The translations under genes and the position numbers were made by a program. A DNA stretch of 64,000 bases from an uncultured Porphyromonadaceae bacterium (GTDB taxonomy: Bacteria; Bacteroidota; Bacteroidia; Bacteroidales; Muribaculaceae), in contig CAMTMX010000003.1 in the NCBI GenBank assembly GCA_947073495.1, positions 9,702 to 73,701 on the forward strand. The letters run 5' to 3'. Positions 1 to 64,000 of this stretch are shown piece by piece. Each line of letters opens with the position of its first letter. Positions within the stretch are counted from its first letter, which is position 1. The notes under the pieces were generated by a model. It was not told the origin of the DNA. It searched no databases and worked only from the letters and a program-made list of their open reading frames with translations.

Positions 1-266
1 AATTATAAGTTTCGGATAATCAGTTTTATAAATATAGATTTATTTTATCCGAATCAGTATTTTTATAGGAATATTATAATGTGTGTTGTTTTTAGGCATA
101 TTTGTAAGTAGTTAATTCATAAATATTTATAATATATTAAAAAATCCCTTGTTTTAATGCTTCAAATACTGTGTAAGATACAGTAAAATTGTCAATTTGC
201 AGACAGATGTCAGTTTTGTTTAAATAAGGGATTTGTATCTAATTGTATATTAATGTAGTAAAAGCA

Positions 267-302
267 TTAAGTGTCTCTTGCTAAGAGAGACTTAAATTTT
301 TT
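267..302 (+). terminator. Intrinsic-terminator-like hairpin plus T-run with no ORF upstream in the window
   Basis: Read directly: ttaagt-g-tctctt / aagaga-g-acttaa (two 6-bp stem segments, 3-nt loop) followed by atttttt. Confidence 0.45.
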
Positions 303-448
303 CAGAAAATTCCGAACACAACTAAATAATATTCCGACTATTACGATTTTATCCCCAAAATTAAAACCATTGTTATAATCGTTATGCAAGTTTTATGGTA
401 TAAGCGCATATTATGAGCACTGCGGACGCGATATATCGCGTCCCTACC

Positions 449-1366
449 TTAATCAACCGTTTTGCGACAGCAAAAGAAATACTCCCTGAATCGATACAGG
501 AATATAGCCGTCGCTAACGCGCTCGCTATAGCACCCCAAGGAATCTCCCCATCTGCAGCTATACCGAATGAATCTATCCCTGTCCCCTGACTCCCTTCAA
601 CAGCTGCCTCGAGTGTCTCTCCCTCCAAAACATGAGACGTGGCGACTACAATAGAATTATTCAATGCGTGGGCAAATATCGGCAACCACAGGGATTTTGA
701 CCATACATACAAATACCCGAACATGGCTCCCATCAACAACCTCGGAAAGAAACCAAAAAATTGGAAATGTACTGCACTGAATATGAAAGCCGCCCCCCAG
801 ATAGCCAACCATTCTCTCATGCGCGATTGGGCGAACACTTTCTGCAAAGCTCCACGGAAAAACAATTCCTCCGAAAAACCGGTCAGCAACCCCACTACCC
901 CTATTGTGGCAAGCATCCCTCCGATCCCGGTAAATGCAAGTATCTTATTTGTTGTTTCAGCCGCTGCGTCTTCCATCTCCCTGAGACTCGCCTCAAACCC
1001 GCTCGCCCAATCAGGAAGACGAATAGCAGCATTCCATGCTATCAACTGGTTCATTGCGGGGAGAACAAGCACATATAATATGAGGACACCTATGACAGCC
1101 TTCATCTGTGGAGGCGCCGTAAGACCAAGCCATTCCCCGGGATTCTTCGACGCAAACATCCCACAAAACGTCGCCGGCAGACAGAATGCAAACACACATT
1201 GAAACGCCGACGACATAAGCAGGGCATTCCTCTCCCCTATACTCTCCCACCGAGATAAAAGAAGGAAAACAACACTTGCCAGGCTGAGCAACACACAAAA
1301 TGAACCAAACAACACCATCAGGCGAAGTCCGGTATTCTCCCTTATGCTCCTACTATAATCAGACAT
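449..1366 (-). CDS. CPBP-family (CAAX-type) intramembrane glutamic endopeptidase
   Basis: Multi-TM protein with EELFFRG, FSAVHF and HALNN motifs typical of the CPBP/Abi family. Confidence 0.85.
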   Translation of the reverse strand: MSDYSRSIRENTGLRLMVLFGSFCVLLSLASVVFLLLSRWESIGERNALLMSSAFQCVFAFCLPATFCGMFASKNPGEWLGLTAPPQMKAVIGVLILYVLVLPAMNQLIAWNAAIRLPDWASGFEASLREMEDAAAETTNKILAFTGIGGMLATIGVVGLLTGFSEELFFRGALQKVFAQSRMREWLAIWGAAFIFSAVHFQFFGFFPRLLMGAMFGYLYVWSKSLWLPIFAHALNNSIVVATSHVLEGETLEAAVEGSQGTGIDSFGIAADGEIPWGAIASALATAIFLYRFREYFFCCRKTVD

Positions 1367-1534
1367 CGAATAATTAATTTAAGTTTCGCAGGCTCACTTA
1401 GAATTTGAAGGTTAAGAGGTTATATTTATACATGATCCTTAAGAAAAACTGAAATCTACCCACAATTATAGATTAACCTTTTAACCTTATAACCCCATAA
1501 CCCTCAACTTTCGCATGCGAAAGTTGAATAATTG
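1367..1534. repeat. Dispersed intergenic repeat, copy E1 (about 165 bp), ending in a 24-bp palindrome at 1504-1527
   Basis: Aligns by eye at roughly 80 percent identity with 3092-3268, in the same orientation. It abuts the start codon of the minus-strand gene. Confidence 0.8.
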
Positions 1535-1537
1535 AAA

Positions 1538-2464
1538 TCAGACATCAAATTTCTTTCTTCTGAATACAAAGTTGCGACCAAGATATTTCTCACGCACCAC
1601 AGGATTCTCCGCAAGCTGTTCACTTGTGCCCTGAAACAGTATCTTTCCTTCAAAAAGCAGATATGCGCGGTCGGTGATGCTCAACGTCTCCGGCGCATTA
1701 TGGTCAGTTATAAGGATTCCTATATTTTTGGATTTTAATTTATAAACAATCTCCTGAATATCCTCCACTGCTATAGGATCGACACCGGCAAACGGTTCGT
1801 CGAGCATGATAAATTTAGGATTAATGGCGAGGCATCTGGCAATCTCTGTGCGTCGGCGTTCTCCACCCGACAGCTGATCGCCCAAATTCTTCCTGACCTT
1901 TCCAAGACGGAATTCCGCTATCAGGCTTTCCAGTTTTTCTTTCTGATATTCTTCTGTGGTAGGAGTCATCTCAAGAACGGCTCGGATATTGTCTTCCACA
2001 CTAAGTTTCCGGAACACGGAAGCTTCCTGGGCAAGATATCCAATGCCGAGCTGTGCGCGTTTATAGACCGGATAACCGGTAATGTCAACATTATTTAGAA
2101 AGATTCTTCCCTCATTCGGAGAGATGAGACCTGTGGTCATATAGAAAGTTGTGGTTTTCCCGGCACCATTCGGACCCAAAAGACCTACGATCTCCCCTTG
2201 ACGGACATTGATCGACACATGGTTTGCAACCGTACGCTTGCCATACTTTTTGACAAGATTATCTGTCTGGAGGATTCCGGTCTCAGGTTCTTCAATGCTT
2301 ATAGCTTCCAAAGACTCCATTCCATCTTGTTTCTCAGTCATCACTTCCGTGATATCTTTCTCAAGCATATCGGGCTCAGGTGCTGTCTCCATCTCCTTTG
2401 CCACTTTCTCCTCTTCAGGAGTAAGGGCACCCTTATCTTTCTTTTTGAATGAAAATATTTTCAT
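1538..2464 (-). CDS. lptB: LPS export ABC transporter ATP-binding protein LptB, with a roughly 65-aa acidic N-terminal extension
   Basis: Walker [10 protein letters not shown], signature LSGGERRR, Walker B FIMLDEP; LptB-like N-terminus [13 protein letters not shown] starts near residue 65. Confidence 0.88.
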
Positions 2465-2470
2465 AGCTTT

Positions 2471-3091
2471 TTATTTTGAACCGATTGGTAGTAGAGAACG
2501 GATATAATCCGTAAGCAACTTGATTGCCACATTATTGTTGCCACCTTGAGGCACAATAAGATCCGCATAGCGTTTCGACGGTTCAATATATAATTCATGC
2601 ATAGGCTTCAGCATCTCCCGATATCTGTCTATCACCATCTGAGGGGTTCTGTTGCGTTCCACACAGTCTCGCAAAATTACCCTGATCAATCTTTCGTCGG
2701 CATCAGCATCTACAAAAACCTTGACATCCATCATGTCGCGGAGCTCCTTGTCGGTCAATACGAGGATGCCCTCCACCACTACCACTTCTCTCGGCTTGAC
2801 AGTTACAGACTCTTTCAAACGGGAGCATGTGATAAAGTCATAGGTCGGCATCTCTATGGTCTCTCCGTTTTTCAAAGCTTTAAGATGCTGACACAAAAGA
2901 GTCCATTCTATCGACGCCGGTTCATCATAGTTCATCTTTAGCCTCTCTTCGAGAGGGATATGGGCATTATCCTTATAATAAGAATCCTGCGGAAGCACAG
3001 CCACTTCATCTTTAGGAAGCGACTCTATTATTTTTCTTACTACTGTTGTTTTGCCGGAACCAGTTCCTCCGGCTATGCCGATCACCAACAT
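2471..3091 (-). CDS. udk: Uridine kinase
   Basis: P-loop GIAGGTGSGKTT at the N-terminus; length and overall pattern typical of Udk. Confidence 0.92.
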   Translation of the reverse strand: MLVIGIAGGTGSGKTTVVRKIIESLPKDEVAVLPQDSYYKDNAHIPLEERLKMNYDEPASIEWTLLCQHLKALKNGETIEMPTYDFITCSRLKESVTVKPREVVVVEGILVLTDKELRDMMDVKVFVDADADERLIRVILRDCVERNRTPQMVIDRYREMLKPMHELYIEPSKRYADLIVPQGGNNNVAIKLLTDYIRSLLPIGSK

Positions 3092-3268
3092 GATAAATCT
3101 AAATTATTTAAGTTTCGCGAGCTCCCTTAAGGCTTGAAGGTTAAGAAGTTAAAGGGTATATTTATACATAATGCTTAAGAAAACCGGATATCTATCCACA
3201 ATTGGAGATTAACCTTTTAACCTATTAACTTCATAACCCTCAACTTTCGCAAGCGAAAGTTGAATTAA
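3092..3268. repeat. Dispersed intergenic repeat, copy E2, ending in palindrome 3240-3263
   Basis: Paralogous to 1367-1534. It also starts immediately at the ATG of a minus-strand gene (udk). Confidence 0.8.
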
Positions 3269-3285
3269 ATTATTAAGGTTGTAGA

Positions 3286-3330
3286 GACCAAAGACCTCCG
3301 ACCAAAGACCAAAGACCTTCGACCGACAAA
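3286..3330 (+). repeat. Short tandem ccaaagacc reiterations (tail module shared with 25697-25718)
   Basis: gaccaaagacctccgaccaaagaccaaagaccttcgaccgacaaa; 19 of 22 positions match ccaaagaccatcaaccggcaaa at 25697-25718. Confidence 0.6.
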
Positions 3331-3452
3331 ATTACGAAAAAAACATCAACACACCAAACTTTCCCCCTGCGACAGTGTGTTAATAAAGTTATCTGAATGA
3401 CCGAATATTTATCCACTTTTTCTTATTGCAACTCATTTTGGATTATTTTTAT

Positions 3453-3460
3453 TAATTTTG
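3453..3460 (+). promoter_or_regulatory. Bacteroides-type -7 box TAATTTTG upstream of mlaE
   Basis: Matches the TAnnTTTG consensus of the Bacteroides primary sigma factor; lies 69 nt upstream of the start codon. Confidence 0.4.
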
Positions 3461-3528
3461 CAATGTAAAAGGTTCTTCCTTTCCATTTCCTTCTCTCCGG
3501 AAAATGAAATTATATCTAAATTTAAAGT

Positions 3529-4275
3529 ATGATTGTTTCTTCTATTGCCTCCTTCGGACGCTATTGCCTTTTTATGGGTCAGGTGTTCAGGAAGCCTGAA
3601 AAATGGAAAGTTTTTTTCCAACGTCTTGTATTGGAAATCAGCAAACTTGGGGTAGACTCAATACCCCTTGTCATAATCATCTCTCTAGTTATCGGAGCAG
3701 TGATCACCATACAGATGGTGATCAATACTGTGTCACCACTAATCCCGTCTTACTCCACCGGACTTGCGACGAGAGAAATCCTTCTTCTTGAGTTCTCATC
3801 TTCAATCATGAGCCTTATTCTTGCCGGAAAAGTGGGAAGCAATATCGCATCGGAAATAGGGACAATGAGGGTGACTGAACAAATAGATGCCATCGACATT
3901 ATGGGAATCAATTCCGCAAACTTCATAGTATTGCCTAAAATTGTGGGGTTTGTTTTGTTCGTTCCCGTGTTGTGTGTACTCTCCATGTTTATGGGGCTAC
4001 TCGGCGGATGGTTCATTTCAGAGTTCACTTCGATGATATCCGTTGAAAATTATGTATTCGGCATACAATCATTCTTTAATGAATGGTATGTATGGTATGG
4101 TATAATCAAAACTATAGTGTTTGCTTTTATAATCTCAAGCGTGGCTTCCTTTTTCGGTTATTTTGTAAAAGGAGGTTCCCTTGAAGTTGGCAAGGCAAGT
4201 ACAAATGCTGTCGTTTCGAGTTCAATTATAATCCTTCTTGCAGATGTCTTGCTGACAAAGATGCTGTTGCAATAA
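3529..4275 (+). CDS. mlaE: MlaE-family ABC transporter permease
   Basis: Family-typical stretch GKVGSNIASEIGTMRVTEQIDAIDIMGINS and a 5-6 TM pattern. Confidence 0.88.
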   Translation: MIVSSIASFGRYCLFMGQVFRKPEKWKVFFQRLVLEISKLGVDSIPLVIIISLVIGAVITIQMVINTVSPLIPSYSTGLATREILLLEFSSSIMSLILAGKVGSNIASEIGTMRVTEQIDAIDIMGINSANFIVLPKIVGFVLFVPVLCVLSMFMGLLGGWFISEFTSMISVENYVFGIQSFFNEWYVWYGIIKTIVFAFIISSVASFFGYFVKGGSLEVGKASTNAVVSSSIIILLADVLLTKMLLQ

Positions 4276-4336
4276 TCCGGATTATTAATCAAGAATCTTT
4301 GGTTCATTTGGAATCTTACGACAAATACAAACCAAT

Positions 4337-4390
4337 CTTATGAGTGGTGAGAACGAAGTGAGCACAACCATCTGCCAAACACCAAAAGAC
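4337..4390 (+). repeat. Dispersed intergenic motif, copy M1 (TGAGTGGTGAGAACGAAGTGAGCACAACC...)
   Basis: The core is shared with 11184-11244 and 25659-25718. This copy sits in the 122-nt gap between mlaE and mlaF. Confidence 0.75.
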
Positions 4391-4397
4391 AAAAAAA

Positions 4398-5180
4398 ATG
4401 ATTGAAGCTAAAAATATATCGAAATGGTTTGACGGGCAACGTATCCTATATGATATCTCGGCAACTTTCGACACCGGAAAAACAAACCTTATAATCGGAC
4501 AAAGCGGCTCCGGAAAGACCGTGTTCATGAAATGTCTTATCGGGCTGTTAACTCCGGAAGAAGGCTCTATACTGTATGACGGTCGCAAATTCCGCGAGAT
4601 GTCGGAACAACAGAAAAGAGCCCTGAGAACTGAAATCGGAGTCCTTTTCCAAGGATCCGCCCTCTTCGACAACGAAACCGTGCTTGGGAATGTAATGTTC
4701 CCGCTAAAAATGTTCAGTCCGATGAGTCATGAAGAACAGCTTGAAAGGGCACATTTCTGTATCAAACGTGTTGGGCTCACGAATGCCGACGACAAATATC
4801 CTTCCGAGATTTCGGGCGGTATGCAGAAGCGTGTAGCTATCGCGAGAGCCATAGCATTAAACCCCAAATACCTTTTCTGCGACGAACCAAACTCCGGCCT
4901 TGATCCTCGCACCTCAATTCTTATTGATGAATTGCTTAGCGACATTACTCATGAGTATGGAATAACGACCATAATCAATACCCATGACATGAACTCTGTG
5001 TTAGGGATCGGTGAGAAAATTGTTTTTATCAATAAAGGGCACTGCGATTGGATAGGCACAGACAAAACAATATTCAAAAGCAAGAGCCAATCCCTCAACG
5101 ACTTCGTATTCGCATCTAAACTATTCCAGGAAGTAAAGAAATTTTTAGAGAGGGAATATGAGGCTGAGGAAGATGTCTGA
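4398..5180 (+). CDS. MlaF-like ABC transporter ATP-binding protein
   Basis: GQSGSGKT, ISGGMQKRVAIARA, LFCDEP; directly downstream of the MlaE-like permease. Confidence 0.88.
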   Translation: MIEAKNISKWFDGQRILYDISATFDTGKTNLIIGQSGSGKTVFMKCLIGLLTPEEGSILYDGRKFREMSEQQKRALRTEIGVLFQGSALFDNETVLGNVMFPLKMFSPMSHEEQLERAHFCIKRVGLTNADDKYPSEISGGMQKRVAIARAIALNPKYLFCDEPNSGLDPRTSILIDELLSDITHEYGITTIINTHDMNSVLGIGEKIVFINKGHCDWIGTDKTIFKSKSQSLNDFVFASKLFQEVKKFLEREYEAEEDV

Positions 5181-5825
5181 AAACTGACGTTTCACCTCTT
5201 CAAAATCAATCTCCCTGCCGATTTCTCGAGCCATTGAGGTAACACCCTTATCGACAAATCCGCAGGGATTTATTATTGAGAACCCGTTTAGATCCGTATT
5301 GACATTCAAGGCAAGGCCGTGCATTGTACAAAATCTCGAGCACTTCACACCAAGGGCACAAATTTTTCTCTCCTCCGAAGTTCCTTTCCCTATCCATACC
5401 CCTGAAGCGCCGTCCACCCTCTCTCCCTTTATATCATAAAGAGCAAGCGTGCGTATCACACTTTCCTCAAGCAGCGACACATAATCCTTGACACCGAGAT
5501 GATGTCTCTCAAGGTCAAGGAGAGGATATGCCACAAGCTGCCCCGGTCCATGATATGTCACGTCGCCCCCCCTCTCTACATGAAAGCATTCCACTCCCCG
5601 TGAAAGCATCAGGTTTTCCGGAATCAGAAGATTGGTTTCATGGGCATGTTTACCAAGTGTCACCACAGGATAATGCTCCACAAGAAGGAGGTATTCCTTC
5701 ACAGGCTTCTCTCCCTCTCGTTTCTTCTTTACCATCGAATCAAAAAGGCTGTGCTGAAGCGTCCACGCATCGCCATAACGCATTCTTCCGAGATCACGGA
5801 CCTCGAGTTTAATATTGTCCACCAT
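5145..5825 (-). CDS. lipB: Lipoyl(octanoyl) transferase LipB
   Basis: RGGDVTYHGPGQLVAYP and KICALGV motifs; adjacent to lipA. Confidence 0.9.
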   Translation of the reverse strand: MVDNIKLEVRDLGRMRYGDAWTLQHSLFDSMVKKKREGEKPVKEYLLLVEHYPVVTLGKHAHETNLLIPENLMLSRGVECFHVERGGDVTYHGPGQLVAYPLLDLERHHLGVKDYVSLLEESVIRTLALYDIKGERVDGASGVWIGKGTSEERKICALGVKCSRFCTMHGLALNVNTDLNGFSIINPCGFVDKGVTSMAREIGREIDFEEVKRQFSDIFLSLIFPL

Positions 5826-5855
5826 TATGATAGCATTTATAGAGTATGTTTACTT

Positions 5856-6788
5856 TTAATGGACGTGACGTTCCGCATGAAAACTTGAACGCACCATAGG
5901 ACTGCTTTCGATATGTCGAAACCCCTTCTCCTTCCCGATTCTGCCATATTCTGCAAAAATATCAGGATGGACATAATCTTGAAGAGGATAATTATTTTTA
6001 GTAGGTTGAAGATATTGACCGATAGTCATGACCTCACATCCTACTGACAAGAGATCGTCCATGGTCTCCAATATCTCTTCCCGCGTCTCACCAAGACCAA
6101 GCATAATGCCCGATTTCGACCGGATTCCACTTTCGGCAATGTGACGTATCACTTTCAATGAATTGTCGTAAGTGGCAAATGTACGCACTGCAGGCGTGAG
6201 CCTTCTCACGGTTTCCATATTGTGGGAAATCACGTCCGGATGCTCGGCTATCACAAGGTCTACAAGATCAAGCCTACCCTGAAAGTCGGGGATAAGAACC
6301 TCCATCGTCACTCCGGGACATTCCGATTTCAATGTCCTTATCATCTTTGCCCAATGCCCCGCACCTAAATCCGGAAGATCATCGCGGTCAACGGATGTTA
6401 TGACTATATGCTTCAACTGCAATTGTTTCACAGAATCCACAATATCGTAAATCTCTTTTTCGTCAAGCGGAAGCGGCTTGCCGGTAGGCACATTACAAAA
6501 TTTACAGTTGCGGGTGCATATATTGCCCCCGATCATAAAGGTGGCAGTACCGTTGCCCCAGCATTCAGCACGGTTAGGACACATACCGCTGCTACAGATT
6601 GTGTGGAGATGCTTTTCATTTAGAAGTCCGATCACCTGACTTGTCTTGAATCCATGCGGAAGTTTAATCTTGAGCCAGTCAGGTTTTCTTCTGAAATCCG
6701 GCGCGGCTTTCTGGATTATATTGTCTGATATGTCTGTCTTATCTTTATCAGGAGCGCATGAAGCGCCACATTTTTTATTGGTTTCCAT
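5856..6788 (-). CDS. lipA: Lipoyl synthase LipA (radical SAM)
   Basis: CTRNCKFCNV radical-SAM cluster motif plus N-terminal CPNRAECWG auxiliary cluster motif. Confidence 0.95.
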   Translation of the reverse strand: METNKKCGASCAPDKDKTDISDNIIQKAAPDFRRKPDWLKIKLPHGFKTSQVIGLLNEKHLHTICSSGMCPNRAECWGNGTATFMIGGNICTRNCKFCNVPTGKPLPLDEKEIYDIVDSVKQLQLKHIVITSVDRDDLPDLGAGHWAKMIRTLKSECPGVTMEVLIPDFQGRLDLVDLVIAEHPDVISHNMETVRRLTPAVRTFATYDNSLKVIRHIAESGIRSKSGIMLGLGETREEILETMDDLLSVGCEVMTIGQYLQPTKNNYPLQDYVHPDIFAEYGRIGKEKGFRHIESSPMVRSSFHAERHVH

Positions 6789-7003
6789 TTTGCGGTTAGA
6801 TTTAAGTTCTCTATTTAGTCGTTTAGACTAAATTGTTTTATTCTTGAGATTATATTACAAAATTAAAAAAAAAATTGCAATCACAACATGTATTCCCCAT
6901 CTCATCTTCTTCAATTTTATCTTTTTGATATAAAAATATTACTTTTTTACGCATTCGTAAGAATTCAAACATAAAGATATTAGGATTTTTCCAAAACCTT
7001 TTG

Positions 7004-7011
7004 TAATTTTG
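7004..7011 (+). promoter_or_regulatory. Bacteroides-type -7 box TAATTTTG upstream of the DsbD-like gene
   Basis: TAnnTTTG match about 100 nt upstream of the ATG. Confidence 0.3.
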
Positions 7012-7113
7012 TCAAAAATTAAAATGTGGCAGATGCAATTTTTGCCACTTTATATCCTTCCTCGGAATCTATGAGACCATCGTGAAACTTAAATCTATAA
7101 TTATCAAACATCT

Positions 7114-9162
7114 ATGAAAAAGTATTTTCTCACACTCGGATTACTCTTGTGTGCTTTGGTGGTATATGCCGCCGACGGTGTCAATTGGTCGTTTAAGCTG
7201 ATCGGCGACAACACCATGAATCCGGCTATTGAAGCAACAGCCAACATCGAACCGGGTTTTCACCTCTTTTCTATCGATAACCCGGATGGAGGATCAAGTC
7301 CTCTCGAATTCTTCTTCGACCTCAAAGGATGCGAGCTTGATGGCAAACCTGTTGCGAACAAAGCCTATACCAAAGAATTTGATGAAATCTTTGAAGTAGA
7401 CCAGCACTTCTACACCGGCAAAGTGGTGTTTACTCAAAAACTGAAACCCACCGACAAGTCTTTCTCTGTTAATCTTGAACTTAAAGGACAGACTTGCAAC
7501 GATTCCGGTTGCGTACCGGTGTTTGCCTCTCACTCGTTCAGCGGCACTGCCCCGGTAACTGCCAAGGCAGAAACTGCGTCTACAGAAAAGGAGGATGCCT
7601 CTTCCGCTAAAGAAGAACAGAAAGACGGAGCCACCGCTCTTGCCGAAATGACTGATTCCCTTCAAGCATCGGAACCATTCATGACACCTGATGCAAATCT
7701 AAGCAACGTGCAGTCCACCAATGAATCATGGTGGGATAACGTGGAAGCGGAACTTCAGGTGTTTTCCGACAATCCGTCGCAGCAAGGACGTTCCCTCCTA
7801 TATATATTCATTGCGGGTTTTATCGGTGGTCTGATCGCTTTGGTAACCCCTTGTGTGTGGCCAATGATCCCAATGACAGTCAGCTTCTTCCTCAAGCAAA
7901 ACAAGACCAAGAAAAAATCTGTAATAACTGCTTCGATCTATGGTCTTTCGATTATTGTGATTTATGTCGGGCTCGGTTTGATCGTGACTGCTCTTTTCGG
8001 CGCTTCGGCATTGAATGAACTTGCCACAAGTGCATTATTCAATATCATCTTCTTCCTTCTTCTTGTTGTCTTTGCCATATCATTTATGGGTGGATTTGAA
8101 CTTACCCTCCCGGCTTCATGGACAAACAAGATGGACTCCAAGGTAGATTCCACAACCGGATATCTCAGCATCTTCTTCATGGCTTTTACCTTGGTGCTCG
8201 TTTCTTTCTCCTGCACCGGTCCAATCATCGGCACACTGCTTGTCGAAGCCGCCGCAACCTCAAACTTCATATCTCCCGCTATCGGAATGTTTGGCTTCGC
8301 ACTTGCCCTTGCTCTTCCATTCTCGATCTTTGCAATGTTCCCCACTATGCTCAAATCAATGCCAAAGAGCGGAGGATGGATGAACACTGTGAAGGTAGTG
8401 CTTGGGTTCCTTGAGCTTGCGCTTGCACTTAAATTCCTCTCTGTTGCAGACCTTGCATACGGTTGGAGAATTCTTGATCGCGAGGTGTTCGTATCTTTAT
8501 GGATAGTGATCTTTGCTCTTCTCGGAATTTACCTTCTCGGCAAGTTAAGATTCCCGCACGATGACGAAGTTGAAAAGGTAAGCGTCCCTCGCTTTATGCT
8601 TGCCTGCATCTCTTTTGCTTTCGCAGTCTATATGCTTCCCGGTCTCTGGGGTGCACCTCTTAAGAGCATCAGTGCATTCGCGCCTCCGTTGTCCACCCAG
8701 GATTTCTCTCTTTATGAAGGCGACGTGCATGCACAGGTCGACGATTTCGAAGAAGGTATGAAACTTGCACAGCAACTCGGCAAACCTGCCTTGATTGACT
8801 TCTCCGGATACGGATGCGTAAACTGCCGCAAGATGGAAGCGGCTGTATGGACAGACCCTGCGGTTAAAGCTTCTATCGACAACGATTTTGTATTGATCAC
8901 TCTTATGGTCGATGAAAAGAAAGCTCTTCCGGAACCAATCAAGGTGACTGAAAAAGACGGCACAGTGCGCACGCTCCGCACCTATGGTGACAAGTGGAGC
9001 TATCTCCAAAGATCCAAATTCGGTGCCAACGCCCAGCCCTTCCATGTGATTGTAGACAACAATGCCAAACCTCTTGCTCCGGCATTCGTATATAAAGAAG
9101 ATGTGCCGGGATATATCAACTTCCTCAATCAGGGAATTGAAAACTATAAGAACGGCAAGTAG
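7114..9162 (+). CDS. DsbD-like thiol:disulfide interchange protein (N-terminal periplasmic domain, TM core, C-terminal thioredoxin)
   Basis: Signal peptide; TM cysteines in CVWPMIP and SCTGPIIG; C-terminal thioredoxin CxxC in GYGCVNCRKME. Confidence 0.85.
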   Translation: MKKYFLTLGLLLCALVVYAADGVNWSFKLIGDNTMNPAIEATANIEPGFHLFSIDNPDGGSSPLEFFFDLKGCELDGKPVANKAYTKEFDEIFEVDQHFYTGKVVFTQKLKPTDKSFSVNLELKGQTCNDSGCVPVFASHSFSGTAPVTAKAETASTEKEDASSAKEEQKDGATALAEMTDSLQASEPFMTPDANLSNVQSTNESWWDNVEAELQVFSDNPSQQGRSLLYIFIAGFIGGLIALVTPCVWPMIPMTVSFFLKQNKTKKKSVITASIYGLSIIVIYVGLGLIVTALFGASALNELATSALFNIIFFLLLVVFAISFMGGFELTLPASWTNKMDSKVDSTTGYLSIFFMAFTLVLVSFSCTGPIIGTLLVEAAATSNFISPAIGMFGFALALALPFSIFAMFPTMLKSMPKSGGWMNTVKVVLGFLELALALKFLSVADLAYGWRILDREVFVSLWIVIFALLGIYLLGKLRFPHDDEVEKVSVPRFMLACISFAFAVYMLPGLWGAPLKSISAFAPPLSTQDFSLYEGDVHAQVDDFEEGMKLAQQLGKPALIDFSGYGCVNCRKMEAAVWTDPAVKASIDNDFVLITLMVDEKKALPEPIKVTEKDGTVRTLRTYGDKWSYLQRSKFGANAQPFHVIVDNNAKPLAPAFVYKEDVPGYINFLNQGIENYKNGK

Positions 9163-9244
9163 AGTTGAGAATTGTGAGTCAAAATAAATAAGGATTAACC
9201 TCGATTCTTTTCGGTTAATCCCGATTTCCGAAATTTAAAAATTC

Positions 9245-9284
9245 AAAAAAATCCCCGTCAGATTTAATATCGACGGGGATTTTT
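9245..9284 (+). terminator. Intrinsic terminator after the DsbD-like gene
   Basis: atccccgtc ... gacggggat 9-bp stem flanked by an A-run and tttt. Confidence 0.7.
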
Positions 9285-9297
9285 GCGTTTATTAGTC

Positions 9298-10140
9298 ATG
9301 AAAACATTTAAACCATTTCATTCTCTATTCTTTACCATATCCCTCCTTTTTGCCTCTGAAATCGGTGCGACTTCCCCAAAATATCTTGCATTGGTAGATT
9401 CTGCTGACAATTTCATAAAAAAGGAACAATGGATGCAGGCGGAACACACTATAATCTCCGCTCTCAGGTTGGAACCGGCGAACTACACTAATTCTTTACT
9501 TTTCTCAAATCTCGGGGTTGTCCGCACTGAACAAGGAAAGTATAAGGATGCTCTTGAAGCTTTCTCACTTGGTCTATCAATCGCACCGGATTCAAAAGGA
9601 ATATTAAATAATCGCGCTCGTACTTTTATGCTCATGAACGACTACGATCGTGCCATGACAGATCTTTCAGAAAGCCTGCGCATAGATTCAATACAAGAAT
9701 GGACTCTTCAGATGAGAGGACTTTTGCGAATAAATGCCAAAGATACTGTCGGGGCAAGACATGACTTTCTTTTGCTTGCCAAAAATTTTCATCGAAACGA
9801 CCGGGCATTTGCAGGCCTCGCGAAAATATCGGAATGGGAGGGAAACTATGACGACGCTCTTAAATATTACAATGAGGCAATAATCATAAACGATGAGCCG
9901 GAAATCAGATCTGAGCGTATCATGTTGAAGATAAGAACAGATAAATACTCAGACGCTTCGCGAGATATTAAAGAAAGTATCGAGAAGTATCCACAGGAGC
10001 CTGTTTTTTATCTTTTGAGAGGACATCTCCATCGACTAAACTATCGTTATGACGAAGCGGAAGCTGATAAAAAAATTGCAATCAACAAAGGGGCTGACCC
10101 ACAAATCGTTGAACGTTTTATCCCCAAAAGCGGTAAATAA
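9298..10140 (+). CDS. TPR-repeat protein with signal peptide
   Basis: Repeated A/Y/L-rich 34-aa-like units (for example YDDALKYYNEAIIIN). The ATG at 9298 is preferred over the TTG at 9283. Confidence 0.65.
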   Translation: MKTFKPFHSLFFTISLLFASEIGATSPKYLALVDSADNFIKKEQWMQAEHTIISALRLEPANYTNSLLFSNLGVVRTEQGKYKDALEAFSLGLSIAPDSKGILNNRARTFMLMNDYDRAMTDLSESLRIDSIQEWTLQMRGLLRINAKDTVGARHDFLLLAKNFHRNDRAFAGLAKISEWEGNYDDALKYYNEAIIINDEPEIRSERIMLKIRTDKYSDASRDIKESIEKYPQEPVFYLLRGHLHRLNYRYDEAEADKKIAINKGADPQIVERFIPKSGK

Positions 10141-10179
10141 ATTCATATTTTTTTGATTCATCGATATAAAAAAATTTAC

Positions 10180-10187
10180 TAACTTTG
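10180..10187 (+). promoter_or_regulatory. Bacteroides-type -7 box TAACTTTG
   Basis: TAnnTTTG match 39 nt upstream of the 10226 start. Confidence 0.4.
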
Positions 10188-10225
10188 CACTCGCAAAATC
10201 ACCGATAAGGTATTATTATTGCATC

Positions 10226-11170
10226 ATGAATTTCTTTTTCCAACATATCGAATATCTTTTGCTCCGTCACGATTGTGTTATTGTTCCGGGGCTTGGTGCG
10301 TTTATTGCAACCACGGCACCTGCAAAGATCGATATGGAGAAAGGGATACTGACCCCCTCATATCGCGCTCTGATGTTCAATCAGGCTGTATCACTCGATG
10401 ATGGGCTGTTAGCTAATTCTATAGCGCGCAAAGCCGGTATCTCTTTTGAAGATGCACGCAATGCTATTGTCCGGTGCGTCTCAACAATCAAAGATATAAT
10501 TAAGACACAAGGGTTAGTAAAGATTGGCTCGCTGGGATTTTTACAACTTGGTGAAGAAAACAATCTTATCTTTTCTCCGGCTAAATCAGATGTGGCTTCA
10601 TACGAAGAGTTGGGCTATCACACCATTCATCTCAACACTGAATCCGTAATTGACAATAATGTATCCATAGCGGATGAAGTTATTAATCCTGATAATAGTT
10701 ATTATCAATTTAAAATCAGCAAAACTTTCACCCGGATTGCTGCAATGATTGCTGTGATGGTTGTCGTAGCTTTAACAGTAATTCTAAATCCGTTGCCGGC
10801 AGATAACCGTGAACAGCGTGCATCAGTAGTTCCTGTTGAGAAAATTCTTCCAGCTTCAACTGAAAAATCCCGTCAAGAGACAACAGCTATTTGCCCTGAA
10901 TCTGAAGAGACAGACGTGATAGCTGAAGAAATTGCAGAAACTTCACCGATACACTATCTCATCGTCGCTACGTTCAGCAATTGTAAAGAAGCGGAAGCAT
11001 ACGCTGAAAAATATTCTACGGAAGAGTTTCCTCTCGCAGCAGTGGAATCACGCAAAATGACACGTGTGGCTGTTGCCCGATCCAACGATCGTGAAGAGAT
11101 GAGAAAGCGCCTCAACTCATCTGCAATTTCCAAACGCTTCCCAAACGCCTGGATCTGGACAACTAACTGA
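10226..11170 (+). CDS. HU-like domain / SPOR domain protein
   Basis: N-terminus HIEYLLLRHDCVIVPGLGAFI is typical of Bacteroidetes HU-CCDC81-like proteins; one TM helix; C-terminal SPOR-like YLIVATFSNCKEAEAY. Confidence 0.72.
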   Translation: MNFFFQHIEYLLLRHDCVIVPGLGAFIATTAPAKIDMEKGILTPSYRALMFNQAVSLDDGLLANSIARKAGISFEDARNAIVRCVSTIKDIIKTQGLVKIGSLGFLQLGEENNLIFSPAKSDVASYEELGYHTIHLNTESVIDNNVSIADEVINPDNSYYQFKISKTFTRIAAMIAVMVVVALTVILNPLPADNREQRASVVPVEKILPASTEKSRQETTAICPESEETDVIAEEIAETSPIHYLIVATFSNCKEAEAYAEKYSTEEFPLAAVESRKMTRVAVARSNDREEMRKRLNSSAISKRFPNAWIWTTN

Positions 11171-11183
11171 ATCCCCCAATAAT

Positions 11184-11244
11184 CTTGAGTGTGGTGCGAA
11201 CGAAGTGAGTACATCCGTCGACTAAAAACTATTGTCCAAACGCC
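11184..11244 (+). repeat. Dispersed intergenic motif, copy M2
   Basis: TGAGTGTGGTGCGAACGAAGTGAGTACATCCGTC. Its first 16 nt (TGAGTGTGGTGCGAAC) are identical to copy M3. Confidence 0.75.
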
Positions 11245-11325
11245 TAAAATCCACATTTATTTCAAGACACCACTGCCAATAAGTTTAACAAACTTATTTT
11301 TGTAGCCAAATTCAAACAGATACTT

Positions 11326-12531
11326 ATGGCTACACTGAAAATCAAGTTCCGCCCGTCTGCGTCTCAAGGCAAGGAGGGTAAAATCTTCTATCGGATAACC
11401 CATAACCGACAATCATGTCAGATTACAACAGACTACCACCTATTTGCCAACGAATGGGACGGCATCCGTTCAAAAGTAATCATACCTGAATCATGTTCCG
11501 AAAGGTTTGAACATGTGAATCAAACAGCTTTCCGTATCACATCCGATATTGAAAGACTCCATAACATAATCCGCCAATTTAGAAGAGCAGATCTACCCTA
11601 CTCTTCATCTGGAATAATAGAAAGGTTTCTTTTGCCGCAACAAGACATGGGGATGGTGGAATATATCTCATCTCTGGTCGACAGACTTATCAAGGCAGGA
11701 AAAGAATGCACAGCTAAGACCTATACTGCCGTTAAATCATCTTTTTCCAAATTTGCAAAGGAAAGAAATATTTGTATTCGGGATATGAATCCCGATTTGG
11801 TTATGTCGTTCGAATCCTTCCTTCTAAAATCCGGACTGTGTCCTAACAGTACATCATTCCACATGAGAAACCTGCGTGCAATCTATAACCGGGCTGTAGA
11901 AGAAGGGCTCACTGAACAAAACAATCCTTTCCGCAGGGTTTACACCGGGGTTGCAAAAACTGTAAAAAGAGCCGTGCCATTGTGCGGAATAAAGAAGATT
12001 AAAAATCTAAATCTTGAAAACAAGCCTGACCTTTGCTTTGCCCGCGACATGTTCATGTTTAGTTTTTATACAAGGGGAATGAGTATAATCGACATGTCAT
12101 ATCTCAAGAAAACTAATCTGGCTAACGGATTTCTTATCTATAGGAGAAAGAAAACCGGACAGACACTCACAATTAAATGGGAAAAACAAATGCAGGAAAT
12201 TGTAAGTAGATGTTCAATCGAATCATCATCCTACCTTCTCCCAATTCTTGATGATGAATGCACCGACACAAGGAAAAGATACCAGACAAAGGCTCAATAC
12301 ATTAACAGGAATCTAAAAGAAGTGGGGAAACTTGCAGGGTTGTCTATCCCTCTCACGCTTTACGTGGCAAGACATTGTTGGGCGTCTGTGGCAAGGAGTA
12401 AGAACATCCCTCTTGCAGTGATCAGTGAAGGTATGGGACACGACTCTGAAAAAACTACTCAGATATATCTCGCCGAACTCGATTCATATGCCGTTGACAG
12501 AGCGAACAAATTGATTATAAAATCTTTATAA
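11326..12531 (+). CDS. Tyrosine site-specific recombinase/integrase (Bacteroidetes Arm-binding N-terminus)
   Basis: N-terminus MATLKIKFRPS...GKIFYRI; catalytic ARHCWAS (Arg/His) and GHDSEKTTQIYL (His...Tyr). Confidence 0.9.
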   Translation: MATLKIKFRPSASQGKEGKIFYRITHNRQSCQITTDYHLFANEWDGIRSKVIIPESCSERFEHVNQTAFRITSDIERLHNIIRQFRRADLPYSSSGIIERFLLPQQDMGMVEYISSLVDRLIKAGKECTAKTYTAVKSSFSKFAKERNICIRDMNPDLVMSFESFLLKSGLCPNSTSFHMRNLRAIYNRAVEEGLTEQNNPFRRVYTGVAKTVKRAVPLCGIKKIKNLNLENKPDLCFARDMFMFSFYTRGMSIIDMSYLKKTNLANGFLIYRRKKTGQTLTIKWEKQMQEIVSRCSIESSSYLLPILDDECTDTRKRYQTKAQYINRNLKEVGKLAGLSIPLTLYVARHCWASVARSKNIPLAVISEGMGHDSEKTTQIYLAELDSYAVDRANKLIIKSL

Positions 12532-12557
12532 TTAATAATCCTTAATAATCTATTATA

Positions 12558-12579
12558 TATTCTTGGCAAGAATACGATT
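12558..12579. repeat. Inverted repeat, left copy (tattcttggcaagaatacgatt)
   Basis: Exact reverse complement of 12751-12772; verified base by base. Confidence 0.9.
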
Positions 12580-12587
12580 TATCATGG

Positions 12588-12618
12588 CAAAGTTAATTAA
12601 TAAACTGATAATAACAAA
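12588..12618 (-). promoter_or_regulatory. Consensus Bacteroides promoter inside the IR-flanked segment, firing leftwards through IR-L
   Basis: On the minus strand: -7 box TAACTTTG (12595-12588) and -33 TTTG (12618-12615), with a 19-bp spacer. Confidence 0.5.
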
Positions 12619-12659
12619 ATAATATTTTTTAATCTGTTTTTTTTGGTATCCAATCCTAT

Positions 12660-12689
12660 AAAAACGTAAAACATTTGTTTTACGTTTTT
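12660..12689. terminator. Symmetric hairpin (13-bp stem, A5/T5 flanks) inside the IR-flanked segment
   Basis: aaaaacgtaaaac-attt-gttttacgttttt; could terminate in either direction. Confidence 0.45.
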
Positions 12690-12750
12690 ACATTTCGTAT
12701 ATTTCATAATCCATTAATTATCAAAGTGTAATCATTCTAAATATATTCAT

Positions 12751-12777
12751 AATCGTATTCTTGCCAAGAATACGATT
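12751..12777. repeat. Inverted repeat, right copy, itself a 13-1-13 perfect palindrome
   Basis: aatcgtattcttg-c-caagaatacgatt; 12751-12772 is the reverse complement of 12558-12579. Confidence 0.9.
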
Positions 12778-12793
12778 AGCGAAAAACTGCGAT

Positions 12794-12834
12794 ATTCTCA
12801 CAATCAAAAATAATCTATTTTTGATTGTGAGAAT
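12794..12834. repeat. 41-bp perfect palindrome (19-bp arms, 3-nt centre)
   Basis: attctcacaatcaaaaata-atc-tatttttgattgtgagaat; checked base by base. Confidence 0.9.
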
Positions 12835-13006
12835 AGAAAATATCGTATTAATTGTAATTGATATAACAATTTTTGGGAAAGGGTTGCTTGTGAAAGTCGC
12901 CTTTCTCCTTTTATAAGTAGTAATAAAAATAGTATAAGTAGTAGGCTTCCGGACTCTTGAGAAAGCCTCCGGGAACAATCCTCGCTGATTCATTTCAGCG
13001 TAAAAC

Positions 13007-13041
13007 GAAGGCAGGGACATCGATCCCTGCCTTCAATTTTT
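13007..13041 (+). terminator. Orphan intrinsic terminator (no ORF ends here)
   Basis: gaaggcaggga-catcga-tccctgccttc (11-bp stem) followed by aattttt. Confidence 0.6.
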
Positions 13042-13193
13042 CTTAAATACCACCCTCTTCATACTCACCTCTATTCCTTATTCGAGCAAACTACCAAAAT
13101 GTATGTCAAGATAAAGGTCATAATTTATGAGGATGCTTTGTCGTAATCAAAATAATTACTACATTTGTATTTAAATAATAAATACATTTCATT

Positions 13194-14080
13194 ATGGGAA
13201 AATATATCAATCCGTTCACCGACGAAGGATTCAAGAGAATCTTCGGTCAAGAAATCAATAAGGATCTCCTGATCAGTTTTCTCAATGAATTGATTCATGG
13301 TGACAATCCCATAGTTGACATTGTTTTCCGTGACAAGGAGATATTTCCCCAGTTCTTCGACGGCAGAAGAATAATCTATGATATCTACTGCACCACCGAG
13401 AACGGGGAACATGTGATTGTCGAGATGCAGAATGCCGCCCAACCTTTTTTCAAAGACCGTTCAATCTTCTCACCGCATCAGCGATAGCGCAGCAGGGGGA
13501 GCGTGGAAAGGATTGGAACTTCGATGTCAAAAGAGTGTACAGCATATTTTTCCTTAATTTCTATATGGATGGTCTTAAGGACTGGTCACTCTGTTCGGAG
13601 GTGTCATTGCATTTCAGGGGCACAACTGAACAATTTTCAGACAAACTGCATCTATACTATATAACCCTTCCCAAAATGGAGAAGAGCGAGGCAGAGTGTG
13701 AGACAGATTTTGAAAGATGGATTTATATTCTTAAGCATATGGAGACACTTGAAAGGATGCCGTTCAAGGCACAGAATATGATTTTCGGTAGACTTGAGGA
13801 GGTCTGCAACCTCAATTCCCTGTCAAGACAGGAGCGTCTTAATTACGACGAATCTCTGAAAGTATATCGCGACGGCGTCGCCGTCATCGAATATGCCGTA
13901 CAACGAGGCAGAAAAGAAGGTATGGAGAAAGGTATCGAGAAAGGTAGAGAAGAAGGTAAACTCGAGGGCAGGAAGGAAACCCTTGTTGCAAGCATCCGCA
14001 ATATGAGGAATGCCGGATTAGACGATTCAACTATCGCCCTTTATTTAAATCTTTCTCCAAAAGAAGTAGCTAAATATTAA
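13194..14080 (+). pseudogene. Rpn-family recombination-promoting nuclease / PDDEXK_2 putative transposase, frameshifted near 13465-13471
   Basis: N-terminal part MGKYINPFTDEGFKRIFG...VEMQNAAQPFFKDRSIF stops at 13487. The family-typical continuation LTASAIAQQGERGKDWNFDVKRVYSIFFLNF is open in another frame and joins ORF 13535-14080. Confidence 0.7.
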
Positions 14081-14101
14081 TCTACAGAATTAAAAAAGTA
14101 A

Positions 14102-14140
14102 GGGTCATTGGCTTCTGAACCGCCAGTGACCCTCTCTTTT
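14102..14140 (+). terminator. Hairpin plus T-rich tail between convergent genes
   Basis: gggtcattggc ... gccagtgaccc (one G-U pair) followed by tctctttt. Confidence 0.55.
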
Positions 14141-14151
14141 AAGAAGTCCAT

Positions 14152-15756
14152 TTATCCGGATTTCCTAAACTGAATATACTTTATGCTGCATAATGATTTG
14201 CCGGGTTGCGAGGAAGAAAATTTCAGATAAAGCGGATGCTTCCCTTTTAAACCCTTTAATCCATGTAACGGAATGTTCACCTCGAAATTTTTATTCTTAT
14301 CCGTATTCTTTAATTCAAATTCACCGACCTGTTTCGGATTCCCTTTCCACGGAGCCTCAATAAACACTTCAATCTTCCCACCTATGTCCTCTGGGATAAG
14401 ATCAAGAACGAGGTCTGCATTATCCGATTCCGACAATTTATCAAATTTAAAATATTTATAACCAAGAATAGAACCGTCTGTGTTGTTGACCACAAGATTC
14501 ATATTCACATCAAGATTATATGGGTCAGGCATGGAATGGTCTTCAACGTATGCAGGTTCAAAATAAGGACCGGAATAATTCATCGCCGGATAAGTCTGAT
14601 ATGCTACAGTAGGACCGGTGAAATGAGAAGCGATTGCCGCAGGATATTTCTTAAACGGGTCAAGACCTTCAATCTCAAATCCTTCAGAGGTATACTCCCC
14701 TTCCGATATCGTCACTTTTCCTCCGGCACCAGGTTCCACCTTGACATAGATCGGGGCAACCATCGCTTGTCGGGCATACTCATCGAGACCGCTCTGCCGA
14801 TGATAGAAAACCCACCATTGACCGTTAATCTCAAGGATACTCCCATGAGTATTCCCATTGGGCGTTGCAGTCGGAATGGAGTTTCCGTTACCATCAATGT
14901 CTCGGCCCCTCCCATCAATTATTGTTCCTCCATAAGTGTAGGGACCGAGAGGATGATCTGAATAGGCGTATGCAAGCGTATAATTTGACTCAGGTAATCC
15001 CCATTCTCCGGTAGGTGCCATTCTGCTATATATGAAAACATATTTATCTCCAATCTTACGAATCGAGGAGGCTTCATAGAAATGACCCGGACCCTCATCA
15101 TCAATAGGAGTAACCAGATTAGTCACAATCTCGGTGCCAGGCTTGACTGTAGCCATAGTCATTGGGTCAAGTTCCGCGGCATGAGATGTCCCAAAGCCCC
15201 AATAACCATACACCCTTCCATCATCGTCTACAAACACAGCAGGGTCAAACCCCAAAACGCCAATTGTTTCTACAGGCTTATCCGGATTCCAGTTTATTAC
15301 CTCAAAAGGGCCGTCAGGTCTGTCGGATTTAGCGACCATTCCGTTTCTTCCACCACCCTGATTGTTGGGATAAAGATAATATTCTTTTTTACCATCCGGT
15401 AAAATCTTGACAGCTATATCAGGAGCATAGAGCACATCTCCCCTTCCATCTTCATGAAGAAGTTCTCCTTCACCATCAGTCTTGACTTCAAAAATTACCC
15501 CGTCATATCTCCAACTACTTAGGGAATCAACAGATGTTGACCAAACCACAAGATCTGTACCGCAATACATATTTTTCAACATGTCATGAGATCCGTAGAT
15601 ATACACTCTTTTTTTCCCCGGATTATCAGGGTCTTCGAATATATAAGGTTCTCCATCCGGAATATGCTCCCAAAGAGGGAGATAAGGATTAACTCCTTTC
15701 ATCACTGAAAAACACAGCAGCCCTAAGGCTGCTGTGAGTGGATATTTATATTTCAT
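14152..15756 (-). CDS. Secreted glycoside hydrolase family 43 protein with a C-terminal beta-sandwich (CBM-like) domain
   Basis: Signal peptide. NPYLPLWEHIPDGEPYIFEDPDNPGKKRVYIYGSHD matches my recollection of Bacteroides GH43 N-termini; not search-verified. Confidence 0.7.
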   Translation of the reverse strand: MKYKYPLTAALGLLCFSVMKGVNPYLPLWEHIPDGEPYIFEDPDNPGKKRVYIYGSHDMLKNMYCGTDLVVWSTSVDSLSSWRYDGVIFEVKTDGEGELLHEDGRGDVLYAPDIAVKILPDGKKEYYLYPNNQGGGRNGMVAKSDRPDGPFEVINWNPDKPVETIGVLGFDPAVFVDDDGRVYGYWGFGTSHAAELDPMTMATVKPGTEIVTNLVTPIDDEGPGHFYEASSIRKIGDKYVFIYSRMAPTGEWGLPESNYTLAYAYSDHPLGPYTYGGTIIDGRGRDIDGNGNSIPTATPNGNTHGSILEINGQWWVFYHRQSGLDEYARQAMVAPIYVKVEPGAGGKVTISEGEYTSEGFEIEGLDPFKKYPAAIASHFTGPTVAYQTYPAMNYSGPYFEPAYVEDHSMPDPYNLDVNMNLVVNNTDGSILGYKYFKFDKLSESDNADLVLDLIPEDIGGKIEVFIEAPWKGNPKQVGEFELKNTDKNKNFEVNIPLHGLKGLKGKHPLYLKFSSSQPGKSLCSIKYIQFRKSG

Positions 15757-15797
15757 TCTTTATTAAAGACAATTCAATTTTCACAAGAACATTTAAA

Positions 15798-15826
15798 TCA
15801 ACTTTCACTTGCGAAGCTTGAATCAG
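15798..15826 (-). terminator. Degenerate copy of the TCAAC-TTCGC hairpin family, directly after the ald stop codon
   Basis: tcaactttcacttgcgaagcttgaatcag resembles tcaactttcgcaagcgaaagttgaatta of E2, but the stem has 2 mismatches. Confidence 0.4.
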
Positions 15827-15827
15827 A

Positions 15828-16934
15828 TTACAACTCGAGTGGCGTATAAGGCATATCGAAAGCCTCAGCTACCGCTTTATAGACAATTTTACCGTCTACT
15901 ACATTCACTCCTTCTGCGAGCCCCGAATCTCTCTTGCATGCCTCTTTCCAGCCAAGATCGGCAAGACGAAGGGCATACGGAAGAGTTGCGTTAGTCAATG
16001 CCATCGTTGAAGTATAGGGCACAGCTCCCGGAATATTTGCCACCGCGTATTGAATCACACCGTCCACTTCATAAATCGGTTCAGAATGAGTGGTAGGATG
16101 AGTTGTCTCAAAACAGCCACCCTGATCTACAGCCACGTCTACCATCACAGAGCCTTTCTTCATTTTGCCGATCATATCGCGTGTGACAAGATGTGGAGCC
16201 TTAGCTCCCGGCACAAGCACCGAACCGATCACAAGATCCGTATCCGGCAGCTCCTGCTCTATGTTATGACGCGATGAGAACAGAGTCTTGACATTCTTCG
16301 GCATAGTGTCGGCACAATGCCGCAATGTATTGAGGTTGATATCGGTTATAGTGACCTCCGCACCCAGACCGGCTGCCATAAGTGCTGCGTTTCTGCCCAC
16401 GACACCAGCTCCGAGCACAAGAACCCTGGCAGGTCGTACCCCGGGCACACCACCCAACAAGACACCTCTTCCCCCTTGAGGTTTTTCAAGGAAACGTGCA
16501 CCCTCCTGAACAGACATGCGGCCGGCGACTTCACTCATCGGAATAAGAAGAGGAAGACGGCGGTCCCTATCAGTAACTGTTTCGTAGGCGATACACACCG
16601 CGCCGGACAGGATCATGGCATCGGTCAATTCCCGATCGCATGCAAAATGGAAATATGTAAAAACCACCTGGCCTCTCTTTATCAGAGAATATTCGGGCTT
16701 AATCGGCTCCTTGACTTTGATGATCATATCGGCAACAGCATAAACCTCTTCTATCGACGACAGAATCTCTGCACCCGCAGCCTTGTATTCATCATCAGAA
16801 AAACCGCTTCCCTCGCCTGCGGTATGTTGCACAAAAACTTTGTGACCGTGGTTTACAAGTTCTTTCACTCCTGCAGGGGTGGCGCCAACACGGTTTTCAT
16901 TGTTCTTAATCTCCTTGGGAATCCCGATTTTCAT
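15828..16934 (-). CDS. ald: Alanine dehydrogenase
   Basis: [24 protein letters not shown]-terminus and [17 protein letters not shown]-binding fold. Confidence 0.93.
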
Positions 16935-17173
16935 AATATAGATTCTTTAAAGTTAATACCTTTAGAAACTGTTTATATTTATTTGTCGAAGGAATTGAGA
17001 GGATTTGTCGAGCAGATTTTTGATATTATGATGGAGTTATGGGGTTCTATAATGACTGAATAAATATCATAAAGATGCCGACAAAGACCTCAATAACAAG
17101 ACAACATAATTTTAAAAAAGTTTCTAAAACTTGAAGAAGAAGATTAGAGGAACCAAACGAAATCAAGAGCAAT

Positions 17174-17213
17174 AAAAAAGACAGACAGCACTTTGGTATG
17201 TGCTATCTGTCTT
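17174..17213 (-). terminator. Intrinsic terminator of the DUF1015 gene
   Basis: aagacagacagcac ... gtgctatctgtctt stem, with a T-run on the minus strand (aaaaaa on plus). Confidence 0.7.
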
Positions 17214-17251
17214 AGAAACTGTTTCTCAGTTGTTGTTCTGACGTCAAAATA

Positions 17252-18496
17252 TCAGTCAAGTTTGTGGATTATGAGGCCGGAACGGAGCTTCGGTTCAAAC
17301 CAGGTGGTTTTCGGAGGCATGATATTGCCGCTGTCAGCTATATTCATAAGCTGATCCATAGTGACAGGATAGAGCGCAAGAGCCATCTTCATTTCTCCGC
17401 TGTCAACTCTTCTCTTCAGTTCACCAAGACCTCTGATGCCACCAACGAAATCAATACGTTTGTCGCTACGGAGGTCGGTTATGCCGAGAATATCTCTAAG
17501 AATAAGATTAGAAGATACAGTCACGTCAAGCACTCCTATGGGGTCATTGTCGTCGTATGTGCCCGGTTTGGCTGTTAGAGAATACCACTTCCCTCCAAGA
17601 TAAAGGGCAAAATTATGAAGACCTGAAGGAGAATAAATTTCTTCTCCTTTCTCTTCGACCTCAAAATTCTCTTTCAATTTATTGAGGAATTCATCTTCAG
17701 AAAGACCATTAAGATCTTTTACAACACGATTATAGTCTATGATGCGGAGATGTGATGCAGGGAAAGCAACCGCAAGGAAATAATTATATTCCTCATCACC
17801 TTTATGGTTCGGGTTGTTCTTAGCCTTCTCAGCACCTACAAGAGCAGCAGCAGCAGAACGATGATGACCGTCTGCAATATAAAGATTGGGGATCTTTGCA
17901 AATTCTTCAGTCACCTTAGCAATTGTATCCTCCTCATCGATCACCCACAGAGTATGACCAAATCCATCGGGAGCTACGAAATCATATTCGGGCTCTTTTG
18001 CTGTGATGTCGCGGATAATCTGCTCAAGTGCCTCATTATCGGGGAATGCGAAAAATACTGGCTCGATATTGGCATTGTTAACACGGACATGCTTCATGCG
18101 GTCTTCCTCTTTGTCTCGACGTGTCAACTCATGTTTTTTGATTCTGCCCTCCATATAGTCATTGACCCATGCGCCAACAACAAAACCATACTGTGTTCTG
18201 CCATCCATTGTCTGGGCATAGATATAATAATTCTCTTTGCCGTCTTGCACAAGCCATCCTTCCTTCTGGAATTTGTTGAAATTCTCCACCGCCTTGTCAT
18301 ACACTTTGGGATCATGTTCATCAGTTCCAGGCTCAAAATCGATCTCAGGCTTGATGATATGGTAGAGTGATTTCTCATTTCCTTCTGCCTCTTTGCGTGC
18401 TTCCTCGCTATTTAGCACATCATACGGACGTGATACAACTTCCTCTACAAGTTCGCGGGGCGGACGCACACCGCGGAAAGGTTTTACTTTTGCCAT
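17252..18496 (-). CDS. DUF1015 family protein
   Basis: MAKVKPFRGVRPP...SRPYDVL N-terminus and ADGHHR motif characteristic of DUF1015. Confidence 0.85.
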   Translation of the reverse strand: MAKVKPFRGVRPPRELVEEVVSRPYDVLNSEEARKEAEGNEKSLYHIIKPEIDFEPGTDEHDPKVYDKAVENFNKFQKEGWLVQDGKENYYIYAQTMDGRTQYGFVVGAWVNDYMEGRIKKHELTRRDKEEDRMKHVRVNNANIEPVFFAFPDNEALEQIIRDITAKEPEYDFVAPDGFGHTLWVIDEEDTIAKVTEEFAKIPNLYIADGHHRSAAAALVGAEKAKNNPNHKGDEEYNYFLAVAFPASHLRIIDYNRVVKDLNGLSEDEFLNKLKENFEVEEKGEEIYSPSGLHNFALYLGGKWYSLTAKPGTYDDNDPIGVLDVTVSSNLILRDILGITDLRSDKRIDFVGGIRGLGELKRRVDSGEMKMALALYPVTMDQLMNIADSGNIMPPKTTWFEPKLRSGLIIHKLD

Positions 18497-18568
18497 GGTT
18501 AAATTTAAGATTAATTTAAGTTGTTAATGTGTTTTTGGTGTTTTATATAGAACGATTATATTCGTCTT

Positions 18569-19024
18569 CTATTTTATAACCTTCCCCATTTTTCTACATT
18601 TGTCACATATTCCATAAATACATGTGGAAACATAGACCGGAGTAAAGTATGGGATCTTCATATCTGCAAGAGATATGTCGACTTCTTCAAGATTGATTTC
18701 ATTGATTTCCCCACATTCCGTACATATCAGATGACAATGCGTCAGACTTGCTCGTTCATAACGGGCCTGATGTGTGTCGAACAACAATCTTCTGATAATT
18801 CCGGAAGAGCAAAGCAATTCTATAGTGCTGTAGATTGTTGCCTTACTTACATGATATCCCTTCTCTTCAAGTGAATGGTAAAGGCAATCAGCATCAAAAT
18901 GTCCTTTATAATCAAGCGCACAATGAAGTATTTCGAAACGTTCAGGAGTTTTCCTAAGACGCCGCGATGTCAAAAATGTAGTGAACATTTCAACTTCTTT
19001 GTGGTGCGGATGCAAATTTTGCAT
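18569..19024 (-). CDS. Fur-family transcriptional regulator (Fur/Zur/PerR type; start uncertain, 19024 or 18988)
   Basis: wHTH region RKTPERFEILHCAL...SKATIYSTIELL plus HLICTECG and CDKC metal-site cysteine pairs. Confidence 0.8.
   Translation of the reverse strand: MQNLHPHHKEVEMFTTFLTSRRLRKTPERFEILHCALDYKGHFDADCLYHSLEEKGYHVSKATIYSTIELLCSSGIIRRLLFDTHQARYERASLTHCHLICTECGEINEINLEEVDISLADMKIPYFTPVYVSTCIYGICDKCRKMGKVIK
19010..19024. promoter_or_regulatory. 7-1-7 perfect palindrome ATGCAAAtTTTGCAT overlapping the candidate fur start (possible autoregulatory box)
   Basis: Read directly. It has the same 7-1-7 geometry as Fur/PerR/Zur boxes and lies just downstream of a minus-strand TAATTTTG -7 box at 19049-19056. 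Confidence 0.35.
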
Positions 19025-19049
19025 ATTTGATATTTTCGGATTTGGACAC

Positions 19050-19091
19050 AAAATTAAAAATATAGGGGCAGAAATGCAAATTTCTGCCCCT
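19050..19091 (-). terminator. Intrinsic terminator after the porin gene
   Basis: aggggcagaaat-gcaa-atttctgcccct (12-bp stem) followed by a T-rich tract on the minus strand. Confidence 0.65.
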
Positions 19092-19141
19092 AAATACCCC
19101 AACATATATAAAAATAACAAGCACTAACCTATTTTTTTGTC

Positions 19142-20503
19142 TTAAAAACTCATCATAACCATTGCAGACAAACGATTTGCACAACCATGAGTGCCATTGA
19201 AATTCATTCGCTTACCTGCGAGGTATTCCATCCCCACCTCAAATCTTGATGTTATATCCCAGAAAAGATTAAACGCTCCATACAATCCATATTTATATTG
19301 ACCGTCCCCGGGATTTTCTTTAGGATAATAACGCTGTTCCGAAAGTGCCACGTCAGCAAACACATTTTTCGTAAAATAGTATTGCGCACCCAATACGTAA
19401 CCGATAGCTTTGGGAGCATAAAGTTTCCCTTTTTCATGTGGGTCTTCCACAAGGTCGAAACTGTCGCTTGCAAGATCTGTGGTATAAGATTCATGACCTT
19501 TGCCGAATGTCACCGTCCCGTAAAAATTGAGCTGAGGAAGTGCTTTGATTGTTGTCGAGAATTGTGCGCCCCAACCAAAAATGTTATAATTTTTGCCGAC
19601 CACAAGATCTCTGTAGGTCAAGACTCTCCCAAGACCGGAAAGACGTACATGACTGGCACCTCCACCCCATTGATATTGTATGAATGCAGCTATGTCCGGA
19701 ACATAATCGCTACATCCCTTTGTATACACCCCATCAGATTTTATTGAACTTGAAGGGAATTCAAACGATCCTGCAACAGTCCATTTTTCTTTAAATGTAT
19801 GGGAATATCTCACAAGAACATTTGTACGGGAATTGCCGCCATTAGGTCCCGATCCATCTATAGTGGCTGGTTTTGCCTGAGTATCTTCAAATGTGGATGT
19901 GGCATAACCCACAGTCCAGTCTCCTGCCGTAAAATAAGCTTTCTTTAATTTAAAATCCTTATAGTTGTTGCCAGAAAAATCCCCCTGAATAAAGCCCATG
20001 AAATTCCCAAGAAAAGAATTTTTTCCTAAAAGAGTCAGAAACAATCCTGTTCCGGCACCGGTTGCAGAAAGCCTCCTCATGGATGTCGGGTCTTTTGGTA
20101 TCGGTATAAAATATGGAGAAAAGCCATTGATAGGAATCGACCCGTTCCAATCAAATGACCCTCTGATCCTTATTAATCCACCGACTCCCAATGCAAGATT
20201 CCCGTTTTTGCTCAAGAACATAAAATATGGTGCACGAGGATCCTGAAAATGCCTGAATTGGTCTATATAAAACATGTTGAGCAACCGGCCTATTGAATCT
20301 TTCGCCATAACTTCATCTCCCATTGTAATGACGTGTGTATCATCAATTGCCGATTTAATTTTTATAGCTTCAGGAGTTAACGCGTCTGTAGGTTCTGCAG
20401 CTGTCTGAGCGTGCGAAAGCAAGGCGCCTCCGGCAATAACTCCTGCCGTCAGCAACCTTGCAACGTTACGTTCTAAAGCAATAGCACAGGATGTTGTTTT
20501 CAT
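19142..20503 (-). CDS. Putative outer-membrane beta-barrel porin
   Basis: Signal peptide ending ...SHAQ, alternating beta-strand-like pattern rich in G/Y/F, C-terminal Phe (MMSF). The family was not recognised. Confidence 0.55.
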   Translation of the reverse strand: MKTTSCAIALERNVARLLTAGVIAGGALLSHAQTAAEPTDALTPEAIKIKSAIDDTHVITMGDEVMAKDSIGRLLNMFYIDQFRHFQDPRAPYFMFLSKNGNLALGVGGLIRIRGSFDWNGSIPINGFSPYFIPIPKDPTSMRRLSATGAGTGLFLTLLGKNSFLGNFMGFIQGDFSGNNYKDFKLKKAYFTAGDWTVGYATSTFEDTQAKPATIDGSGPNGGNSRTNVLVRYSHTFKEKWTVAGSFEFPSSSIKSDGVYTKGCSDYVPDIAAFIQYQWGGGASHVRLSGLGRVLTYRDLVVGKNYNIFGWGAQFSTTIKALPQLNFYGTVTFGKGHESYTTDLASDSFDLVEDPHEKGKLYAPKAIGYVLGAQYYFTKNVFADVALSEQRYYPKENPGDGQYKYGLYGAFNLFWDITSRFEVGMEYLAGKRMNFNGTHGCANRLSAMVMMSF

Positions 20504-20643
20504 AGTGGAATGAATAAAGTGGAATTTTGAATAGTTTTTCTTTATTAACATTCCATCTCATGAAGTTGTTTAACTTTTTTTCTTTTTCAAGATTTAGTCA
20601 GATTTTCATAGGGGATATTCGTATTTTTATCACAAGAAACCAT

Positions 20644-22005
20644 CTACTCGAAAAGATATCTCAACATCTCCTCGACTTTAGACACTTCGACTATCTTAAG
20701 CTTAAATTTGTCTTTTATTCCTTTCAAATTCCCTTTGGGTATCACCACTGCATCAAATCCGAGTTTCTCCACTTCAGCTACCCTCTGTTCAATTCTTGTG
20801 ACTGTCCTTATTTCACCTGACAAACCAACTTCACCTATAAAAGCTGTTTTCCTTGAAACCGACACATCAAAATTGGAAGACATTATAGCTGCAACTACTG
20901 CCATATCAATGGCGGGATCAGCCACTTTCAACCCTCCTGCCATATTAAGGAACACGTCTTTCTGACCCAATTTAAACCTTGCCCTTTTTTCAAGCACTGC
21001 GAGAAGCATATTTAATCTTCTCTGGTCAAAACCAGTGACAGATCTTTGAGGAGTTCCATATGCGGCACTCGAGACCAAAGCCTGAACCTCAACCATGAAT
21101 GGCCTCACCCCTTCTACAGTAACACCTATGGCTATTCCGCTCATCTCCTCTTCCCTATTTTCCGACAGAAGCATCTCTGAGGGATTTTTCACTTCCCTCA
21201 ATCCCTTCTGAACCATTTCATAAATCCCGATTTCAGAAGTAGATCCAAATCGGTTTTTAATTGACCGCAATATTCTATAGAGATACTGGCGGTCTCCCTC
21301 AAATTGTAGAACGGTGTCAACGATATGTTCAAGCACCTTCGGTCCGGCTATGGCGCCGTCCTTATTGATATGACCGACCAATATGACCGGGACTCCGGAT
21401 TCTTTGGCATATCTCAACAATGCAGCAGCACATTCCCTGACCTGGCTAACGCTCCCGGCTGCAGATTCTATCTGTTCGGATGCAATCGTCTGAATAGAAT
21501 CCACAACAACAATCTGAGGCGAGACATTTTCTATTTGTGTGAATATATTGTCAAGCCTCGTTTCGCATAGAATCAATGTGTTGTCCGAAACTTTTCCAAG
21601 CCTGTCGGCTCTAAGTTTCAATTGGCCGGCACTTTCCTCTCCCGATATATAGAGTATTTTCTTGTTTCTTATAGACAAGATATTTTGAAGTAGCAAAGTT
21701 GACTTCCCGATTCCCGGTTCTCCTCCGATCAATGTCAGGCTTCCTGCAACAAGTCCGCCACCCAAAACCCTGTTCAATTCCTCGGAAGGCATATGGATTC
21801 TTGGTTCATCAAGAGCCTCTATTTCAGAAAGCTTCACAGGTTTCTGTGTCTTAACTTTTCCCGGTTTTAAGTCCGTTTTTTTAGATACTGATATCTTTTC
21901 TTCCGCAAAAGTGTTCCATGCACCACACGATGGGCATTTACCCAGCCATTTGGGTGATTCATAGCCACAGGATTGACAGAAATATACGCTTTTAGTCTTT
22001 GCCAT
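20644..22005 (-). CDS. radA: DNA repair protein RadA
   Basis: N-terminal zinc finger CQSCGYESPKWLGKCPSCGAW, Walker A GEPGIGKST, C-terminal Lon-like domain. Confidence 0.95.
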   Translation of the reverse strand: MAKTKSVYFCQSCGYESPKWLGKCPSCGAWNTFAEEKISVSKKTDLKPGKVKTQKPVKLSEIEALDEPRIHMPSEELNRVLGGGLVAGSLTLIGGEPGIGKSTLLLQNILSIRNKKILYISGEESAGQLKLRADRLGKVSDNTLILCETRLDNIFTQIENVSPQIVVVDSIQTIASEQIESAAGSVSQVRECAAALLRYAKESGVPVILVGHINKDGAIAGPKVLEHIVDTVLQFEGDRQYLYRILRSIKNRFGSTSEIGIYEMVQKGLREVKNPSEMLLSENREEEMSGIAIGVTVEGVRPFMVEVQALVSSAAYGTPQRSVTGFDQRRLNMLLAVLEKRARFKLGQKDVFLNMAGGLKVADPAIDMAVVAAIMSSNFDVSVSRKTAFIGEVGLSGEIRTVTRIEQRVAEVEKLGFDAVVIPKGNLKGIKDKFKLKIVEVSKVEEMLRYLFE

Positions 22006-22015
22006 AGAAAAAAGT

Positions 22016-22768
22016 TTAACAGTTTCTGAAGGTTGCCAATGTTATCGCCGTAGCTATCGCCACATTCAAAGATTCGCCATGTGAATTATCTTTATACGGT
22101 GGTATCAACAATGGATGATCTATAAGCCCACGCATCTCATTGGAAATGCCGTTCCCTTCATTTCCCATCACAATTATTCCATTATTTGAAAGTTCAGTTT
22201 TAAACATGTCTACACCGTCAAGCAATGTACCATAGATTGCAACACCCTTGTTTTTTCTTATAACTTCAGGAAGCGACGTGTAATAGACTTTAACTCTTCT
22301 AAGCGAACCCATTGTGGATTGGATTGTCTTGGGATTATATACATCGACTGTATCTTTCGATGCCAAAATGATGTCAACACCAAACCAGTCGGCAGTGCGG
22401 ATGATAGTACCCAGATTTCCGGGATCCTGAATTCCGTCAAGTGCAAGCACAAGTTTATTGGATATGTCGGGCAATGTATCCTCTTCAGGAATTCTGAAGA
22501 TGGCAATCACCTCCGGAGGCGTTGACAGAGACGATATCTTCTTTAATACCTCAGGCGTCGCCTCAAGAAACAATGCTGAAAATTCGGTCACTATATACTT
22601 ATGACTTTCCGCCCATTTTTTTGTTGCGATAAGATTTACAAGTTCAAACGCACCAATCGTATCTGTGACACATTTTTCACCTTCGACAATAAACATGCCA
22701 TGTTTATTTCTGACCTTTTTTGATGATAATGTTGAATAGAAAGCTGCCTTTGTTTTTGATATCTCCAT
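22016..22768 (-). CDS. TrmH/SpoU-family RNA 2-prime-O-methyltransferase
   Basis: SPOUT motifs DGIQDPGNLGTIIRTA, IVMGNEGNGIS, ESLNVAIATAI. Confidence 0.85.
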   Translation of the reverse strand: MEISKTKAAFYSTLSSKKVRNKHGMFIVEGEKCVTDTIGAFELVNLIATKKWAESHKYIVTEFSALFLEATPEVLKKISSLSTPPEVIAIFRIPEEDTLPDISNKLVLALDGIQDPGNLGTIIRTADWFGVDIILASKDTVDVYNPKTIQSTMGSLRRVKVYYTSLPEVIRKNKGVAIYGTLLDGVDMFKTELSNNGIIVMGNEGNGISNEMRGLIDHPLLIPPYKDNSHGESLNVAIATAITLATFRNC

Positions 22769-22865
22769 TGTTTGCTGATTTAGACAGCAAAGTTACATCT
22801 ATTTTTTTGGAAATATGGGGTATTTTCGTTAATTTTGTTCCGTTAACTTGAAATAAATTCTTCAC

Positions 22866-23714
22866 ATGAAATATATTGGTGCTCACGTAAGTGTCGCAGG
22901 TGGAGTGTCAAACGCTCCCGTAAGGGCTCATGCAATTGGGGCTAAGGCTTTTGCCTTGTTCACTGGCAGCAGCAACAGATGGGTCTCTAAAGAAATATCT
23001 GATGATGAGGCTGAAAAATTTAAAGACAATTGTAATCTATATGGTTACACCCCTGCTGTAATTCTTCCACATGATAATTTTTTAATCAATTTAGGTTCTC
23101 CTGACGAAAAGAAGCTCGCAATGTCAAGGAAATCATTCCTTGATGAAATGAATCGGTGCACCCGTCTGGGACTAACAATGCTCAATTTTCATCCCGGTAG
23201 CCATCTCAATGAGATGGAGGAAATCGATTGTCTCAACCGGATTGCTGAATCCATAAATATCACTTTGGGAAAGACCGAAGGAGTGACTGCAGTATTGGAA
23301 AACGTAGCCGGCCAGGGATCAAACCTCGGACACTCTTTTGAACAACTTGCGCAAATCATTGACAAAGTTGAAGACAAATCACGTGTCGGAGTTTGTATTG
23401 ATACATGTCATGCCTATTCTGCAGGTTACGATCTCGGCACTGAAGAGGGTTATGAAAACACCTGGAATCAATTTGACAGCATCATTGGAAGAAATTATCT
23501 AAAGGGGATGCATCTCAATGACGACAAAAGGGAACTTGGCTCGAGAATAGACCGGCATGCAAGCATAGGACAAGGCACCCTCGGGAACCAATTCTTCACC
23601 CGATTGGTGAATGATCCCCGTCTAAACGGGATTCCCATGATTCTTGAAACGCCCGATGAAGAGATATGGGCGCAAGAGATTGCCTGGCTTTACGGACAAA
23701 TCAAAGCTGAATAA
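22866..23714 (+). CDS. nfo: Deoxyribonuclease IV (endonuclease IV)
   Basis: MKYIGAHVS start, NFHPGSH, VLENVAGQG, HLNDD and ILETP motifs. Confidence 0.93.
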   Translation: MKYIGAHVSVAGGVSNAPVRAHAIGAKAFALFTGSSNRWVSKEISDDEAEKFKDNCNLYGYTPAVILPHDNFLINLGSPDEKKLAMSRKSFLDEMNRCTRLGLTMLNFHPGSHLNEMEEIDCLNRIAESINITLGKTEGVTAVLENVAGQGSNLGHSFEQLAQIIDKVEDKSRVGVCIDTCHAYSAGYDLGTEEGYENTWNQFDSIIGRNYLKGMHLNDDKRELGSRIDRHASIGQGTLGNQFFTRLVNDPRLNGIPMILETPDEEIWAQEIAWLYGQIKAE

Positions 23715-23736
23715 TAAACAAATAAATAGTACCTAA

Positions 23737-25563
23737 ATGAAAACTAAACCGGATTTAAGCTTCTGGAAGCTTTGGAACCTCAGTTTCGGGTTCTTTGGAG
23801 TCCAGATTGCTTATGCACTGCAAAGTGCCAATGTGTCCCGAATATTCACGACCATAGGGGCAGACCCTCACGATTTGAGTTATTTCTGGATTCTTCCACC
23901 CTTGATGGGCTTACTTGTGCAACCGATTGTCGGCATGATGAGCGACCGCACATGGAACCGTTTCGGCAGACGTCTCCCCTATCTGATTTTCGGCGCAACA
24001 ATCGCAGAGATTGTAATGTGCTTGCTCCCTAACGCCGGCAGCTTCCAGTTCACAGTGGCAAGTGCGATCCTTTTCGGACTGATAGCTTTGATGTTGCTCG
24101 ATACATCTATAAACATGGCTATGCAGCCTTTCAAGATGCTTGTGGGGGATATGGTCAACGAGAAACAGAAAGGTCTCGCTTACTCGATCCAGAGCTTCCT
24201 TTGCAATGCCGGTTCAGTTGTGGGCTACATATTCCCGATTTGCCTTGGCTGGATAGGAATGCGCAACACGGCTCCATCCGGGGTTGTGCCTCCTACAGTT
24301 ATCTGGTCATTCTATATTGGGGCAGCTATATTGTTGATATGCGTCATTTATTCTCTTGTTAAAATTAAGGAATGGCCCCCTCATGTCTACAATGAATATA
24401 ATGGTGGCGACGAAGCCCCTGCCAAAGGTTCGAACCCTGGCGTAGTAAAACTTCTCAAGAATGCACCTGCAACCTTTTGGACAGTGGGTCTCGTACAGTT
24501 TTTCTGCTGGTTCGCGTTTCTCTTCTTGTGGACTTACGCAACAAACACTGTGGCATTCAAAGCGTTTGACACCCCGACTACACAGAGTGTCGTAGGCATA
24601 AAGGATGGGGACAAACTCTATGAAGCAAAAAATCTCCTCATCGGTGATTCTGTCCTTATCGTGAGCCACGGACATGCACTGGCAGAGGGGGTCAAGGCTG
24701 GAGGCGTATTCTATCCCGCATCACAGATTGTCATCAACGGAAACGACACGATAGTGAACGGGCATCAAATTTTGAATAATGAAAACGGCGAGGCAAAAGC
24801 TGCCTACGGAAGAGTTATCAGCGATGTTAATTCTCTTTCTGTCGACGGACAGTCTGTGGCAGACTGCAGCAACGTTGAGCTTGTTGATTATCTTTCCAGA
24901 CTTCAGGGACCGATAAAACTTACCGAAGCTGCAATCGTTGCACATGGCGCCGACGGATCCCTTTCAATTGAAGACGCCTCTTCTCACGAAATTTCAAATG
25001 CTGCCAACTGCAGCTATGAGACTAAGACTGTCTTGAATTCCGCCACCCCGCAATATAATGATGCAGGCAACTGGGTTGGTCTCCTTTATGCAATTCAGGC
25101 TTTGGGGTCTGTGGTCTGGGCTGTTATCCTTCCAAAATTCAGAAGCCGTAAGTTCTCTTATTCCCTCAGTCTTGTCCTTGCAGGTGTCGGTTTCATCATG
25201 ATGTCGTTCCTGACAAACCAGTACCTCTTGTTTATTGCATTCTTATTGATTGGATGTGGGTGGGCAGCAATGCTTGCTTGGCCGTTTACCATCCTTACCA
25301 ACTCTCTCAAGAGTGGAAATATCGGTGCTTATCTCGGTCTCTTCAACTGCACGATATGTATTCCTCAGATCGTTGCCGCTCTTGCCGGTGGATGGATTCT
25401 CACATTGCTTAGCAAACCGGGAGAACTTGCTCCGGAATACATGATGATGATGATTGCAGGAATTTCAATTATCATCGGTTCGGTCTGCGTGTTCTTCATC
25501 AAGGAAAACAAATCATCGGAAACAGCTCCGGTTGAAACCCCTCTTGAAAGCGAGAATATCTGA
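23737..25563 (+). CDS. SLC45/GPH-like MFS sugar transporter with a roughly 170-aa insertion between TM7 and TM8
   Basis: N-terminus LWNLSFGFFGVQIAYALQ...GMMSDRTWNRFGRRLPY is typical of SLC45-like MFS; 12 TM segments are recognisable; a hydrophilic block is encoded at about 24565-25065. Confidence 0.8.
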   Translation: MKTKPDLSFWKLWNLSFGFFGVQIAYALQSANVSRIFTTIGADPHDLSYFWILPPLMGLLVQPIVGMMSDRTWNRFGRRLPYLIFGATIAEIVMCLLPNAGSFQFTVASAILFGLIALMLLDTSINMAMQPFKMLVGDMVNEKQKGLAYSIQSFLCNAGSVVGYIFPICLGWIGMRNTAPSGVVPPTVIWSFYIGAAILLICVIYSLVKIKEWPPHVYNEYNGGDEAPAKGSNPGVVKLLKNAPATFWTVGLVQFFCWFAFLFLWTYATNTVAFKAFDTPTTQSVVGIKDGDKLYEAKNLLIGDSVLIVSHGHALAEGVKAGGVFYPASQIVINGNDTIVNGHQILNNENGEAKAAYGRVISDVNSLSVDGQSVADCSNVELVDYLSRLQGPIKLTEAAIVAHGADGSLSIEDASSHEISNAANCSYETKTVLNSATPQYNDAGNWVGLLYAIQALGSVVWAVILPKFRSRKFSYSLSLVLAGVGFIMMSFLTNQYLLFIAFLLIGCGWAAMLAWPFTILTNSLKSGNIGAYLGLFNCTICIPQIVAALAGGWILTLLSKPGELAPEYMMMMIAGISIIIGSVCVFFIKENKSSETAPVETPLESENI

Positions 25564-25592
25564 TACGCAAATACCCCAAATAATACTTAAAC

Positions 25593-25631
25593 AAAAGAGA
25601 TGCATTCTGCTTAGGATGCATCTCTTTTGTT
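25593..25631 (+). terminator. Intrinsic terminator of the MFS gene
   Basis: agagatgcat ... atgcatctct stem followed by tttt. Confidence 0.7.
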
Positions 25632-25658
25632 TATAATAATCCTGAAATTTGGTAAAGG

Positions 25659-25718
25659 ATTGAGTGTGGTGCGAACCAAGTGAGCAAATCAGTCAACCAA
25701 AGACCATCAACCGGCAAA
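25659..25718 (+). repeat. Dispersed intergenic motif, copy M3, with the ccaaagacc tail module
   Basis: attgagtgtggtgcgaaccaagtgagcaaatcagtcaaccaaagaccatcaaccggcaaa. Confidence 0.75.
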
Positions 25719-25725
25719 TAAAATA

Positions 25726-26106
25726 TTATCGCAGCAGGGGCGATACAAAAGCATCTTCGAATACCTCTACGGAATAGTCATCAAAATCTCCCGTCAATGT
25801 AAAGATGTCATATCTATATTCAAAATCCCCCTGTAAAGACTTCAGATAAGCGTCGGCACCTCGTGCCATACTTTTCATTTTATCCATTGTCACGGCATCA
25901 GCCGCCGACATGTCTCTCCCGCTCCGTGCCTTCACCTCTACAAACACTATAATATTACCGGTCTGGGCTATAATATCGATCTCTATGCGATGATGCCTCC
26001 AGTTCCTCTCCTTGATAGCGTAACCTTTTGAAATATAAAACTCCGCAGCCTTGTCTTCAGCAAATTTGCCGAATGCAAGGTCGCGGAGTTTGTTTTCTTT
26101 CTTCAT
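25726..26106 (-). CDS. YraN-family (UPF0102) endonuclease-like protein
   Basis: Size and the EIDIIA...VFVEVKAR motif typical of YraN. Confidence 0.85.
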   Translation of the reverse strand: MKKENKLRDLAFGKFAEDKAAEFYISKGYAIKERNWRHHRIEIDIIAQTGNIIVFVEVKARSGRDMSAADAVTMDKMKSMARGADAYLKSLQGDFEYRYDIFTLTGDFDDYSVEVFEDAFVSPLLR

Positions 26107-26127
26107 TGAGGAGTGTATTGATAAAAA

Positions 26128-26976
26128 TTAGAATGCCTTAAACGACATGTCAAGACCTTTTACACTGTGGGTAAGCGCACCTACAGAAATAAAATCCACA
26201 CCGGCTTCTCCATATTGACGCAGATTCTTGATGGTTATACCACCCGACGATTCTGTTTCCATTGTTCCGTTGACAAGCGCTACAGCCTCTTTTGTAAGTT
26301 CAGGAGTGAAGTTGTCAAACATGATCCTGTCTACACCGCCTATTGCCATAACCCTGCGGATATCGTCAAGGGAACGCACCTCAACCTCAATTTTGAGATC
26401 TTTGCCATGCTCCTTGCAATATTCTCTTGCACGTTCGATAGCTTTCTCTATACCTCCGGCGAAATCGATATGATTGTCTTTTATGAGGATCATATCAAAA
26501 AGACCGATACGATGATTGGTGCCACCACCTATCTTCACAGCCTCTTTCTCCATGATTCGCATCCCTGGAGTGGTCTTGCGGGTATCAAGCACCTTCGTGT
26601 GCAGACCTTCCAATTCATCCTGATACTTGCGTGTCATTGTTGCGACACCGCTCATGCGCTGCATGATATTAAGCATCGTCCTTTCAGCAATAAGAAGAGA
26701 ACGCACGGGGCCTTCGGCAGTGAAAGCGATGTCTCCCGGTTTCACTCTCGCTCCGTCTTCAATCATGACATTCATCTTGATAGAAGGATCCACTTTATGA
26801 AGCACCTTTTCAGCCTCCTTTACTCCGGCAAGCACACCTTCCTCTTTAATGATCAGGCGAGATCGTCCCATGGCGTCTGCCGGTATGGTTGATAAAGTTG
26901 TATGATCACCGTCGCCGATATCCTCTGCAAATGCGAGGTCGAGCAATTGATTGATAAGTTCCTCTTTTGTTTCCAT
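26128..26976 (-). CDS. nadC: Nicotinate-nucleotide diphosphorylase (quinolinate phosphoribosyltransferase)
   Basis: DTRKTTPG, IKDNHI and SSGGIT motifs. The start is set at METKEEL (26976) because the longer ORF overlaps rlmH and its promoter. Confidence 0.9.
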   Translation of the reverse strand: METKEELINQLLDLAFAEDIGDGDHTTLSTIPADAMGRSRLIIKEEGVLAGVKEAEKVLHKVDPSIKMNVMIEDGARVKPGDIAFTAEGPVRSLLIAERTMLNIMQRMSGVATMTRKYQDELEGLHTKVLDTRKTTPGMRIMEKEAVKIGGGTNHRIGLFDMILIKDNHIDFAGGIEKAIERAREYCKEHGKDLKIEVEVRSLDDIRRVMAIGGVDRIMFDNFTPELTKEAVALVNGTMETESSGGITIKNLRQYGEAGVDFISVGALTHSVKGLDMSFKAF

Positions 26977-26989
26977 TGTTGTTTTTTCG

Positions 26990-26997
26990 TAATTTTG
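26990..26997 (+). promoter_or_regulatory. Bacteroides-type -7 box TAATTTTG upstream of rlmH
   Basis: TAnnTTTG match 20 nt upstream of the ATG at 27017. Confidence 0.45.
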
Positions 26998-27016
26998 CAC
27001 AAAGTTAAGAAAATTT

Positions 27017-27490
27017 ATGGAAATAGTACTTTTGACAGTGGGGAAAACCACACAATCATACGTGCAAGCAGGTATTGATGAGTTCACCAAACGACTCAAA
27101 CGCTATATACCCTACAAAATCGAATGTCTGCCCGACATAAAAGGCACTAAATCCATGACTCCGGAAATGCAAAAAGAAAAGGAAGGGGAAATGATATTAA
27201 ACAGTCTGACTTCAGCTGACCAATGTATTCTTCTGGATGAGCATGGAACACAGTTCACATCCGTGGAATTTGCCGGACAAATGCAGAAGCTAATGGCTTC
27301 CGGAAGAAAGCGCGGGGTATTCGTCGTGGGCGGACCATACGGATTTTCAAAAGATGTCTACAAAAGAGCGGACTCTAAAATATCGCTGTCAAAAATGACA
27401 TTTACTCACGAGATGATAAGGCTTTTCTTCACTGAGCAAGTCTATCGGGCGATGACCATATTAAAAGGGGAGCCTTACCATCATGAGTAA
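27017..27490 (+). CDS. rlmH: 23S rRNA (pseudouridine1915-N3)-methyltransferase RlmH
   Basis: 157-aa SPOUT protein; LLDEHG, VVGGPYGF and THEMIRL motifs. Confidence 0.92.
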   Translation: MEIVLLTVGKTTQSYVQAGIDEFTKRLKRYIPYKIECLPDIKGTKSMTPEMQKEKEGEMILNSLTSADQCILLDEHGTQFTSVEFAGQMQKLMASGRKRGVFVVGGPYGFSKDVYKRADSKISLSKMTFTHEMIRLFFTEQVYRAMTILKGEPYHHE

Positions 27491-27506
27491 AACTCCCCTC
27501 TAATCC

Positions 27507-27531
27507 TCAACGTTCGCTTCTTGAACGTTGA
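27507..27531. terminator. Hairpin of the TCAAC-TTCGC family between convergent genes
   Basis: tcaacgttc-gcttctt-gaacgttga followed by attaat; same flanks (cctcaac...gttgaatta) as the E1/E2 terminal palindromes. Confidence 0.5.
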
Positions 27532-27532
27532 A

Positions 27533-28849
27533 TTAATCATTTATGTCTTCATTGATCCTCGTTTTCCTCTTTTTAGGGGTATATATATGGTGAAGTCTCG
27601 GCGTAAACGACAATACTATAAGGACTCCCATAACAATCAGGTATATATATATGCAATTACGGAGAATGCGACCATTGTCTACTGAGAAATTACGTGCGTC
27701 ATAGGTTGTGTCCGGTTGTAGGAAGTCGTCGATATTTATAGCATACAGAGTGCTTTTCCACACCACATTCCCGTTTTCAAGATATACAACACCCGGATTA
27801 CCCCTTACCACCTCCTTTATCTGGGTGTCATCCGCGGTATAGATAGGATAACTTGCCATTGAAAGATCTTCCCAATTAGCTATTTCCTCTGGAGAACCTG
27901 AGACCACGGCAATCATAGTGATATCGTTTTTCAACGACCATTCGTAAAGCGAATTCAATTTCCATGTAGTGGCGGGAGAAACGGCTTTCAGGTCAGGCAT
28001 CATTATAATCAACTCTTTCCCTTCTCTGACAATGGCATCTTCCGTATCATCGTCTTCTCCGTCTTTACTCCAGATTCTGAGATTTTTGGATTCGTTCACT
28101 TTTTCCACAGAAAATTTTGCACCTTCAGATATTATTTCCTTGCGATCAACAAACGTCCATCCTTCAGATTCATCGGGCAATACGTCATTCTCCCCGAATT
28201 CCGCTCTCTCCCCATCTTTTTCATAAATAAAAAGATATTGCGGGACATCACTCGCTACCGCGTTATAATCAACAAGTTGTTCACCAACTTTGTAAGGACG
28301 GAAATCAATTAAAGGCTGAGAATGATATCCTAAGAGCTCTATTGACAGTATAAATACACCCGACACGACGAACGCTATCCACTGCAAAGCGGGAGTTATC
28401 AGACAGAAATTAAGTTTGTTGTACTTCAAGAGCCATACAATCCCGGACGTTAATGCAACATTTTTCCAGAATGTTGCCCAATTGGAAATAACAAGTGCAT
28501 CTCCAAAGCAACCACAGTCAGCAACAGGGTCACTTATCGCAATCCATAATGTCAGTGGCAACATGAACGCCATTATAATGGATGCTAAAACTGTCCCTGA
28601 ACGCCTGAAACATCCAAACAACAGGAATATACCTGTCATAAATTCAAGAGCACACAGACCGAACACTCCCACTAAAACCAGATTCGGCCATAACGATAGC
28701 GACATGACTCCCAAGTAGTCATTCACTTTATAGAGTGTGCCCCACGGATCTATCGCTTTTGCAAACCCGGAAAAAATAAAGACACCACCTATTATAATGC
28801 GTAAAAGCCATGTCACCGGTGAAATCCATTTCGCCGATTCAGTCTTCAT
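27533..28849 (-). CDS. DoxX/MauE-type membrane protein with a C-terminal thioredoxin-like domain (BT_3928-like family)
   Basis: N-terminal 4-5 TM DoxX-like region with CGCFG, soluble C-terminal domain, terminal TM; paired with DUF1599 as is typical in Bacteroidetes. Confidence 0.65.
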   Translation of the reverse strand: MKTESAKWISPVTWLLRIIIGGVFIFSGFAKAIDPWGTLYKVNDYLGVMSLSLWPNLVLVGVFGLCALEFMTGIFLLFGCFRRSGTVLASIIMAFMLPLTLWIAISDPVADCGCFGDALVISNWATFWKNVALTSGIVWLLKYNKLNFCLITPALQWIAFVVSGVFILSIELLGYHSQPLIDFRPYKVGEQLVDYNAVASDVPQYLFIYEKDGERAEFGENDVLPDESEGWTFVDRKEIISEGAKFSVEKVNESKNLRIWSKDGEDDDTEDAIVREGKELIIMMPDLKAVSPATTWKLNSLYEWSLKNDITMIAVVSGSPEEIANWEDLSMASYPIYTADDTQIKEVVRGNPGVVYLENGNVVWKSTLYAINIDDFLQPDTTYDARNFSVDNGRILRNCIYIYLIVMGVLIVLSFTPRLHHIYTPKKRKTRINEDIND

Positions 28850-29399
28850 AATGCAACTTTATAAGTGCGAAAAGCGCATAGTTGATCATATCCATATAGT
28901 TGGCGTCAACCCCTTCGCTGATAATAGTCTTCCCGTTATGGTCTTCTATCTCCCGCGTGCGTAGAAGTTTCTGAAGAATGATATCTGTGAAACTTGATAT
29001 CCGCATGTGTCTCCAAGCTTCATCATAATCATGATTTTTATTGAGCATCAAGGCGGTAGAGTCTGCAATTGCCTTATCATAAAGGGCGGTCGCCTTTTCA
29101 TGACTTATGTATTCACCCGGACCCAATGCAAGCTGGATCAAGGCTATTGCACAATAATTCACAATCCCTATAAATTCGGGTTCTATTCCTTCATTTACTT
29201 TCGCAGCCCCCTCACCTTTCTCTTCAATCGAACGGATGCGACGCGCTTTAATATATATCTGGTCTGTAAGACTTGACGGACGCATCACTCTCCAGGATGT
29301 GCCATAATCAGACATCTTTTTAACAAATATATCTTTACAGAGTGCAGTCATTGCTGCAAACTCTTTGACTGTGTCATGCTTTTGGGTTACTGATTCCAT
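28839..29399 (-). CDS. DUF1599 domain protein
   Basis: Two repeats of the pattern YG.SWR.MR..S.TD.I..K..R recognised from memory of DUF1599. Confidence 0.7.
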   Translation of the reverse strand: MESVTQKHDTVKEFAAMTALCKDIFVKKMSDYGTSWRVMRPSSLTDQIYIKARRIRSIEEKGEGAAKVNEGIEPEFIGIVNYCAIALIQLALGPGEYISHEKATALYDKAIADSTALMLNKNHDYDEAWRHMRISSFTDIILQKLLRTREIEDHNGKTIISEGVDANYMDMINYALFALIKLHYED

Positions 29400-29501
29400 T
29401 TTGTTGAATTTTTACTCCGAAGGTTAAACAACTTCACTGCAAAATTACTAAATTCTTTGAAAAATATCCTCATACATTATGCTTGTGACATAATAATTAT
29501 T

Positions 29502-29509
29502 TAAATTTG
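29502..29509 (+). promoter_or_regulatory. Bacteroides-type -7 box TAAATTTG upstream of aguA
   Basis: TAnnTTTG match about 60 nt upstream of the ATG at 29570. Confidence 0.35.
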
Positions 29510-29569
29510 CATATTGAAGTGTTTCAAACTTCATAGAAGTTGTTTAAACTTTTTCTTTTTCAAGATTTC

Positions 29570-30613
29570 ATGAGAACTTTTCTTCCGGAATGGGCTCCCC
29601 AGGAGTCTATCCTAATGGCTCTCCCTACAGCAAATACCGATTGGTGTTATATTCTCGACGAGGCACGAAGTCAATATGAGCGTATGATTCATGCGTTTAC
29701 AGACGAAGGCGTACGCGTGATTCTTTTGTGTCATGATGCTGATGAAGCAAAAGACATCCTTAAAAATTGCCGTCAGGAATTAATAACATACGTCACTTGT
29801 GAATATAACGACACCTGGACGCGAGATTATGGTCCGCTATCAGTCATAAAGAATGACAGACTCAGGGCTTTGGATTTCGGTTTCAACGGCTGGGGATTGA
29901 AATTCGCTTCTGACAAAGATAATCTTGTAAATCTCCGATTGTCTGAAAAATATGTCGTTTCCCCGGAAACCTATCGCAACGAGCGCGACTTCGTTCTGGA
30001 AGGGGGATCTGTAGAAACAGATGGTCATGGCACTTTACTTACGACTACCAGATGTCTCTGCTCCCAGAACCGAAACGGAGGCCTTTCGAAAAAGGAAGCG
30101 GAAAACCAATTACAGCACCGCCTTGGAGTTAACCACGTCCTTTTTCTTGATTATGGCGCCCTTGAAGGGGATGACACAGACTCCCATATCGACACTCTCG
30201 CCCGCATTGCTCCTGACAACATTATTATTTTCACAGGATGCAGAAACGTTGATGATTCTCAATTCGAAGAACTCTTGAAAATGAGAGCGCAGCTGACAAT
30301 GTTTCGTAATGCGGAGGGGGAACCGTTTAATCTCGTGGAACTTCCTCTCCCGGATGCAATTTATGATGAAAACGGCGACAAACTTCCTGCAACATACGCA
30401 AATTATCTGATAACGGACAATGTTGTCTTCATGCCGACTTATCGCCAGCCTGCAAACGATACTTTAGCCATGCAGACAATTAAAATAGCATTCCCCGACC
30501 ACAAAGTTGTTGGAGTTGACTGCACTACCCTCATAAAACAACATGGTTCCTTGCATTGCGCAACCATGCAAATACCTCAAAATCTCTTTAACTCCGCTAT
30601 TTATGATAGATAA
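29570..30613 (+). CDS. aguA: Agmatine deiminase
   Basis: PEWAPQ N-terminus, WTRDYGP, DTDSHID, catalytic Cys in GSLHCATMQIP. Confidence 0.9.
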   Translation: MRTFLPEWAPQESILMALPTANTDWCYILDEARSQYERMIHAFTDEGVRVILLCHDADEAKDILKNCRQELITYVTCEYNDTWTRDYGPLSVIKNDRLRALDFGFNGWGLKFASDKDNLVNLRLSEKYVVSPETYRNERDFVLEGGSVETDGHGTLLTTTRCLCSQNRNGGLSKKEAENQLQHRLGVNHVLFLDYGALEGDDTDSHIDTLARIAPDNIIIFTGCRNVDDSQFEELLKMRAQLTMFRNAEGEPFNLVELPLPDAIYDENGDKLPATYANYLITDNVVFMPTYRQPANDTLAMQTIKIAFPDHKVVGVDCTTLIKQHGSLHCATMQIPQNLFNSAIYDR

Positions 30614-31556
30614 TTATAATCTCTCGTCAGAAGAGGAGAATCTTAATCAAAACCGAGATTTCCAACCTTCTGACAGCAATATTATCAGAATCGGTGTCGT
30701 TCAGCATTCTTTCACTTCCGATGTGAATGCCAACCGACGACGCAACCTTGCAGCAATAGAAAGTCTGGCAGCTGATGGGGCGCAATTGATCGTGCTCTCC
30801 GAGCTCCACGATTCATTATATTTCTGCCAATGCGAAAATGTGGAAAACTTCCGTTTCGCCACTCGCCTTGAAGATTTCGCTAATTTCTATTCTGACGCCG
30901 CTGCAGAAAATAATGTGGTCCTCGTCACAAGTGCATTTGAACGTCGGGCTCCAGGGCTTTACCATAACACAGCTGTGGTGTTTGACACCGACGGTTCTAT
31001 CGCCGGGAAATATCGTAAGATGCATATCCCCGATGATCCAGGGTTCTATGAGAAATTTTATTTCACGCCCGGAGACATAGGGTTCGAACCTGTCGACACT
31101 TCTCTCGGGCGTCTCGGGGTGCTTGTCTGCTGGGACCAATGGTATCCTGAGGCAGCCAGGATTATGGCTATGAAAGGCGCCGAAATGCTGTTCTATCCTA
31201 CCGCTATCGGCTGGAATCCCGACGATCCTCAAGACGAGAAAAATCGTCAACGTGATGCTTGGATCACCATACAGCGCAGTCATGCTGTTGCCAACGGACT
31301 TCCAGTTATCAGCGTAAACCGTTGTGGTTTTGAAGAGGATCCATCCGGTCAGACTTCCGGCATCGATTTTTGGGGTTCAAGCTTTGTAGCCGGTCCTCAG
31401 GGTGAGATTCTCGCTATGGCTCCCGACAATGCCCCTGAAGAATTTATTGTGGAAATAGATAAAACTCGCACTGAAAACGTACGTCACTGGTGGCCGTTCC
31501 TCCGTGACCGCCGAATAGATTTCTATAATGGAATCACATCCCGATTCCTTGATTAA
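30603..31556 (+). CDS. aguB: N-carbamoylputrescine amidase (carbon-nitrogen hydrolase)
   Basis: Nitrilase-superfamily E-K-C triad contexts LSELHD, YRKMHIP, VLVCWDQWYPE; follows aguA. Confidence 0.9.
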   Translation: MIDNYNLSSEEENLNQNRDFQPSDSNIIRIGVVQHSFTSDVNANRRRNLAAIESLAADGAQLIVLSELHDSLYFCQCENVENFRFATRLEDFANFYSDAAAENNVVLVTSAFERRAPGLYHNTAVVFDTDGSIAGKYRKMHIPDDPGFYEKFYFTPGDIGFEPVDTSLGRLGVLVCWDQWYPEAARIMAMKGAEMLFYPTAIGWNPDDPQDEKNRQRDAWITIQRSHAVANGLPVISVNRCGFEEDPSGQTSGIDFWGSSFVAGPQGEILAMAPDNAPEEFIVEIDKTRTENVRHWWPFLRDRRIDFYNGITSRFLD

Positions 31557-31596
31557 TAAATCCGTCATCCATTACAACATAATCGTAATATAAAGA

Positions 31597-31632
31597 ATGT
31601 GTCCGCATCAACCATCTGCGGACACATTTTTT
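31597..31632 (+). terminator. Intrinsic terminator after aguB
   Basis: atgtgtccgca-tcaaccatc-tgcggacacat (11-bp stem) followed by tttttt. Confidence 0.75.
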
Positions 31633-31635
31633 GTT

Positions 31636-31992
31636 TTAATCATCGCAATAACCCGACTTATTACTTTTCACCTTTGACTCTTCCCTCTTCTTTCTCGCCG
31701 GATTAGCAGGGAACCATCCCTTCCTCACTCGCTCCACCTGCTCTGACACTTCCTTAATACTCCAAAAAGAACTAAACGAGGTAACTCCAAGAAGTGCCGA
31801 TGCCACAACTCCTTCGACGGCAAGCGAACCGGCAAGGGAAATGATGCCTGCTACTAAAAACCACCATTTAATCTTTTCTCCGAAATAATACTCACCCTTA
31901 ATTACAAGTGGATGATATATCCCTATAATTAAAAAAGTGCATAACCCGACGAAAAGACCTTCCAGCCTATATTCAGATAAAAATTCCAACAT
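31636..31992 (-). CDS. Small membrane protein, DUF4491-like
   Basis: Three TM helices. GIYHPLVIKGEYYFG resembles my recollection of Bacteroides DUF4491; not verified. Confidence 0.55.
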   Translation of the reverse strand: MLEFLSEYRLEGLFVGLCTFLIIGIYHPLVIKGEYYFGEKIKWWFLVAGIISLAGSLAVEGVVASALLGVTSFSSFWSIKEVSEQVERVRKGWFPANPARKKREESKVKSNKSGYCDD

Positions 31993-32543
31993 ATATTTTT
32001 CAATTTTAATTCAATTCGCAAATTTCGTAAAAATACTTCAAATCTCACCGTTCGTAAATGTTAATAAAACTTGATTAAACGCTTTATATCTTACCCTGTA
32101 TTGATCCCGCATCCATCTTTACAAAAACAAACTTATCTGAATAAAATAGAGGATAAATATCTCAGACACAAATCTGAAAGATTTATCCTCTCTGATAAAG
32201 CGGGATTTTGATTAGCGCAGCAAAATCAAGGACTATAACAATATCAAAAACCCGGATTTCCTGTCAAAAACAAGAACAGCCTCCGAACAGTCAAGTCATC
32301 ATAGGCATGGAGAGAGTAGACAAAATTGGAATCCGGTCAAGATCACCACACATAGAAGCGTGATGAGTTTCAATGTTATTTCTGCCACTTCCAGCAGCTA
32401 AAATCCTGAATGATGATAGCGCTAATCATTATCCCCTGAGACTTCAGTTCCTTAATCGGGAAACCGTTGCCATACCTTATCAATTTTTATAAGTTATTTC
32501 GAGGTAATGCTCAATTAAGCAATTGACCTCCATAAACCGTTAA

Positions 32544-33434
32544 CTACTTTTTACCGAGACTTGACACTTCTTCATATATCTTTTGAAGGGAGTCAGGAAT
32601 ACTTATACGCAATCCTGAAATATCTCTCACCTTACGTTGTATATATTCTGAATGTCGTGCCTCCAGAAGTTTCCTGTTGTTGGTCCAATCGGCTAACGCT
32701 TGGGAATATTCCGCTTTTGCCGCCACAGTCGATTCCTCTATCGCTTTCATACACTCATGTTTCATCGCGTTAAGATTTGCCTGTGCTTCGCGATATTGTT
32801 TTTGCAAACGAAAATATACATCTTCCACTGTTGCATCATCCACAGTTGGAGTATATGTGTAAATCAGAGTGTCACGCCCTTGACCTTCCACATGATGTGG
32901 CTTTTTAGCCTTTGATTGTAAATCTTTTCTGACATCTGCAAATTCGCCTCCGGGATGAATTGCCTTCCCGAGTGTAGAGGCAAGTGTCTCAAGAGAATAA
33001 TACTTACATCTTTCATCCTTAGACTTTGATGCAAAATATTCGTCTTCTGTCAATATGTCGCCAAGTTGTGGCTGTTCTTTCAATTCAATGCCATTAGCTT
33101 TTGCATAATCCACAAGGGTCATACCGGTTGCCTCGGATACCAGGCGTTCCTTCGCCTTTATAGCCTCCCGAAGCCACGCAATCAACGATTTCGCTTCCGC
33201 TATTCTGTGCAATTTTGTTACAACGCCCTCCACCTCTTCTGCATTGGCGCCCATATTCAAAATATTAGGATCCTTTCCCCCGATCAATGTGACAGTGGTG
33301 GAATATAATGACATCTCCTCAAGAGAGGTTTCTATATCGCTAATCATTTCTTTAGCGAGATTAGCCACATGGTTGGCGGAAGTAGAGGTTAGACCTTTAC
33401 CATCCTCTGAGAAAAATATCGTGTCCTTTTTCAT
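32544..33434 (-). CDS. Hypothetical 296-aa soluble, helix-rich protein co-transcribed with rtcB
   Basis: Long ORF 19 nt downstream of rtcB on the same strand; no signal peptide or TM; no motif I can assign; C-terminal third looks coiled-coil. Confidence 0.6.
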   Translation of the reverse strand: MKKDTIFFSEDGKGLTSTSANHVANLAKEMISDIETSLEEMSLYSTTVTLIGGKDPNILNMGANAEEVEGVVTKLHRIAEAKSLIAWLREAIKAKERLVSEATGMTLVDYAKANGIELKEQPQLGDILTEDEYFASKSKDERCKYYSLETLASTLGKAIHPGGEFADVRKDLQSKAKKPHHVEGQGRDTLIYTYTPTVDDATVEDVYFRLQKQYREAQANLNAMKHECMKAIEESTVAAKAEYSQALADWTNNRKLLEARHSEYIQRKVRDISGLRISIPDSLQKIYEEVSSLGKK

Positions 33435-33453
33435 AATTTTTGTTTCTTTTTAT

Positions 33454-34626
33454 TTATCCTTTTATCACGGCAATAGGATGCAAACAAGTGACTACTTTCA
33501 CCAAATCAGCCTGTGCCGCCATGACCTCATCAATATCTTTGTATGCACCGGCAGCTTCATCAAGATCTTCTTTATATCTAATGGCATGAATCACCCCTGC
33601 CCTTTCAAGTCGAGCCACTTCCTCTTCAAGGGAAAGCTCGTTGCGGGCTGCCGTACGCGAAAGCTTTCGTCCCGCTCCATGTGAACAAGACATGAATGAC
33701 TCCGGATTTCCCAACCCTTCCGTAATGTATGAACAAGTACCTTGAGACCCAGGAATGATACCTACCACACCCTTTCTCGCAAGGGTAGCACCTTTACGAT
33801 GAACTATACATGTTTCTCCGAAATGCTCCTCAAAAGCAGCATAGTTGTGTGCGATATTTATCATAGGTTCAAATTCAGCCCCGACTACCGCATCCTCTAT
33901 TACATCCATTACGCGTTGCATCATGAGCGAACGGTTGCACAAAGCAAACGCTACACAATATTCCATTTCATTCCAGTATTGACGGAATTCATCTGAACGC
34001 AAAGGCAAGAACGGCAAATGAATATCCGTTGGAACCATCGACCACCAACGTCGGTTGAGCACTTCAGCTTTTTCGTTATAATACTCACCCACCTGTTTCC
34101 CAAGATTACGGGAACCTGAATGGATCATGATCCACACCAACCCTTCTTCATCTTTCTGCAACTCTATGAAATGATTGCCTCCGCCGAGAGTACCTACCTG
34201 CTTCATTGCCGAATCAATCTGACGCGACACAACATTCATTGATCCTATTTCTAAACCTTGCGGCATATATTTCTCATCCTGTTTCTGTTTATGATGATCG
34301 CGTCCAAGCGGAATCTGTTTGCGGATTCCACGAAGTATTTGCTTGCGTATTATTTCATCTGTCAGATTTTCCACTCTTATATTTGTTTTTACGGCACACA
34401 TGCCACACCCGATATCAACCCCTACTGCGTTAGGGATAACAACATTTTTAGTGGCAAGCACTCCTCCTATTGGCATCCCTTTCCCTCCATGTGCATCAGG
34501 CATCAATGCAAGATGATGATGGATAAAAGGGAGCAGACAAAGATTTTCAACTTCTTTCTGTCCATGTTCATCCAATGAGGTTGCCCAATTTTTCACCACT
34601 ACATTATTAATAACTTTCACTTCCAT
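33454..34626 (-). CDS. rtcB: RNA 3-prime-phosphate/2-prime,3-prime-cyclic-phosphate ligase RtcB (short form, 390 aa)
   Basis: MPDAHGGKGMPIGGV, DIGCGM, HSGSRNLG, HRKGAT, GSQGTCSY and SCSHGAGR (nucleophilic His context). Confidence 0.92.
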   Translation of the reverse strand: MEVKVINNVVVKNWATSLDEHGQKEVENLCLLPFIHHHLALMPDAHGGKGMPIGGVLATKNVVIPNAVGVDIGCGMCAVKTNIRVENLTDEIIRKQILRGIRKQIPLGRDHHKQKQDEKYMPQGLEIGSMNVVSRQIDSAMKQVGTLGGGNHFIELQKDEEGLVWIMIHSGSRNLGKQVGEYYNEKAEVLNRRWWSMVPTDIHLPFLPLRSDEFRQYWNEMEYCVAFALCNRSLMMQRVMDVIEDAVVGAEFEPMINIAHNYAAFEEHFGETCIVHRKGATLARKGVVGIIPGSQGTCSYITEGLGNPESFMSCSHGAGRKLSRTAARNELSLEEEVARLERAGVIHAIRYKEDLDEAAGAYKDIDEVMAAQADLVKVVTCLHPIAVIKG

Positions 34627-34651
34627 AATCGTGTGTTTTTATTTTCTGGTG

Positions 34652-34659
34652 CAAAGTTC
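34652..34659 (-). promoter_or_regulatory. Near-consensus -7 box GAACTTTG for the rtcB operon
   Basis: Minus-strand GAACTTTG, 25 nt upstream of the rtcB ATG. Confidence 0.35.
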
Positions 34660-34664
34660 TGACA

Positions 34665-34691
34665 TGTCTACGCAATGATTTTGCGTAGACA
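34665..34691. promoter_or_regulatory. 11-5-11 perfect inverted repeat between the divergent rtcB and WYL promoters (candidate operator)
   Basis: tgtctacgcaa-tgatt-ttgcgtagaca, verified base by base; flanked by the -7 boxes at 34652-34659 (minus) and 34696-34703 (plus). Confidence 0.55.
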
Positions 34692-34695
34692 AAAA

Positions 34696-34703
34696 TATTT
34701 TTG
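34696..34703 (+). promoter_or_regulatory. Bacteroides-type -7 box TATTTTTG for the WYL regulator gene
   Basis: TAnnTTTG match 24 nt upstream of the ATG at 34727. Confidence 0.4.
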
Positions 34704-34726
34704 TAAATTAGCAAAAAATATTCTTG

Positions 34727-35746
34727 ATGGCACAAAATAAAAACGCTCTTTTACGCTATCGTACCATTGACCGTTGCCTGCGCAACACCGGTAGACGCTG
34801 GACTCTGCAAGATCTGGTAGATGCCTGCAGCGATGCTCTTTATGAATATGAAGGGAAACAAGATTTGGTGAGCACTCGTACGGTTCAGCTTGACATTCAA
34901 ATGATGCGTTCCGACCGATTGGGATATGAGGCTCCTATTGAAGTATACGACCGCAAGTACTACCGTTATTCCGATCCTGATTATTCTATCAGCAACCGCC
35001 CTCTATCAGAACACGATATTAATGTGCTTAACCGTACAATAGACCTACTACGGCAATTTGACGAATTTGATCCGTTCCACGATATGGCTGATGTAGTGGG
35101 CAGACTCCAGGATAAGGTAGCTAATGCCAACAATAAAAGATCTATCGTAGATTTTGAACGCAATCCAAACCTCAAAGGGCTTGAGCATCTTAATCATTTA
35201 TATGATATCATCTCGGCACGGCAAACAGTCTATATTAATTATCGCTCGTTTAATTCACGCGAACCGCGTCCTTTCATTCTATTCCCTCATTTATTAAAAG
35301 AATACCGCAACCGCTGGTTTTTATTCGGCTCGCGTGCCGGAGATATGAAACTCTTCAATCTCGCTCTCGACCGCATAATTGATTTTCATTCATGCCCAGA
35401 CATACCTTATAAAGAGAATCCGGATTTTGATGAAAATTATTTCAATGATATTGTTGGAGTGACAAAACATCCGAGACTGAATAAAGAGAATGTGATCATA
35501 CTTGCCGATAATTCACAGGCAAGCTATATTCTTACAAAACCCATTCATTCTTCACAAAAGCTTTTGGAAAAGAACCATTCAGACGGATCAATGACATTTG
35601 AATTGAATGTAGTGGTAAACCAGGAATTGATAACACAACTATTAGGATTCGGCTCCGGGATCCGAATCCTCTCCCCCACATCGCTGGTCACCAAAATGCG
35701 CGACATACTCCTAAAAGCCTACGCCCAATACAAAAATAAAACATAA
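34727..35746 (+). CDS. wHTH-WYL-domain transcriptional regulator
   Basis: N-terminal HTH-like NALLRYRTIDRCL...WTLQDL...VSTRTVQLDIQMMR; WYL-type motif in EYRNRWFLFGSR; length about 340 aa, typical of the family. Confidence 0.8.
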   Translation: MAQNKNALLRYRTIDRCLRNTGRRWTLQDLVDACSDALYEYEGKQDLVSTRTVQLDIQMMRSDRLGYEAPIEVYDRKYYRYSDPDYSISNRPLSEHDINVLNRTIDLLRQFDEFDPFHDMADVVGRLQDKVANANNKRSIVDFERNPNLKGLEHLNHLYDIISARQTVYINYRSFNSREPRPFILFPHLLKEYRNRWFLFGSRAGDMKLFNLALDRIIDFHSCPDIPYKENPDFDENYFNDIVGVTKHPRLNKENVIILADNSQASYILTKPIHSSQKLLEKNHSDGSMTFELNVVVNQELITQLLGFGSGIRILSPTSLVTKMRDILLKAYAQYKNKT

Positions 35747-35786
35747 GTGGTCGCATGATTGTTAGATGAGTAAATCCGATTATAAT

Positions 35787-36611
35787 ATGAAAGTTTCAAC
35801 TATACTATATCTCTCAATATTTGCCCTTTTGCCATTATCAGCATTAGCTCATGGACCGCAAGTCAATGAAGATTATGCCAAACATATCTTTTTTGATTCG
35901 TTAAATAATTCAATGCCTTACAGAATGCTTTCACCTGCAGAAACCGACCCAGGCAAGAAATACCCCTTGGTATTGTTTTTACATGGTTCTGGAGAACGAG
36001 GTGACGATAATGAGAAACAATTGGCTCATGGAGCATCGGTTTTCAGTAATCCAGTTAATTCTGGTAAGTATCCTGCGTTTGTTGTTTTCCCTCAGTGCAA
36101 AGAAAAATATTGGACTGGAAAGATTGACGAGCGTTCTTTTATGCCCGGATCTCCAGTTCCTCCTGAATCAAAGACTGAGAGAACCTTGATGGAACTGATT
36201 GAATATTTAATATCTAACAACCCTATAGATATTGACCGAATCTACATCATAGGCATTTCAATGGGTGGGATTGCTGCCTATGACTTAGTTTGCCGCTACC
36301 CTGATAAGTTCACTGCAGCGGTTCCTATTTGCGGAGCAGTTAATCCAGACCGACTTCCCGATGCGAAGGATGTCAAGTTTATGATATTTCATGGTGAAGA
36401 AGATGAAGAGGTGCCGTCATATTGCAGTCGTGAAGCGTATAAGGCCCTTAACTCTGTCGGAGCAAACGTTGAATATATAGAGTTTGCCGGGATTGGTCAT
36501 GATTGCTGGTCTACTGCTTTTAACTATCCAACTCTACTTTCATGGATCTTTGCTCAAAGCAAGACATCAGCTCCTCAATCAGAGAACCAAAATCTAACTC
36601 ATTCGAATTAA
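35787..36611 (+). CDS. Secreted alpha/beta-hydrolase esterase (carboxylesterase/phospholipase-like)
   Basis: Signal peptide; LVLFLHGSGERGDDN; nucleophile elbow GISMGG; HG..D and GHD near the C-terminus. Confidence 0.75.
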   Translation: MKVSTILYLSIFALLPLSALAHGPQVNEDYAKHIFFDSLNNSMPYRMLSPAETDPGKKYPLVLFLHGSGERGDDNEKQLAHGASVFSNPVNSGKYPAFVVFPQCKEKYWTGKIDERSFMPGSPVPPESKTERTLMELIEYLISNNPIDIDRIYIIGISMGGIAAYDLVCRYPDKFTAAVPICGAVNPDRLPDAKDVKFMIFHGEEDEEVPSYCSREAYKALNSVGANVEYIEFAGIGHDCWSTAFNYPTLLSWIFAQSKTSAPQSENQNLTHSN

Positions 36612-36637
36612 TAGGTGAAAAGATAACCGCCCATAGG

Positions 36638-36667
36638 CTCGGTTGCTTGAACGCGACCGAGTTTTTT
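36638..36667 (+). terminator. Intrinsic terminator separating the esterase gene from the biosynthetic operon
   Basis: ctcggt-tgcttgaacgcg-accgag followed by tttttt. Confidence 0.65.
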
Positions 36668-36987
36668 GTTTAAAAACTATCAAAACCTCTAAATAAGAGA
36701 TGCCTATATTGTGAGTATAAAACACATAAATACATACAAATCAACAAATTCACAAACATCCAAGCCATAGCCAAGAGTTATTGTGATTGTGATCAAACCT
36801 TGAGCCTCCCCTTGTCTCAAAATATTGAGGGATATTATCTTGTAAAAGCCCGGTTCCCTGCCAATTTTAATTACTCCATATCTATTATTTAGAGAGGTTT
36901 CGATACGAGTAAGTAGTTCTTACACTAAAAGGAATGCGGTTTAGGAAAGATTAATGCCTACCATAGCTGTTATGTGCGTTTTTTTAG

Positions 36988-36995
36988 TAATTTTG
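36988..36995 (+). promoter_or_regulatory. Bacteroides-type -7 box TAATTTTG at the head of the 24-gene operon
   Basis: TAnnTTTG match 47 nt upstream of the ATG at 37042; followed by the 9-bp-stem hairpin ttaaggtta...taaccttaa. Confidence 0.45.
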
Positions 36996-37041
36996 CATTT
37001 AAGGTTATGGACTAACCTTAAATGCGGCTCATTTAGACTTT

Positions 37042-38565
37042 ATGACAATACAAGAGATATACGACATATTATTCAACAATAAGAATCTTTCAATTTCTGA
37101 GCCAGAGATTAAAGCTGTTGAAGACTGCCATAGTTTCCTGAGGAATTTTGTGGCAGATAAAGTCATATACGGCATTAACACCGGCTTCGGTCCGATGGCA
37201 CAGTGGCGTGTCGATGACAATCATTTGAAAGAACTACAATATAATATAATACGCAGTCATGCGACGGGAGCTGGAGAGCCACTCTCTTACATAGAAGTTA
37301 AATCGGCTATGATAGCCAGAATTGGGACTTTCTTGCAAGCTCGGTCAGGCATAAATCCCAGCGTAATATTTTTATTGCAGGAATTTGTGAATAGAGGAAT
37401 ATATCCTTTTATTCCTCAGCATGGTAGTGTAGGTGCAAGCGGTGATCTTGTGCAACTTGCGCACATTGCACTATGCCTTATAGGAGAAGGCATAGTTTAT
37501 TATAACGGCGAGTGGCATCCAACGGCAGAGGTCCTTAATGAACAGGGGCTTCAGCCTATGGAAATATATATTCGAGAAGGGTTATCCGTGACAAATGGAA
37601 CCTCCGTGATGACAGGCATATCTATTGTAAATCAATATTACGCCGAAAATTTGCTTAAATACGCTACAATCGCGGGGGCATGGCTCAATGAAATAGCAGA
37701 TTCTTTTGATGATTATATGTCTGTGGCGGAGAATATTTGTCGTCGTCAACATGGGCAGCAAATAATAGCACGTTGGCTTCGTGAAGTCAGCGATGGCAGC
37801 AAGCACCTCCAGAAGAGAGAGCATGAACTTTATGACCCTAAAAAGAATAAAGATACCTATTTCGAGCACAAGGTTCAGGCATATTATTCTCTTCGTTGCC
37901 TTCCGCAGATATATGGCCCCATCTACGATACTCTAAAAAACACAGCCGAGATATTGCAGAATGAAGTAAATTCTGCATGCGATAATCCCATTGTGGATTA
38001 TACCACTAAGAATATCTATCATGGTGGTAACTTCCATGGTGATTATATCTCCCTTGAGGCAGATAAAGTCAAAATTGCAATGGTCCGTCTTGCAATGACC
38101 GCAGAGCGTCAGTTAAACTATCTGTTCCATGATAGAATCAATGGAATACTGCCTCCATTCTTGAATATGGGCGTTCTTGGACTTAATTATGGTATGCAAG
38201 CATGTCAGTTTACGGCAACATCAACTACCGCTGAATGCCAAACACTTGCCATGCCGAATTACATTCACAGTATTCCAAACAATAACGACAATCAAGATAT
38301 TGTCAGCATGGGGACAAATAGTGCTTTGCTCTGCAAAAGAGTGATTGACAACGCTTATCAGGTAATGTCAATTTTATACATCGCTCTTGCGCAAGCTACT
38401 GATTGCCTTAATCTTGCTGAAAAATTGTCTCCTAAGGCAAAAGATCAATACACCGCAATACGTGCAATATGTCCCAAATTCGTAGAAGACACTCCATTCT
38501 ATGATGAGATTGCGAAGACAGAAGACTATTTACGAACTAACATTATCCAATACTTGAACTCATGA
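37042..38565 (+). CDS. MIO-dependent aromatic amino-acid ammonia-lyase (HAL/TAL/PAL family; substrate unresolved)
   Basis: YGINTGFGPMA, MIO-forming GSVGASGDL, YSLRC, HGGNFHG, NQDIVSMG. Confidence 0.92.
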   Translation: MTIQEIYDILFNNKNLSISEPEIKAVEDCHSFLRNFVADKVIYGINTGFGPMAQWRVDDNHLKELQYNIIRSHATGAGEPLSYIEVKSAMIARIGTFLQARSGINPSVIFLLQEFVNRGIYPFIPQHGSVGASGDLVQLAHIALCLIGEGIVYYNGEWHPTAEVLNEQGLQPMEIYIREGLSVTNGTSVMTGISIVNQYYAENLLKYATIAGAWLNEIADSFDDYMSVAENICRRQHGQQIIARWLREVSDGSKHLQKREHELYDPKKNKDTYFEHKVQAYYSLRCLPQIYGPIYDTLKNTAEILQNEVNSACDNPIVDYTTKNIYHGGNFHGDYISLEADKVKIAMVRLAMTAERQLNYLFHDRINGILPPFLNMGVLGLNYGMQACQFTATSTTAECQTLAMPNYIHSIPNNNDNQDIVSMGTNSALLCKRVIDNAYQVMSILYIALAQATDCLNLAEKLSPKAKDQYTAIRAICPKFVEDTPFYDEIAKTEDYLRTNIIQYLNS

Positions 38566-39287
38566 ATTACGCTTTAGTAACAGGCGGTTCTCGCGGTCTT
38601 GGAGCTGCAATATGCAAAAGACTTGCACAGCAAGGACTTGGCATAATCATCAACTATCGGTCTAATGAATCGGCAGCTAAAGCGGTTGCAGATGAAATTA
38701 TCGGGAATGGAGGTTGTGCAAGCCTCCTACCATTTGATGTAAGCTCCGAGAAATCAGTAGATACAGCTCTCGAAAAATGGGAAGACGAACATCCCGATGA
38801 CAGGATTACAGTCCTTGTCAACAACGCTGGAATTAGAGAGGACAACCTTCTCATTTTTATGCAATCTCAACAATGGCATAACGTAATCGGCACAACTCTC
38901 GACGGCTTTTTCTACGTGACAAGGCGCGTTCTTAAAGGCATGCTGACCAAACGCTTTGGCCGTATAATCAATATAGCATCTTTATCCGGTCTTAAAGGGT
39001 TACCCGGTCAGTCAAACTATTCTGCAGCTAAGGCTGCACTTATCGGAGCGACAAAGGCACTTGCTCAAGAAGTCGCTCCGCGTAAGGTTACGGTTAACGC
39101 TGTCGCCCCCGGTTTTATTAAATCTGATATGACAAAAGATTTGGATGAATCGACATTAAAGAAACAGGTGCCACTTGGCCGATTTGGAGAACCTCAAGAA
39201 GTTGCGGCACTTGTTGCATTCCTTGCATCAAATGATTCTGCCTATATTACTGGAGAAACAATATCTATAAATGGAGGACTATACTAA
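38562..39287 (+). CDS. 3-oxoacyl-ACP reductase (SDR, FabG-like)
   Basis: TGGSRGLG cofactor motif, NNAG, catalytic Y-x3-K in YSAAKAA. Confidence 0.9.
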   Translation: MNYALVTGGSRGLGAAICKRLAQQGLGIIINYRSNESAAKAVADEIIGNGGCASLLPFDVSSEKSVDTALEKWEDEHPDDRITVLVNNAGIREDNLLIFMQSQQWHNVIGTTLDGFFYVTRRVLKGMLTKRFGRIINIASLSGLKGLPGQSNYSAAKAALIGATKALAQEVAPRKVTVNAVAPGFIKSDMTKDLDESTLKKQVPLGRFGEPQEVAALVAFLASNDSAYITGETISINGGLY

Positions 39288-40507
39288 TGGGTAGAAGAGT
39301 TGTTATCACGGGGATGGGAATATGGTCCTGTATTGGAGAAAATATCGAACAAGTAAAAGAATCACTCTATCTTGGTAAATCTGGGATAGGAGTTGATAAC
39401 ATCCGATTAGAATACGGTTATCGTTCCGGATTGACAGGGCTTGTTAATCGCCCTAAACTTAAAGGTGTTCTTGACCGTCGTCAGCGCATATCGCTTTCGG
39501 AAGAAGCTGAATATGCTTTCATGGCAGCAAAAGAGGCATTTGACAATGCCAAGATTGATGAAGAATATCTTACAAACAACGAAGTTGGAATCATTTTTGG
39601 TAATGACTCTTCCGCCAAGGCTGTAGTGGAAGCTAATGAGGTAATGAGAGAGAAGAAAGATTCTGCTCTTATCGGTTCGGGGTCTATTTTTCAGTCAATG
39701 AATTCGACTGTCAATATGAATCTTAGCACAATCTTTCATCTAAGAGGTATAAATCTTACGGTCAGTGCTGCTTGTGCAAGTGGTTCACACTCAATCGGTC
39801 TGGCATACCTTTTAATTAAACAGGGGCTTCAAGACTTGATATTGGCTGGTGGTGCTCAGGAAACAAATCATTATTCCATGTCGTCTTTTGATGCGCTCGG
39901 AACGTTCTCAACAAGAATGGATTGTCCGGAGAAAGCATCTCGTCCATTCGACAAAGATAGAGATGGTCTTATTCCCAGTGGTGGTGCAGCGGCTCTTATT
40001 CTTGAAGACTACGAACATGCTGTTGCAAGAGGAGCCAATATTCTATGTGAAGTTGTAGGTTATGGATTTTCATCAAATGGAGCCGGTATCTCTCAGCCAA
40101 GCGAAGAAGGGTCTTTTATTGCAATGCAACGCGCAATAGATGATGCCGGAATAGGACCTGATGATATAGATTATGTGAATGCACATGCAACCTCTACTCC
40201 GCAGGGAGATATGTATGAGGCGTTGGCACTTGACAGGCTCTTCAATGGAAAAAAGGCACTGATTAGTTCGACAAAATCCATGACCGGACATGAGTGCTGG
40301 ATGGCCGGTGCCAGTGAAATAGTGTATAGTCTGATAATGATGCAAAATAACTTTGTTGCACCCAATATTAATATCAACGAGCCATGTGATGCAGCAAAGA
40401 ATTTAAATCTCGCTCGGACAACTCAAGATTTGCCGATTAGCACTGTACTTTCCAATTCTTTTGGATTTGGAGGGACAAACAGTGCATTGGTAATAAGAAA
40501 ATTATAA
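39287..40507 (+). CDS. Beta-ketoacyl-ACP synthase (Cys-His-His type)
   Basis: Active-site contexts SAACASGSH, NAHATSTPQGD, MTGHECWMAG. Confidence 0.9.
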   Translation: MGRRVVITGMGIWSCIGENIEQVKESLYLGKSGIGVDNIRLEYGYRSGLTGLVNRPKLKGVLDRRQRISLSEEAEYAFMAAKEAFDNAKIDEEYLTNNEVGIIFGNDSSAKAVVEANEVMREKKDSALIGSGSIFQSMNSTVNMNLSTIFHLRGINLTVSAACASGSHSIGLAYLLIKQGLQDLILAGGAQETNHYSMSSFDALGTFSTRMDCPEKASRPFDKDRDGLIPSGGAAALILEDYEHAVARGANILCEVVGYGFSSNGAGISQPSEEGSFIAMQRAIDDAGIGPDDIDYVNAHATSTPQGDMYEALALDRLFNGKKALISSTKSMTGHECWMAGASEIVYSLIMMQNNFVAPNININEPCDAAKNLNLARTTQDLPISTVLSNSFGFGGTNSALVIRKL

Positions 40508-40516
40508 AATAATCAA

Positions 40517-41044
40517 ATGAAATATAAATTCTCACTTTTGGCTATGCTGGCTGTTTTCTCCCTACCAGTATTCGCCGGGACCAAAATGGTATTTGGTACC
40601 ATTGATCAACTGAAAGGAGAAAAGAATATTCCAGTGACTTTAAACTGGGAAGAGGCAGTATATGCTAAAGTCGGAGATCTTGAAGACTTTCTCCTTAAGG
40701 CTGAAAGAAGTGACAATTGGGAAAGCCAGTCTCTTGCTTATTTTCTAAGAAAGGTTAACGACAAAGTTGGTGAATATGGCATCCGCGTAGTTTCTGCTGA
40801 TAAGGGAGATAACTCCAATTTCAGAATTGAGATTGTTCCTCAAACAATCTCGAAAGGTAGTGACATTACAGGAGAAATACTACTTCTACCGGCTGAAGGC
40901 AATGAACCAATAGCGTCTATATCATTCTCGTCAGACGAAAGGGATGATAACGATAAGATAGCTTTCAGGGATCAATTACAGAGTATCGGAGAAAGTTTCG
41001 GAAAGCTGCTAAAGAAACAGATAAAGCAAGCGAATAAGAAATAA
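40517..41044 (+). CDS. Hypothetical exported protein
   Basis: Signal peptide MKYKFSLLAMLAVFSLPVFAG; no recognisable motif; embedded in the operon. Confidence 0.55.
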   Translation: MKYKFSLLAMLAVFSLPVFAGTKMVFGTIDQLKGEKNIPVTLNWEEAVYAKVGDLEDFLLKAERSDNWESQSLAYFLRKVNDKVGEYGIRVVSADKGDNSNFRIEIVPQTISKGSDITGEILLLPAEGNEPIASISFSSDERDDNDKIAFRDQLQSIGESFGKLLKKQIKQANKK

Positions 41045-41064
41045 GCCGCATTAAAAATCTACAG

Positions 41065-42162
41065 ATGAATCTGTTTCCAGACTTAAAAAAGAAATATACA
41101 AAGGAAAGTCTTTCTGCAAGAGAGGCTCAACGCCTTGCTGAGTTCATTGCGTTTGGTCCGGTTATTTTCCAGACAGCTCGAATAATGTCTAAGTGGGGAA
41201 TCCTTGAAATGCTTCGAAACCGCAATGGAGGCATGACCATAGAAGAAATAGCAAAGGAAACTGCTATTTCTACATATGCAGCTAAATGCTTGCTAGAAGC
41301 AAGTCTCTGTATCGGCATAGTTCTTATTGACGACAAGACAAATCGGTTTACATTATCAAAAACAGGATGGTTCCTGATTAACGATCCTGCTACAAAGGTA
41401 AATATTGACTTTAATCATGATGTTAACTACCTTGGATGGTTCAACCTTGAAGAATCATTACGAAAGGGTAAACCTGAAGGATTAAAGACTCTGGGTGATT
41501 GGCCAACAGTCTATGAAGGCTTATCATCTTTGCCTAAGCATATTCAAGACAGCTGGTTCGGCTTTGACCATTTTTATTCTGACAATTCGTTTGATCAAGC
41601 TTTGGAAATTGTATTCGGATATAAACCGAGAACCTTGTTAGACGTAGGTGGCAACACCGGTCGTTGGGCATTAAGGTGTGTCGAATACAATAAAAATGTT
41701 AGTGTAACAATACTTGATTTGCCTCAGCAGATTTGCATGATGAAAGAAAACATCAAAGACAAAAAAGGGGCTGAACGTATTGATGGACTTGGAGTTGATT
41801 TACTTGATGAAGCTGCTCCAATGCCCACTGACAGGAAGTTCGATGTGATATGGATGAGCCAGTTTCTTGATTGCTTCAGCGAAGAACAGATTGTAAGCAT
41901 TTTGAAACGTGCGACCAAGGTTATGAACGAAGAATCTCGGCTCTTCATTATGGAGACTTTTTGGGATAGACAGCGTTTTGAACCAGCCGCTTTATGTCTG
42001 ACTTTAACAAGTCTCTATTTTACTGCAATAGCAAATGGGAATAGTAAAATGTACCATTCTGAAGACATGGAACGGCTTATAAATGAAGCTGGAATTGTCA
42101 TTGAAACCACTCATGACCACCTTGGTCATGGGCATAGTATCATAGTTTGTAAATTAAAATAA
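41065..42162 (+). CDS. Class I SAM-dependent methyltransferase (O-methyltransferase-like, with N-terminal wHTH dimerisation domain)
   Basis: Motif I LLDVGGNTGRW; acidic loop ILDLP; length and architecture of family-2 O-methyltransferases. Confidence 0.8.
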   Translation: MNLFPDLKKKYTKESLSAREAQRLAEFIAFGPVIFQTARIMSKWGILEMLRNRNGGMTIEEIAKETAISTYAAKCLLEASLCIGIVLIDDKTNRFTLSKTGWFLINDPATKVNIDFNHDVNYLGWFNLEESLRKGKPEGLKTLGDWPTVYEGLSSLPKHIQDSWFGFDHFYSDNSFDQALEIVFGYKPRTLLDVGGNTGRWALRCVEYNKNVSVTILDLPQQICMMKENIKDKKGAERIDGLGVDLLDEAAPMPTDRKFDVIWMSQFLDCFSEEQIVSILKRATKVMNEESRLFIMETFWDRQRFEPAALCLTLTSLYFTAIANGNSKMYHSEDMERLINEAGIVIETTHDHLGHGHSIIVCKLK

Positions 42163-42178
42163 CTTAATTATCACAGAA

Positions 42179-42427
42179 ATGGAACGTAACGAAATAGAAG
42201 AAAAAGTACATGATTTCCTCATCGAGGATTTAGAGGTAGATGAAGATCGCATCTACCCTGAGGCACGTCTTAAAGATGATGTCGGCATTGACAGCCTCGA
42301 CTTCGTTGACATAGTTGTCATCGTAGAGAAAACCTTCGGATTTAAAATCAAACCCGAGGAGATGGCTGGAGTAATAACCCTTAATGACTTCTATAATTAC
42401 ATAGAAAACAAAGTCAATAGCATTTAA
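42179..42427 (+). CDS. Acyl carrier protein
   Basis: 82 aa, acidic, phosphopantetheine site GIDSLDFVD. Confidence 0.88.
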   Translation: MERNEIEEKVHDFLIEDLEVDEDRIYPEARLKDDVGIDSLDFVDIVVIVEKTFGFKIKPEEMAGVITLNDFYNYIENKVNSI

Positions 42428-42438
42428 TACGCCAAGTT

Positions 42439-43344
42439 GTGAGCGAGTTGAAACACGATAAGTGGGTTGGAACTACCTACGGGAACAACTGGATGCATCG
42501 GTGGCTCATCAAAATGTTGAGAGTCATCGATGTTAGGCTAATATATGCTTTTGCATCTGTTTTTGTTGTGCCTCCTACTATGATCATTAACTCGTTGGCA
42601 CGCAATGCAATGTATAAGTTCTATCGTAAGGCTTTTGGTTATGGTAAAATGAAGTCTTTATGGATGACTTATAGAAATCATTGTGAATTCGCCCAGGTAG
42701 TAATAGATCGCTTCGCTATGTATGCCGGAAAGAAATTTTCTTTTGACATAGATGGATATGATATTTTCGATTCATTATCAAAGCAGTCTTCTGGATTTAT
42801 TCAGTTAAGTTCACACATTGGCAATTATGAGATAGCCGGGTATTCACTTGTGGCAAGAGACAAAAGATTCAATGCTATGGTTTTCGGCGGTGAGAAAGAG
42901 AGTGTTATGAAGAATCGAAGTAAAATGTTTGATTCTAATAACATTCGGATGATTGCTATGCAAACAGACATGTCTCATCTCTTTATTGTAGATGAAGCAT
43001 TGACTAATGGAGAGATAATCAGTATGCCTGCCGATAGAGTGTTTGGTTCTCAAAAGTCTTTTGAGATAAGTTTCTTCGGAAGGAAAGCAAAATTCCCTCA
43101 AGGACCGTTTGTTCTTGCGGCTTTAAGAAATGCACCTATGCTATTTGCTTCTGTCATGAAGACGGGATTACTGCGATATAAGATAACCGTCAGAAAGATT
43201 GAAACAGATTTAGAAGGCAATTCTCGAGTAAGAGCTAAGAGCTACGCTTCGCGCTATGTCTCTTTCCTTGAAGAAACAGTGAAAAGGTATCCAACACAGT
43301 GGTATAACTATTTCGATTTCTGGATTTCAGATGGAACTGAGTAA
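42439..43344 (+). CDS. LpxL/HtrB-type lysophospholipid (late lipid A-like) acyltransferase
   Basis: SSHIGNYE matches the H-x-G-N-W/Y-E catalytic motif of LpxL-type acyltransferases. The annotated start is GTG, so it is uncertain. Confidence 0.7.
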   Translation: MSELKHDKWVGTTYGNNWMHRWLIKMLRVIDVRLIYAFASVFVVPPTMIINSLARNAMYKFYRKAFGYGKMKSLWMTYRNHCEFAQVVIDRFAMYAGKKFSFDIDGYDIFDSLSKQSSGFIQLSSHIGNYEIAGYSLVARDKRFNAMVFGGEKESVMKNRSKMFDSNNIRMIAMQTDMSHLFIVDEALTNGEIISMPADRVFGSQKSFEISFFGRKAKFPQGPFVLAALRNAPMLFASVMKTGLLRYKITVRKIETDLEGNSRVRAKSYASRYVSFLEETVKRYPTQWYNYFDFWISDGTE

Positions 43345-43768
43345 TATTGATATTCATGGATTACTGCCACAACAGGAACCATTTATAATGGTCGGGAAAC
43401 TTGTGTCATTTGACATGGGGAAAACTGTCACGCAGACTCTTATAACAGAAAAGAATATATTTGTTGAAGACGGCGTATTTGCTGCCCCAGGTCTTATTGA
43501 AAACATTGCTCAGACCTGTGCAACACGCATTGGTTATATCAATAAATATATTATTAAGAAAGAAATTCAGCTCGGATTCATCGGTGCCATAAGAAATCTC
43601 AAATTGCATCGCTGTCCCAAAGTTGGGGAATTAATTGAGACCACAATCATTACTGAAGAGGAAGTTTTTGGTATGACACTCGTTTCGGCAACGATTATGG
43701 TTGCGGATGAATTAATTGCAGAGTCTTCAATGAAGATTGCTGTCAGAGATGCCGGATCGAATAAATAG
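43331..43768 (+). CDS. Hotdog-fold dehydratase (FabZ/ApeI-like)
   Basis: LLPQQEPFIMVGKL resembles the FabZ LLPHRYPFLLVD N-terminal motif; 145 aa. Confidence 0.65.
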   Translation: MELSNIDIHGLLPQQEPFIMVGKLVSFDMGKTVTQTLITEKNIFVEDGVFAAPGLIENIAQTCATRIGYINKYIIKKEIQLGFIGAIRNLKLHRCPKVGELIETTIITEEEVFGMTLVSATIMVADELIAESSMKIAVRDAGSNK

Positions 43769-43770
43769 GA

Positions 43771-44196
43771 ATGTTTATGAACACTTTGTCAGCATCTGCA
43801 CAATTTGAAATTCGGTTTAGTGAAGTCGATTCTATGAACATCGTTTGGCATGGCTCATATCCTCTTTATTTTGAAGATGCAAGAGAAGCATTTGGCAAAA
43901 AATACGGGCTTGGATACATGACTATTTTTTCTAATGGTTATTATGCGCCATTAGTTGAAATGTCATTTAAGTATAAAAAGCCCCTCGTATATGAATCGAA
44001 GCCCACAATTATAATAACATATATTCCGACTGAATCTGCTAAGATCGTTTTTGAATATCAGATTATTGACGAGACTGACGGCTCTGTTTATGCAACTGGA
44101 CGGACAGTACAGGTTTTTACCGACAGAAATAACGAACTGGTTTGGGATAATCCTCCTTTTTATAAAGACTGGAAAGAGCAATGGAAGGTGTTATGA
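43771..44196 (+). CDS. 4HBT/YbgC-type hotdog thioesterase
   Basis: RFSEVDSMNIVWHGSYPLYFEDAREAF is typical of 4HBT thioesterases. Confidence 0.8.
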   Translation: MFMNTLSASAQFEIRFSEVDSMNIVWHGSYPLYFEDAREAFGKKYGLGYMTIFSNGYYAPLVEMSFKYKKPLVYESKPTIIITYIPTESAKIVFEYQIIDETDGSVYATGRTVQVFTDRNNELVWDNPPFYKDWKEQWKVL

Positions 44197-45329
44197 TTAC
44201 AAAAATTGCGGATAATATAATATCTCCATTGGGCTGTACGTCTGAAGAAAACTTCAAAGCTGTACTTTCTGGAGAAACTGAGTTAAAGAAACATGAGGGC
44301 ACTTTCGGCCTTCCAGAGCCTTTCTGCGCCTCATTGTTTAACCGGGATGATATTAACAAGCAACTTGATTACGAACTTCGAAGTGTCGGTAATCTAACCT
44401 TTTTTGAGAAACTTTGCGTTCTTTCAGCCAAAAGAGCTATCGAAGAATGTAATCTTTCGCCCCGAGAGACAAATGTTATTTTCATACTTTCGACAACCAA
44501 AGGAAATGTTGAATTTTTGGAACACAATCTTTCTGACCAAAGATGCTATCTTGCTGAATCCGCAATTAAAATAGCTAAATATTTTGGCAACAACAATTCT
44601 CCACTGGTAGTATCGAATGCCTGCATTTCTGGCGTTTGTGCTCAGATTACAGCCATTAGAGAGCTCCTGAGTGGTAAGTATCGTTATGCGGTAGTAATAG
44701 GAGGTGATGTCCTTTCTAAATTCATTGTCTCAGGTTTTCAATCTTTCAAAGCATTAAGTCCGGAACAGTGCAAACCTTATGATAAGGATCGGATTGGACT
44801 TAATCTTGGAGAGGCAGTTGGTACTATGATTTTTAAAGCAGGAAAACCTTCCAATGAAGGGTATTGGAGATATGTCGCATGTTCCATTCATAATGATGCA
44901 AATCATATATCCGGGCCATCTCGTACCGGAGAAGGCTCATTCCGAGTTCTTTCTGATATCTTGAAGAATATTGGTATTGATGAAATTGGATTTGTCAATG
45001 TTCACGGCACTTCTACGGCCTATAATGACGAGATGGAATCTATTGCTCTTCATCGAGCCAATCTTGACAATGTTCCTATCAATGGATTAAAAGGATATTA
45101 TGGGCATACGTTAGGTGCTGCCGGTATCATTGAGACTATATTGTCCATGAAAGCTATTGAAAACGGTGTGATTCTTCCGACTAAAGGCTTTGGGACTATC
45201 GGCACATCCTATAATGTCAACATCTCAAATCAGGTGAGAAAAACTGATAAGTCTGCCTTCGTTAAAATTTTATCAGGATTCGGAGGGTCTAATGCCGGTA
45301 TTTCTTATCAGAAAGGAGGTAAGGCATGA
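44181..45329 (+). CDS. Beta-ketoacyl synthase (Cys-His-His type)
   Basis: SNACISGV, NVHGTSTAYND, YYGHTLGAAG. Confidence 0.88.
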   Translation: MEGVMITKIADNIISPLGCTSEENFKAVLSGETELKKHEGTFGLPEPFCASLFNRDDINKQLDYELRSVGNLTFFEKLCVLSAKRAIEECNLSPRETNVIFILSTTKGNVEFLEHNLSDQRCYLAESAIKIAKYFGNNNSPLVVSNACISGVCAQITAIRELLSGKYRYAVVIGGDVLSKFIVSGFQSFKALSPEQCKPYDKDRIGLNLGEAVGTMIFKAGKPSNEGYWRYVACSIHNDANHISGPSRTGEGSFRVLSDILKNIGIDEIGFVNVHGTSTAYNDEMESIALHRANLDNVPINGLKGYYGHTLGAAGIIETILSMKAIENGVILPTKGFGTIGTSYNVNISNQVRKTDKSAFVKILSGFGGSNAGISYQKGGKA

Positions 45330-45853
45330 TTACATTAGCCCATATTCGTATTACACCGTCTGAAACTTGGCTTAACGGTAAAGTCGTATCCAATTCAAAC
45401 ATAAATGGAATCTATCGCGAATTCATCGGCGATTATCCAAAATTTTTCAAAATGGATTCATTATGTAAATTGGGATTTATAGCTGCCGAGTTGATATTGA
45501 AAGGACAGACTCCGGAACTAAAAGAAAATGCTTCAATAATTCTCTTCAATCGTAATGGGTCGCTCATTACGGACAGGAATTATCAGATGACAATTGCTGA
45601 CGACCACTTTTTCCCGAGCCCGGCACTGTTTGTCTATACGTTAGCTAATATTGTAACCGGAGAGATCGCTATAAGACATAAAATATATGGTGAATCTTCA
45701 TTTTATGTATTGCCTCATCAAGATGATGAAATGATAAATGATGTAGTGAATAAAGCATATCTCACATCCAATCCATCTTTCATATTAACCGGATGGGTCG
45801 ATTATGACGATGATGACAATTACGTCGCTGACATAAAATTAGTAACAAAATAA
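45326..45853 (+). CDS. Small KS-associated partner protein (chain-length-factor-like; no catalytic triad seen)
   Basis: 175 aa, translationally coupled (4-nt overlap) to the preceding KS. I found no Cys-His-His contexts. The position matches the small partner in ape-type clusters. Confidence 0.5.
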   Translation: MITLAHIRITPSETWLNGKVVSNSNINGIYREFIGDYPKFFKMDSLCKLGFIAAELILKGQTPELKENASIILFNRNGSLITDRNYQMTIADDHFFPSPALFVYTLANIVTGEIAIRHKIYGESSFYVLPHQDDEMINDVVNKAYLTSNPSFILTGWVDYDDDDNYVADIKLVTK

Positions 45854-45869
45854 ATATACAATAAAAGAT

Positions 45870-46127
45870 ATGGAAAACTTAATTTTACAACTGAAAAATC
45901 AGATCATCGAAGTTCTCAACCTTGAGGACATGACGGCAGAGGACATTGACGCAGAGGCTCCCCTCTTTGGTGATGGACTTGGACTGGACTCAATCGACGC
46001 ACTTGAACTTATCGTTCTTTTAGAACGTGAGTATGGCATCAAACTGTCAAATCCTGCTGAGGGAAAGCAAATTTTCAAGTCTATCTCCTCGATTGCATAT
46101 TTCGTTAGCAAAAATCGCAAGAAATAA
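45870..46127 (+). CDS. Acyl carrier protein
   Basis: 85 aa; GLGLDSIDALEL phosphopantetheine site. Confidence 0.88.
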   Translation: MENLILQLKNQIIEVLNLEDMTAEDIDAEAPLFGDGLGLDSIDALELIVLLEREYGIKLSNPAEGKQIFKSISSIAYFVSKNRKK

Positions 46128-46128
46128 A

Positions 46129-47346
46129 ATGGCAGATAAAGTATTCGTGACAGGAGCCGGAATTATATCGGCTTTAGGCATTGGGAAAGAAGCCACCCTG
46201 GAAGCTCTGTTGAATGGAGAAAGCGGTATCGGCAAGATTCCTCATATTCAAACTGAACATGAGGAATTTCCTGTCGGTGAGGTAGCTTTGTCTAATGCCG
46301 AAATGTCTCGAATGCTGAATGTCGGATATCCGATAGATGGGCTTCGTACTGTCCTAATGGGTATTATTGCTGCCAAAGAGGCTGTTGAGTCTGCCGGACT
46401 AACTGAGAAGGAGCTGCGTAAAGCGGCTTTTATCAGTGGGACAACTGTCGGAGGAATGGATAAGACAGAACGACATTTCAAAACTGTTTTTGACTCTAAT
46501 GTTGAGACGGATGATAGTCTTGAACTGAAATACAATGACTGCGGTTACTCAACAGAGTTAATTGCCGATAATATCGGCAAGTTTAATCTTATAACAACGA
46601 CATCGACTGCCTGCTCTTCCGCAGCAAATGCCATCATATTCGGTGCTAATCTCATAAAAGCCGGTGTTACTGATATTGCTGTGGTCGGTGGTTCAGAAGC
46701 CTTGACAAAGTTTCATCTCAATGGTTTTAATACCCTTATGATTCTCGATAAAAAGAATTGCCGTCCTTTTGATAAAGAGAGGATGGGTATAAATCTTGGA
46801 GAGGGAGCAGCATACATCATCCTTGAAAGCGAAAATTCGGTAAAAGCACGTGGTGCAAGCATCCTGGGCGAGTTGCGCGGCTATGCCAATACCTGTGATG
46901 CTTTTCATCAAACTGCGACTTCGAAAAATGGCGAAGGAGCCTATCTCGCCATGCGAAAAGCAATGGATATGGCTCATCTCTGTCCACAGGATATCGACTA
47001 CATAAATGCGCACGGGACGGGAACCCCCAATAATGATGAGACAGAATTAGCAGCAATGCAAAGAATCTGGGATTATGAACTGCCAAAGTTTTCATCAACT
47101 AAAGCTTTTACCGGTCACACAACCAGTGCATCCGGATCCATCGAAGCGGTTATATGTCTGTTGGCGTTGCAGCATGGATTTCTACCAAAAAATTTAGGTT
47201 GGCATAATCCGATGAAAGAAGATGCCATACCGGTTATAGATGATGTGGATAACTCGAATGTCAAGAACATCATCAACAATTCTTTCGGCTTCGGAGGGAA
47301 TGATTCAACTCTGATATTCTCTAAATTCATTAAGGAAAATGGCTAA
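46129..47346 (+). CDS. Beta-ketoacyl-ACP synthase (Cys-His-His type)
   Basis: MADKVFVTGAGIIS start, STACSSAANA, NAHGTGTPNND, FTGHTTSASG. The ATG at 46129 was chosen because the longer ORF overlaps the ACP. Confidence 0.9.
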   Translation: MADKVFVTGAGIISALGIGKEATLEALLNGESGIGKIPHIQTEHEEFPVGEVALSNAEMSRMLNVGYPIDGLRTVLMGIIAAKEAVESAGLTEKELRKAAFISGTTVGGMDKTERHFKTVFDSNVETDDSLELKYNDCGYSTELIADNIGKFNLITTTSTACSSAANAIIFGANLIKAGVTDIAVVGGSEALTKFHLNGFNTLMILDKKNCRPFDKERMGINLGEGAAYIILESENSVKARGASILGELRGYANTCDAFHQTATSKNGEGAYLAMRKAMDMAHLCPQDIDYINAHGTGTPNNDETELAAMQRIWDYELPKFSSTKAFTGHTTSASGSIEAVICLLALQHGFLPKNLGWHNPMKEDAIPVIDDVDNSNVKNIINNSFGFGGNDSTLIFSKFIKENG

Positions 47347-48334
47347 TCGTTGTTATATAAATTCTTTAGCGCAGGTATCGTGCCAAAAACCACTTTCAGA
47401 TGAGTGGTTTGATTCGCCATGTCTCTATTTAGAGGATTATGTTAGAGCGCAGGAACCTGACACGAAAGACCTGATTATGCCGTCAGAGTCCAGGCGAATG
47501 AGCAAAATTCTCAAGAGAACGGTCAGCACAGCCATTACTGCGTTAAAAAACTCTGAGATTAAACACCCGGATGCAATTATTACCGGTACCGGCATGGGCT
47601 GTATGGAGAATTCAGAAAAATTTCTGATAGATTTGAGTAGATTCGGAGAGAATTGCCTTAAGCCCACCCTATTCATGCAATCGACCCACAACACCATAAG
47701 CTCACTGATAGCAATAATTCTAAAGTGTCACGGCTATAACAATACATATTCACACAAGGGCATATCATTTGAAAGTTCTTTGCTTGATGCTTGGATACAG
47801 ATGAAAAACGGTATGATTAGAAACGCTCTTGTAGGAGCACATGATGAGGTCTCCCCGTTTATGGATCTTGTGCTTGAACGGACCCACCCGGAGTATTCTT
47901 TTGTATCCGAAGCTTCAGTATCTGCGGTTCTGACCAATAACATGAGCTCAAATAATATTTGTGAAGTTGTTGAGGTCAAACTATTCCATAGACCGGATGT
48001 AAAAGAACTTACCAACCTGCTTGATAAAAACATTGATAATGTGTTGCTACTCGGTATAAACGGCAATACGTTAAACGACAGGCCCTATGAAAATTTACTC
48101 AAAGCCTTGTCGTACAAACCTCATACACTCCAATACAAGAATATCTTTGGCGAAAATTTTTCAGCTTCAGCTTTGGGATTCTATGTAGGAGCGAAAATCC
48201 TTGAAAAGCAGATGATTCCGACATTCTTGTCATGGCACAATGAAAACGTATACACAGGCAATCTTGAGTATGTTACAATTTTGAATCATTCTGACAACAT
48301 AACGTGGTCTATGATTCGGTTAAAGAGAGTATAA
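47339..48334 (+). CDS. KS-like chain-length-factor-type protein (non-catalytic)
   Basis: Thiolase-fold-like N-terminal part (ITGTGMGCMENS) without the His-His contexts; coupled to the preceding KS by an 8-nt overlap. Confidence 0.6.
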   Translation: MANRCYINSLAQVSCQKPLSDEWFDSPCLYLEDYVRAQEPDTKDLIMPSESRRMSKILKRTVSTAITALKNSEIKHPDAIITGTGMGCMENSEKFLIDLSRFGENCLKPTLFMQSTHNTISSLIAIILKCHGYNNTYSHKGISFESSLLDAWIQMKNGMIRNALVGAHDEVSPFMDLVLERTHPEYSFVSEASVSAVLTNNMSSNNICEVVEVKLFHRPDVKELTNLLDKNIDNVLLLGINGNTLNDRPYENLLKALSYKPHTLQYKNIFGENFSASALGFYVGAKILEKQMIPTFLSWHNENVYTGNLEYVTILNHSDNITWSMIRLKRV

Positions 48335-48338
48335 TGGT

Positions 48339-48692
48339 ATGTGGCAACTAATAGGACTATCTATAATACAAAGCATTATGCTTTCGTTTGGGCAGCTGAC
48401 GCTGAAATTGGCGTTGGCTAAGATGCCTACATTTTCATGGACAACACATTTTTGGGGAGATCTTCTCACTAACTGGTGGTTCATATTATGTGGTGTGCTT
48501 TTTGGGGGTGCCTCAATTTTATGGATGTATATTTTGAAACATTTCCCTCTAAGCATGGCATATCCAATGGCAAGTATGGGATATGTATTTGCTCTTATCA
48601 TGGCAGCCGTATTCCTACATGAAACTATTGCATGGAATCGCTGGATTGGGGTGGCACTAATCATGCTTGGATGTATTTTCGTAGCTAAATAA
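48339..48692 (+). CDS. Small 4-TM DMT/EamA-half (ArnE/SMR-like) membrane protein
   Basis: 117 aa, four hydrophobic segments, pattern similar to EamA half-transporters. Confidence 0.6.
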   Translation: MWQLIGLSIIQSIMLSFGQLTLKLALAKMPTFSWTTHFWGDLLTNWWFILCGVLFGGASILWMYILKHFPLSMAYPMASMGYVFALIMAAVFLHETIAWNRWIGVALIMLGCIFVAK

Positions 48693-48693
48693 A

Positions 48694-49341
48694 ATGAATA
48701 TGAGAAAATTAATTTCACTTATACTGCTTATAGTAGCTTGCTTGCTTGGATTCAGTACTCAAGCATCAAATCTTACAAGCCAGCAAAAGCTACAGATTAT
48801 TACAACAATTAATCATGCTGCTGCTGAGATCAAAACAATGTCATGTTCATTTGAACAGACTAAGCACCTATCGTTATTGAACGACAAAATGGTCTCAAAG
48901 GGAAGCATGGTTTACAAACAATCTGACAAACTCCGTTGGGAATATACTACACCATACAAGTACCAGTTTATCTTCAATGGAACAAAAGTATATGTTGGGA
49001 GCAAATCTCGTAAAAATGTGATTGACACCAATACCAATAAGGTTTTTAAAGAAGTAGCTCGCATTATGATGAATACTGTGACGGGTAAAGCCCTTTCAAA
49101 TTCATCAGAATTTACAGTTGATGTTGCTGACAATAAAACCAGCTATTTGATAACGCTAATTCCAAAGAAAAAAGAACTTAAGCAAATGTTCTCTAAAATA
49201 ATCTTGACATTCTCTAAGTCAAATACGATGATTTCAGAGGTGAACATTTATGAGAAGAATGGTGATCGAACAAATATAAAACTCATTGGGATAAAAAAGA
49301 ATGGCACGGTAAATGAAAGCTCTTTTACTATTCCTAAGTAA
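48694..49341 (+). CDS. LolA-like lipoprotein-carrier-fold protein
   Basis: Signal peptide; FEQTKHLSLLNDKMVSKGSMVYKQSDKLRWEYTTPYKYQFIFNGTKVY fits the LolA family pattern. Confidence 0.7.
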   Translation: MNMRKLISLILLIVACLLGFSTQASNLTSQQKLQIITTINHAAAEIKTMSCSFEQTKHLSLLNDKMVSKGSMVYKQSDKLRWEYTTPYKYQFIFNGTKVYVGSKSRKNVIDTNTNKVFKEVARIMMNTVTGKALSNSSEFTVDVADNKTSYLITLIPKKKELKQMFSKIILTFSKSNTMISEVNIYEKNGDRTNIKLIGIKKNGTVNESSFTIPK

Positions 49342-49792
49342 TATAATAGCATTAATTTTATTCAATGCTAATGCGTCAACACTTGAGGCAGATAGTGTTG
49401 TAAGTGATTCTCATCGCTATGCGTTTCAAATTGAGACACCTAAAGCTTTTATTTCGGGCATACTAATTACAAAGATTCAAGATAATTGTATAATAGGAAG
49501 TCTTGTTAATGAGTTTGGCGTTTCAGCGATAGATTTTTCGTTTAACCGGGAGAAAGATAAGTTAAAGTTGATAAATGTTGTGAGCTTCCTTAACAAATGG
49601 TATATCAAGAAAACTCTTAGTTCAGATTTGAAGTTTTGTATCCACCAAATATACCATATGCCTTGGAAGAAGAAGCATAGCTACATAGTTGAAAAGAAGG
49701 ATGGCTCAATAACAATTCTTAATAGTAAGCGAAACCTTAAATATATCTTTTCTCCTTTGATAATATCAGCAGACAATGTTACTGAAGAATAA
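49313..49792 (+). CDS. Hypothetical exported protein
   Basis: Signal peptide MKALLLFLSNIIALILFNANA; no motif recognised. It occupies the position held by a DUF3261-type protein in ape clusters (inference only). Confidence 0.5.
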   Translation: MKALLLFLSNIIALILFNANASTLEADSVVSDSHRYAFQIETPKAFISGILITKIQDNCIIGSLVNEFGVSAIDFSFNREKDKLKLINVVSFLNKWYIKKTLSSDLKFCIHQIYHMPWKKKHSYIVEKKDGSITILNSKRNLKYIFSPLIISADNVTEE

Positions 49793-50147
49793 TTTATATA
49801 ATATAAAGAGTCAGGATGCATTAAACTCAATATTTACGATTGAGCTAAACCCTGAATGCTTCATATATAAAGCTCATTTCCCTGAGCTTCCCATCACTCC
49901 CGGGGTGTGTATAATTCAGATTGCAATGGAGTTGTTCTCGGAATTATGTGGAGTCGCGTTAGATTTAGAATCAGTGGCTAATGCAAAGTTCCTTGCTGTA
50001 ATCAATCCAGAAATTACAAAGGACTTAACTTATTCCTTCAATAAGATAACTATTTCAGATGATTCTTCTCGATACAAGGTTTCTGCTGTCGTTGCTGATG
50101 AAGATTCCATATACTCGAAATTATCACTATGCTTTAGAAAGCGATGA
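49776..50147 (+). CDS. Hotdog-fold 3-hydroxyacyl-ACP dehydratase (FabA/FabZ-like)
   Basis: HFPELPITPGVCIIQIAME matches the FabZ/FabA active-site His motif. Confidence 0.75.
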   Translation: MLLKNNLYNIKSQDALNSIFTIELNPECFIYKAHFPELPITPGVCIIQIAMELFSELCGVALDLESVANAKFLAVINPEITKDLTYSFNKITISDDSSRYKVSAVVADEDSIYSKLSLCFRKR

Positions 50148-52120
50148 CGGAAGAGATCGATAAAACAAATCTCGCTGCAACGATGAAAAGTCATCGTATC
50201 TGCATAGTAGTGCCAACGTATAACAATGCTGGCACTCTTAGTCGCATTGTTTCTGAGATTCTAAATTACTCTTCTGACATTATAGTGGTCAACGATGGTA
50301 GTACTGATTCAACAAAGGACATTCTTGATTCTTTTTCATCGTTAATCCATTTGGTTAGCTATGATAAGAACCAAGGTAAAGGCATCGCTTTGAAACTTGG
50401 GTTCAAGAAGGCTATTGAGTTGGGGTATGAATACGCAATTACCATTGATTCAGATGGACAACATTATCCGTCTGATATTCCGTTGTTCGTTAGAGCAATT
50501 GTTGAAAATCCCGGTGCTTTAATTATCGGACAAAGAGATTTGAGCAATGTTGACATTAATGGGAAAAGTGCATTTGCAAATAAATTTTCAAATTTCTGGT
50601 TTGCTGTGCAAACTGGAAGAAAATTAACTGATACCCAAACTGGTTACCGTGCTTATCCCCTCAATAGTTTATATGGACTGAGCATATTAACGAGTAGATA
50701 TGAGGCAGAACTTGAATTGCTCGTATTTTCTGCATGGAATGGAGTTAAGATAATATCAATTCCTATCAACGTATACTATCCACCACAGTCTGAGAGAGTA
50801 TCACATTTCAAACCAGCTCTTGACTTTACGCGGATTAGTATCTTGAATACAATCTTATGCTTTGGCGCTTTGTTTTATGGGGTACCTTCTATGTTATATC
50901 ATAGAATCAAAGCAAAACGAATATTTACTAATGAACTAAAAACGTTTACCAGAATAGGTCAGGAAAAGAGATTAGTCAATCTGACGATTGGTCGAATTGG
51001 TCGTTCTTTATATGCACTATCTCATTTCCTTTTTTGGTCGATGTTTGTTTTCAAACCTTATGTATTTTTTAACTTCAAGATTCTAAAGGCAAACGACTCA
51101 TCGCGTTTAAAGCTTCATCGTAAACTTCAGTGGATGTCTTCGTTTTTCTCAAGGAACTTTCCCGGGGGAAAAGCGACTATAGAGAATCCTAATCAGGAAG
51201 ATTTTAGCACGCCGGCTTTAATAATTTGTAATCATCAGTCACATCTGGATTTACCGATTATCATGGCGGCACATCATAAACTCATATTTCTTACAAATGA
51301 TTGGGTTTGGAATAACAAATTCTTCGGTGAGATTGTGCGTCAAGCTGAATATTTACCTGTTTCAGCGGGAATGGATGTAATTATTCCTCATCTAAAGAAT
51401 CTTAAGAATAGAGGTTATTCAATAGTTGTGTTTCCAGAAGGAACAAGATCGGACGATTGTCGGGTTAACCGTTTCCATCAAGGAGCATTTTTACTTGCAC
51501 GTGAGTTGGAGATAGATATATTGCCTATGGTTTTACATGGTGCTGGACATTATTTGGCTAAACATGATAGACTATTCCGTAAGAATCCCCAAACACTGAG
51601 GATTTTGTCTCGAATCCATTTAGGGAGGGAAGATGAAATGCCTTTTCGTAAGCAAGCCTCATATTTCCGAAAAATCATTTCTACTGAATATAGCAGAATG
51701 GAAAAGGAATTAGAAACTTCTGGCTATTGGAAGAGTTTTGTGTTTTACAAATACGCATATAGAGGTTGGGCAACAACCAGTAGAGCAAAGTCTGAATTGA
51801 AATTACTCAATGGCATCGCGAAAGAGATTAACTCAATCAAGGAGCCTTTATATTTCATAAATGCAGGAGTCGGAGCATTACCTTTAGTTTGTGCATTAGC
51901 CAATAAGGACATTGACGTGTTCAGTTTCGTCGAGAATATCAATGACTTTGAGATAGCAACAGAAACGGCTGATAAACCAAAGAATCTTCACATAATTCAT
52001 TCTGTATGGTCGAATGATTATGATAATATCCCGACACAGGCAAAATTATTTGTAACATCAGAATCTTTGATGGCTCGTTTTAAGTCGTATAATCCTATTT
52101 TTGTCAATATTCAACAATGA
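50144..52120 (+). CDS. Fusion protein: family-2 glycosyltransferase + TM region + PlsC-type acyltransferase + Rossmann-like C-terminal domain
   Basis: GT2: VVPTYNNAG and DSDGQH. Acyltransferase: NHQSHLD (H-x4-D) and FPEGTRS. C-terminal glycine-rich FINAGVGALP. Confidence 0.8.
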   Translation: MTEEIDKTNLAATMKSHRICIVVPTYNNAGTLSRIVSEILNYSSDIIVVNDGSTDSTKDILDSFSSLIHLVSYDKNQGKGIALKLGFKKAIELGYEYAITIDSDGQHYPSDIPLFVRAIVENPGALIIGQRDLSNVDINGKSAFANKFSNFWFAVQTGRKLTDTQTGYRAYPLNSLYGLSILTSRYEAELELLVFSAWNGVKIISIPINVYYPPQSERVSHFKPALDFTRISILNTILCFGALFYGVPSMLYHRIKAKRIFTNELKTFTRIGQEKRLVNLTIGRIGRSLYALSHFLFWSMFVFKPYVFFNFKILKANDSSRLKLHRKLQWMSSFFSRNFPGGKATIENPNQEDFSTPALIICNHQSHLDLPIIMAAHHKLIFLTNDWVWNNKFFGEIVRQAEYLPVSAGMDVIIPHLKNLKNRGYSIVVFPEGTRSDDCRVNRFHQGAFLLARELEIDILPMVLHGAGHYLAKHDRLFRKNPQTLRILSRIHLGREDEMPFRKQASYFRKIISTEYSRMEKELETSGYWKSFVFYKYAYRGWATTSRAKSELKLLNGIAKEINSIKEPLYFINAGVGALPLVCALANKDIDVFSFVENINDFEIATETADKPKNLHIIHSVWSNDYDNIPTQAKLFVTSESLMARFKSYNPIFVNIQQ

Positions 52121-53631
52121 ATGGAAGTTGTATCATTATAGGTGGCGGAATAGGAGGTCTCTTTACTGGCGCTTTTCTATCGAAGAATGGTGTCAAGGTG
52201 ACTGTACTTGAAAAGAACTCCATTATAGGAGGAGGATTACAATGTTTCACTCGGAAGGGGAAAACATTTGAAACCGGAATGCATGTAGCTGGAGGGTTCG
52301 GACCTAATGGTAGTCTGAATAAAATTTGTCGTTATCTCGGAATCTCACACAAACTTAAACTGCAAGAAGTCCCATCGGAATGTAGCGATGAAATTTACTA
52401 TCGCTCCTCTAATGAGTTGTTTAAAATAGCTTCTGGAAGACAACAGTTTACTGAACGTCTAATTCAGTATTTCCCGCATGAAGCTAAAGGCATTACGGCT
52501 TATGTAGATGAATTATTCAGACTGACAGAGGAGGTTCCTCTTTTTTCATTACATGAGGATAGTCCATTGTTAGAAAATAAGCATTCTGACAACTTTCTTA
52601 TTTCAGCAGACAGTTTGATTGACAAATTTGTGCAAGATAAGAAACTCAGGGAAATCCTTGCTTATCTAAATCCCCTTTATGGCGGTGTCAAGGGACATAC
52701 GCCCGCATATATCCATGCCATCTTGAATGTTTTATACATAAATGGAGCTACTCGATTTATTGGCGGAGGACAACAACTTGCAAATGCTCTGTGTGAGATT
52801 ATAACAGACAATGGTGGCGTTGTTAAATCAAATTCACCTGTAGTAAAGATAGAGATTGAAGATAAAGCTGTCCAATATGTTCAGATAGAAACAGGAGAGA
52901 AATATATTGCTGATAATTATGTATCGGCAATTCATCCTTTGGCAATGGTAAACATTGCTTCCAATGGAGCTTTTAGAAAAAGCTTTGTTCATCGTTTAAA
53001 CGTAATACCAAATTCCACATCGGCGTTTTCAGTATATATTGACTTGAAACCAAATTCATTCGAGTATATTGATCATACATGCTATTATATGGAAAACTTT
53101 GGATTAATGTGGGAACAAGAAAGGCAAGCTAATCAGAGTATTCCAAACTCTTTTATGTATATGACTCCTCCTGATGAGAATCAAGGTCAATATGCTAACA
53201 GATTACTAATTCATTGCCTAATGAGCTTTGAAATGGTAAAGAAATGGGAGAATACTGCTTCTGGCAAAAGAGGCACATCTTATGAAGAGTGGAAATTTTT
53301 AATGGCAAATTATTTAATTGATAAATTATCAACCTTGTATCCACATCTCAGAGATTGCATATCTGATGTTTATTCATCTTCTCCATTGACAATAAGGGAT
53401 TTTTACAATACCAAGAATGGAGCGATATTTGGATTCCGTAAAGACTGTGAGAATTTACTTATATCTCGATTGCCGGTATATACGAAAATCAGCAACTTAT
53501 TTTTGACTGGTCAAAACGTGATATTACATGGCATATGCGGTGTTCCACTTACTGCAATCAACACCTCTGAGGCTATTCTTGGTAAGAACGCAATAATTAA
53601 TGCAATACAAAGACAAAATGAGAACTGTTAG
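52117..53631 (+). CDS. FAD-dependent oxidoreductase, phytoene-desaturase (CrtI)-like
   Basis: N-terminal dinucleotide fold IIGGGIGGL...VLEKNSIIGG; about 500 aa. Confidence 0.8.
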   Translation: MNGSCIIIGGGIGGLFTGAFLSKNGVKVTVLEKNSIIGGGLQCFTRKGKTFETGMHVAGGFGPNGSLNKICRYLGISHKLKLQEVPSECSDEIYYRSSNELFKIASGRQQFTERLIQYFPHEAKGITAYVDELFRLTEEVPLFSLHEDSPLLENKHSDNFLISADSLIDKFVQDKKLREILAYLNPLYGGVKGHTPAYIHAILNVLYINGATRFIGGGQQLANALCEIITDNGGVVKSNSPVVKIEIEDKAVQYVQIETGEKYIADNYVSAIHPLAMVNIASNGAFRKSFVHRLNVIPNSTSAFSVYIDLKPNSFEYIDHTCYYMENFGLMWEQERQANQSIPNSFMYMTPPDENQGQYANRLLIHCLMSFEMVKKWENTASGKRGTSYEEWKFLMANYLIDKLSTLYPHLRDCISDVYSSSPLTIRDFYNTKNGAIFGFRKDCENLLISRLPVYTKISNLFLTGQNVILHGICGVPLTAINTSEAILGKNAIINAIQRQNENC

Positions 53632-54514
53632 ATACTGGCTTATTCTATTTGCATTTATTTTTGTGTCAACCTTTGCTTTTGCGCAAGGTTTGCCAATTAA
53701 TATCTGGGAGGGAACAGACTGTAAGACAAATGTAAAACTAACGCCATATCTTGCAGAAGGTACGGATAACACCGCTGTCATTGTATGCCCGGGAGGCAGC
53801 TATTTCTGGTTGGATAAGAAAACAGAAGGCAAAGGAGTGGCTGAGTGGTTGCAATCAAATGGTATTTCTGCATTTGTTTTGGAATATCGAGTAGGAGGAG
53901 TTCCTGCGTTTATAACCCATTATAGATTATTCTCAAGAGGTAATCGCTTTCCCGATATGTTACAAGATGTTCAGCGGAGCATTCAGATTGTGCGAGAAAA
54001 TGCCCGTAATTACGGTATAAATGCTAATGAGGTAGGAGTAATGGGATTCTCTGCTGGTGGTCATCTTGCTATAATGTCTGGGATATTCTTTGATAGCGAT
54101 GTTTTATCATCTGTAGGAATTGAGCCTCATGTATCATTGAAACCGGATTATATCGTTCCTATATATCCGGTTGTTTCAATGACCGATTGGTCAACTCATA
54201 AAAGGTCGCGACGTGGATTGCTTGGAGAAGGTTCTTCAATAAGCAATGAGATGAAAGATTCTCTTTCTCTTGAAAAGCATGTACGTCTGGATATGCCACC
54301 GACTTTTCTGATGAATTGCGTTGATGATCCTATTGTCAAATACCAAAACTCAGAGCTCCTTGATTCAGCAATGAATGCGTGCGGAGCACCTCATAAATAT
54401 ATTCAGTATAAGACTGGTGGACATGGATTTGGTGCTAATCCAAAGAAAACTACTTCAGAGGCGATAGCTTGGAAAAACGAGTTTCTCAAATGGCTTAAAG
54501 GAATTTTGAAATGA
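53618..54514 (+). CDS. Secreted alpha/beta-hydrolase (esterase/lipase)
   Basis: Signal peptide; oxyanion CPGGSY; nucleophile elbow GFSAGGH; C-terminal GGHGF. Confidence 0.78.
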   Translation: MRTVRYWLILFAFIFVSTFAFAQGLPINIWEGTDCKTNVKLTPYLAEGTDNTAVIVCPGGSYFWLDKKTEGKGVAEWLQSNGISAFVLEYRVGGVPAFITHYRLFSRGNRFPDMLQDVQRSIQIVRENARNYGINANEVGVMGFSAGGHLAIMSGIFFDSDVLSSVGIEPHVSLKPDYIVPIYPVVSMTDWSTHKRSRRGLLGEGSSISNEMKDSLSLEKHVRLDMPPTFLMNCVDDPIVKYQNSELLDSAMNACGAPHKYIQYKTGGHGFGANPKKTTSEAIAWKNEFLKWLKGILK

Positions 54515-55812
54515 CCGAAAAGATCAGTGACATAGAGTTTGAATCTGTTGAGACAATCAACAAGTTCCAGAACAGAAAACTTCAAGAGGCTCTCCGTTAT
54601 CTTGAAGCAAATTCTGCTTTTTATCAAAGAATGTTCAAAGACAATGGAATTGATATTGAACAAATACAGACTATTGATGATCTGGTAAAATTGCCTTTTA
54701 CAGAGAAGAAAGACTTACAGCTACATAATCAGGAGTTTCTATGTGTCCCGTCAGAAAAAATTGTTGATTATGTAACAACTTCGGGAACACTTGGAGACCC
54801 GGTTACATTTGGTTGTACCGACAACGATTTAGAGCGATTGGCCTACAACGAGATGAAGTCGTTTAGTTGTGCTGGTATTAAGCCGGGTAATATAATCCAA
54901 CTGATGACGACGCTTGACAAGCGTTTTATGGCAGGATTAGCCTATTTCTTGGGTATTAGAAAACTTGGTGCAAGTATTATCCGAGTTGGTAACGGTATGC
55001 CGGAACTGCAGTGGGATACTATTAACCGTCTTAAGCCGGATACCATTATGTGTGTCCCGTCCTTTATCCTAAGGCTAATCGAATATGCCGAAAAGAACGG
55101 CATTGATTATCGGAGTTCCAGCATAAAACGTATCATAGGAATTGGAGAAGGGCTACGAGATCAGGATTTCAATTTGAATCTCCTCGGAAAAAGAATAAAG
55201 GGAAAGTGGGATGTATCTCTCTTTGCCACCTACTCTTCAACAGAGATGGGAGCAACATTTTCGGAATGCCCTTATGGTTGTGGTGGGCATGTCCATCCGG
55301 AACTTATAATCGTTGAAATAATAGGCGACAATAACCTTCCGGTCAAAGATGGAGAAGTTGGAGAAGTAGTTGTAACAACGCTTGGAGTAGAGGGTATGCC
55401 GTTATTGCGATTCCGTACCGGAGATATGAGTAGCAAGATTACAACTCGCTGTGCTTGCGGCAGAAACTCCTATCGTTTGACTCCTCTGGTAGGTCGTAAG
55501 AACAATATGATTAAACTTAAAGGCACGACTATTTACCCTCCGGCAATCAATGATGTGCTTGACAATACCCCTTATGTTGTCAATTATGTTGTGATAGTCC
55601 AGAATAGTTATGCGGGTACTGACGAAGTAGTTGTTAAAGTTGGTGTAGCCTCCGGACAAACATTCGATATTATCAAGGATTTAAAAGATAGATTTAGGTC
55701 AAGAATTAGAGTCGCGCCTATAGTAGAAGTCTTATCACCGGAAGATGTCGCTAAAATAAATAATCCGATGAACAACCGCAAGCCAATTAAGTTCATTGAT
55801 CGTAGAAACTAA
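54511..55812 (+). CDS. Adenylate-forming enzyme, phenylacetate-CoA ligase (PaaK)/F390-synthetase-like
   Basis: TSGTLGDP adenylation P-loop, YSSTE, RFRTGD. Confidence 0.82.
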   Translation: MTEKISDIEFESVETINKFQNRKLQEALRYLEANSAFYQRMFKDNGIDIEQIQTIDDLVKLPFTEKKDLQLHNQEFLCVPSEKIVDYVTTSGTLGDPVTFGCTDNDLERLAYNEMKSFSCAGIKPGNIIQLMTTLDKRFMAGLAYFLGIRKLGASIIRVGNGMPELQWDTINRLKPDTIMCVPSFILRLIEYAEKNGIDYRSSSIKRIIGIGEGLRDQDFNLNLLGKRIKGKWDVSLFATYSSTEMGATFSECPYGCGGHVHPELIIVEIIGDNNLPVKDGEVGEVVVTTLGVEGMPLLRFRTGDMSSKITTRCACGRNSYRLTPLVGRKNNMIKLKGTTIYPPAINDVLDNTPYVVNYVVIVQNSYAGTDEVVVKVGVASGQTFDIIKDLKDRFRSRIRVAPIVEVLSPEDVAKINNPMNNRKPIKFIDRRN

Positions 55813-55848
55813 TTATGATTAGGCAATCTATCTAATTCTGAAAGAATA

Positions 55849-58800
55849 ATGAGCAAAACGATACTTTTCATATACTATTACTTCAAGAGGCAGTCGTGGG
55901 CAGCATGGACACTATTTACAGTGTTGACGTGTACTCTTGTGCTATCAGTTATCTCACTGCATTATAAAGAGGATATTTCCGATTTCCTGCCGTTGGATGA
56001 TGATAATCAAACTGCATTGGCAGTATATCAGGATATATCTGGAGCGAATAAAATATATGCAATCATTGGAGTCAAAGACACAACATCTGTAGAACCTCAA
56101 AAGCTTGTTGATGGAGTAGAGATGTTTGTAAGTAATCTGGAAGATATGGATTCTCTCCATTATATAAAGAATATTGTCAAAGAAATTGACATGGAGAAAA
56201 TACTCGGTATCGCAGATGAGGTTTATGATAATATTCCGTACTTTCTTACTGATAACGATTACGCTCGAATTGATTCGTTGCTTTCTGAGCCGGATTATAT
56301 AGATAACCAGATAGACGAAGATAAGCAGCTTTTGCTTTTTCCGACTTCTAATCTTATGGTCACAAATATTGCCCGTGATCCGTTAAACCTGTTTTCACCA
56401 ATAATCAACCGTTTATCTGGTGGAGAATCTCCGATTGCATATGAATCATACGATGGTTATATATTATCGCCTGATTCTAATAGAGCTATTGTGATTTTAG
56501 AATCTTCATTTGGAGCTCATGAGTCAGAGCATAATGCTAAAATTGCCCAGATGCTCCAAGAGGCATCAGAAGAGACTGAGAAAAATGACTCTGATCTTGA
56601 TATTCACATCATTGGAGGCCCGGTCATTGCCGTGTCAAATGCAAATCAAATTAAATCTGATAGCATCCTCGCTGTATGTATTGCCGGAGTGTTAATATTG
56701 GCACTTCTGATATATGTGTTTCGCAATTTCCGCAATATATTGTTGATTGTTGTATCCGTCGGCTGGGGATGGATTTTTGCCATGGGGGTTATAGGATTGT
56801 TTTATAGCTCTGTCTCCATCATTGTAATAGGTATAGCTTCCGTGATTTTAGGAATCGCGGTTAATTATCCATTACATTTAATTGACCATTTAAAAGACAG
56901 CGAGAATCCCCGTGCAGCTATAAAAGAGATTATAGGTCCGCTTGTCGTAGGAAATGTTACGACAGTCGGTGCGTTTCTATGTTTAGTTCCCTTGAATGCT
57001 CCTGCCCTTCACGATTTAGGATTATTTGCTTCATTACTTTTAATAGGAACTATTGCTTTTGTATTGTTGTTCCTCCCGCAGATTGTAAAGACAAGAAAGC
57101 CAGGAGAAAAACATATTTCGGATCCTATACTTATAACCCGTTTGGCGAATGTTTCTTTGGAAAATAACAAATGGTTAGTTGTTGCAATATTAATTCTTAC
57201 TCTGATATTTGGCTATTTCAGTTTTAAAACTGAATTCGATTCCGATATGCGAAATATCAATTTTATGACTCCCGAACAACGTACTGATTTGTCCTACTTC
57301 CAAGGATTGATTTCAAAATCAAATGGAACTGAGAATGTTTATGTAGTTAGTAATGGTAAAAACTGGGATGAGGCATTAATCCAAAATGAGGTAATAACTC
57401 ATAGCATTGATTCTCTTGTTGAAAACGGTTTAGCTACAAAGCATAATAACGTATCAGATTTTCTTTGTTCTGATGTTCAGCAAAAAATTAGGTTAAACAA
57501 ATGGAATAAATTTATAAGCCGATATAATGCTGAATTAAATAATCGATTATCTGACGCTGCTAAGTCTAATGGGTTTAACGCCAAGGCGTTTGCTCCGTTC
57601 TTCGATATAATCAATAGAAAATATGAAGTTGCCGATTTTGAGCGATTTGATGGTCTGATTTCAACGGCATTCTCCGGTAACATCAGCACTGACGAATCAA
57701 ATAACAGAAAGTCTATTGTTCAGACACTTGAAGTTAAACATGAAGATATTGATTATATTAAAAATCATCTTAATAATAATGGAGAGTTCAGTGGTCTGAT
57801 ATTCGATGTTAAGAGTATGAATGGTTCAATAGCCAACACTTTGTCTGATGACTTCAATTACATCGGGATTGTGTGTGGTTTCATAGTATTTGTATTCCTT
57901 TGGATAGCTCTTGGAAGTATAGAACTGGCTATTGTTTCTTTTCTGCCAATGGCAATCAGTTGGATATGGATTCTCGGGATTATGGGGTTATTAGGTATTA
58001 AATTCAACATTGTGAATGTAATACTTGCAACCTTTATCTTTGGTCAAGGTGATGATTACACCATATTCATGACAGAAGGCCTATCTTATGAACTGGCTTA
58101 TAGGAAACGGCTTCTCGCTTCATATAAGAACAGTATAATCGTATCTGCCTTAATTATGTTCATCGGTATCGGTACACTTATTTTTGCCAAGCATCCTGCA
58201 CTACGGAGTTTGGGAGAAGTTACAATTGTGGGAATGTTATCAGTAGTTTTGATGGCATATTTATTCCCTCCTTTAGTTTTCAACTGGCTTGTCCGTAAAA
58301 ACGGAAAGTTGAGAAAACGACCCATAACCCTAAAGAAAATATTGTGTACCGGTTTCTGTGCAGGAGTATTCCTAACCCAATTATTTACGGGTTATATTTT
58401 GGGTTTCTTTATGCTTATCCTCACAAAACCCACAGATAAGAAACGTCTGTTATTACATAGATACTGTTGCTCTGTATTTAGATGGGACGTTAAACGTATG
58501 CCAGGATTAAAATTTAGATTTGAGAATTATTTCAATGAAAAATTCCATAAACCTGCTGTTATAATCAGCAATCATCAATCTTTGCTGGATTCATTCTATT
58601 TGATGACATTAACTCCAAAAATGGTTATGATTGCGAATGATCATGTTGGAACCAATTTTATTACAGGTAGAATGTTCCGCTGGTTGGGCTTTATTACAGT
58701 TGGAATGGGCATTGAAAAAATGGTTGAGCGAGTTCGTCCTTACGTTAATCAAGGGTATAGTATAGCTATTTTCCCAGAAGGAGAGCGCCCGCGGAATGTG

Positions 58801-59481
58801 AGCAATTTTGTAAAGAGATTTCACAAAGGAATGATTCAGTTTGCCGATGATTTACAATTGGATATCGTGCCTATTTATCTGCATGGAATCGTCCAATCTA
58901 TGCCTAAAGGATCTGCATTGTCAAATGGTGGCGAAGTTGTTGTGGAGATCGGTCACCGTATTGCGCTTGAAAAAATTAAATCTATGGGAGAAACTCATAA
59001 GGAGCAAGCACAATCAATACGCCATTTATATCAAACTCATTTTACTCAATTATGTCAGAACCAATCAACTATATTGCTTCTAAAGGATGCTGTCTATGAT
59101 AGGTACCGATATAAAGGAGCTGAAATAGAGCGGAATGCAAAAAAAACTTTGAAATCATTTATGGCTTATGCCGACAAAATTGAAGGGAAGTATGATGGCA
59201 ATGATTTCATGGTAATAGATGAAGTTGGGCAAGGGGAGCTGGCTCTTCTATTATCTCTTATGTACCCTGAAAGGCAAATATTGCTATATCTTAATAATAA
59301 TGAAAACACAGAAATAGTAGAAGGATGCCTTCAAGGATATGTTTCTAATGTTCGATTCATTACCGCTGATTCGATATCGTCTCGATATATTGATGGAATG
59401 CACCAATATATTGTCACCCAAGAAAATTCATCCTCTATGAACAGTATAGGTCCCAATACAGTTTTTATTTATATTAAGTAA
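55849..59481 (+). CDS. Tripartite fusion: MMPL/RND-type transporter + PlsC-type acyltransferase + Rossmann (methyltransferase-like) domain
   Basis: About 12 TM helices with two large loops in the first 800 aa or so; NHQSLLD and FPEGERP; C-terminal VIDEVGQGELAL glycine-rich motif. Confidence 0.8.
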   Translation: MSKTILFIYYYFKRQSWAAWTLFTVLTCTLVLSVISLHYKEDISDFLPLDDDNQTALAVYQDISGANKIYAIIGVKDTTSVEPQKLVDGVEMFVSNLEDMDSLHYIKNIVKEIDMEKILGIADEVYDNIPYFLTDNDYARIDSLLSEPDYIDNQIDEDKQLLLFPTSNLMVTNIARDPLNLFSPIINRLSGGESPIAYESYDGYILSPDSNRAIVILESSFGAHESEHNAKIAQMLQEASEETEKNDSDLDIHIIGGPVIAVSNANQIKSDSILAVCIAGVLILALLIYVFRNFRNILLIVVSVGWGWIFAMGVIGLFYSSVSIIVIGIASVILGIAVNYPLHLIDHLKDSENPRAAIKEIIGPLVVGNVTTVGAFLCLVPLNAPALHDLGLFASLLLIGTIAFVLLFLPQIVKTRKPGEKHISDPILITRLANVSLENNKWLVVAILILTLIFGYFSFKTEFDSDMRNINFMTPEQRTDLSYFQGLISKSNGTENVYVVSNGKNWDEALIQNEVITHSIDSLVENGLATKHNNVSDFLCSDVQQKIRLNKWNKFISRYNAELNNRLSDAAKSNGFNAKAFAPFFDIINRKYEVADFERFDGLISTAFSGNISTDESNNRKSIVQTLEVKHEDIDYIKNHLNNNGEFSGLIFDVKSMNGSIANTLSDDFNYIGIVCGFIVFVFLWIALGSIELAIVSFLPMAISWIWILGIMGLLGIKFNIVNVILATFIFGQGDDYTIFMTEGLSYELAYRKRLLASYKNSIIVSALIMFIGIGTLIFAKHPALRSLGEVTIVGMLSVVLMAYLFPPLVFNWLVRKNGKLRKRPITLKKILCTGFCAGVFLTQLFTGYILGFFMLILTKPTDKKRLLLHRYCCSVFRWDVKRMPGLKFRFENYFNEKFHKPAVIISNHQSLLDSFYLMTLTPKMVMIANDHVGTNFITGRMFRWLGFITVGMGIEKMVERVRPYVNQGYSIAIFPEGERPRNVSNFVKRFHKGMIQFADDLQLDIVPIYLHGIVQSMPKGSALSNGGEVVVEIGHRIALEKIKSMGETHKEQAQSIRHLYQTHFTQLCQNQSTILLLKDAVYDRYRYKGAEIERNAKKTLKSFMAYADKIEGKYDGNDFMVIDEVGQGELALLLSLMYPERQILLYLNNNENTEIVEGCLQGYVSNVRFITADSISSRYIDGMHQYIVTQENSSSMNSIGPNTVFIYIK

Positions 59482-59495
59482 TACATTACCTAATA

Positions 59496-60800
59496 ATGAA
59501 GCCTATAAGTATCGTCATCCCCATGTTGCTTGTAATTAGCAATTATGCTTATTCTCAGGTCAATCAAACCTCGCCTGTAATACATTCCGATAATTCGGTT
59601 TCATTCTCTTTTGTCGCGCCTGATGCAAAAGAGGTTATCCTAAAAGGATCTTTTCTCCAGCGCAAAAGCTATATCAAAACAGAATCGGGAGCAGTGACAA
59701 AAGATGGATCAGTAAAAATGACTCGTGAAGGTAATCGTTGGATCTATACAACTGCACCTTTGCCATCAGAGTTCTATACCTATACTTTTGAGATAGATGG
59801 CAAACCTCGGATTGATAGAAATAATAAGAATGTGATTCGGGATATCGCAGATTCATTGAACTATTTCGTAATTAGAAATGGCATAGCAGACAATTATGTT
59901 GTTAACGATGTACCTCATGGTACCGTGAAAAAGGTGTGGTATCCTTCAACACTTGATGGCATGGACAAACGTAGAATGACTGTATATCTCCCAACTGCAT
60001 ATACTGCAAATAAGAATAAACGATTCCCGGTTCTATACCTTCTGCATGGTTCTGGCGGTGATGAAAACTCATGGAGTGATGGAGGTCGTGCGATTCAAAT
60101 TCTTGACAATATGATAGCCCGTGGGGAATGTGAACCAATGATTGTTGTTATGCCAAATGGCAATGTAAACCTTGCAGCTGCCCCCGGAGAAGACCCTAAT
60201 AATCCAGATGTTAATCCATCTGCCAACAATACTGATTCTATGTTGGGCAAAATAGAATCAGTATTTATGGATGAAGTCGTTAACTTTGTTGACAATAATT
60301 TTAGGACACTTAATGACAAATCTCATAGAGCGATTGCCGGCCTCTCTCTCGGTGGTTTACATACTCTTTTTATTTCGCTTAATAATCCGCTGAGTTTTGA
60401 TTATGTAGGACTTTTTTCAGCTCAAACTACTAATGCCCTAAGTGAAGGGAGAATCAGTGGAATGCAGAAAATTGGTGATAAATGGAAACAATTGAAAGAA
60501 AACATTCCATTTATTGGCGGTGGCAGTGTTGACAGAACCATCTCAAAATATACCTCTGATGACTTGTCAATTTATGATAATATTGATCTTAAATTGAAAT
60601 ATCAATTTAAGATACCGCCAAAATTATATTATATCGCCGTCGGAAGAGATGATTTTGTTAAAAAGCTCAATGATGACTTCAGAAAGAAACTCAACGCGAA
60701 AGGCTATCAATTCTACTATAATGAGACTGATGGTGCCCATACATGGGATAATTGGAGAAAGGATTTAGTTGACTTCTTACCAAGGATTTTTAAAGACTAA
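59496..60800 (+). CDS. Secreted esterase (Ig-like N-terminal domain + esterase-D/putative-esterase fold)
   Basis: Signal peptide; LYLLHGSGGDENSW; nucleophile elbow GLSLGG; C-terminal GAHTW. Confidence 0.78.
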   Translation: MKPISIVIPMLLVISNYAYSQVNQTSPVIHSDNSVSFSFVAPDAKEVILKGSFLQRKSYIKTESGAVTKDGSVKMTREGNRWIYTTAPLPSEFYTYTFEIDGKPRIDRNNKNVIRDIADSLNYFVIRNGIADNYVVNDVPHGTVKKVWYPSTLDGMDKRRMTVYLPTAYTANKNKRFPVLYLLHGSGGDENSWSDGGRAIQILDNMIARGECEPMIVVMPNGNVNLAAAPGEDPNNPDVNPSANNTDSMLGKIESVFMDEVVNFVDNNFRTLNDKSHRAIAGLSLGGLHTLFISLNNPLSFDYVGLFSAQTTNALSEGRISGMQKIGDKWKQLKENIPFIGGGSVDRTISKYTSDDLSIYDNIDLKLKYQFKIPPKLYYIAVGRDDFVKKLNDDFRKKLNAKGYQFYYNETDGAHTWDNWRKDLVDFLPRIFKD

Positions 60801-60881
60801 AGTCTTTTGCAAGATCCCATTATAGTTCGTTCCTTAAAATTTCGAGAGCGTGGAGGCAGCGATTTTTTAAGGAACGCTCTC

Positions 60882-61466
60882 TTAAGGTCTCGATTTGCGT
60901 TTGTATCCGAACTCTCTCCATATCTCTTCTTTACAATCTCCCTGCTGGAGTTCGTAACGTGACATTATAAAAAACAGATCCGACAACCGATTAAGGTAGA
61001 TTAGAATTGTCTCAGGAACCGGATCCTCTTTATGGAGTCGCCACAACCACCTCTCTGCTTTTCTTGCCAAAACCCTTGCCTGATGCAAGGATGATACCAA
61101 TGGAGTACCTCCCGGCAAAATGAAACTGTCGGCAGGAGAACACTGCTTGTTGATTTCATCAATACAATGTTCCAAAGCATCCACCAAATCTTCAGGCAGA
61201 CTATTAGGATTTTTTTCTCTCATATCGCTCCTAGTAGCAACGAGACTCATAGCCGTCATCAGATTTAACTGTATACCCCTTAACAGAGGCTGCCACTCAT
61301 GATCTGACAATAAAGAGGTACGGATCGAACCGACCGCTACATTCAATTCATCGATACAGCCGTTGGCTTCAATTCTGATATCTGTTTTAGAGACCCTTAG
61401 ACCGCCATGAATTCCTGTTGTCCCTGAGTCGCCTGTTCTTGTGTAAATTCTGTTCATTATCTCCAA
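60882..61466 (-). CDS. PduO-type ATP:cob(I)alamin adenosyltransferase
   Basis: IYTRTGDSGTTG N-terminal motif and helical-bundle length. Confidence 0.88.
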   Translation of the reverse strand: MEIMNRIYTRTGDSGTTGIHGGLRVSKTDIRIEANGCIDELNVAVGSIRTSLLSDHEWQPLLRGIQLNLMTAMSLVATRSDMREKNPNSLPEDLVDALEHCIDEINKQCSPADSFILPGGTPLVSSLHQARVLARKAERWLWRLHKEDPVPETILIYLNRLSDLFFIMSRYELQQGDCKEEIWREFGYKRKSRP

Positions 61467-62725
61467 AGGTTTAAAATATCGGTCTCACCCCAATATAAAT
61501 GGGAATAACCGGCAATTACATTCTTGAATCTATATACAGGTGTCGACACCTCTTTCCCACGGATATTATATTGTCGTGCAATCGATGGTAGACCTATAGT
61601 ATCCCTGACATCAGAGTAGTGAAATTCATGTCCTGACATTTCAAATCCGTCAAACACTATTTTACGGTAACCAAGTTGCAGGTGAGCATTTTCCATCGAA
61701 GTCTTCACCGGAAAAATTCCACACATTTTCTTTCCGTCAATTTCTTCGGTAAGATATATCATACCTCCACATTCCGCAAGTATTTTTCCGCCGGCTTCAG
61801 CATATTCTTTAATAGCCCGTCGCAACTCCAAATTTTTTTCCAATTCTGCTGCAAACAGTTCAGGGTAACCACCCGGGAGATAAATCAAATCTGCCTTAGG
61901 AAGCATATGGTCATGTAATGGAGAGAAATAGACAATATCAGCATGAAATGCATCCAGATTTACAGGATAGATAAAGTTAAATGCCTCGTCCCGGGCAACA
62001 GCCACCATCAGATTCCTCTTGTGAAGGTCCTGTATCTCAATTTTTCGGTCTGGGATAATTGTTGCATTCAGCAATCGGTCTATATTCACAGTATTCTCTG
62101 TTTCAAAAGCCGCTCTATCTACAAATTTTTCTATCCCCTTCTGAGATTCAAGCGACAACCCAAGATGACGTGACGGTGTCAGCAGTTCGTCATTTTTGCC
62201 TATATACCCGAAACATGCCACCCCGGTAGCCCTGCATGCATCCTCCAGAAATGAAAAGTGATTGCGGGAAGCCACCCGGTTAAAAATGACTCCGGCAACT
62301 TTAACATCAGGACAAAAACGAGTGAATCCATATATCGTAGCTGCTACGGAAAAAGAGGTAGACGCTGCATTTATAAGCAAAATCACCGGCACGTTGAGTT
62401 TACGGGCTATGTCTGCGGCACTCCCCTTCATACCGTCGAAACCATCAAACATACCCATCGCTCCCTCGATTATACTCACCTGTGAAGTTGACGAATACGT
62501 ATCGAACAATTTCCTGACATGAGATTCGGAAGCCATAAACAGATCCAGATTAATCGAATCTTTCCCTGTGGCGATCCTGTGATATTGCGTGTCGATGTAA
62601 TCCGGACCACACTTGAAGGGTTGAACCTCCACATTTCTGCGATTTAAGGCACGCATGAGTCCGAGGGATAAGGTTGTCTTTCCACTTCCCGACGAGGCAG
62701 CCGCTATTACGAATGCATTTTTCAT
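61457..62725 (-). CDS. cbiA: Cobyrinate a,c-diamide synthase
   Basis: AAASSGSGKTT P-loop; C-terminal glutamine amidotransferase context with ECGG. Confidence 0.9.
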   Translation of the reverse strand: MKNAFVIAAASSGSGKTTLSLGLMRALNRRNVEVQPFKCGPDYIDTQYHRIATGKDSINLDLFMASESHVRKLFDTYSSTSQVSIIEGAMGMFDGFDGMKGSAADIARKLNVPVILLINAASTSFSVAATIYGFTRFCPDVKVAGVIFNRVASRNHFSFLEDACRATGVACFGYIGKNDELLTPSRHLGLSLESQKGIEKFVDRAAFETENTVNIDRLLNATIIPDRKIEIQDLHKRNLMVAVARDEAFNFIYPVNLDAFHADIVYFSPLHDHMLPKADLIYLPGGYPELFAAELEKNLELRRAIKEYAEAGGKILAECGGMIYLTEEIDGKKMCGIFPVKTSMENAHLQLGYRKIVFDGFEMSGHEFHYSDVRDTIGLPSIARQYNIRGKEVSTPVYRFKNVIAGYSHLYWGETDILNLWR

Positions 62726-64000
62726 GATTCAATTCTACTTAATATTTTTCCATCATCAGACAGCAACACTGCATCAAGAATATTTGGAAATATTTCTGAG
62801 CACTGCTGATGACATCGTTTTAGAAGAGCCGGGAAGAAACAGGAAGCATCTGCCACACTCAGCAATGACGGGAGCTCCCGGGCGAGATTAAAACTATCAA
62901 TAACTGTAAGAGCTTCGTCAGAACAACCTGCATCTTTTGCCAATCGTTTCAGGAACTCTCTGTTTACGGTAATCTTATGGCTATGGGTATCCATATTCCC
63001 TTCCGCAAGTTTCACAGCTTTGCCAAGCATTATCCCTATGGTCATTCTCGCCACATTTTTCTCCTTACCGATTTCCATAGTCTCGCCGATAGAATTTCCA
63101 TAATGAATAAACGCATGTGGAGGTAGAGAGGGGAATAATGTTTTCATGAAACGCTCACTTTTCCCTCCGGAATTGACCACTACCCTTTCACAACTCATTG
63201 CGATTGCGACATCCATTCCCCTACGGATACAATCTATGAACGCCTCATGAGAGAATGGTCTGATAATTCCAGTTGTTCCTATAATCGACACACCTCCTAC
63301 CACGCCCACACGAGGATTAAAGGTTTTTTCTGCCAACTCTTTTCCGTTCTCAAGGGAAATAGTCACATCAAGTCCTCTTGAATATAGCGGCGAAAGTTCG
63401 TCAATTATGTTTGTTCGCGGAGCAGGGTTTATTGCAGGCTCCCCTATTTCCAATCCAAGTCCGGGTAAAGTTACGGTTCCAATCCCCTCTCCTCCATAAA
63501 ACTTTATACCGGCGTGGGAGGCATAAGCCACCGTTGCCGATATCCTGCTACCATGTGTGACATCAGGATCATCACCCGAGTCTTTTATCACGCTGGCTTT
63601 TGCAGAATTGGGAAATAATTCTACGGAATCTACCGGCATTTTCATCAATTCTCCCTCAGCGATCCTGAACGATATTTCCGCCATCTTCTTGCCTGACAGG
63701 AGCGCAATAAGCGCAGCTTTGGCAGCTGCTGTAGCGCACGAACCGGTAGTAAAACCGGTATGTAGCGGGTAAAACTCCGGTAATAATTTCTCTATTTCTC
63801 TACGCAAGCCATGTTTCCCTTCAACAATGATAAAATTTTTCGGCAACTCTGGTCTACGCACGACAAAAACTTTAACTCCACAAGACAGTGCGGCATCAAT
63901 CTTTTCTTTAAATCCGCCCGAGTCTCCGCTTTCTTTTGTAAGGATAGCATCGGGGTGAATTTCCTCTATTAGCGTTGAAGTTCCATTTTCTTCATAAAAT
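62722..64000 (-). CDS. cbiD: Cobalt-precorrin-5B methyltransferase CbiD, apparently fused in frame to a CbiJ/CobK-like reductase C-terminus (5-prime end outside the window)
   Basis: CbiD motifs TGFTTGSCATAAAKAA and GTTGI. The minus-strand frame stays open from 63861 to the window edge and reads ...ILTKESGDSGGFKEKIDAALSCGVKVFVV-RRPELP, which resembles the end of precorrin-6 reductases. Confidence 0.8.
   Translation of the reverse strand, partial: FYEENGTSTLIEEIHPDAILTKESGDSGGFKEKIDAALSCGVKVFVVRRPELPKNFIIVEGKHGLRREIEKLLPEFYPLHTGFTTGSCATAAAKAALIALLSGKKMAEISFRIAEGELMKMPVDSVELFPNSAKASVIKDSGDDPDVTHGSRISATVAYASHAGIKFYGGEGIGTVTLPGLGLEIGEPAINPAPRTNIIDELSPLYSRGLDVTISLENGKELAEKTFNPRVGVVGGVSIIGTTGIIRPFSHEAFIDCIRRGMDVAIAMSCERVVVNSGGKSERFMKTLFPSLPPHAFIHYGNSIGETMEIGKEKNVARMTIGIMLGKAVKLAEGNMDTHSHKITVNREFLKRLAKDAGCSDEALTVIDSFNLARELPSLLSVADASCFFPALLKRCHQQCSEIFPNILDAVLLSDDGKILSRIES

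Follow-up and report, generated by a model that had tools for sequence, protein, structure and literature searches.

The locus at 32140-35746 of the window (the whole stretch of DNA analyzed, 64,000 nucleotides) raises the question of what a protein of no recognized family is doing behind an RNA ligase gene that is faced by a WYL regulator and not by RtcR. On the minus strand, rtcB (33454-34626; 390 aa), encoding an RNA 3'-phosphate/5'-OH ligase, is followed by the ORF of a 296-aa protein, X296 (32544-33434), which starts 19 nt past the rtcB stop codon in the same orientation, and the gene for the WYL regulator (34727-35746, plus strand; 339 aa) diverges from them across a palindrome. These four features lie where a sequence-only reading had placed them, and 21 or more contigs, stemming from several independent runs of sequencing, have the same gene order, which excludes an assembly artefact. 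The identity of RtcB claimed in that reading is borne out by a match to the full Pfam RtcB model (PF01139; 1.5e-111, model positions 2-426 of 426), by matches to PDB RtcB structures (E about 1e-40), and by the presence of DAHGGKG and SCSHGAGR in the translation, judged by eye against known motifs; the catalytic His (guanylylation site) and the metal-binding motifs are known signatures of RtcB. The predicted activity is 3'-phosphate/5'-OH ligation, and the protein scores below the NCBIfam equivalog cut-offs of both the E. coli type and the PrfH-linked type.

To our knowledge, thorough study of the repair targets of RtcB in bacteria, and of what triggers its expression, has been confined almost entirely to the proteobacterial RtcR system. 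Gene calls within ±4 kb of the locus gave adh_short, HAL, esterase, WYL, RtcB, X296, DUF4491, CN_hydrolase and PAD_porph; in line with their claimed absence from the window, none of RtcA, RtcR, archease, PrfH or the Ro domain is among them. Ro, RlaP and Thg1 gave no tblastn match anywhere in the 64-kb window, and no Rfam family, Y RNA included, reached its gathering score across it. With neither RtcR nor RtcA within ±4 kb, a canonical RtcR-RtcA-RtcB system is ruled out at the locus.

The regulator carries a WYL domain (Pfam PF13280, 7.4e-9, residues 154-219) followed by a WCX domain (PF25583, 6.8e-11, residues 255-332). A putative winged-helix (wHTH) DNA-binding domain at its N-terminus has no Pfam HTH match at E ≤ 0.1; the PADLOC WYL model PDLC01457 aligns with residues 17-321, and the first 100 residues are the best conserved part of the regulator family. 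The true start is the ATG at 34727 (MAQNKNALL...; the ORF list gives 34724, a TTG), on which orthologue alignment and independent gene calls agree, the orthologues starting with the same residues being 73-96% identical to the window protein. Relatives in the PDB are distant, DriD (8tp8) and PafC matching at E about 1e-4 to 1e-2 over the WYL-WCX part only. The regulator is like BrxR, CapW, DriD and PafBC, from all of which it is distant (PDB E about 1e-4, WYL-WCX part only), in having WYL and WCX domains, a target gene that diverges from its own, and a palindromic operator in the promoter region between the two, whereas its cargo is RNA repair and not BREX, CBASS or DNA-damage genes.

Read directly at 34665-34691, the palindrome between the divergent genes is TGTCTACGCAA-TGATT-TTGCGTAGACA, the perfect 11-5-11 repeat that had been reported, and this is its sole copy within the 64-kb window. 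The conserved 15-bp operator core, CGCAA-N5-TTGCG (34671-34685), is found 5' of the WYL gene in 62 of 74 loci (24/25 of those with an rtcB partner and 7/7 of those with an X296 partner). The -7 promoter consensus of Bacteroides is TAnnTTTG, and it is fitted by TATTTTTG (34696-34703, plus strand), a putative -7 box of the WYL gene that was picked out by eye; it begins 5 nt past the palindrome, and 24 nt separate it from the WYL ATG. On the opposite strand, the sequence layout suggests GAACTTTG (34652-34659, minus strand) as the putative -7 box of an rtcB-X296-RNA transcript; the same layout, an operator followed after about 11-14 nt by (T/G)AnnTTTG, also precedes rtcB, as well as X296, in other species. 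On sequence grounds, the palindrome is the conserved operator of the WYL family and is predicted to overlap both divergent promoters. Since it lies between the two putative -7 boxes, which stand back to back, binding of a WYL dimer ought to silence both the WYL gene and the operon. The layout would fit a repressor released by a nucleic-acid ligand; DriD and PafBC are activators, so that the sign of regulation here is presumed.

The pairing of rtcB with a divergent WYL gene in place of RtcR, as noted in the sequence-only reading, is not peculiar to this genome. Orthologous WYL genes (52-83% identity) are divergent from rtcB, with the same operator, in about 25-30 other loci, and by this comparison WYL and rtcB are a conserved divergent pair in Bacteroidales. 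Besides these RtcB loci, the same WYL family adjoins genes for RlaP (PF10127), Thg1 with an AAA_33 kinase, Ro60/TROVE and an RNase_T exonuclease, so that the family looks like an RNA-repair regulator across Bacteroidales; some of its neighbors do not belong to RNA repair, namely a Ser/Thr kinase with LRRs, an AAA_21 ATPase and DUF4468. Burroughs and Aravind reportedly predicted, in 2016 and by comparative genomics, WYL/CARF control of RNA-repair systems, and the present family is like the predictions of the Aravind group, in which RNA-fragment sensing controls RNA repair and RlaP, Thg1 and Ro recur. A passage of PMC9503650 that cites Makarova 2014 likewise gives some WYL/CARF transcription factors as predicted to sense cyclic-phosphate-ended RNA and to regulate RNA repair. 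In the literature searched, neither this WYL family of Bacteroidales nor its operator is described, nor are X296 and the RNA introduced below.

X296 itself has no match in Pfam, NCBIfam, PADLOC or PHROG and no sequence match in the PDB, and 45 members of its family are likewise devoid of Pfam matches; 1446 homologues were collected, representing 1021 clusters at 50% identity. An AF2 model (pLDDT 90) is mainly helical, with one helix of 74 residues, and Foldseek found no match to it in the PDB and one phage homologue in BFVD (E 1.6e-11). Its earlier description as a helix-rich protein of no recognized family stands. The protein is acidic overall (pI 5.8), and neither family profiles nor the PDB nor Foldseek recognized an RNA-binding or catalytic fold in it.

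The same reading had cast X296 as a new RtcB accessory factor. On that reading X296 would be dedicated to RtcB in the manner of archease or PrfH, which are also encoded beside rtcB and have no sequence or fold similarity to X296; it would act on the ligase or together with it, directly, and the rtcB-X296 pair would be the functional unit, as its 19-nt spacing, common orientation, single promoter and fixation in this species could suggest. X296 is found in addition beside a second RtcB clade in three metagenome loci (L093, L094, L099) and one phage (L240). Conversely, rtcB adjoins X296 in none of the 80 species-level loci, so that X296 cannot count as a regular partner of RtcB; RtcB is absent within ±6 kb in all 80 of them and in 79 of 80 phage loci, and the consistent rtcB linkage expected of an archease- or PrfH-like factor is thus not seen. 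About 25-30 WYL-rtcB loci are without X296, the nearest relative has X296 and no rtcB at the same site, and the constant partner of X296 is an RNA and not RtcB. An absence of conserved rtcB linkage elsewhere is the very outcome that the sequence-only reading had named as refuting it. The claim of a dedicated accessory did not survive these comparisons, and we consider it very improbable.

The nearest relative also indicates how the arrangement may have come about. In this locus (L001; WYL 96% and X296 92% identical), the stretch corresponding to 33456-34620 is absent, and the same intergenic region and leader continue straight into X296. Because X296 there comes directly under this promoter and leader, rtcB appears to be a cassette-like addition between the shared promoter/leader and X296, and parsimony over the other WYL-X296 loci would make the indel a gain here and not a loss in the relative. 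The fused rtcB-X296 arrangement is fixed in this species.

What X296 shares with rtcB more widely is the regulator. A WYL gene adjoins X296 in 7 of 80 species loci, as it does in a further 7 from metagenomes, and the WYL proteins beside rtcB and beside X296 are equally close to that of the window (73-79% identity) and have the operator and the downstream (T/G)AnnTTTG box in common. When sites with ≤1 mismatch were counted, the operator was found 5' of X296 in 26 of 74 species loci, compared with about 1.6 expected (0.02 per 250 bp), at about -53 to -73, and 19 of these 26 loci have no adjacent WYL gene; about two thirds of X296 loci are without a recognizable operator at that threshold, and 73 of 80 have neither a WYL nor a repair gene beside X296. 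Judged by these operators and neighbors, X296 is a recurrent member of the same WYL regulon. X296 has also been joined independently to a different RtcB clade, in the order WYL-X296-RNA-RtcB418 (WYL divergent) in the three metagenome loci and X296-RNA-RtcB418 in the phage, and in a further locus (L070) X296 is followed by Thg1.

The 3' side of X296 holds its constant partner. The interval of 551 bp there (31993-32543), earlier singled out as an unusual ORF-free 550-bp gap, indeed lacks any notable ORF, yet it contains a conserved structured RNA (32214-32339, minus strand) detected with blastn, nhmmer and a covariance model (119.8 bits). The RNA, of about 120-125 nt, comprises a 10-bp helix P1, an internal hairpin with the invariant UGAnGACUUGA...UCGGAGG, and (GnUnUn) hexamer repeats. 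Covariation, counted on model-fitted alignments, scored 0.449, whereas shuffles gave 0.126 (0/500) and slid partners ≤0.098; each of the 10 pairs of P1 shows compensatory changes, such changes are already present in the MAFFT seed, and the covariation was confirmed on phage sequences left out of the model. That the RNA is read from the X296-sense strand is supported by an excess of G-U over A-C cells (bacteria, 104:32; phages, 23:2). The RNA follows X296 in 77 of 88 bacterial and 73 of 80 phage loci, occurs also in a complete phage genome, and without exception shares its strand with X296, at 97-418 nt past the stop codon. There were no matches to it in 517 kb of control WYL/RtcB loci without X296, and no Rfam family matched it even at E ≤ 10, save at chance level. 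Small ORFs annotated over the RNA, such as a 51-aa ORF in the window and a 58-aa CDS in PQ006092.1, are probably spurious. Further downstream, a hairpin with an 11-bp stem (32148-32191) followed by AUUUUAUU forms a putative terminator (32140-32191, minus strand); its inverted repeat is a blastn self-match and was also read in the sequence, and since the terminator scan made no call at 32140-32191, the assignment is an inference only.

The constant strand and distance of the RNA, and the lack of an enriched promoter box 5' of it (3 matches among 42 loci), would also suit a cis-acting 3'-UTR element of the X296 mRNA that serves stability, processing, termination or autoregulation, with X296, acidic and with no RNA-binding domain recognized, acting as a protein alone. 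We regard this as unlikely, as the RNA is conserved down to X296 identities of about 27-35% and from bacteria to phages, beyond what is usual for a stabilizing hairpin, and has an invariant internal hairpin resembling a protein site along with repeats of 6-nt periodicity. In the three metagenome loci and the phage named above, moreover, it lies inside the operon, between X296 and rtcB, and autoregulatory binding by X296 would still amount to a protein-RNA pair.

Two known protein-RNA systems were considered as identities for such a pair and rejected. X296 lacks the TROVE and vWA domains of Ro60, and a Ro60-Y RNA RNP is excluded by the absence of Pfam and Foldseek PDB matches for X296 and of a Y RNA or other Rfam match for the RNA; the likeness to the Ro60-Y RNA of rsr-yrn-rtcBA operons, namely that a structured ncRNA constantly attends the protein gene and that rtcB sometimes shares the operon, is one of concept and not of homology. 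Type III toxin-antitoxin systems (ToxIN) similarly pair a protein with an adjacent structured RNA in bacteria and phages. The RNA of X296, however, is downstream and not upstream, and is a single unit with 6-nt periodicity in place of 34-36-nt tandem repeats, while X296, a long helical protein without a PDB fold match, is unlike the ToxN/Kid-like endoribonuclease toxins; a type III system is ruled out on these grounds.

A broader alternative is that X296 and its RNA are a phage-derived conflict module (defense, anti-defense, exclusion or TA-like) with no direct role in RNA repair, that the WYL protein is a general sensor of stress or infection with mixed cargo, like BrxR and CapW, and that recombination between two WYL-headed loci has brought rtcB alongside incidentally. 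The neighborhoods of X296 are indeed highly variable, no gene family apart from WYL being repeated in more than 7 of 80 loci, and X296 homologues are common in phage contigs, in early/replication-type regions with helicase, primase-like and nucleotide-metabolism genes. However, phages themselves encode RNA-repair genes (PMC7824862), so occurrence in phages is no argument against a repair role, and although the WYL cargo includes the Ser/Thr kinase with LRRs and an AbiEii-like AAA_21 ATPase, its identifiable part is mostly RNA repair (RtcB, RlaP, Thg1 with kinase, Ro60, exonuclease). PADLOC WYL models match the regulator, but PADLOC-DB 2.0 has no model for X296 or this RtcB and returned no match for either as a defense effector; with generic WYL models as the only matches, the anti-phage role suggested earlier gained no specific support. 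The layout, too, is unlike that of a type III system, with the RNA downstream and neither a 30-40-nt tandem array nor a ToxN-like fold. The conflict reading thus carries a low probability.

We therefore favor a role in RNA repair, in which 32140-35746 is probably a ligand-gated RNA-damage-response operon of a gut bacterium of the Muribaculaceae whose accessory component is a new protein-RNA module. The rtcB gene, X296 and the RNA would form a single transcription unit on the minus strand, with the WYL gene transcribed divergently, and binding of a nucleic-acid-derived ligand to the WYL domain would release the repressor. By analogy with other WYL/CARF regulators, the ligand could be RNA that has been damaged or cleaved, or else nucleic acid in single-stranded form. 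Two ancestral units, WYL-rtcB and X296 plus RNA under the same operator (whether beside WYL or at another genomic site), would have been fused in this species by placement of the rtcB cassette between the shared promoter/leader and X296. X296 and its RNA, which behave as an obligate pair in bacteria and phages alike, most likely form a ribonucleoprotein that acts alongside RtcB in one RNA-damage response, as scaffold or cofactor. More tentatively, they may represent an unrecognized RNP class, widespread in gut Bacteroidales and their phages, a repair cofactor/scaffold or an RNA-damage sensor, which would be a third repair RNP besides Ro60-Y RNA and SPFH/tRNA-like modules, with the (GnUnUn) repeats and the GGAGG hairpin as surfaces contacting protein or rRNA/tRNA and a damaged-RNA-sensing WYL protein as the switch.

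The locus and its relatives point to a second regulatory logic for bacterial RtcB that is experimentally tractable, with a repressor-like WYL factor and a defined 15-bp operator core at RtcB, RlaP, Thg1-like, Ro60 and further genes in the dominant gut phylum, and the question of the WYL ligand becomes directly testable on an RNA-repair output. The analysis has also uncovered an unannotated protein family (>1000 clusters at 50% identity) and a covarying RNA absent from Rfam that travel together in bacteria and phages; pairs of this kind are rare and have repeatedly proved mechanistically new, as with Ro-Y RNA, retrons, type III TA systems and OMEGA systems.

Lastly, the closest parallel in organization is the Salmonella rtcR / rsr-yrlBA-rtcBA locus, in which Ro60, Y RNAs, RtcB and RtcA are regulated by RtcR (Hughes et al. 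2020, PMC7790460). Both loci combine a divergent ligand-sensing regulator (sensing here by analogy) with RtcB, a non-enzymatic protein and an adjacent structured ncRNA, whereas the regulator here is a sigma70-type, repressor-like WYL protein in place of a sigma54 CARF-domain activator, and RtcA is absent from the window locus. The Salmonella order of protein, RNA and rtcB is found in L093, L094, L099 and L240, while in the window rtcB comes before X296.

The 390-aa rtcB ORF (33454-34626, minus strand), the 296-aa ORF downstream of it (X296, 32544-33434, minus strand), the divergent WYL gene (34724-35746, plus strand) and the palindrome TGTCTACGCAA-N5-TTGCGTAGACA between the divergent genes (34665-34691), all reported in the sequence-only reading, are present according to the ORF list, Pfam and the sequence; orthologues and independent gene calls indicate that the true start of the WYL gene is the ATG at 34727. 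The 390-aa protein matches PF01139 over the whole model (Pfam, 1.5e-111), identifying it as RtcB; its translation contains the DAHGGKG and SCSHGAGR motifs, RtcB structures in the PDB match it at about 1e-40, and its score lies below the NCBIfam cut-offs for both E. coli-type and PrfH-linked RtcB equivalogs. Pfam finds a WYL and a WCX domain in the divergent protein, which also matches generic WYL regulator models in PADLOC. Gene order is identical on 21 or more contigs drawn from several sequencing runs, which indicates that the arrangement is real and fixed in the species, a member of the Muribaculaceae to judge by its closest relatives. The known partners of RtcB had been called absent from the entire window, which stands window-wide for Ro and for Rfam RNAs (no family reaches its gathering score), and for RtcA, RtcR, archease and PrfH among the genes within +/-4 kb, where Ro is likewise missing; the whole window also lacks RlaP and Thg1 homologues, and the 64 kb hold no further copy of the operator palindrome.

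The 296-aa protein had been proposed as a new RtcB accessory factor, with gene-neighbourhood statistics suggested as a check and missing linkage to rtcB named as evidence against it. The neighbourhoods of X296 were sampled in 80 species, one locus each, searched with the proteins of the window. RtcB adjoins X296 in 0/80 of these loci, and clustering of all their ORFs yielded no conserved neighbour apart from WYL (7 loci). In the closest relative (L001), whose WYL and X296 proteins are 96% and 92% identical to those of the window, the WYL gene, the palindrome and a leader ending in AAAATAAAAACACACGATT-ATG lead straight into X296, and window positions 33456-34620, essentially the rtcB ORF, are missing. 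The same adjacency of WYL and X296 occurs in species loci L007, L010, L013, L016 (the cultured Muribaculaceae strain MF13079, CP061009), L070 and L077, and among the metagenome loci in L090 and L093-L099. The missing linkage speaks against an accessory factor, which is now very unlikely, and the parsimonious reading is that rtcB was added, cassette-like, in the lineage of the window.

The gap that follows X296 had been remarked on only in passing, as unusual and ORF-free. A gap of 551 bp is indeed there, but it is not empty: it encodes a conserved structured RNA and has become the most interesting part of the locus. Comparison of the gap with the fetched loci (blastn) revealed a segment of ~70-120 nt downstream of X296 that is kept at 75-92% in more than 40 species, even where the X296 proteins are only about 55% identical, and iterated nhmmer searches recovered 86 copies, always on the X296 strand. 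RNAalifold predicted no structure from the raw MAFFT alignment of 81 elements because a variable 5' linker misaligns the closing helix, and local re-alignment found the inner hairpin alone; the structure was therefore set by hand on a MAFFT seed of 14 sequences, whose compensatory changes can be seen by eye, and tested with a covariance model (R1). The element consists of a 10-bp closing helix (P1, CCGGnnnnnn/nnnnnnCCGG), an inner hairpin (P2) with an invariant UGAnGACUUGAnUGUUCGGAGG, and unpaired 6-nt repeats (GnUnUn), about three within the P1 loop and about five after P1. In the window the unpaired RNA (32214-32290, minus strand) has a strict 6-nt periodicity, with G at every sixth position and U at alternate positions between (GUUUUU GUUUUU G... 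UUUUnG nUUUnG nUnUnG nUUUUG), and this pattern is kept in bacteria and phages. The inner hairpin carries a C-box-like UGAUGA and a Shine-Dalgarno-like GGAGG; neither repeats nor hairpin matched a known protein-binding code.

R1 gave 77 matches in 88 bacterial sources encoding X296 (window 32214-32339, minus strand, 119.8 bits), 73 in 80 phage loci with X296 homologues of 27-45% identity, and none, even at E <= 1, in 78 loci (517 kb) that have WYL and/or RtcB without X296; the one match in the complete 98.6-kb phage genome PQ006092.1 lies 117 nt after the X296 homologue. Judged by this distribution, X296 and the RNA are an obligate pair, with the RNA as the likely real partner of X296. The phage-only alignment, which was left out of model building, has 91.6% of cells paired over the whole structure and 93.9% in P1 (bacteria, 89.4% and 91.8%). 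The covariation score is 0.449 in bacteria and 0.644 in phages, against 0.126 and 0.127 in shuffled controls (0/500 bacterial shuffles reach the observed value) and at most 0.098 and 0.077, respectively, when partners were slid. All 10 P1 pairs show compensatory changes in both sets, with up to five pair types per position in bacteria. G-U cells outnumber A-C cells (104:32 in bacteria, 23:2 in phages), which, together with the fixed orientation, assigns the RNA to the X296-sense strand. No Rfam 15 family matches the element alone, even at E <= 10.

The RNA starts at a median of 170 nt after the X296 stop codon in bacteria (range 128-418) and 134 nt in phages (97-164). Since no promoter box (TAnnTTTG) is enriched upstream of it, the RNA is probably co-transcribed with X296, and may then be processed; a plausible terminator, a hairpin followed by AUUUUAUU, lies at 32191-32140 (minus strand). 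A place in the X296 transcript downstream of the stop codon would also be expected of an RNA that serves only as a cis-acting 3'-UTR element, a reading we consider less likely than that of an RNA paired with X296. Two ORFs overlap the element, a 51-aa TTG-start ORF on the opposite strand of the window (32208-32363, plus strand) and a 58-aa annotated "hypothetical protein" in the phage locus L251 (5933-6109, plus strand; PQ006092.1 88046-88222); the covariation and the non-codon 6-nt periodicity suggest that both are probably spurious. Downstream of the RNA and the putative terminator, a DUF4491 membrane-like protein is encoded (31636-31992, minus strand; Pfam 1.1e-40), which shows synteny with L001 but with none of the other X296 loci and so probably lies outside the module.

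The family of X296 is large (1446 homologues when clustered at 90%, 1021 clusters at 50% identity), and nearly all of its members are single-domain proteins of about 290-300 aa. X296 has no match in Pfam, NCBIfam, PADLOC or PHROGs, and no family could be assigned when 45 diverse members were scanned individually against Pfam and PHROGs; ATG17_like, V-SNARE and similar hits, in at most 3/45 members, were dismissed as scattered coiled-coil noise. A PDB profile search returned nothing at E <= 1. The AlphaFold2 model is confident (pLDDT 90.1, pTM 0.58) and mostly helical; it contains helices of 74 residues (200-273) and 33 residues (71-103) as well as four short strands. The Foldseek comparison suggested earlier was run on this model: against the PDB it gave long-helix look-alikes such as ClyA and F-BAR (E > 0.02, TM < 0.33), rejected as coiled-coil artefacts, and against BFVD a single match, an unannotated phage homologue (E 1.6e-11). 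The motifs GLTSTSANHxANxAKE (residues 14-29) and LIAWLREAIKA (84-94) are near-invariant across bacteria and phages, with the N-terminal motif and LIAWLREAIKAK regarded as invariant, and H160, G163, R215 and N222 are also nearly invariant in both; the protein is acidic (pI 5.8). One short contig (L071, 18-905 and 934-1791) encodes tandem X296 paralogues 35-36% identical to the query, with the RNA element undetected at E <= 0.01. Three X296 loci (L059, L072, L075) come from bins labelled Methanobacteriaceae, Anaerovoracaceae or Oscillospiraceae, labels that may stem from phage-borne copies or mis-binning and not from true hosts.

The phage homologues are surrounded by small early genes, with genes for helicase, primase-like proteins and nucleotide metabolism close by, and these replication and nucleotide-metabolism neighbourhoods offered no functional clue. 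Such phage copies bring to mind a phage-type conflict module in which X296 and the RNA merely share a stress-sensing regulator; to this we give only a minor chance, and favour an X296-RNA pair that takes part in the RNA-damage response itself.

Control of rtcB by a divergent WYL regulator rather than RtcR is supported by a metagenome scan with a WYL alignment, which gave 80 loci, 74 of them informative. The divergent partner is RtcB in 25/74 and X296 in 7/74; CGCAA-N5-TTGCG, the operator core, stands upstream of WYL in 62/74, in most cases between -52 and -62, and in 24/25 and 7/7 of the RtcB- and X296-partner loci, respectively. RtcB orthologues of 75-83% identity are found divergent from a 337-340-aa WYL-WCX gene in unrelated chromosomal contexts, and the WYL protein of the window is no closer to those that adjoin rtcB than to those that adjoin X296 (73-79% identity). 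Both kinds of locus share the operator followed, about 11-14 nt on, by a (T/G)AnnTTTG box, which matches the Bacteroidetes -7 promoter consensus. In the window, putative boxes are TATTTTTG for WYL (34696-34703, plus strand) and GAACTTTG for rtcB (34659-34652, minus strand); the palindrome lies between them, and a bound dimer would overlap both -33 regions.

X296 and the RNA also belong to this regulon. WYL adjoins X296 in 7/80 species loci and 7 metagenome loci, and the operator core (<=1 mismatch) lies no more than 250 bp upstream of X296 in 26/74 species loci, with about 1.6 expected from a background of 0.02 per 250 bp. With few exceptions its position is -53 to -73, and a -7 box comes after it; 19 of the 26 loci have no nearby WYL gene, implying regulation in trans. 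Palindromic variants also precede X296, for example CGCAG-N5-CTGCG in L019 and L020.

Pfam scans identified further recurrent WYL neighbours: RlaP nucleotidyltransferases (PF10127, "RNA repair pathway DNA polymerase beta family"), a Thg1-like 3'-5' polymerase accompanied by an AAA_33 kinase, Ro60/TROVE-vWA (in L127 and L134, where it lies downstream of rtcB), an exonuclease of the RNase_T type, a 754-aa protein that matches Prok-RING_4 weakly and, outside repair, DUF4468, an AAA_21 ATPase and a Ser/Thr kinase with LRRs. A 746-773-aa protein, whose only Pfam match is Prok-RING_4 (23 bits, cut-off 27), is another recurrent cargo of this regulator; it is divergent from WYL in L100-L105, L137, L141, L156, L157 and L162 and downstream of rtcB in L118, L129, L131 and L139, the order being sometimes WYL<->rtcB-protein.

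X296 has also been joined to repair genes independently of the window. The order WYL<->X296-(RNA)-RtcB is found in L093, L094 and L099, X296-(RNA)-RtcB with an RtcB of the same clade in phage contig L240, and a Thg1-like gene downstream of X296 in L070. The RtcB of this second clade (1379-2635, minus strand, in L093; 7642-8865, plus strand, in L240, each downstream of X296-RNA) has 407-418 aa and is about 30% identical to that of the window. What survives of the tie between X296 and RNA repair is shared regulation and recurrent, rare fusion, with no obligate partnership; the observations of the sequence-only reading stand, and its central hypothesis gives way to a shared regulon and an X296-RNA pair.

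We propose that a WYL dimer would repress both divergent promoters until a damage-derived nucleic-acid ligand binds, whereupon rtcB, X296 and the RNA would be transcribed as one unit; RtcB would reseal 2',3'-cyclic-P or 3'-P ends to 5'-OH ends, and X296 would bind its RNA, forming an RNP with an assisting, targeting or sensing role in that response. It has been proposed that transcription factors containing CARF and WYL domains sense cyclic-phosphate-ended RNAs and that some of them regulate RNA-repair pathways (PMC9503650; see also PMC7824862). Because the comparative-genomics literature already proposes WYL control of RNA repair, the WYL-rtcB pairing is a well-defined new case of something already predicted rather than a new principle. 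The literature searched, which did not include Burroughs & Aravind 2016, contains no description of WYL-RtcB in Bacteroidales, its operator, X296 or the RNA. In concept, though without homology, the X296-RNA module resembles the Ro60-Y RNA pair of the rsr-yrn-rtcBA operon (PMC7790460) and is in that sense a variation on the theme of an RNP cofactor in an RNA-repair operon; nothing in Pfam, PHROGs, PADLOC, PDB or Rfam corresponds to the module, and it could prove to be a new RNP class.

Beside the WYL gene, about 25 kb of the window (35747-60880) are not syntenic with L001, in which 1592-4711 corresponds to window 63999-60880; part of this stretch is poorer in G+C (0.33-0.40), with a GC skew that runs opposite to the one in the window's first half, and the esterase and HAL genes directly beside WYL are native to the species. 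An intergenic dispersed repeat of ~185 nt, with one copy in the window (16947-17139), has two copies in L001 (10074-10254 and 4702-4887, the latter immediately behind the WYL gene) and is present in pieces in L004, L058 and L086, in the last again just after a WYL gene. The repeat has the look of a small MITE-like element and may mark sites of rearrangement near the WYL locus.

Follow-up and report, generated by a model that had tools for sequence, protein, structure and literature searches.

A probable Bacteroidales form of the flexirubin-type aryl-polyene lipid pathway in an uncultured gut Muribaculaceae bacterium

An uncultured Muribaculaceae bacterium of the gut carries a run of 24 close-set genes in one direction (37042-60800 of the 64-kb stretch analysed, here called the window; Table 1). 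The cluster likely encodes the Bacteroidales (Muribaculaceae) form of the flexirubin-type pathway to aryl-polyene lipids, and its 24 genes are probably read as one transcript. It is mostly an ordinary flx cluster, with a few accessory genes replaced by secreted plant-cell-wall-type esterases. Genome mining had earlier turned up aryl-polyene BGCs in Muribaculaceae and one flexirubin-like BGC in Bacteroides xylanisolvens; as the initial annotation had supposed, the searchable literature yielded no product characterised from gut Bacteroidales.

The aryl-polyene/flexirubin-type assignment is borne out by NCBIfam equivalogs, flx gene order and Ape homology, and we demonstrate here the gene identities, orthology and synteny of the cluster. 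Five flexirubin equivalogs score above cut-off: FlxA (FlxA_rubin_TAL, 812.8 bits versus 700), FlxB (389.8 versus 340), FlxJ (599.2 versus 560), LolA2 (213.3 versus 125) and FlxY (692.3 versus 520). The genes follow the order of the Chitinophaga pinensis cluster, in which flxA is first and flxY last (PMC3992019 and its Table S4, which includes flxV), and they are likewise colinear with the flx clusters carried on plasmids in Persicobacter and Aureispira. A tblastn search confirmed the orthologues of FlxF, L, S, T, U and V. The core corresponds one-to-one with the experimentally studied ape cluster of E. coli CFT073 (ApeR, Q, O, C, E, F, I, K, B, L, J, D and M), and Pfam classes DH1 as ApeP-like. 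The cluster is kept gene-for-gene in >40 Bacteroidales species representatives.

Table 1. Genes and flanking signals of the cluster (window coordinates)
Feature	Position	Strand	Basis
Intrinsic terminator of upstream, unrelated esterase gene; left boundary	36635..36664	+	12-bp stem, then T-run
TAATTTTG, candidate Bacteroidetes -7 promoter box	36988..36995	+	read directly
12-bp hairpin in 5′ leader, between promoter box and FlxA start codon	36996..37024	+	-12 kcal/mol, z = -3.0
FlxA, tyrosine ammonia-lyase (MIO enzyme), predicted to make 4-coumarate	37042..38565	+	NCBIfam; Pfam Lyase_aromatic
FlxB, ApeQ-like ketoreductase	38562..39287	+	NCBIfam FlxB_rubin_SDR
KS1 = FlxC, ApeR-like ketosynthase, Cys-His-His	39287..40507	+	Pfam KS N- and C-terminal domains
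unk1, fast-evolving small secreted protein of 'slot family'	40517..41044	+	signal peptide
FlxJ, ApeB-like SAM methyltransferase	41065..42162	+	NCBIfam FlxJ_fam_MTase
ACP1 = FlxD, ApeF-like acyl carrier protein	42179..42427	+	Pfam PP-binding; 40% identity to ApeF
FlxE, LpxL-type acyltransferase	42439..43344	+	Pfam Lip_A_acyltrans
DH1 = FlxF, ApeP-like hotdog dehydratase	43331..43768	+	precomputed Pfam ApeP-like
FlxH, ApeK-like 4HBT thioesterase	43771..44196	+	Pfam 4HBT_2; 34% identity to ApeK
KS2 = FlxI, ApeO-like ketosynthase, Cys-His-His	44181..45329	+	Pfam
unk2 = FlxL, half-size non-catalytic KS-fold partner of KS2	45326..45853	+	fold and orthology
ACP2 = FlxM, ApeE-like acyl carrier protein	45870..46127	+	Pfam PP-binding; 55% identity to ApeE
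KS3 = FlxN, ApeO-like elongating ketosynthase, Cys-His-His	46129..47346	+	Pfam
KSl = FlxO, ApeC-like, chain-length-factor-like partner without active-site Cys	47339..48334	+	Pfam Ketoacyl-synt_2
Small 4-TM DMT/EamA protein, ArnE/ArnF-like; FlxP slot of reference clusters	48339..48692	+	Pfam EamA
LolA2 = FlxQ, ApeL-like, LolA-like periplasmic carrier	48694..49341	+	NCBIfam LolA2_flexi
LolB2 = FlxR (probable)	49313..49792	+	signal peptide; position as flxR
DH2 = FlxS, ApeI-like hotdog dehydratase	49776..50147	+	precomputed Pfam ApeI-like
GT2 (FlxT/ApeJ-N-like)-PlsC fusion, C-terminal methyltransferase-like region	50144..52120	+	Pfam Glycos_transf_2 and Acyltransferase
FlxV, CrtI/retinol-reductase-like FAD oxidoreductase	52117..53631	+	Pfam Amino_oxidase, NAD_binding_8
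Est1, secreted BD-FAE/acetyl-xylan-esterase-like serine hydrolase; FlxW slot of reference clusters	53600..54514	+	Pfam BD-FAE
FlxY, 4-coumarate-CoA ligase type	54511..55812	+	NCBIfam FlxY_rubin
FlxU, MMPL/RND exporter (ApeM-like), PlsC acyltransferase, methyltransferase-like tail	55849..59481	+	Pfam MMPL and Acyltransferase
Est2, secreted CBM48-CE1 ferulic-acid-esterase homologue, terminal gene	59496..60800	+	Pfam Esterase
Hairpin between convergent Est2 and cobalamin adenosyltransferase genes; right boundary	60824..60880	.	folding

All 24 plus-strand ORFs of the initial annotation are present where it placed them, and an independent gene caller recovered them on metagenome contigs of the same species. 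Because of a 1-nt overlap at 39287, 12 of the 23 gene junctions overlap rather than the 11 first counted; the largest gap is 36 nt, within the 37 nt given as a maximum. It is from this spacing that we infer single-operon transcription, in keeping with the first impression. The terminator and the hairpin region reported on either side are both there: the upstream hairpin folds at -18.2 kcal/mol (z = -4.2) and belongs to an esterase gene not conserved beside FlxA in other species, and the downstream one is moderate (-23.5 kcal/mol, z = -2.3), with no call at it in the terminator scan. That scan found no convincing intergenic terminators inside the cluster. The proposed -7 box is present 47 nt upstream of the FlxA ATG and a promoter function is plausible, but with 77 copies of TAnnTTTG in the window, versus 57 ± 7 expected, the box alone is weak promoter evidence. 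Since 15 such promoter-like motifs lie on the plus strand within the cluster, internal promoters may also operate.

The three Cys-His-His KSs have their motifs in the translations, with Pfam and NCBIfam support. KS1, the probable priming KS, is 35% identical to ApeR over its full length and scores under the FabB and FabF cut-offs; KS2 and KS3 are each 32% identical to ApeO, KS2 with a match to PDB 6qsp_A (3e-31) and KS3 with a FabF model score of 295.6 versus a cut-off of 493.75. The cluster KSs match FabF structures and ApeO with equally good scores, a point against the pathway assignment. Both KS-like partners proposed earlier also stand. FlxO matches PDB 6qsp_B (ApeC) and 7f28_A, with 26% identity to ApeC. 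FlxL, invisible to sequence search (no Pfam or PDB match), is confirmed by its AF2 fold (pLDDT 86), which matches KS/CLF structures only, ApeC among them, and by 36-37% identity to FlxL of Aureispira and Persicobacter. The two ACPs were both confirmed.

Domain calls upheld the KR, the two hotdog dehydratases and the 4HBT thioesterase. FlxB is 42% identical to E. coli ApeQ. FlxF is 36% identical to Persicobacter FlxF, with weak FabZ matches, and FlxS is 29% identical to ApeI (PDB 6qsr_A at 0.023). FlxJ had been called an O-methyltransferase; it is a methyltransferase, but its 47% identity to ApeB (E = 9e-120) and the desmethyl aryl rings that result from apeB deletion (10.1101/2020.12.19.423268) make C-methylation of the ring the more likely reaction.

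The proposed LpxL-type acyltransferase, GT2-PlsC, LolA, small DMT and MMPL-acyltransferase fusion proteins were likewise confirmed. FlxE shares 25% identity with residues 318-549, the C-terminal half, of ApeJ, a protein that is itself a precedent for a GT2-acyltransferase fusion. In the fusion found here, the GT2 part shares 44% identity with Persicobacter FlxT and 28% with the N-terminus of ApeJ; for the acyltransferase part the values are 39% with the AT domain of FlxU and 23% with ApeD. There are also polyprenyl-P-sugar synthase-like matches to AglJ, PpgS and ArnC. FlxU aligns over 1198 aa with Persicobacter FlxU at 27% identity (E = 3e-138), and its orthologue in Aureispira carries the annotation trifunctional. 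FlxQ is 23% identical to ApeL, and the FlxR candidate scores 31.4 bits with LolB2_flexi, below the cut-off of 60.

Judged from sequence, the cluster probably makes a methylated 4-hydroxyphenyl-polyene lipid that would be exported to the outer membrane; each chemical step, the lipid anchor and the localisation are predictions. FlxA would deaminate tyrosine to 4-coumarate and FlxY activate it. KS1 would prime the chain, and the two ApeO-like KSs, paired with their non-catalytic KS-fold partners (KS2:FlxL and KS3:FlxO), would extend it on the ApeE/ApeF-like ACPs, each extension being followed by reduction by FlxB and dehydration by the ApeP/ApeI-like pair; the absence of enoyl reduction would leave a conjugated polyene. 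FlxJ would methylate the aryl ring. Attachment to a sugar-phosphate glycerolipid-type anchor, modelled on Xenorhabdus aryl-polyene lipids, may fall to three acyltransferase proteins (the LpxL-type enzyme, the GT2 fusion and the acyltransferase domain of the exporter), which would add the polyene and perhaps a second acyl chain. Transport of the product to the outer membrane would use the MMPL exporter, the small ArnE/F-like transporter and the carriers resembling LolA2 and LolB2. An aryl-polyene lipid structure and proposed roles for ApeD, ApeJ, ApeM, ApeL and ApeN have been published (10.1101/2020.12.19.423268).

The product is probably without a dialkylresorcinol. As first noted, no DarA/DarB-type genes were seen near the cluster; DarB-type KAS III, probed with an E. 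coli FabH sequence standing in for DarB, was found neither in the 64-kb window nor in the Bacteroidales loci (about 20-kb neighbourhoods). DarA/DarB could lie elsewhere in the host genome, as in C. pinensis, whose darAB genes are located apart from the flx cluster (PMC3992019), so their lack here is not by itself a sign of novelty. Searches of the window and of 68 Bacteroidales loci gave no match to FlxW (C45 peptidase), FlxP (CE4 deacetylase) or PPTase, whereas six control Flx proteins matched 46-53 of the loci; a halogenase is also absent from the cluster. The FlxW absence is weak evidence, since its joining of polyene to dialkylresorcinol is a proposal only (PMC3992019). With no C45 enzyme and no DarA/DarB nearby, the product is probably not a classical flexirubin ester.

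The initial annotation was right in its domain calls for the MIO lyase, PaaK-like ligase, CrtI-like FAD enzyme and two signal-peptide esterases, but its headline of non-canonical additions does not hold for the first three, which are FlxA, FlxY and FlxV, all part of the standard gene set in the characterised flx cluster of C. pinensis, whose FlxY enzyme has been studied biochemically (PMC3992019). FlxA scores 387 bits with the HutH model, below its cut-off of 539; FlxV is 30% identical to Persicobacter FlxV (E = 1e-83); FlxY has no BLASTP match to ApeH. The truly non-canonical genes here are limited to those for the two esterases, the small DMT protein and a hypervariable small secreted protein. 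These differences from the reference clusters, together with the lack of FlxW, FlxP, halogenase, PPTase and nearby DarA/DarB, are conserved across >40 Bacteroidales species. Est1, with a signal peptide and GFSAG motif, matches NCBIfam PaeX and AxeA1 (1.7e-42) and PDB 6a6o (2e-32); its ORF overlaps both neighbours, and it is present in 31 close and four distant loci. Est2, with a signal peptide and GLSLG motif, matches the ferulic acid esterases 8bbp/6rzn (E = 8e-75), and its orthologues (62-71% identity) follow FlxU in three of four other species, the genes beyond them differing. The small DMT protein (median 82% identity across 34 loci) matches ArnF (1.8e-14) and ArnE (1.9e-12) of NCBIfam, both under cut-off. 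The small secreted protein, unk1, for which only 23 homologues were found, matches a profile of the relatives' slot ORFs (E = 4e-13), a family present there in 0-4 tandem copies, and its AF2 model (pLDDT 84) has a weak PelC/DUF330/PqiC/LptE-like fold.

The cluster is a conserved Bacteroidales variant of the flexirubin-type aryl-polyene clusters and not a new kind of system, since clusters of this type are already known across Bacteroidetes classes, biosynthetic gene clusters (BGCs) of the class have been noted in Bacteroides xylanisolvens and in the Muribaculaceae genus CAG-486, and the literature yielded no characterised product from gut Bacteroidales, as the initial annotation had stated. 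Its 24 ORFs (37042-60800) all lie on the plus strand, as annotated, and the same genes were recovered by an independent gene caller on same-species metagenome contigs. Packing is as tight as described (largest gap, 36 nt), but 12 of the 23 junctions overlap rather than 11, the addition being a 1-nt overlap at 39287. Judged from gene spacing alone, the genes would be transcribed as a single operon, with internal promoters possible. Flanking genes vary between species on both sides, so the boundaries are placed at FlxA and at the terminal secreted esterase, Est2.

Both flanking structures proposed earlier were located, namely a strong terminator at the end of the preceding esterase gene and a moderate hairpin between the last gene and the convergent cobalamin genes (Table). 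The proposed promoter box upstream of FlxA is also present and, from its sequence, plausible, but it is weak as proof because the motif is frequent (77 occurrences in the window vs 57 +/- 7 expected, with 15 on the plus strand within the cluster). A role as operator or RNA element is possible for the leader hairpin that follows it. Rfam gave no match in the window, and a sigma-70 scan, whose model is uninformative for Bacteroidetes, gave background levels there. The GC content of the cluster is 38.5%, against 42.3% for the remaining window, and is lowest in the second half (about 35-37%); its GC skew is positive while that of the upstream 36 kb is negative, consistent with the switch in gene strand.

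Features of the cluster, its surroundings and related loci (L-numbers), with NCBIfam scores and identity to E. coli CFT073 ape proteins
Feature	Position	NCBIfam bits (cut-off)	Ape match (identity)	Remark
Integrase and transposase-family ORF	11326-14080			GC 0.377 (low)
RtcB, WYL/WCX regulator, esterase	33454-36611
Upstream esterase	35766-36611
Upstream terminator	36635-36664			z = -4.2
Candidate promoter box	36988-36995			TAATTTTG
Leader hairpin	36996-37024			perfect, 12 bp, z = -3.0; between promoter box and FlxA start codon; arms CAUUUAAGGUUA...UAACCUUAAAUG
FlxA, tyrosine ammonia-lyase (TAL)		812.8 (700), NF053541
FlxB, reductase		389.8 (340)	ApeQ (42%)
FlxC, ketosynthase KS1	39287-40507		ApeR (35%)
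Slot protein (unk1)	40517-41044
FlxJ, methyltransferase		599.2 (560)	ApeB (47%, E = 9e-120)
ACP1			ApeF (40%)
LpxL-type acyltransferase (AT)	42439-43344		ApeJ C-terminus (25%)
DH1				ApeP-like by Pfam
TE			ApeK (34%)
FlxI, ketosynthase KS2	44181-45329		ApeO (32%)
FlxL (unk2)	45326-45853
ACP2			ApeE (55%)
FlxN, ketosynthase KS3	46129-47346		ApeO (32%)
FlxO, KS-like (KSl)	47339-48334		ApeC (26%)
ArnE/F-like EamA/DMT protein	48339-48692
LolA2		213.3 (125)	ApeL (23%)
FlxR/LolB2		31 (60)		under cut-off
DH2			ApeI (29%)
GT2-PlsC fusion	50144-52120		GT2 domain, ApeJ N-terminus (28%); AT, ApeD (23%)
Est1, secreted esterase	53600-54514
FlxY, 4-coumarate-CoA ligase		692.3 (520), NF053551
FlxU, MMPL exporter-AT fusion	55849-59481		ApeM (20%)
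Est2, secreted esterase	59496-60800
Downstream hairpin	60824-60880			z = -2.3
Cobalamin biosynthesis genes	60882-63861			minus strand
Slot proteins of relatives	L016:495-3077; L009:1840-3603; L019:1517-3600; L052:1484-3490; L068:2801-5733
Second FlxV-like oxidoreductase	L022:14770-16266; L064:4805-6298; L065:3670-5163			L022, M. caecicola
Extra PlsC acyltransferase	L014:18524-19663; L065:8862-10004
B12-binding radical SAM enzymes	L036:18087-19361; L046:14907-16193
Shuffled AT domain of a relative	L066:31212-32888

Nearly all of the domain calls made initially are supported by Pfam and NCBIfam, and five proteins (FlxA, FlxB, FlxJ, LolA2 and FlxY) score above the NCBIfam cut-offs for flexirubin equivalogs, which together with the ape core genes upholds the assignment to the aryl-polyene/flexirubin type. 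HutH models fall below their cut-offs on FlxA. FlxY is 45-52% identical to FlxY of plasmid-borne flx clusters, FlxV matches its Persicobacter namesake at E = 1e-83, and tblastn supports orthologues of FlxF, FlxL, FlxS, FlxT, FlxU and FlxV. Motifs read in the translations show Cys-His-His kept in all three full-length ketosynthases; KSl (331 aa, Ketoacyl-synt_2) matches ApeC of the solved ApeO:ApeC complex, and of the two hotdog proteins one resembles ApeP and the other ApeI. FlxL (175 aa) found no sequence match in Pfam or the PDB and no annotated protein similar by sequence, and profile-profile comparison gave no significant match to KS, CLF or DH families (hhalign, 6%). Its AlphaFold (AF2) model (pLDDT 86) matched only ketosynthase and chain-length-factor folds in Foldseek, ApeC among them, and it shares 36-37% identity with the FlxL-slot proteins of two reference clusters; only through this model and this orthology is a KS fold predicted for it.

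The flxA-flxY cluster of C. pinensis DSM 2588, which has a counterpart in Flavobacterium johnsoniae, runs TAL, SDR, KS, ACP, LpxL-AT, DH, hypothetical, TE, then KS, MT, halogenase, condensing-like, ACP, KS, condensing-like, CE4 deacetylase, and finally LolA, hypothetical, DH, GT2, acyltransferase/exporter, retinol-reductase-like FAD enzyme, C45 peptidase, PPTase and CoA ligase (PMC3992019, Table S4, Schoner et al. 2014). The window is colinear with it and with the complete flx clusters on the plasmids pPP6 (Persicobacter) and pAUEa (Aureispira). From TAL onward the order is near-identical through SDR, KS, ACP, LpxL-AT, DH, TE, KS and KS-fold partner; there follow, in shared order, ACP, KS, CLF, a slot, LolA, LolB-like, DH and GT2, and then exporter-AT, FAD oxidoreductase, a second slot and ligase, with only minor rearrangements (flxJ lies earlier in the window and FlxU after FlxY). 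This colinearity means that the MIO ammonia-lyase, PaaK-like ligase and CrtI-like oxidoreductase, which the initial annotation had regarded as non-canonical additions, are FlxA, FlxY and FlxV.

True departures from flx are fewer. The FlxK halogenase, hypothetical FlxG and FlxX PPTase of C. pinensis are absent from the window; the position of FlxP (CE4 deacetylase) holds the ArnE/F-like DMT protein (117 aa) and that of FlxW (C45 peptidase) a secreted BD-FAE esterase, Est1. The GT2 carries an extra acyltransferase module, and a terminal ferulic-acid-esterase homologue (Est2) and a hypervariable secreted protein between KS1 and FlxJ have been added. FlxW, FlxP and PPTase gave no tblastn match in the window, nor in any of 68 Bacteroidales loci; two query sequences each were used for FlxW and FlxP, and six other Flx proteins of the same reference clusters served as controls, matching 46-53 loci.

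The E. coli CFT073 ape proteins were compared with all window proteins by BLASTP (Table). Under the core-gene definition of Grammbitter et al. 2020 (ApeO, ApeR, ApeC, ApeE, ApeF, ApeI, ApeP, ApeQ and ApeM), all core genes of the ape cluster, known from E. coli CFT073 and Xenorhabdus doucetiae, are present. ApeH, which loads 4-hydroxybenzoate in the ape system, matched no window protein at E <= 0.01, FlxY included, whereas the window has TAL and a 4-coumarate ligase; the pathway would thus start in the flexirubin manner, from tyrosine through 4-coumarate to the CoA ester, and continue on an ape-like core with its lipid-assembly and export set. The acyltransferases are also partitioned differently, the LpxL type being free-standing in the window and fused to GT2 in E. 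coli ApeJ, the PlsC type fused to GT2 in the window and free-standing as ApeD. Nothing in the ape cluster corresponds to FlxV, the EamA protein, the slot protein, the esterases or the second KS:partner pair. The PlsC-type domain of the GT2 fusion shares 39% identity with the Persicobacter FlxU AT domain and is paralogous to that of FlxU. AT domains have been shuffled between lineages, and a methyltransferase-like region closes the GT2 fusion as well as FlxU.

All chemistry of the proposed pathway is by analogy. FlxA and FlxY would supply activated 4-coumarate and KS1 would prime the chain, with extension on the ACPs by KS2:FlxL and KS3:FlxO, FlxB and the DH pair acting in each round and no enoyl reduction taking place. 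FlxJ, like ApeB, may methylate the ring. Three acyltransferase functions and the GT2, called polyprenyl-phosphate-sugar-synthase-like for its similarity to AglJ, PpgS and ArnC, would build a sugar-phosphate lipid conjugate, for which the GalNAc-phosphate-glycerol type aryl-polyene lipids of Xenorhabdus are an analogue (10.1101/2020.12.19.423268), and delivery to the outer membrane would fall to the MMPL exporter, the ArnE/F-like protein and LolA2/LolB2.

The product might instead be a classical flexirubin, an aryl-polyene acid-dialkylresorcinol ester with a reversible KOH colour shift, if darA and darB lay elsewhere in the chromosome and another enzyme, such as Est1 as transacylase, replaced FlxW, the C45/Ntn acyltransferase proposed to join polyene and dialkylresorcinol (PMC3992019). 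Such an arrangement has precedents, in that C. pinensis keeps darAB at a separate locus (PMC3992019) and the Persicobacter and Aureispira plasmid clusters likewise have no Dar genes within about 20 kb; the five equivalogs and the position of Est1, exactly in the FlxW slot, also fit. We nevertheless think it unlikely. FlxW is missing from all Bacteroidales loci, Est1 carries a signal peptide while polyene assembly is cytoplasmic, and we found no report of flexirubin pigments in Muribaculaceae. The earlier statement that no DarA/DarB genes lie near the cluster holds to the extent that no KAS III/DarB-like gene appeared in the 64-kb window or the 68 related loci with a weak probe, an approximate E. 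coli FabH sequence that returned just weak thiolase-fold matches on KS2. The remaining window genes are unrelated, and the literature gave no data on how DarA/DarB are distributed in Bacteroidales.

Est1 is BD-FAE/acetyl-xylan-esterase-like and predicted to be secreted; its ORF overlaps both neighbours, and it has a median identity of 70% over 31 close loci and occurs in distant loci as well. Est2 is closely related by sequence to characterised CBM48-CE1 ferulic acid esterases (E = 8e-75 to 8bbp/6rzn and 1e-45 to 7b5v, a CE1 with CBM48), with a Ser nucleophile motif, GLSLG, at residue 282. When the gene after the exporter was traced in relatives through homologues and contigs, Est2 orthologues of 62-71% identity, tracking the divergence of the exporter, were found in three of the four other species sampled. 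The C-terminal 399 aa of FlxU had no relatives in the metagenome scan. Because Est2 shares a Pfam family with Ag85-type mycolyltransferases, it was considered as such a partner for the MMPL exporter; this was set aside as the main reading, since ferulic acid esterases are its nearest relatives of solved structure and the sole mycolyltransferase-like match was PS1, at 2.5e-4.

If Est2, and perhaps Est1, freed 4-coumarate or ferulate from dietary arabinoxylan and FlxY activated the salvaged acid as polyene starter, fibre degradation would be linked to pigment-lipid synthesis. The closeness of Est2 to gut-Bacteroidetes enzymes, the esterase group of Est1, its translational coupling to FlxY, the co-inheritance of Est2 with the cluster and the preference of C. 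pinensis FlxY for 4-coumarate (PMC3992019) speak for this. It is doubtful all the same: TAL, an internal source of 4-coumarate, is kept in every locus with a visible left end, no hydroxycinnamate importer is evident in the cluster, a glycoside hydrolase takes the place of Est2 in one relative, and the esterases could equally target the polyene-sugar ester, a vinylogous hydroxycinnamoyl ester. A broader suggestion, which we put forward tentatively and as a long shot, is that the flexirubin pathway has been rewired in gut Bacteroidales into a dialkylresorcinol-free aryl-polyene glycolipid system with secreted feruloyl/acetyl-esterase-type enzymes as integral parts. These could feed hydroxycinnamates from plant arabinoxylan in the diet to FlxY as starters, or could be periplasmic hydrolases or transacylases that mature the polyene-sugar ester, in chemical terms an extended hydroxycinnamoyl ester, or transfer it to its final outer-membrane acceptor. 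Such a system would tie carbohydrate-esterase families functionally to aryl-polyene lipid biogenesis for the first time, and would define an abundant uncharacterised envelope lipid of Muribaculaceae.

It is highly improbable that the KS, ACP, KR and DH genes serve housekeeping type II fatty-acid or lipid A synthesis and that no pigment pathway is present: FabF/FabB are the best solved-structure matches of the ketosynthases and FlxB resembles FabG, but the ketosynthases score far below the FabF/FabB equivalog cut-offs (KS1, 389.8 bits vs the FabB cut-off of 630 and 336.9 vs the FabF cut-off of 493.75; KS3, 295.6 and KS2, 143.2, each vs 493.75), FlxB passes an FlxB-specific cut-off, the gene set contains CLF-like partners and ApeI/ApeP-type dehydratases and has no enoyl reductase, and in more than 40 species the core genes are always accompanied by those for TAL, ligase and exporter.

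Published BGCs from two sources, compared here by their descriptions, share class and host group with the flexirubin-type variant in the window: arylpolyene BGCs found by genome mining in CAG-486 single-cell genomes (PMC9007364) and pBGC-12 of B. xylanisolvens, a flexirubin-like arylpolyene BGC syntenic with the C. pinensis flexirubin cluster (PMC12940132). These are class calls made automatically, with neither a gene-by-gene analysis nor a product. What the present analysis adds is a corrected gene map that separates standard flexirubin/aryl-polyene machinery from the conserved Bacteroidales-specific parts (the two esterases Est1 and Est2, the ArnE/F-like transporter and the hypervariable secreted protein, together with the lack of FlxW, FlxP and Dar), and a cultured carrier, Muribaculum caecicola.

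The exact window proteins occur only on metagenome contigs and in MAGs; the closest species representatives are uncultured Muribaculaceae (77%, KS-like protein) and the cultured M. caecicola (73%), whose version of one cluster protein is found in hundreds of assemblies. The cluster is conserved gene for gene in more than 40 Bacteroidales species representatives. Some MAG records with the cluster (L009, L013, L016, L021, L024, L029 and P0231) are labelled Staphylococcus, Alistipes, Odoribacter, Porphyromonadaceae, Prevotellaceae or Clostridiales, probably outdated or wrong labels rather than real horizontal spread. Muribaculaceae are among the dominant bacteria of the mouse gut and occur commonly in other mammals; to our knowledge almost nothing has been described of their specialised envelope lipids. 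Aryl-polyene lipids guard other bacteria against reactive oxygen species (10.1101/2020.12.19.423268), and such a lipid could bear on how strict anaerobes that live beside host tissue colonise and respond to inflammation.

In relatives, the KS1-FlxJ slot contains zero to four tandem copies of fast-evolving secreted proteins (about 175-195 aa), with a signal peptide or lipobox and in some members a resemblance to OMP beta-barrels, all diverging far faster than the surrounding biosynthetic genes. The window copy (unk1) matches the slot-family profile at E = 4e-13 and has 23 detectable homologues, vs 2571 for the neighbouring FlxL; its predicted fold is weakly like that of PelC/PqiC/LptE-type envelope accessory proteins (best E = 1.5e-3, TM about 0.4-0.5). 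Several relatives carry tailoring genes that are absent from the window: a second FlxV-like FAD oxidoreductase gene immediately precedes FlxV or an additional PlsC acyltransferase gene precedes the exporter, and distant loci encode B12-binding radical SAM enzymes, which suggests that the product has diversified within the family.

Upstream of the cluster, a minus-strand RtcB RNA ligase gene is followed by a divergent WYL/WCX-domain regulator and a secreted CE1/PHB-depolymerase-type esterase with its own terminator, a trio kept in same-species contigs and not found beside the cluster in other species. The esterase was considered as a cluster member and rejected, given the terminator between them and its absence upstream of FlxA in other species. 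The convergent cobalamin genes downstream (PduO-type adenosyltransferase, CobB/CbiA and CbiD) are unrelated to the cluster. Farther upstream, a tyrosine integrase (Arm-DNA-bind_5/Phage_int_SAM_5) and a truncated PD-(D/E)XK transposase-family ORF are probably the remnant of a mobile element, likewise unrelated.
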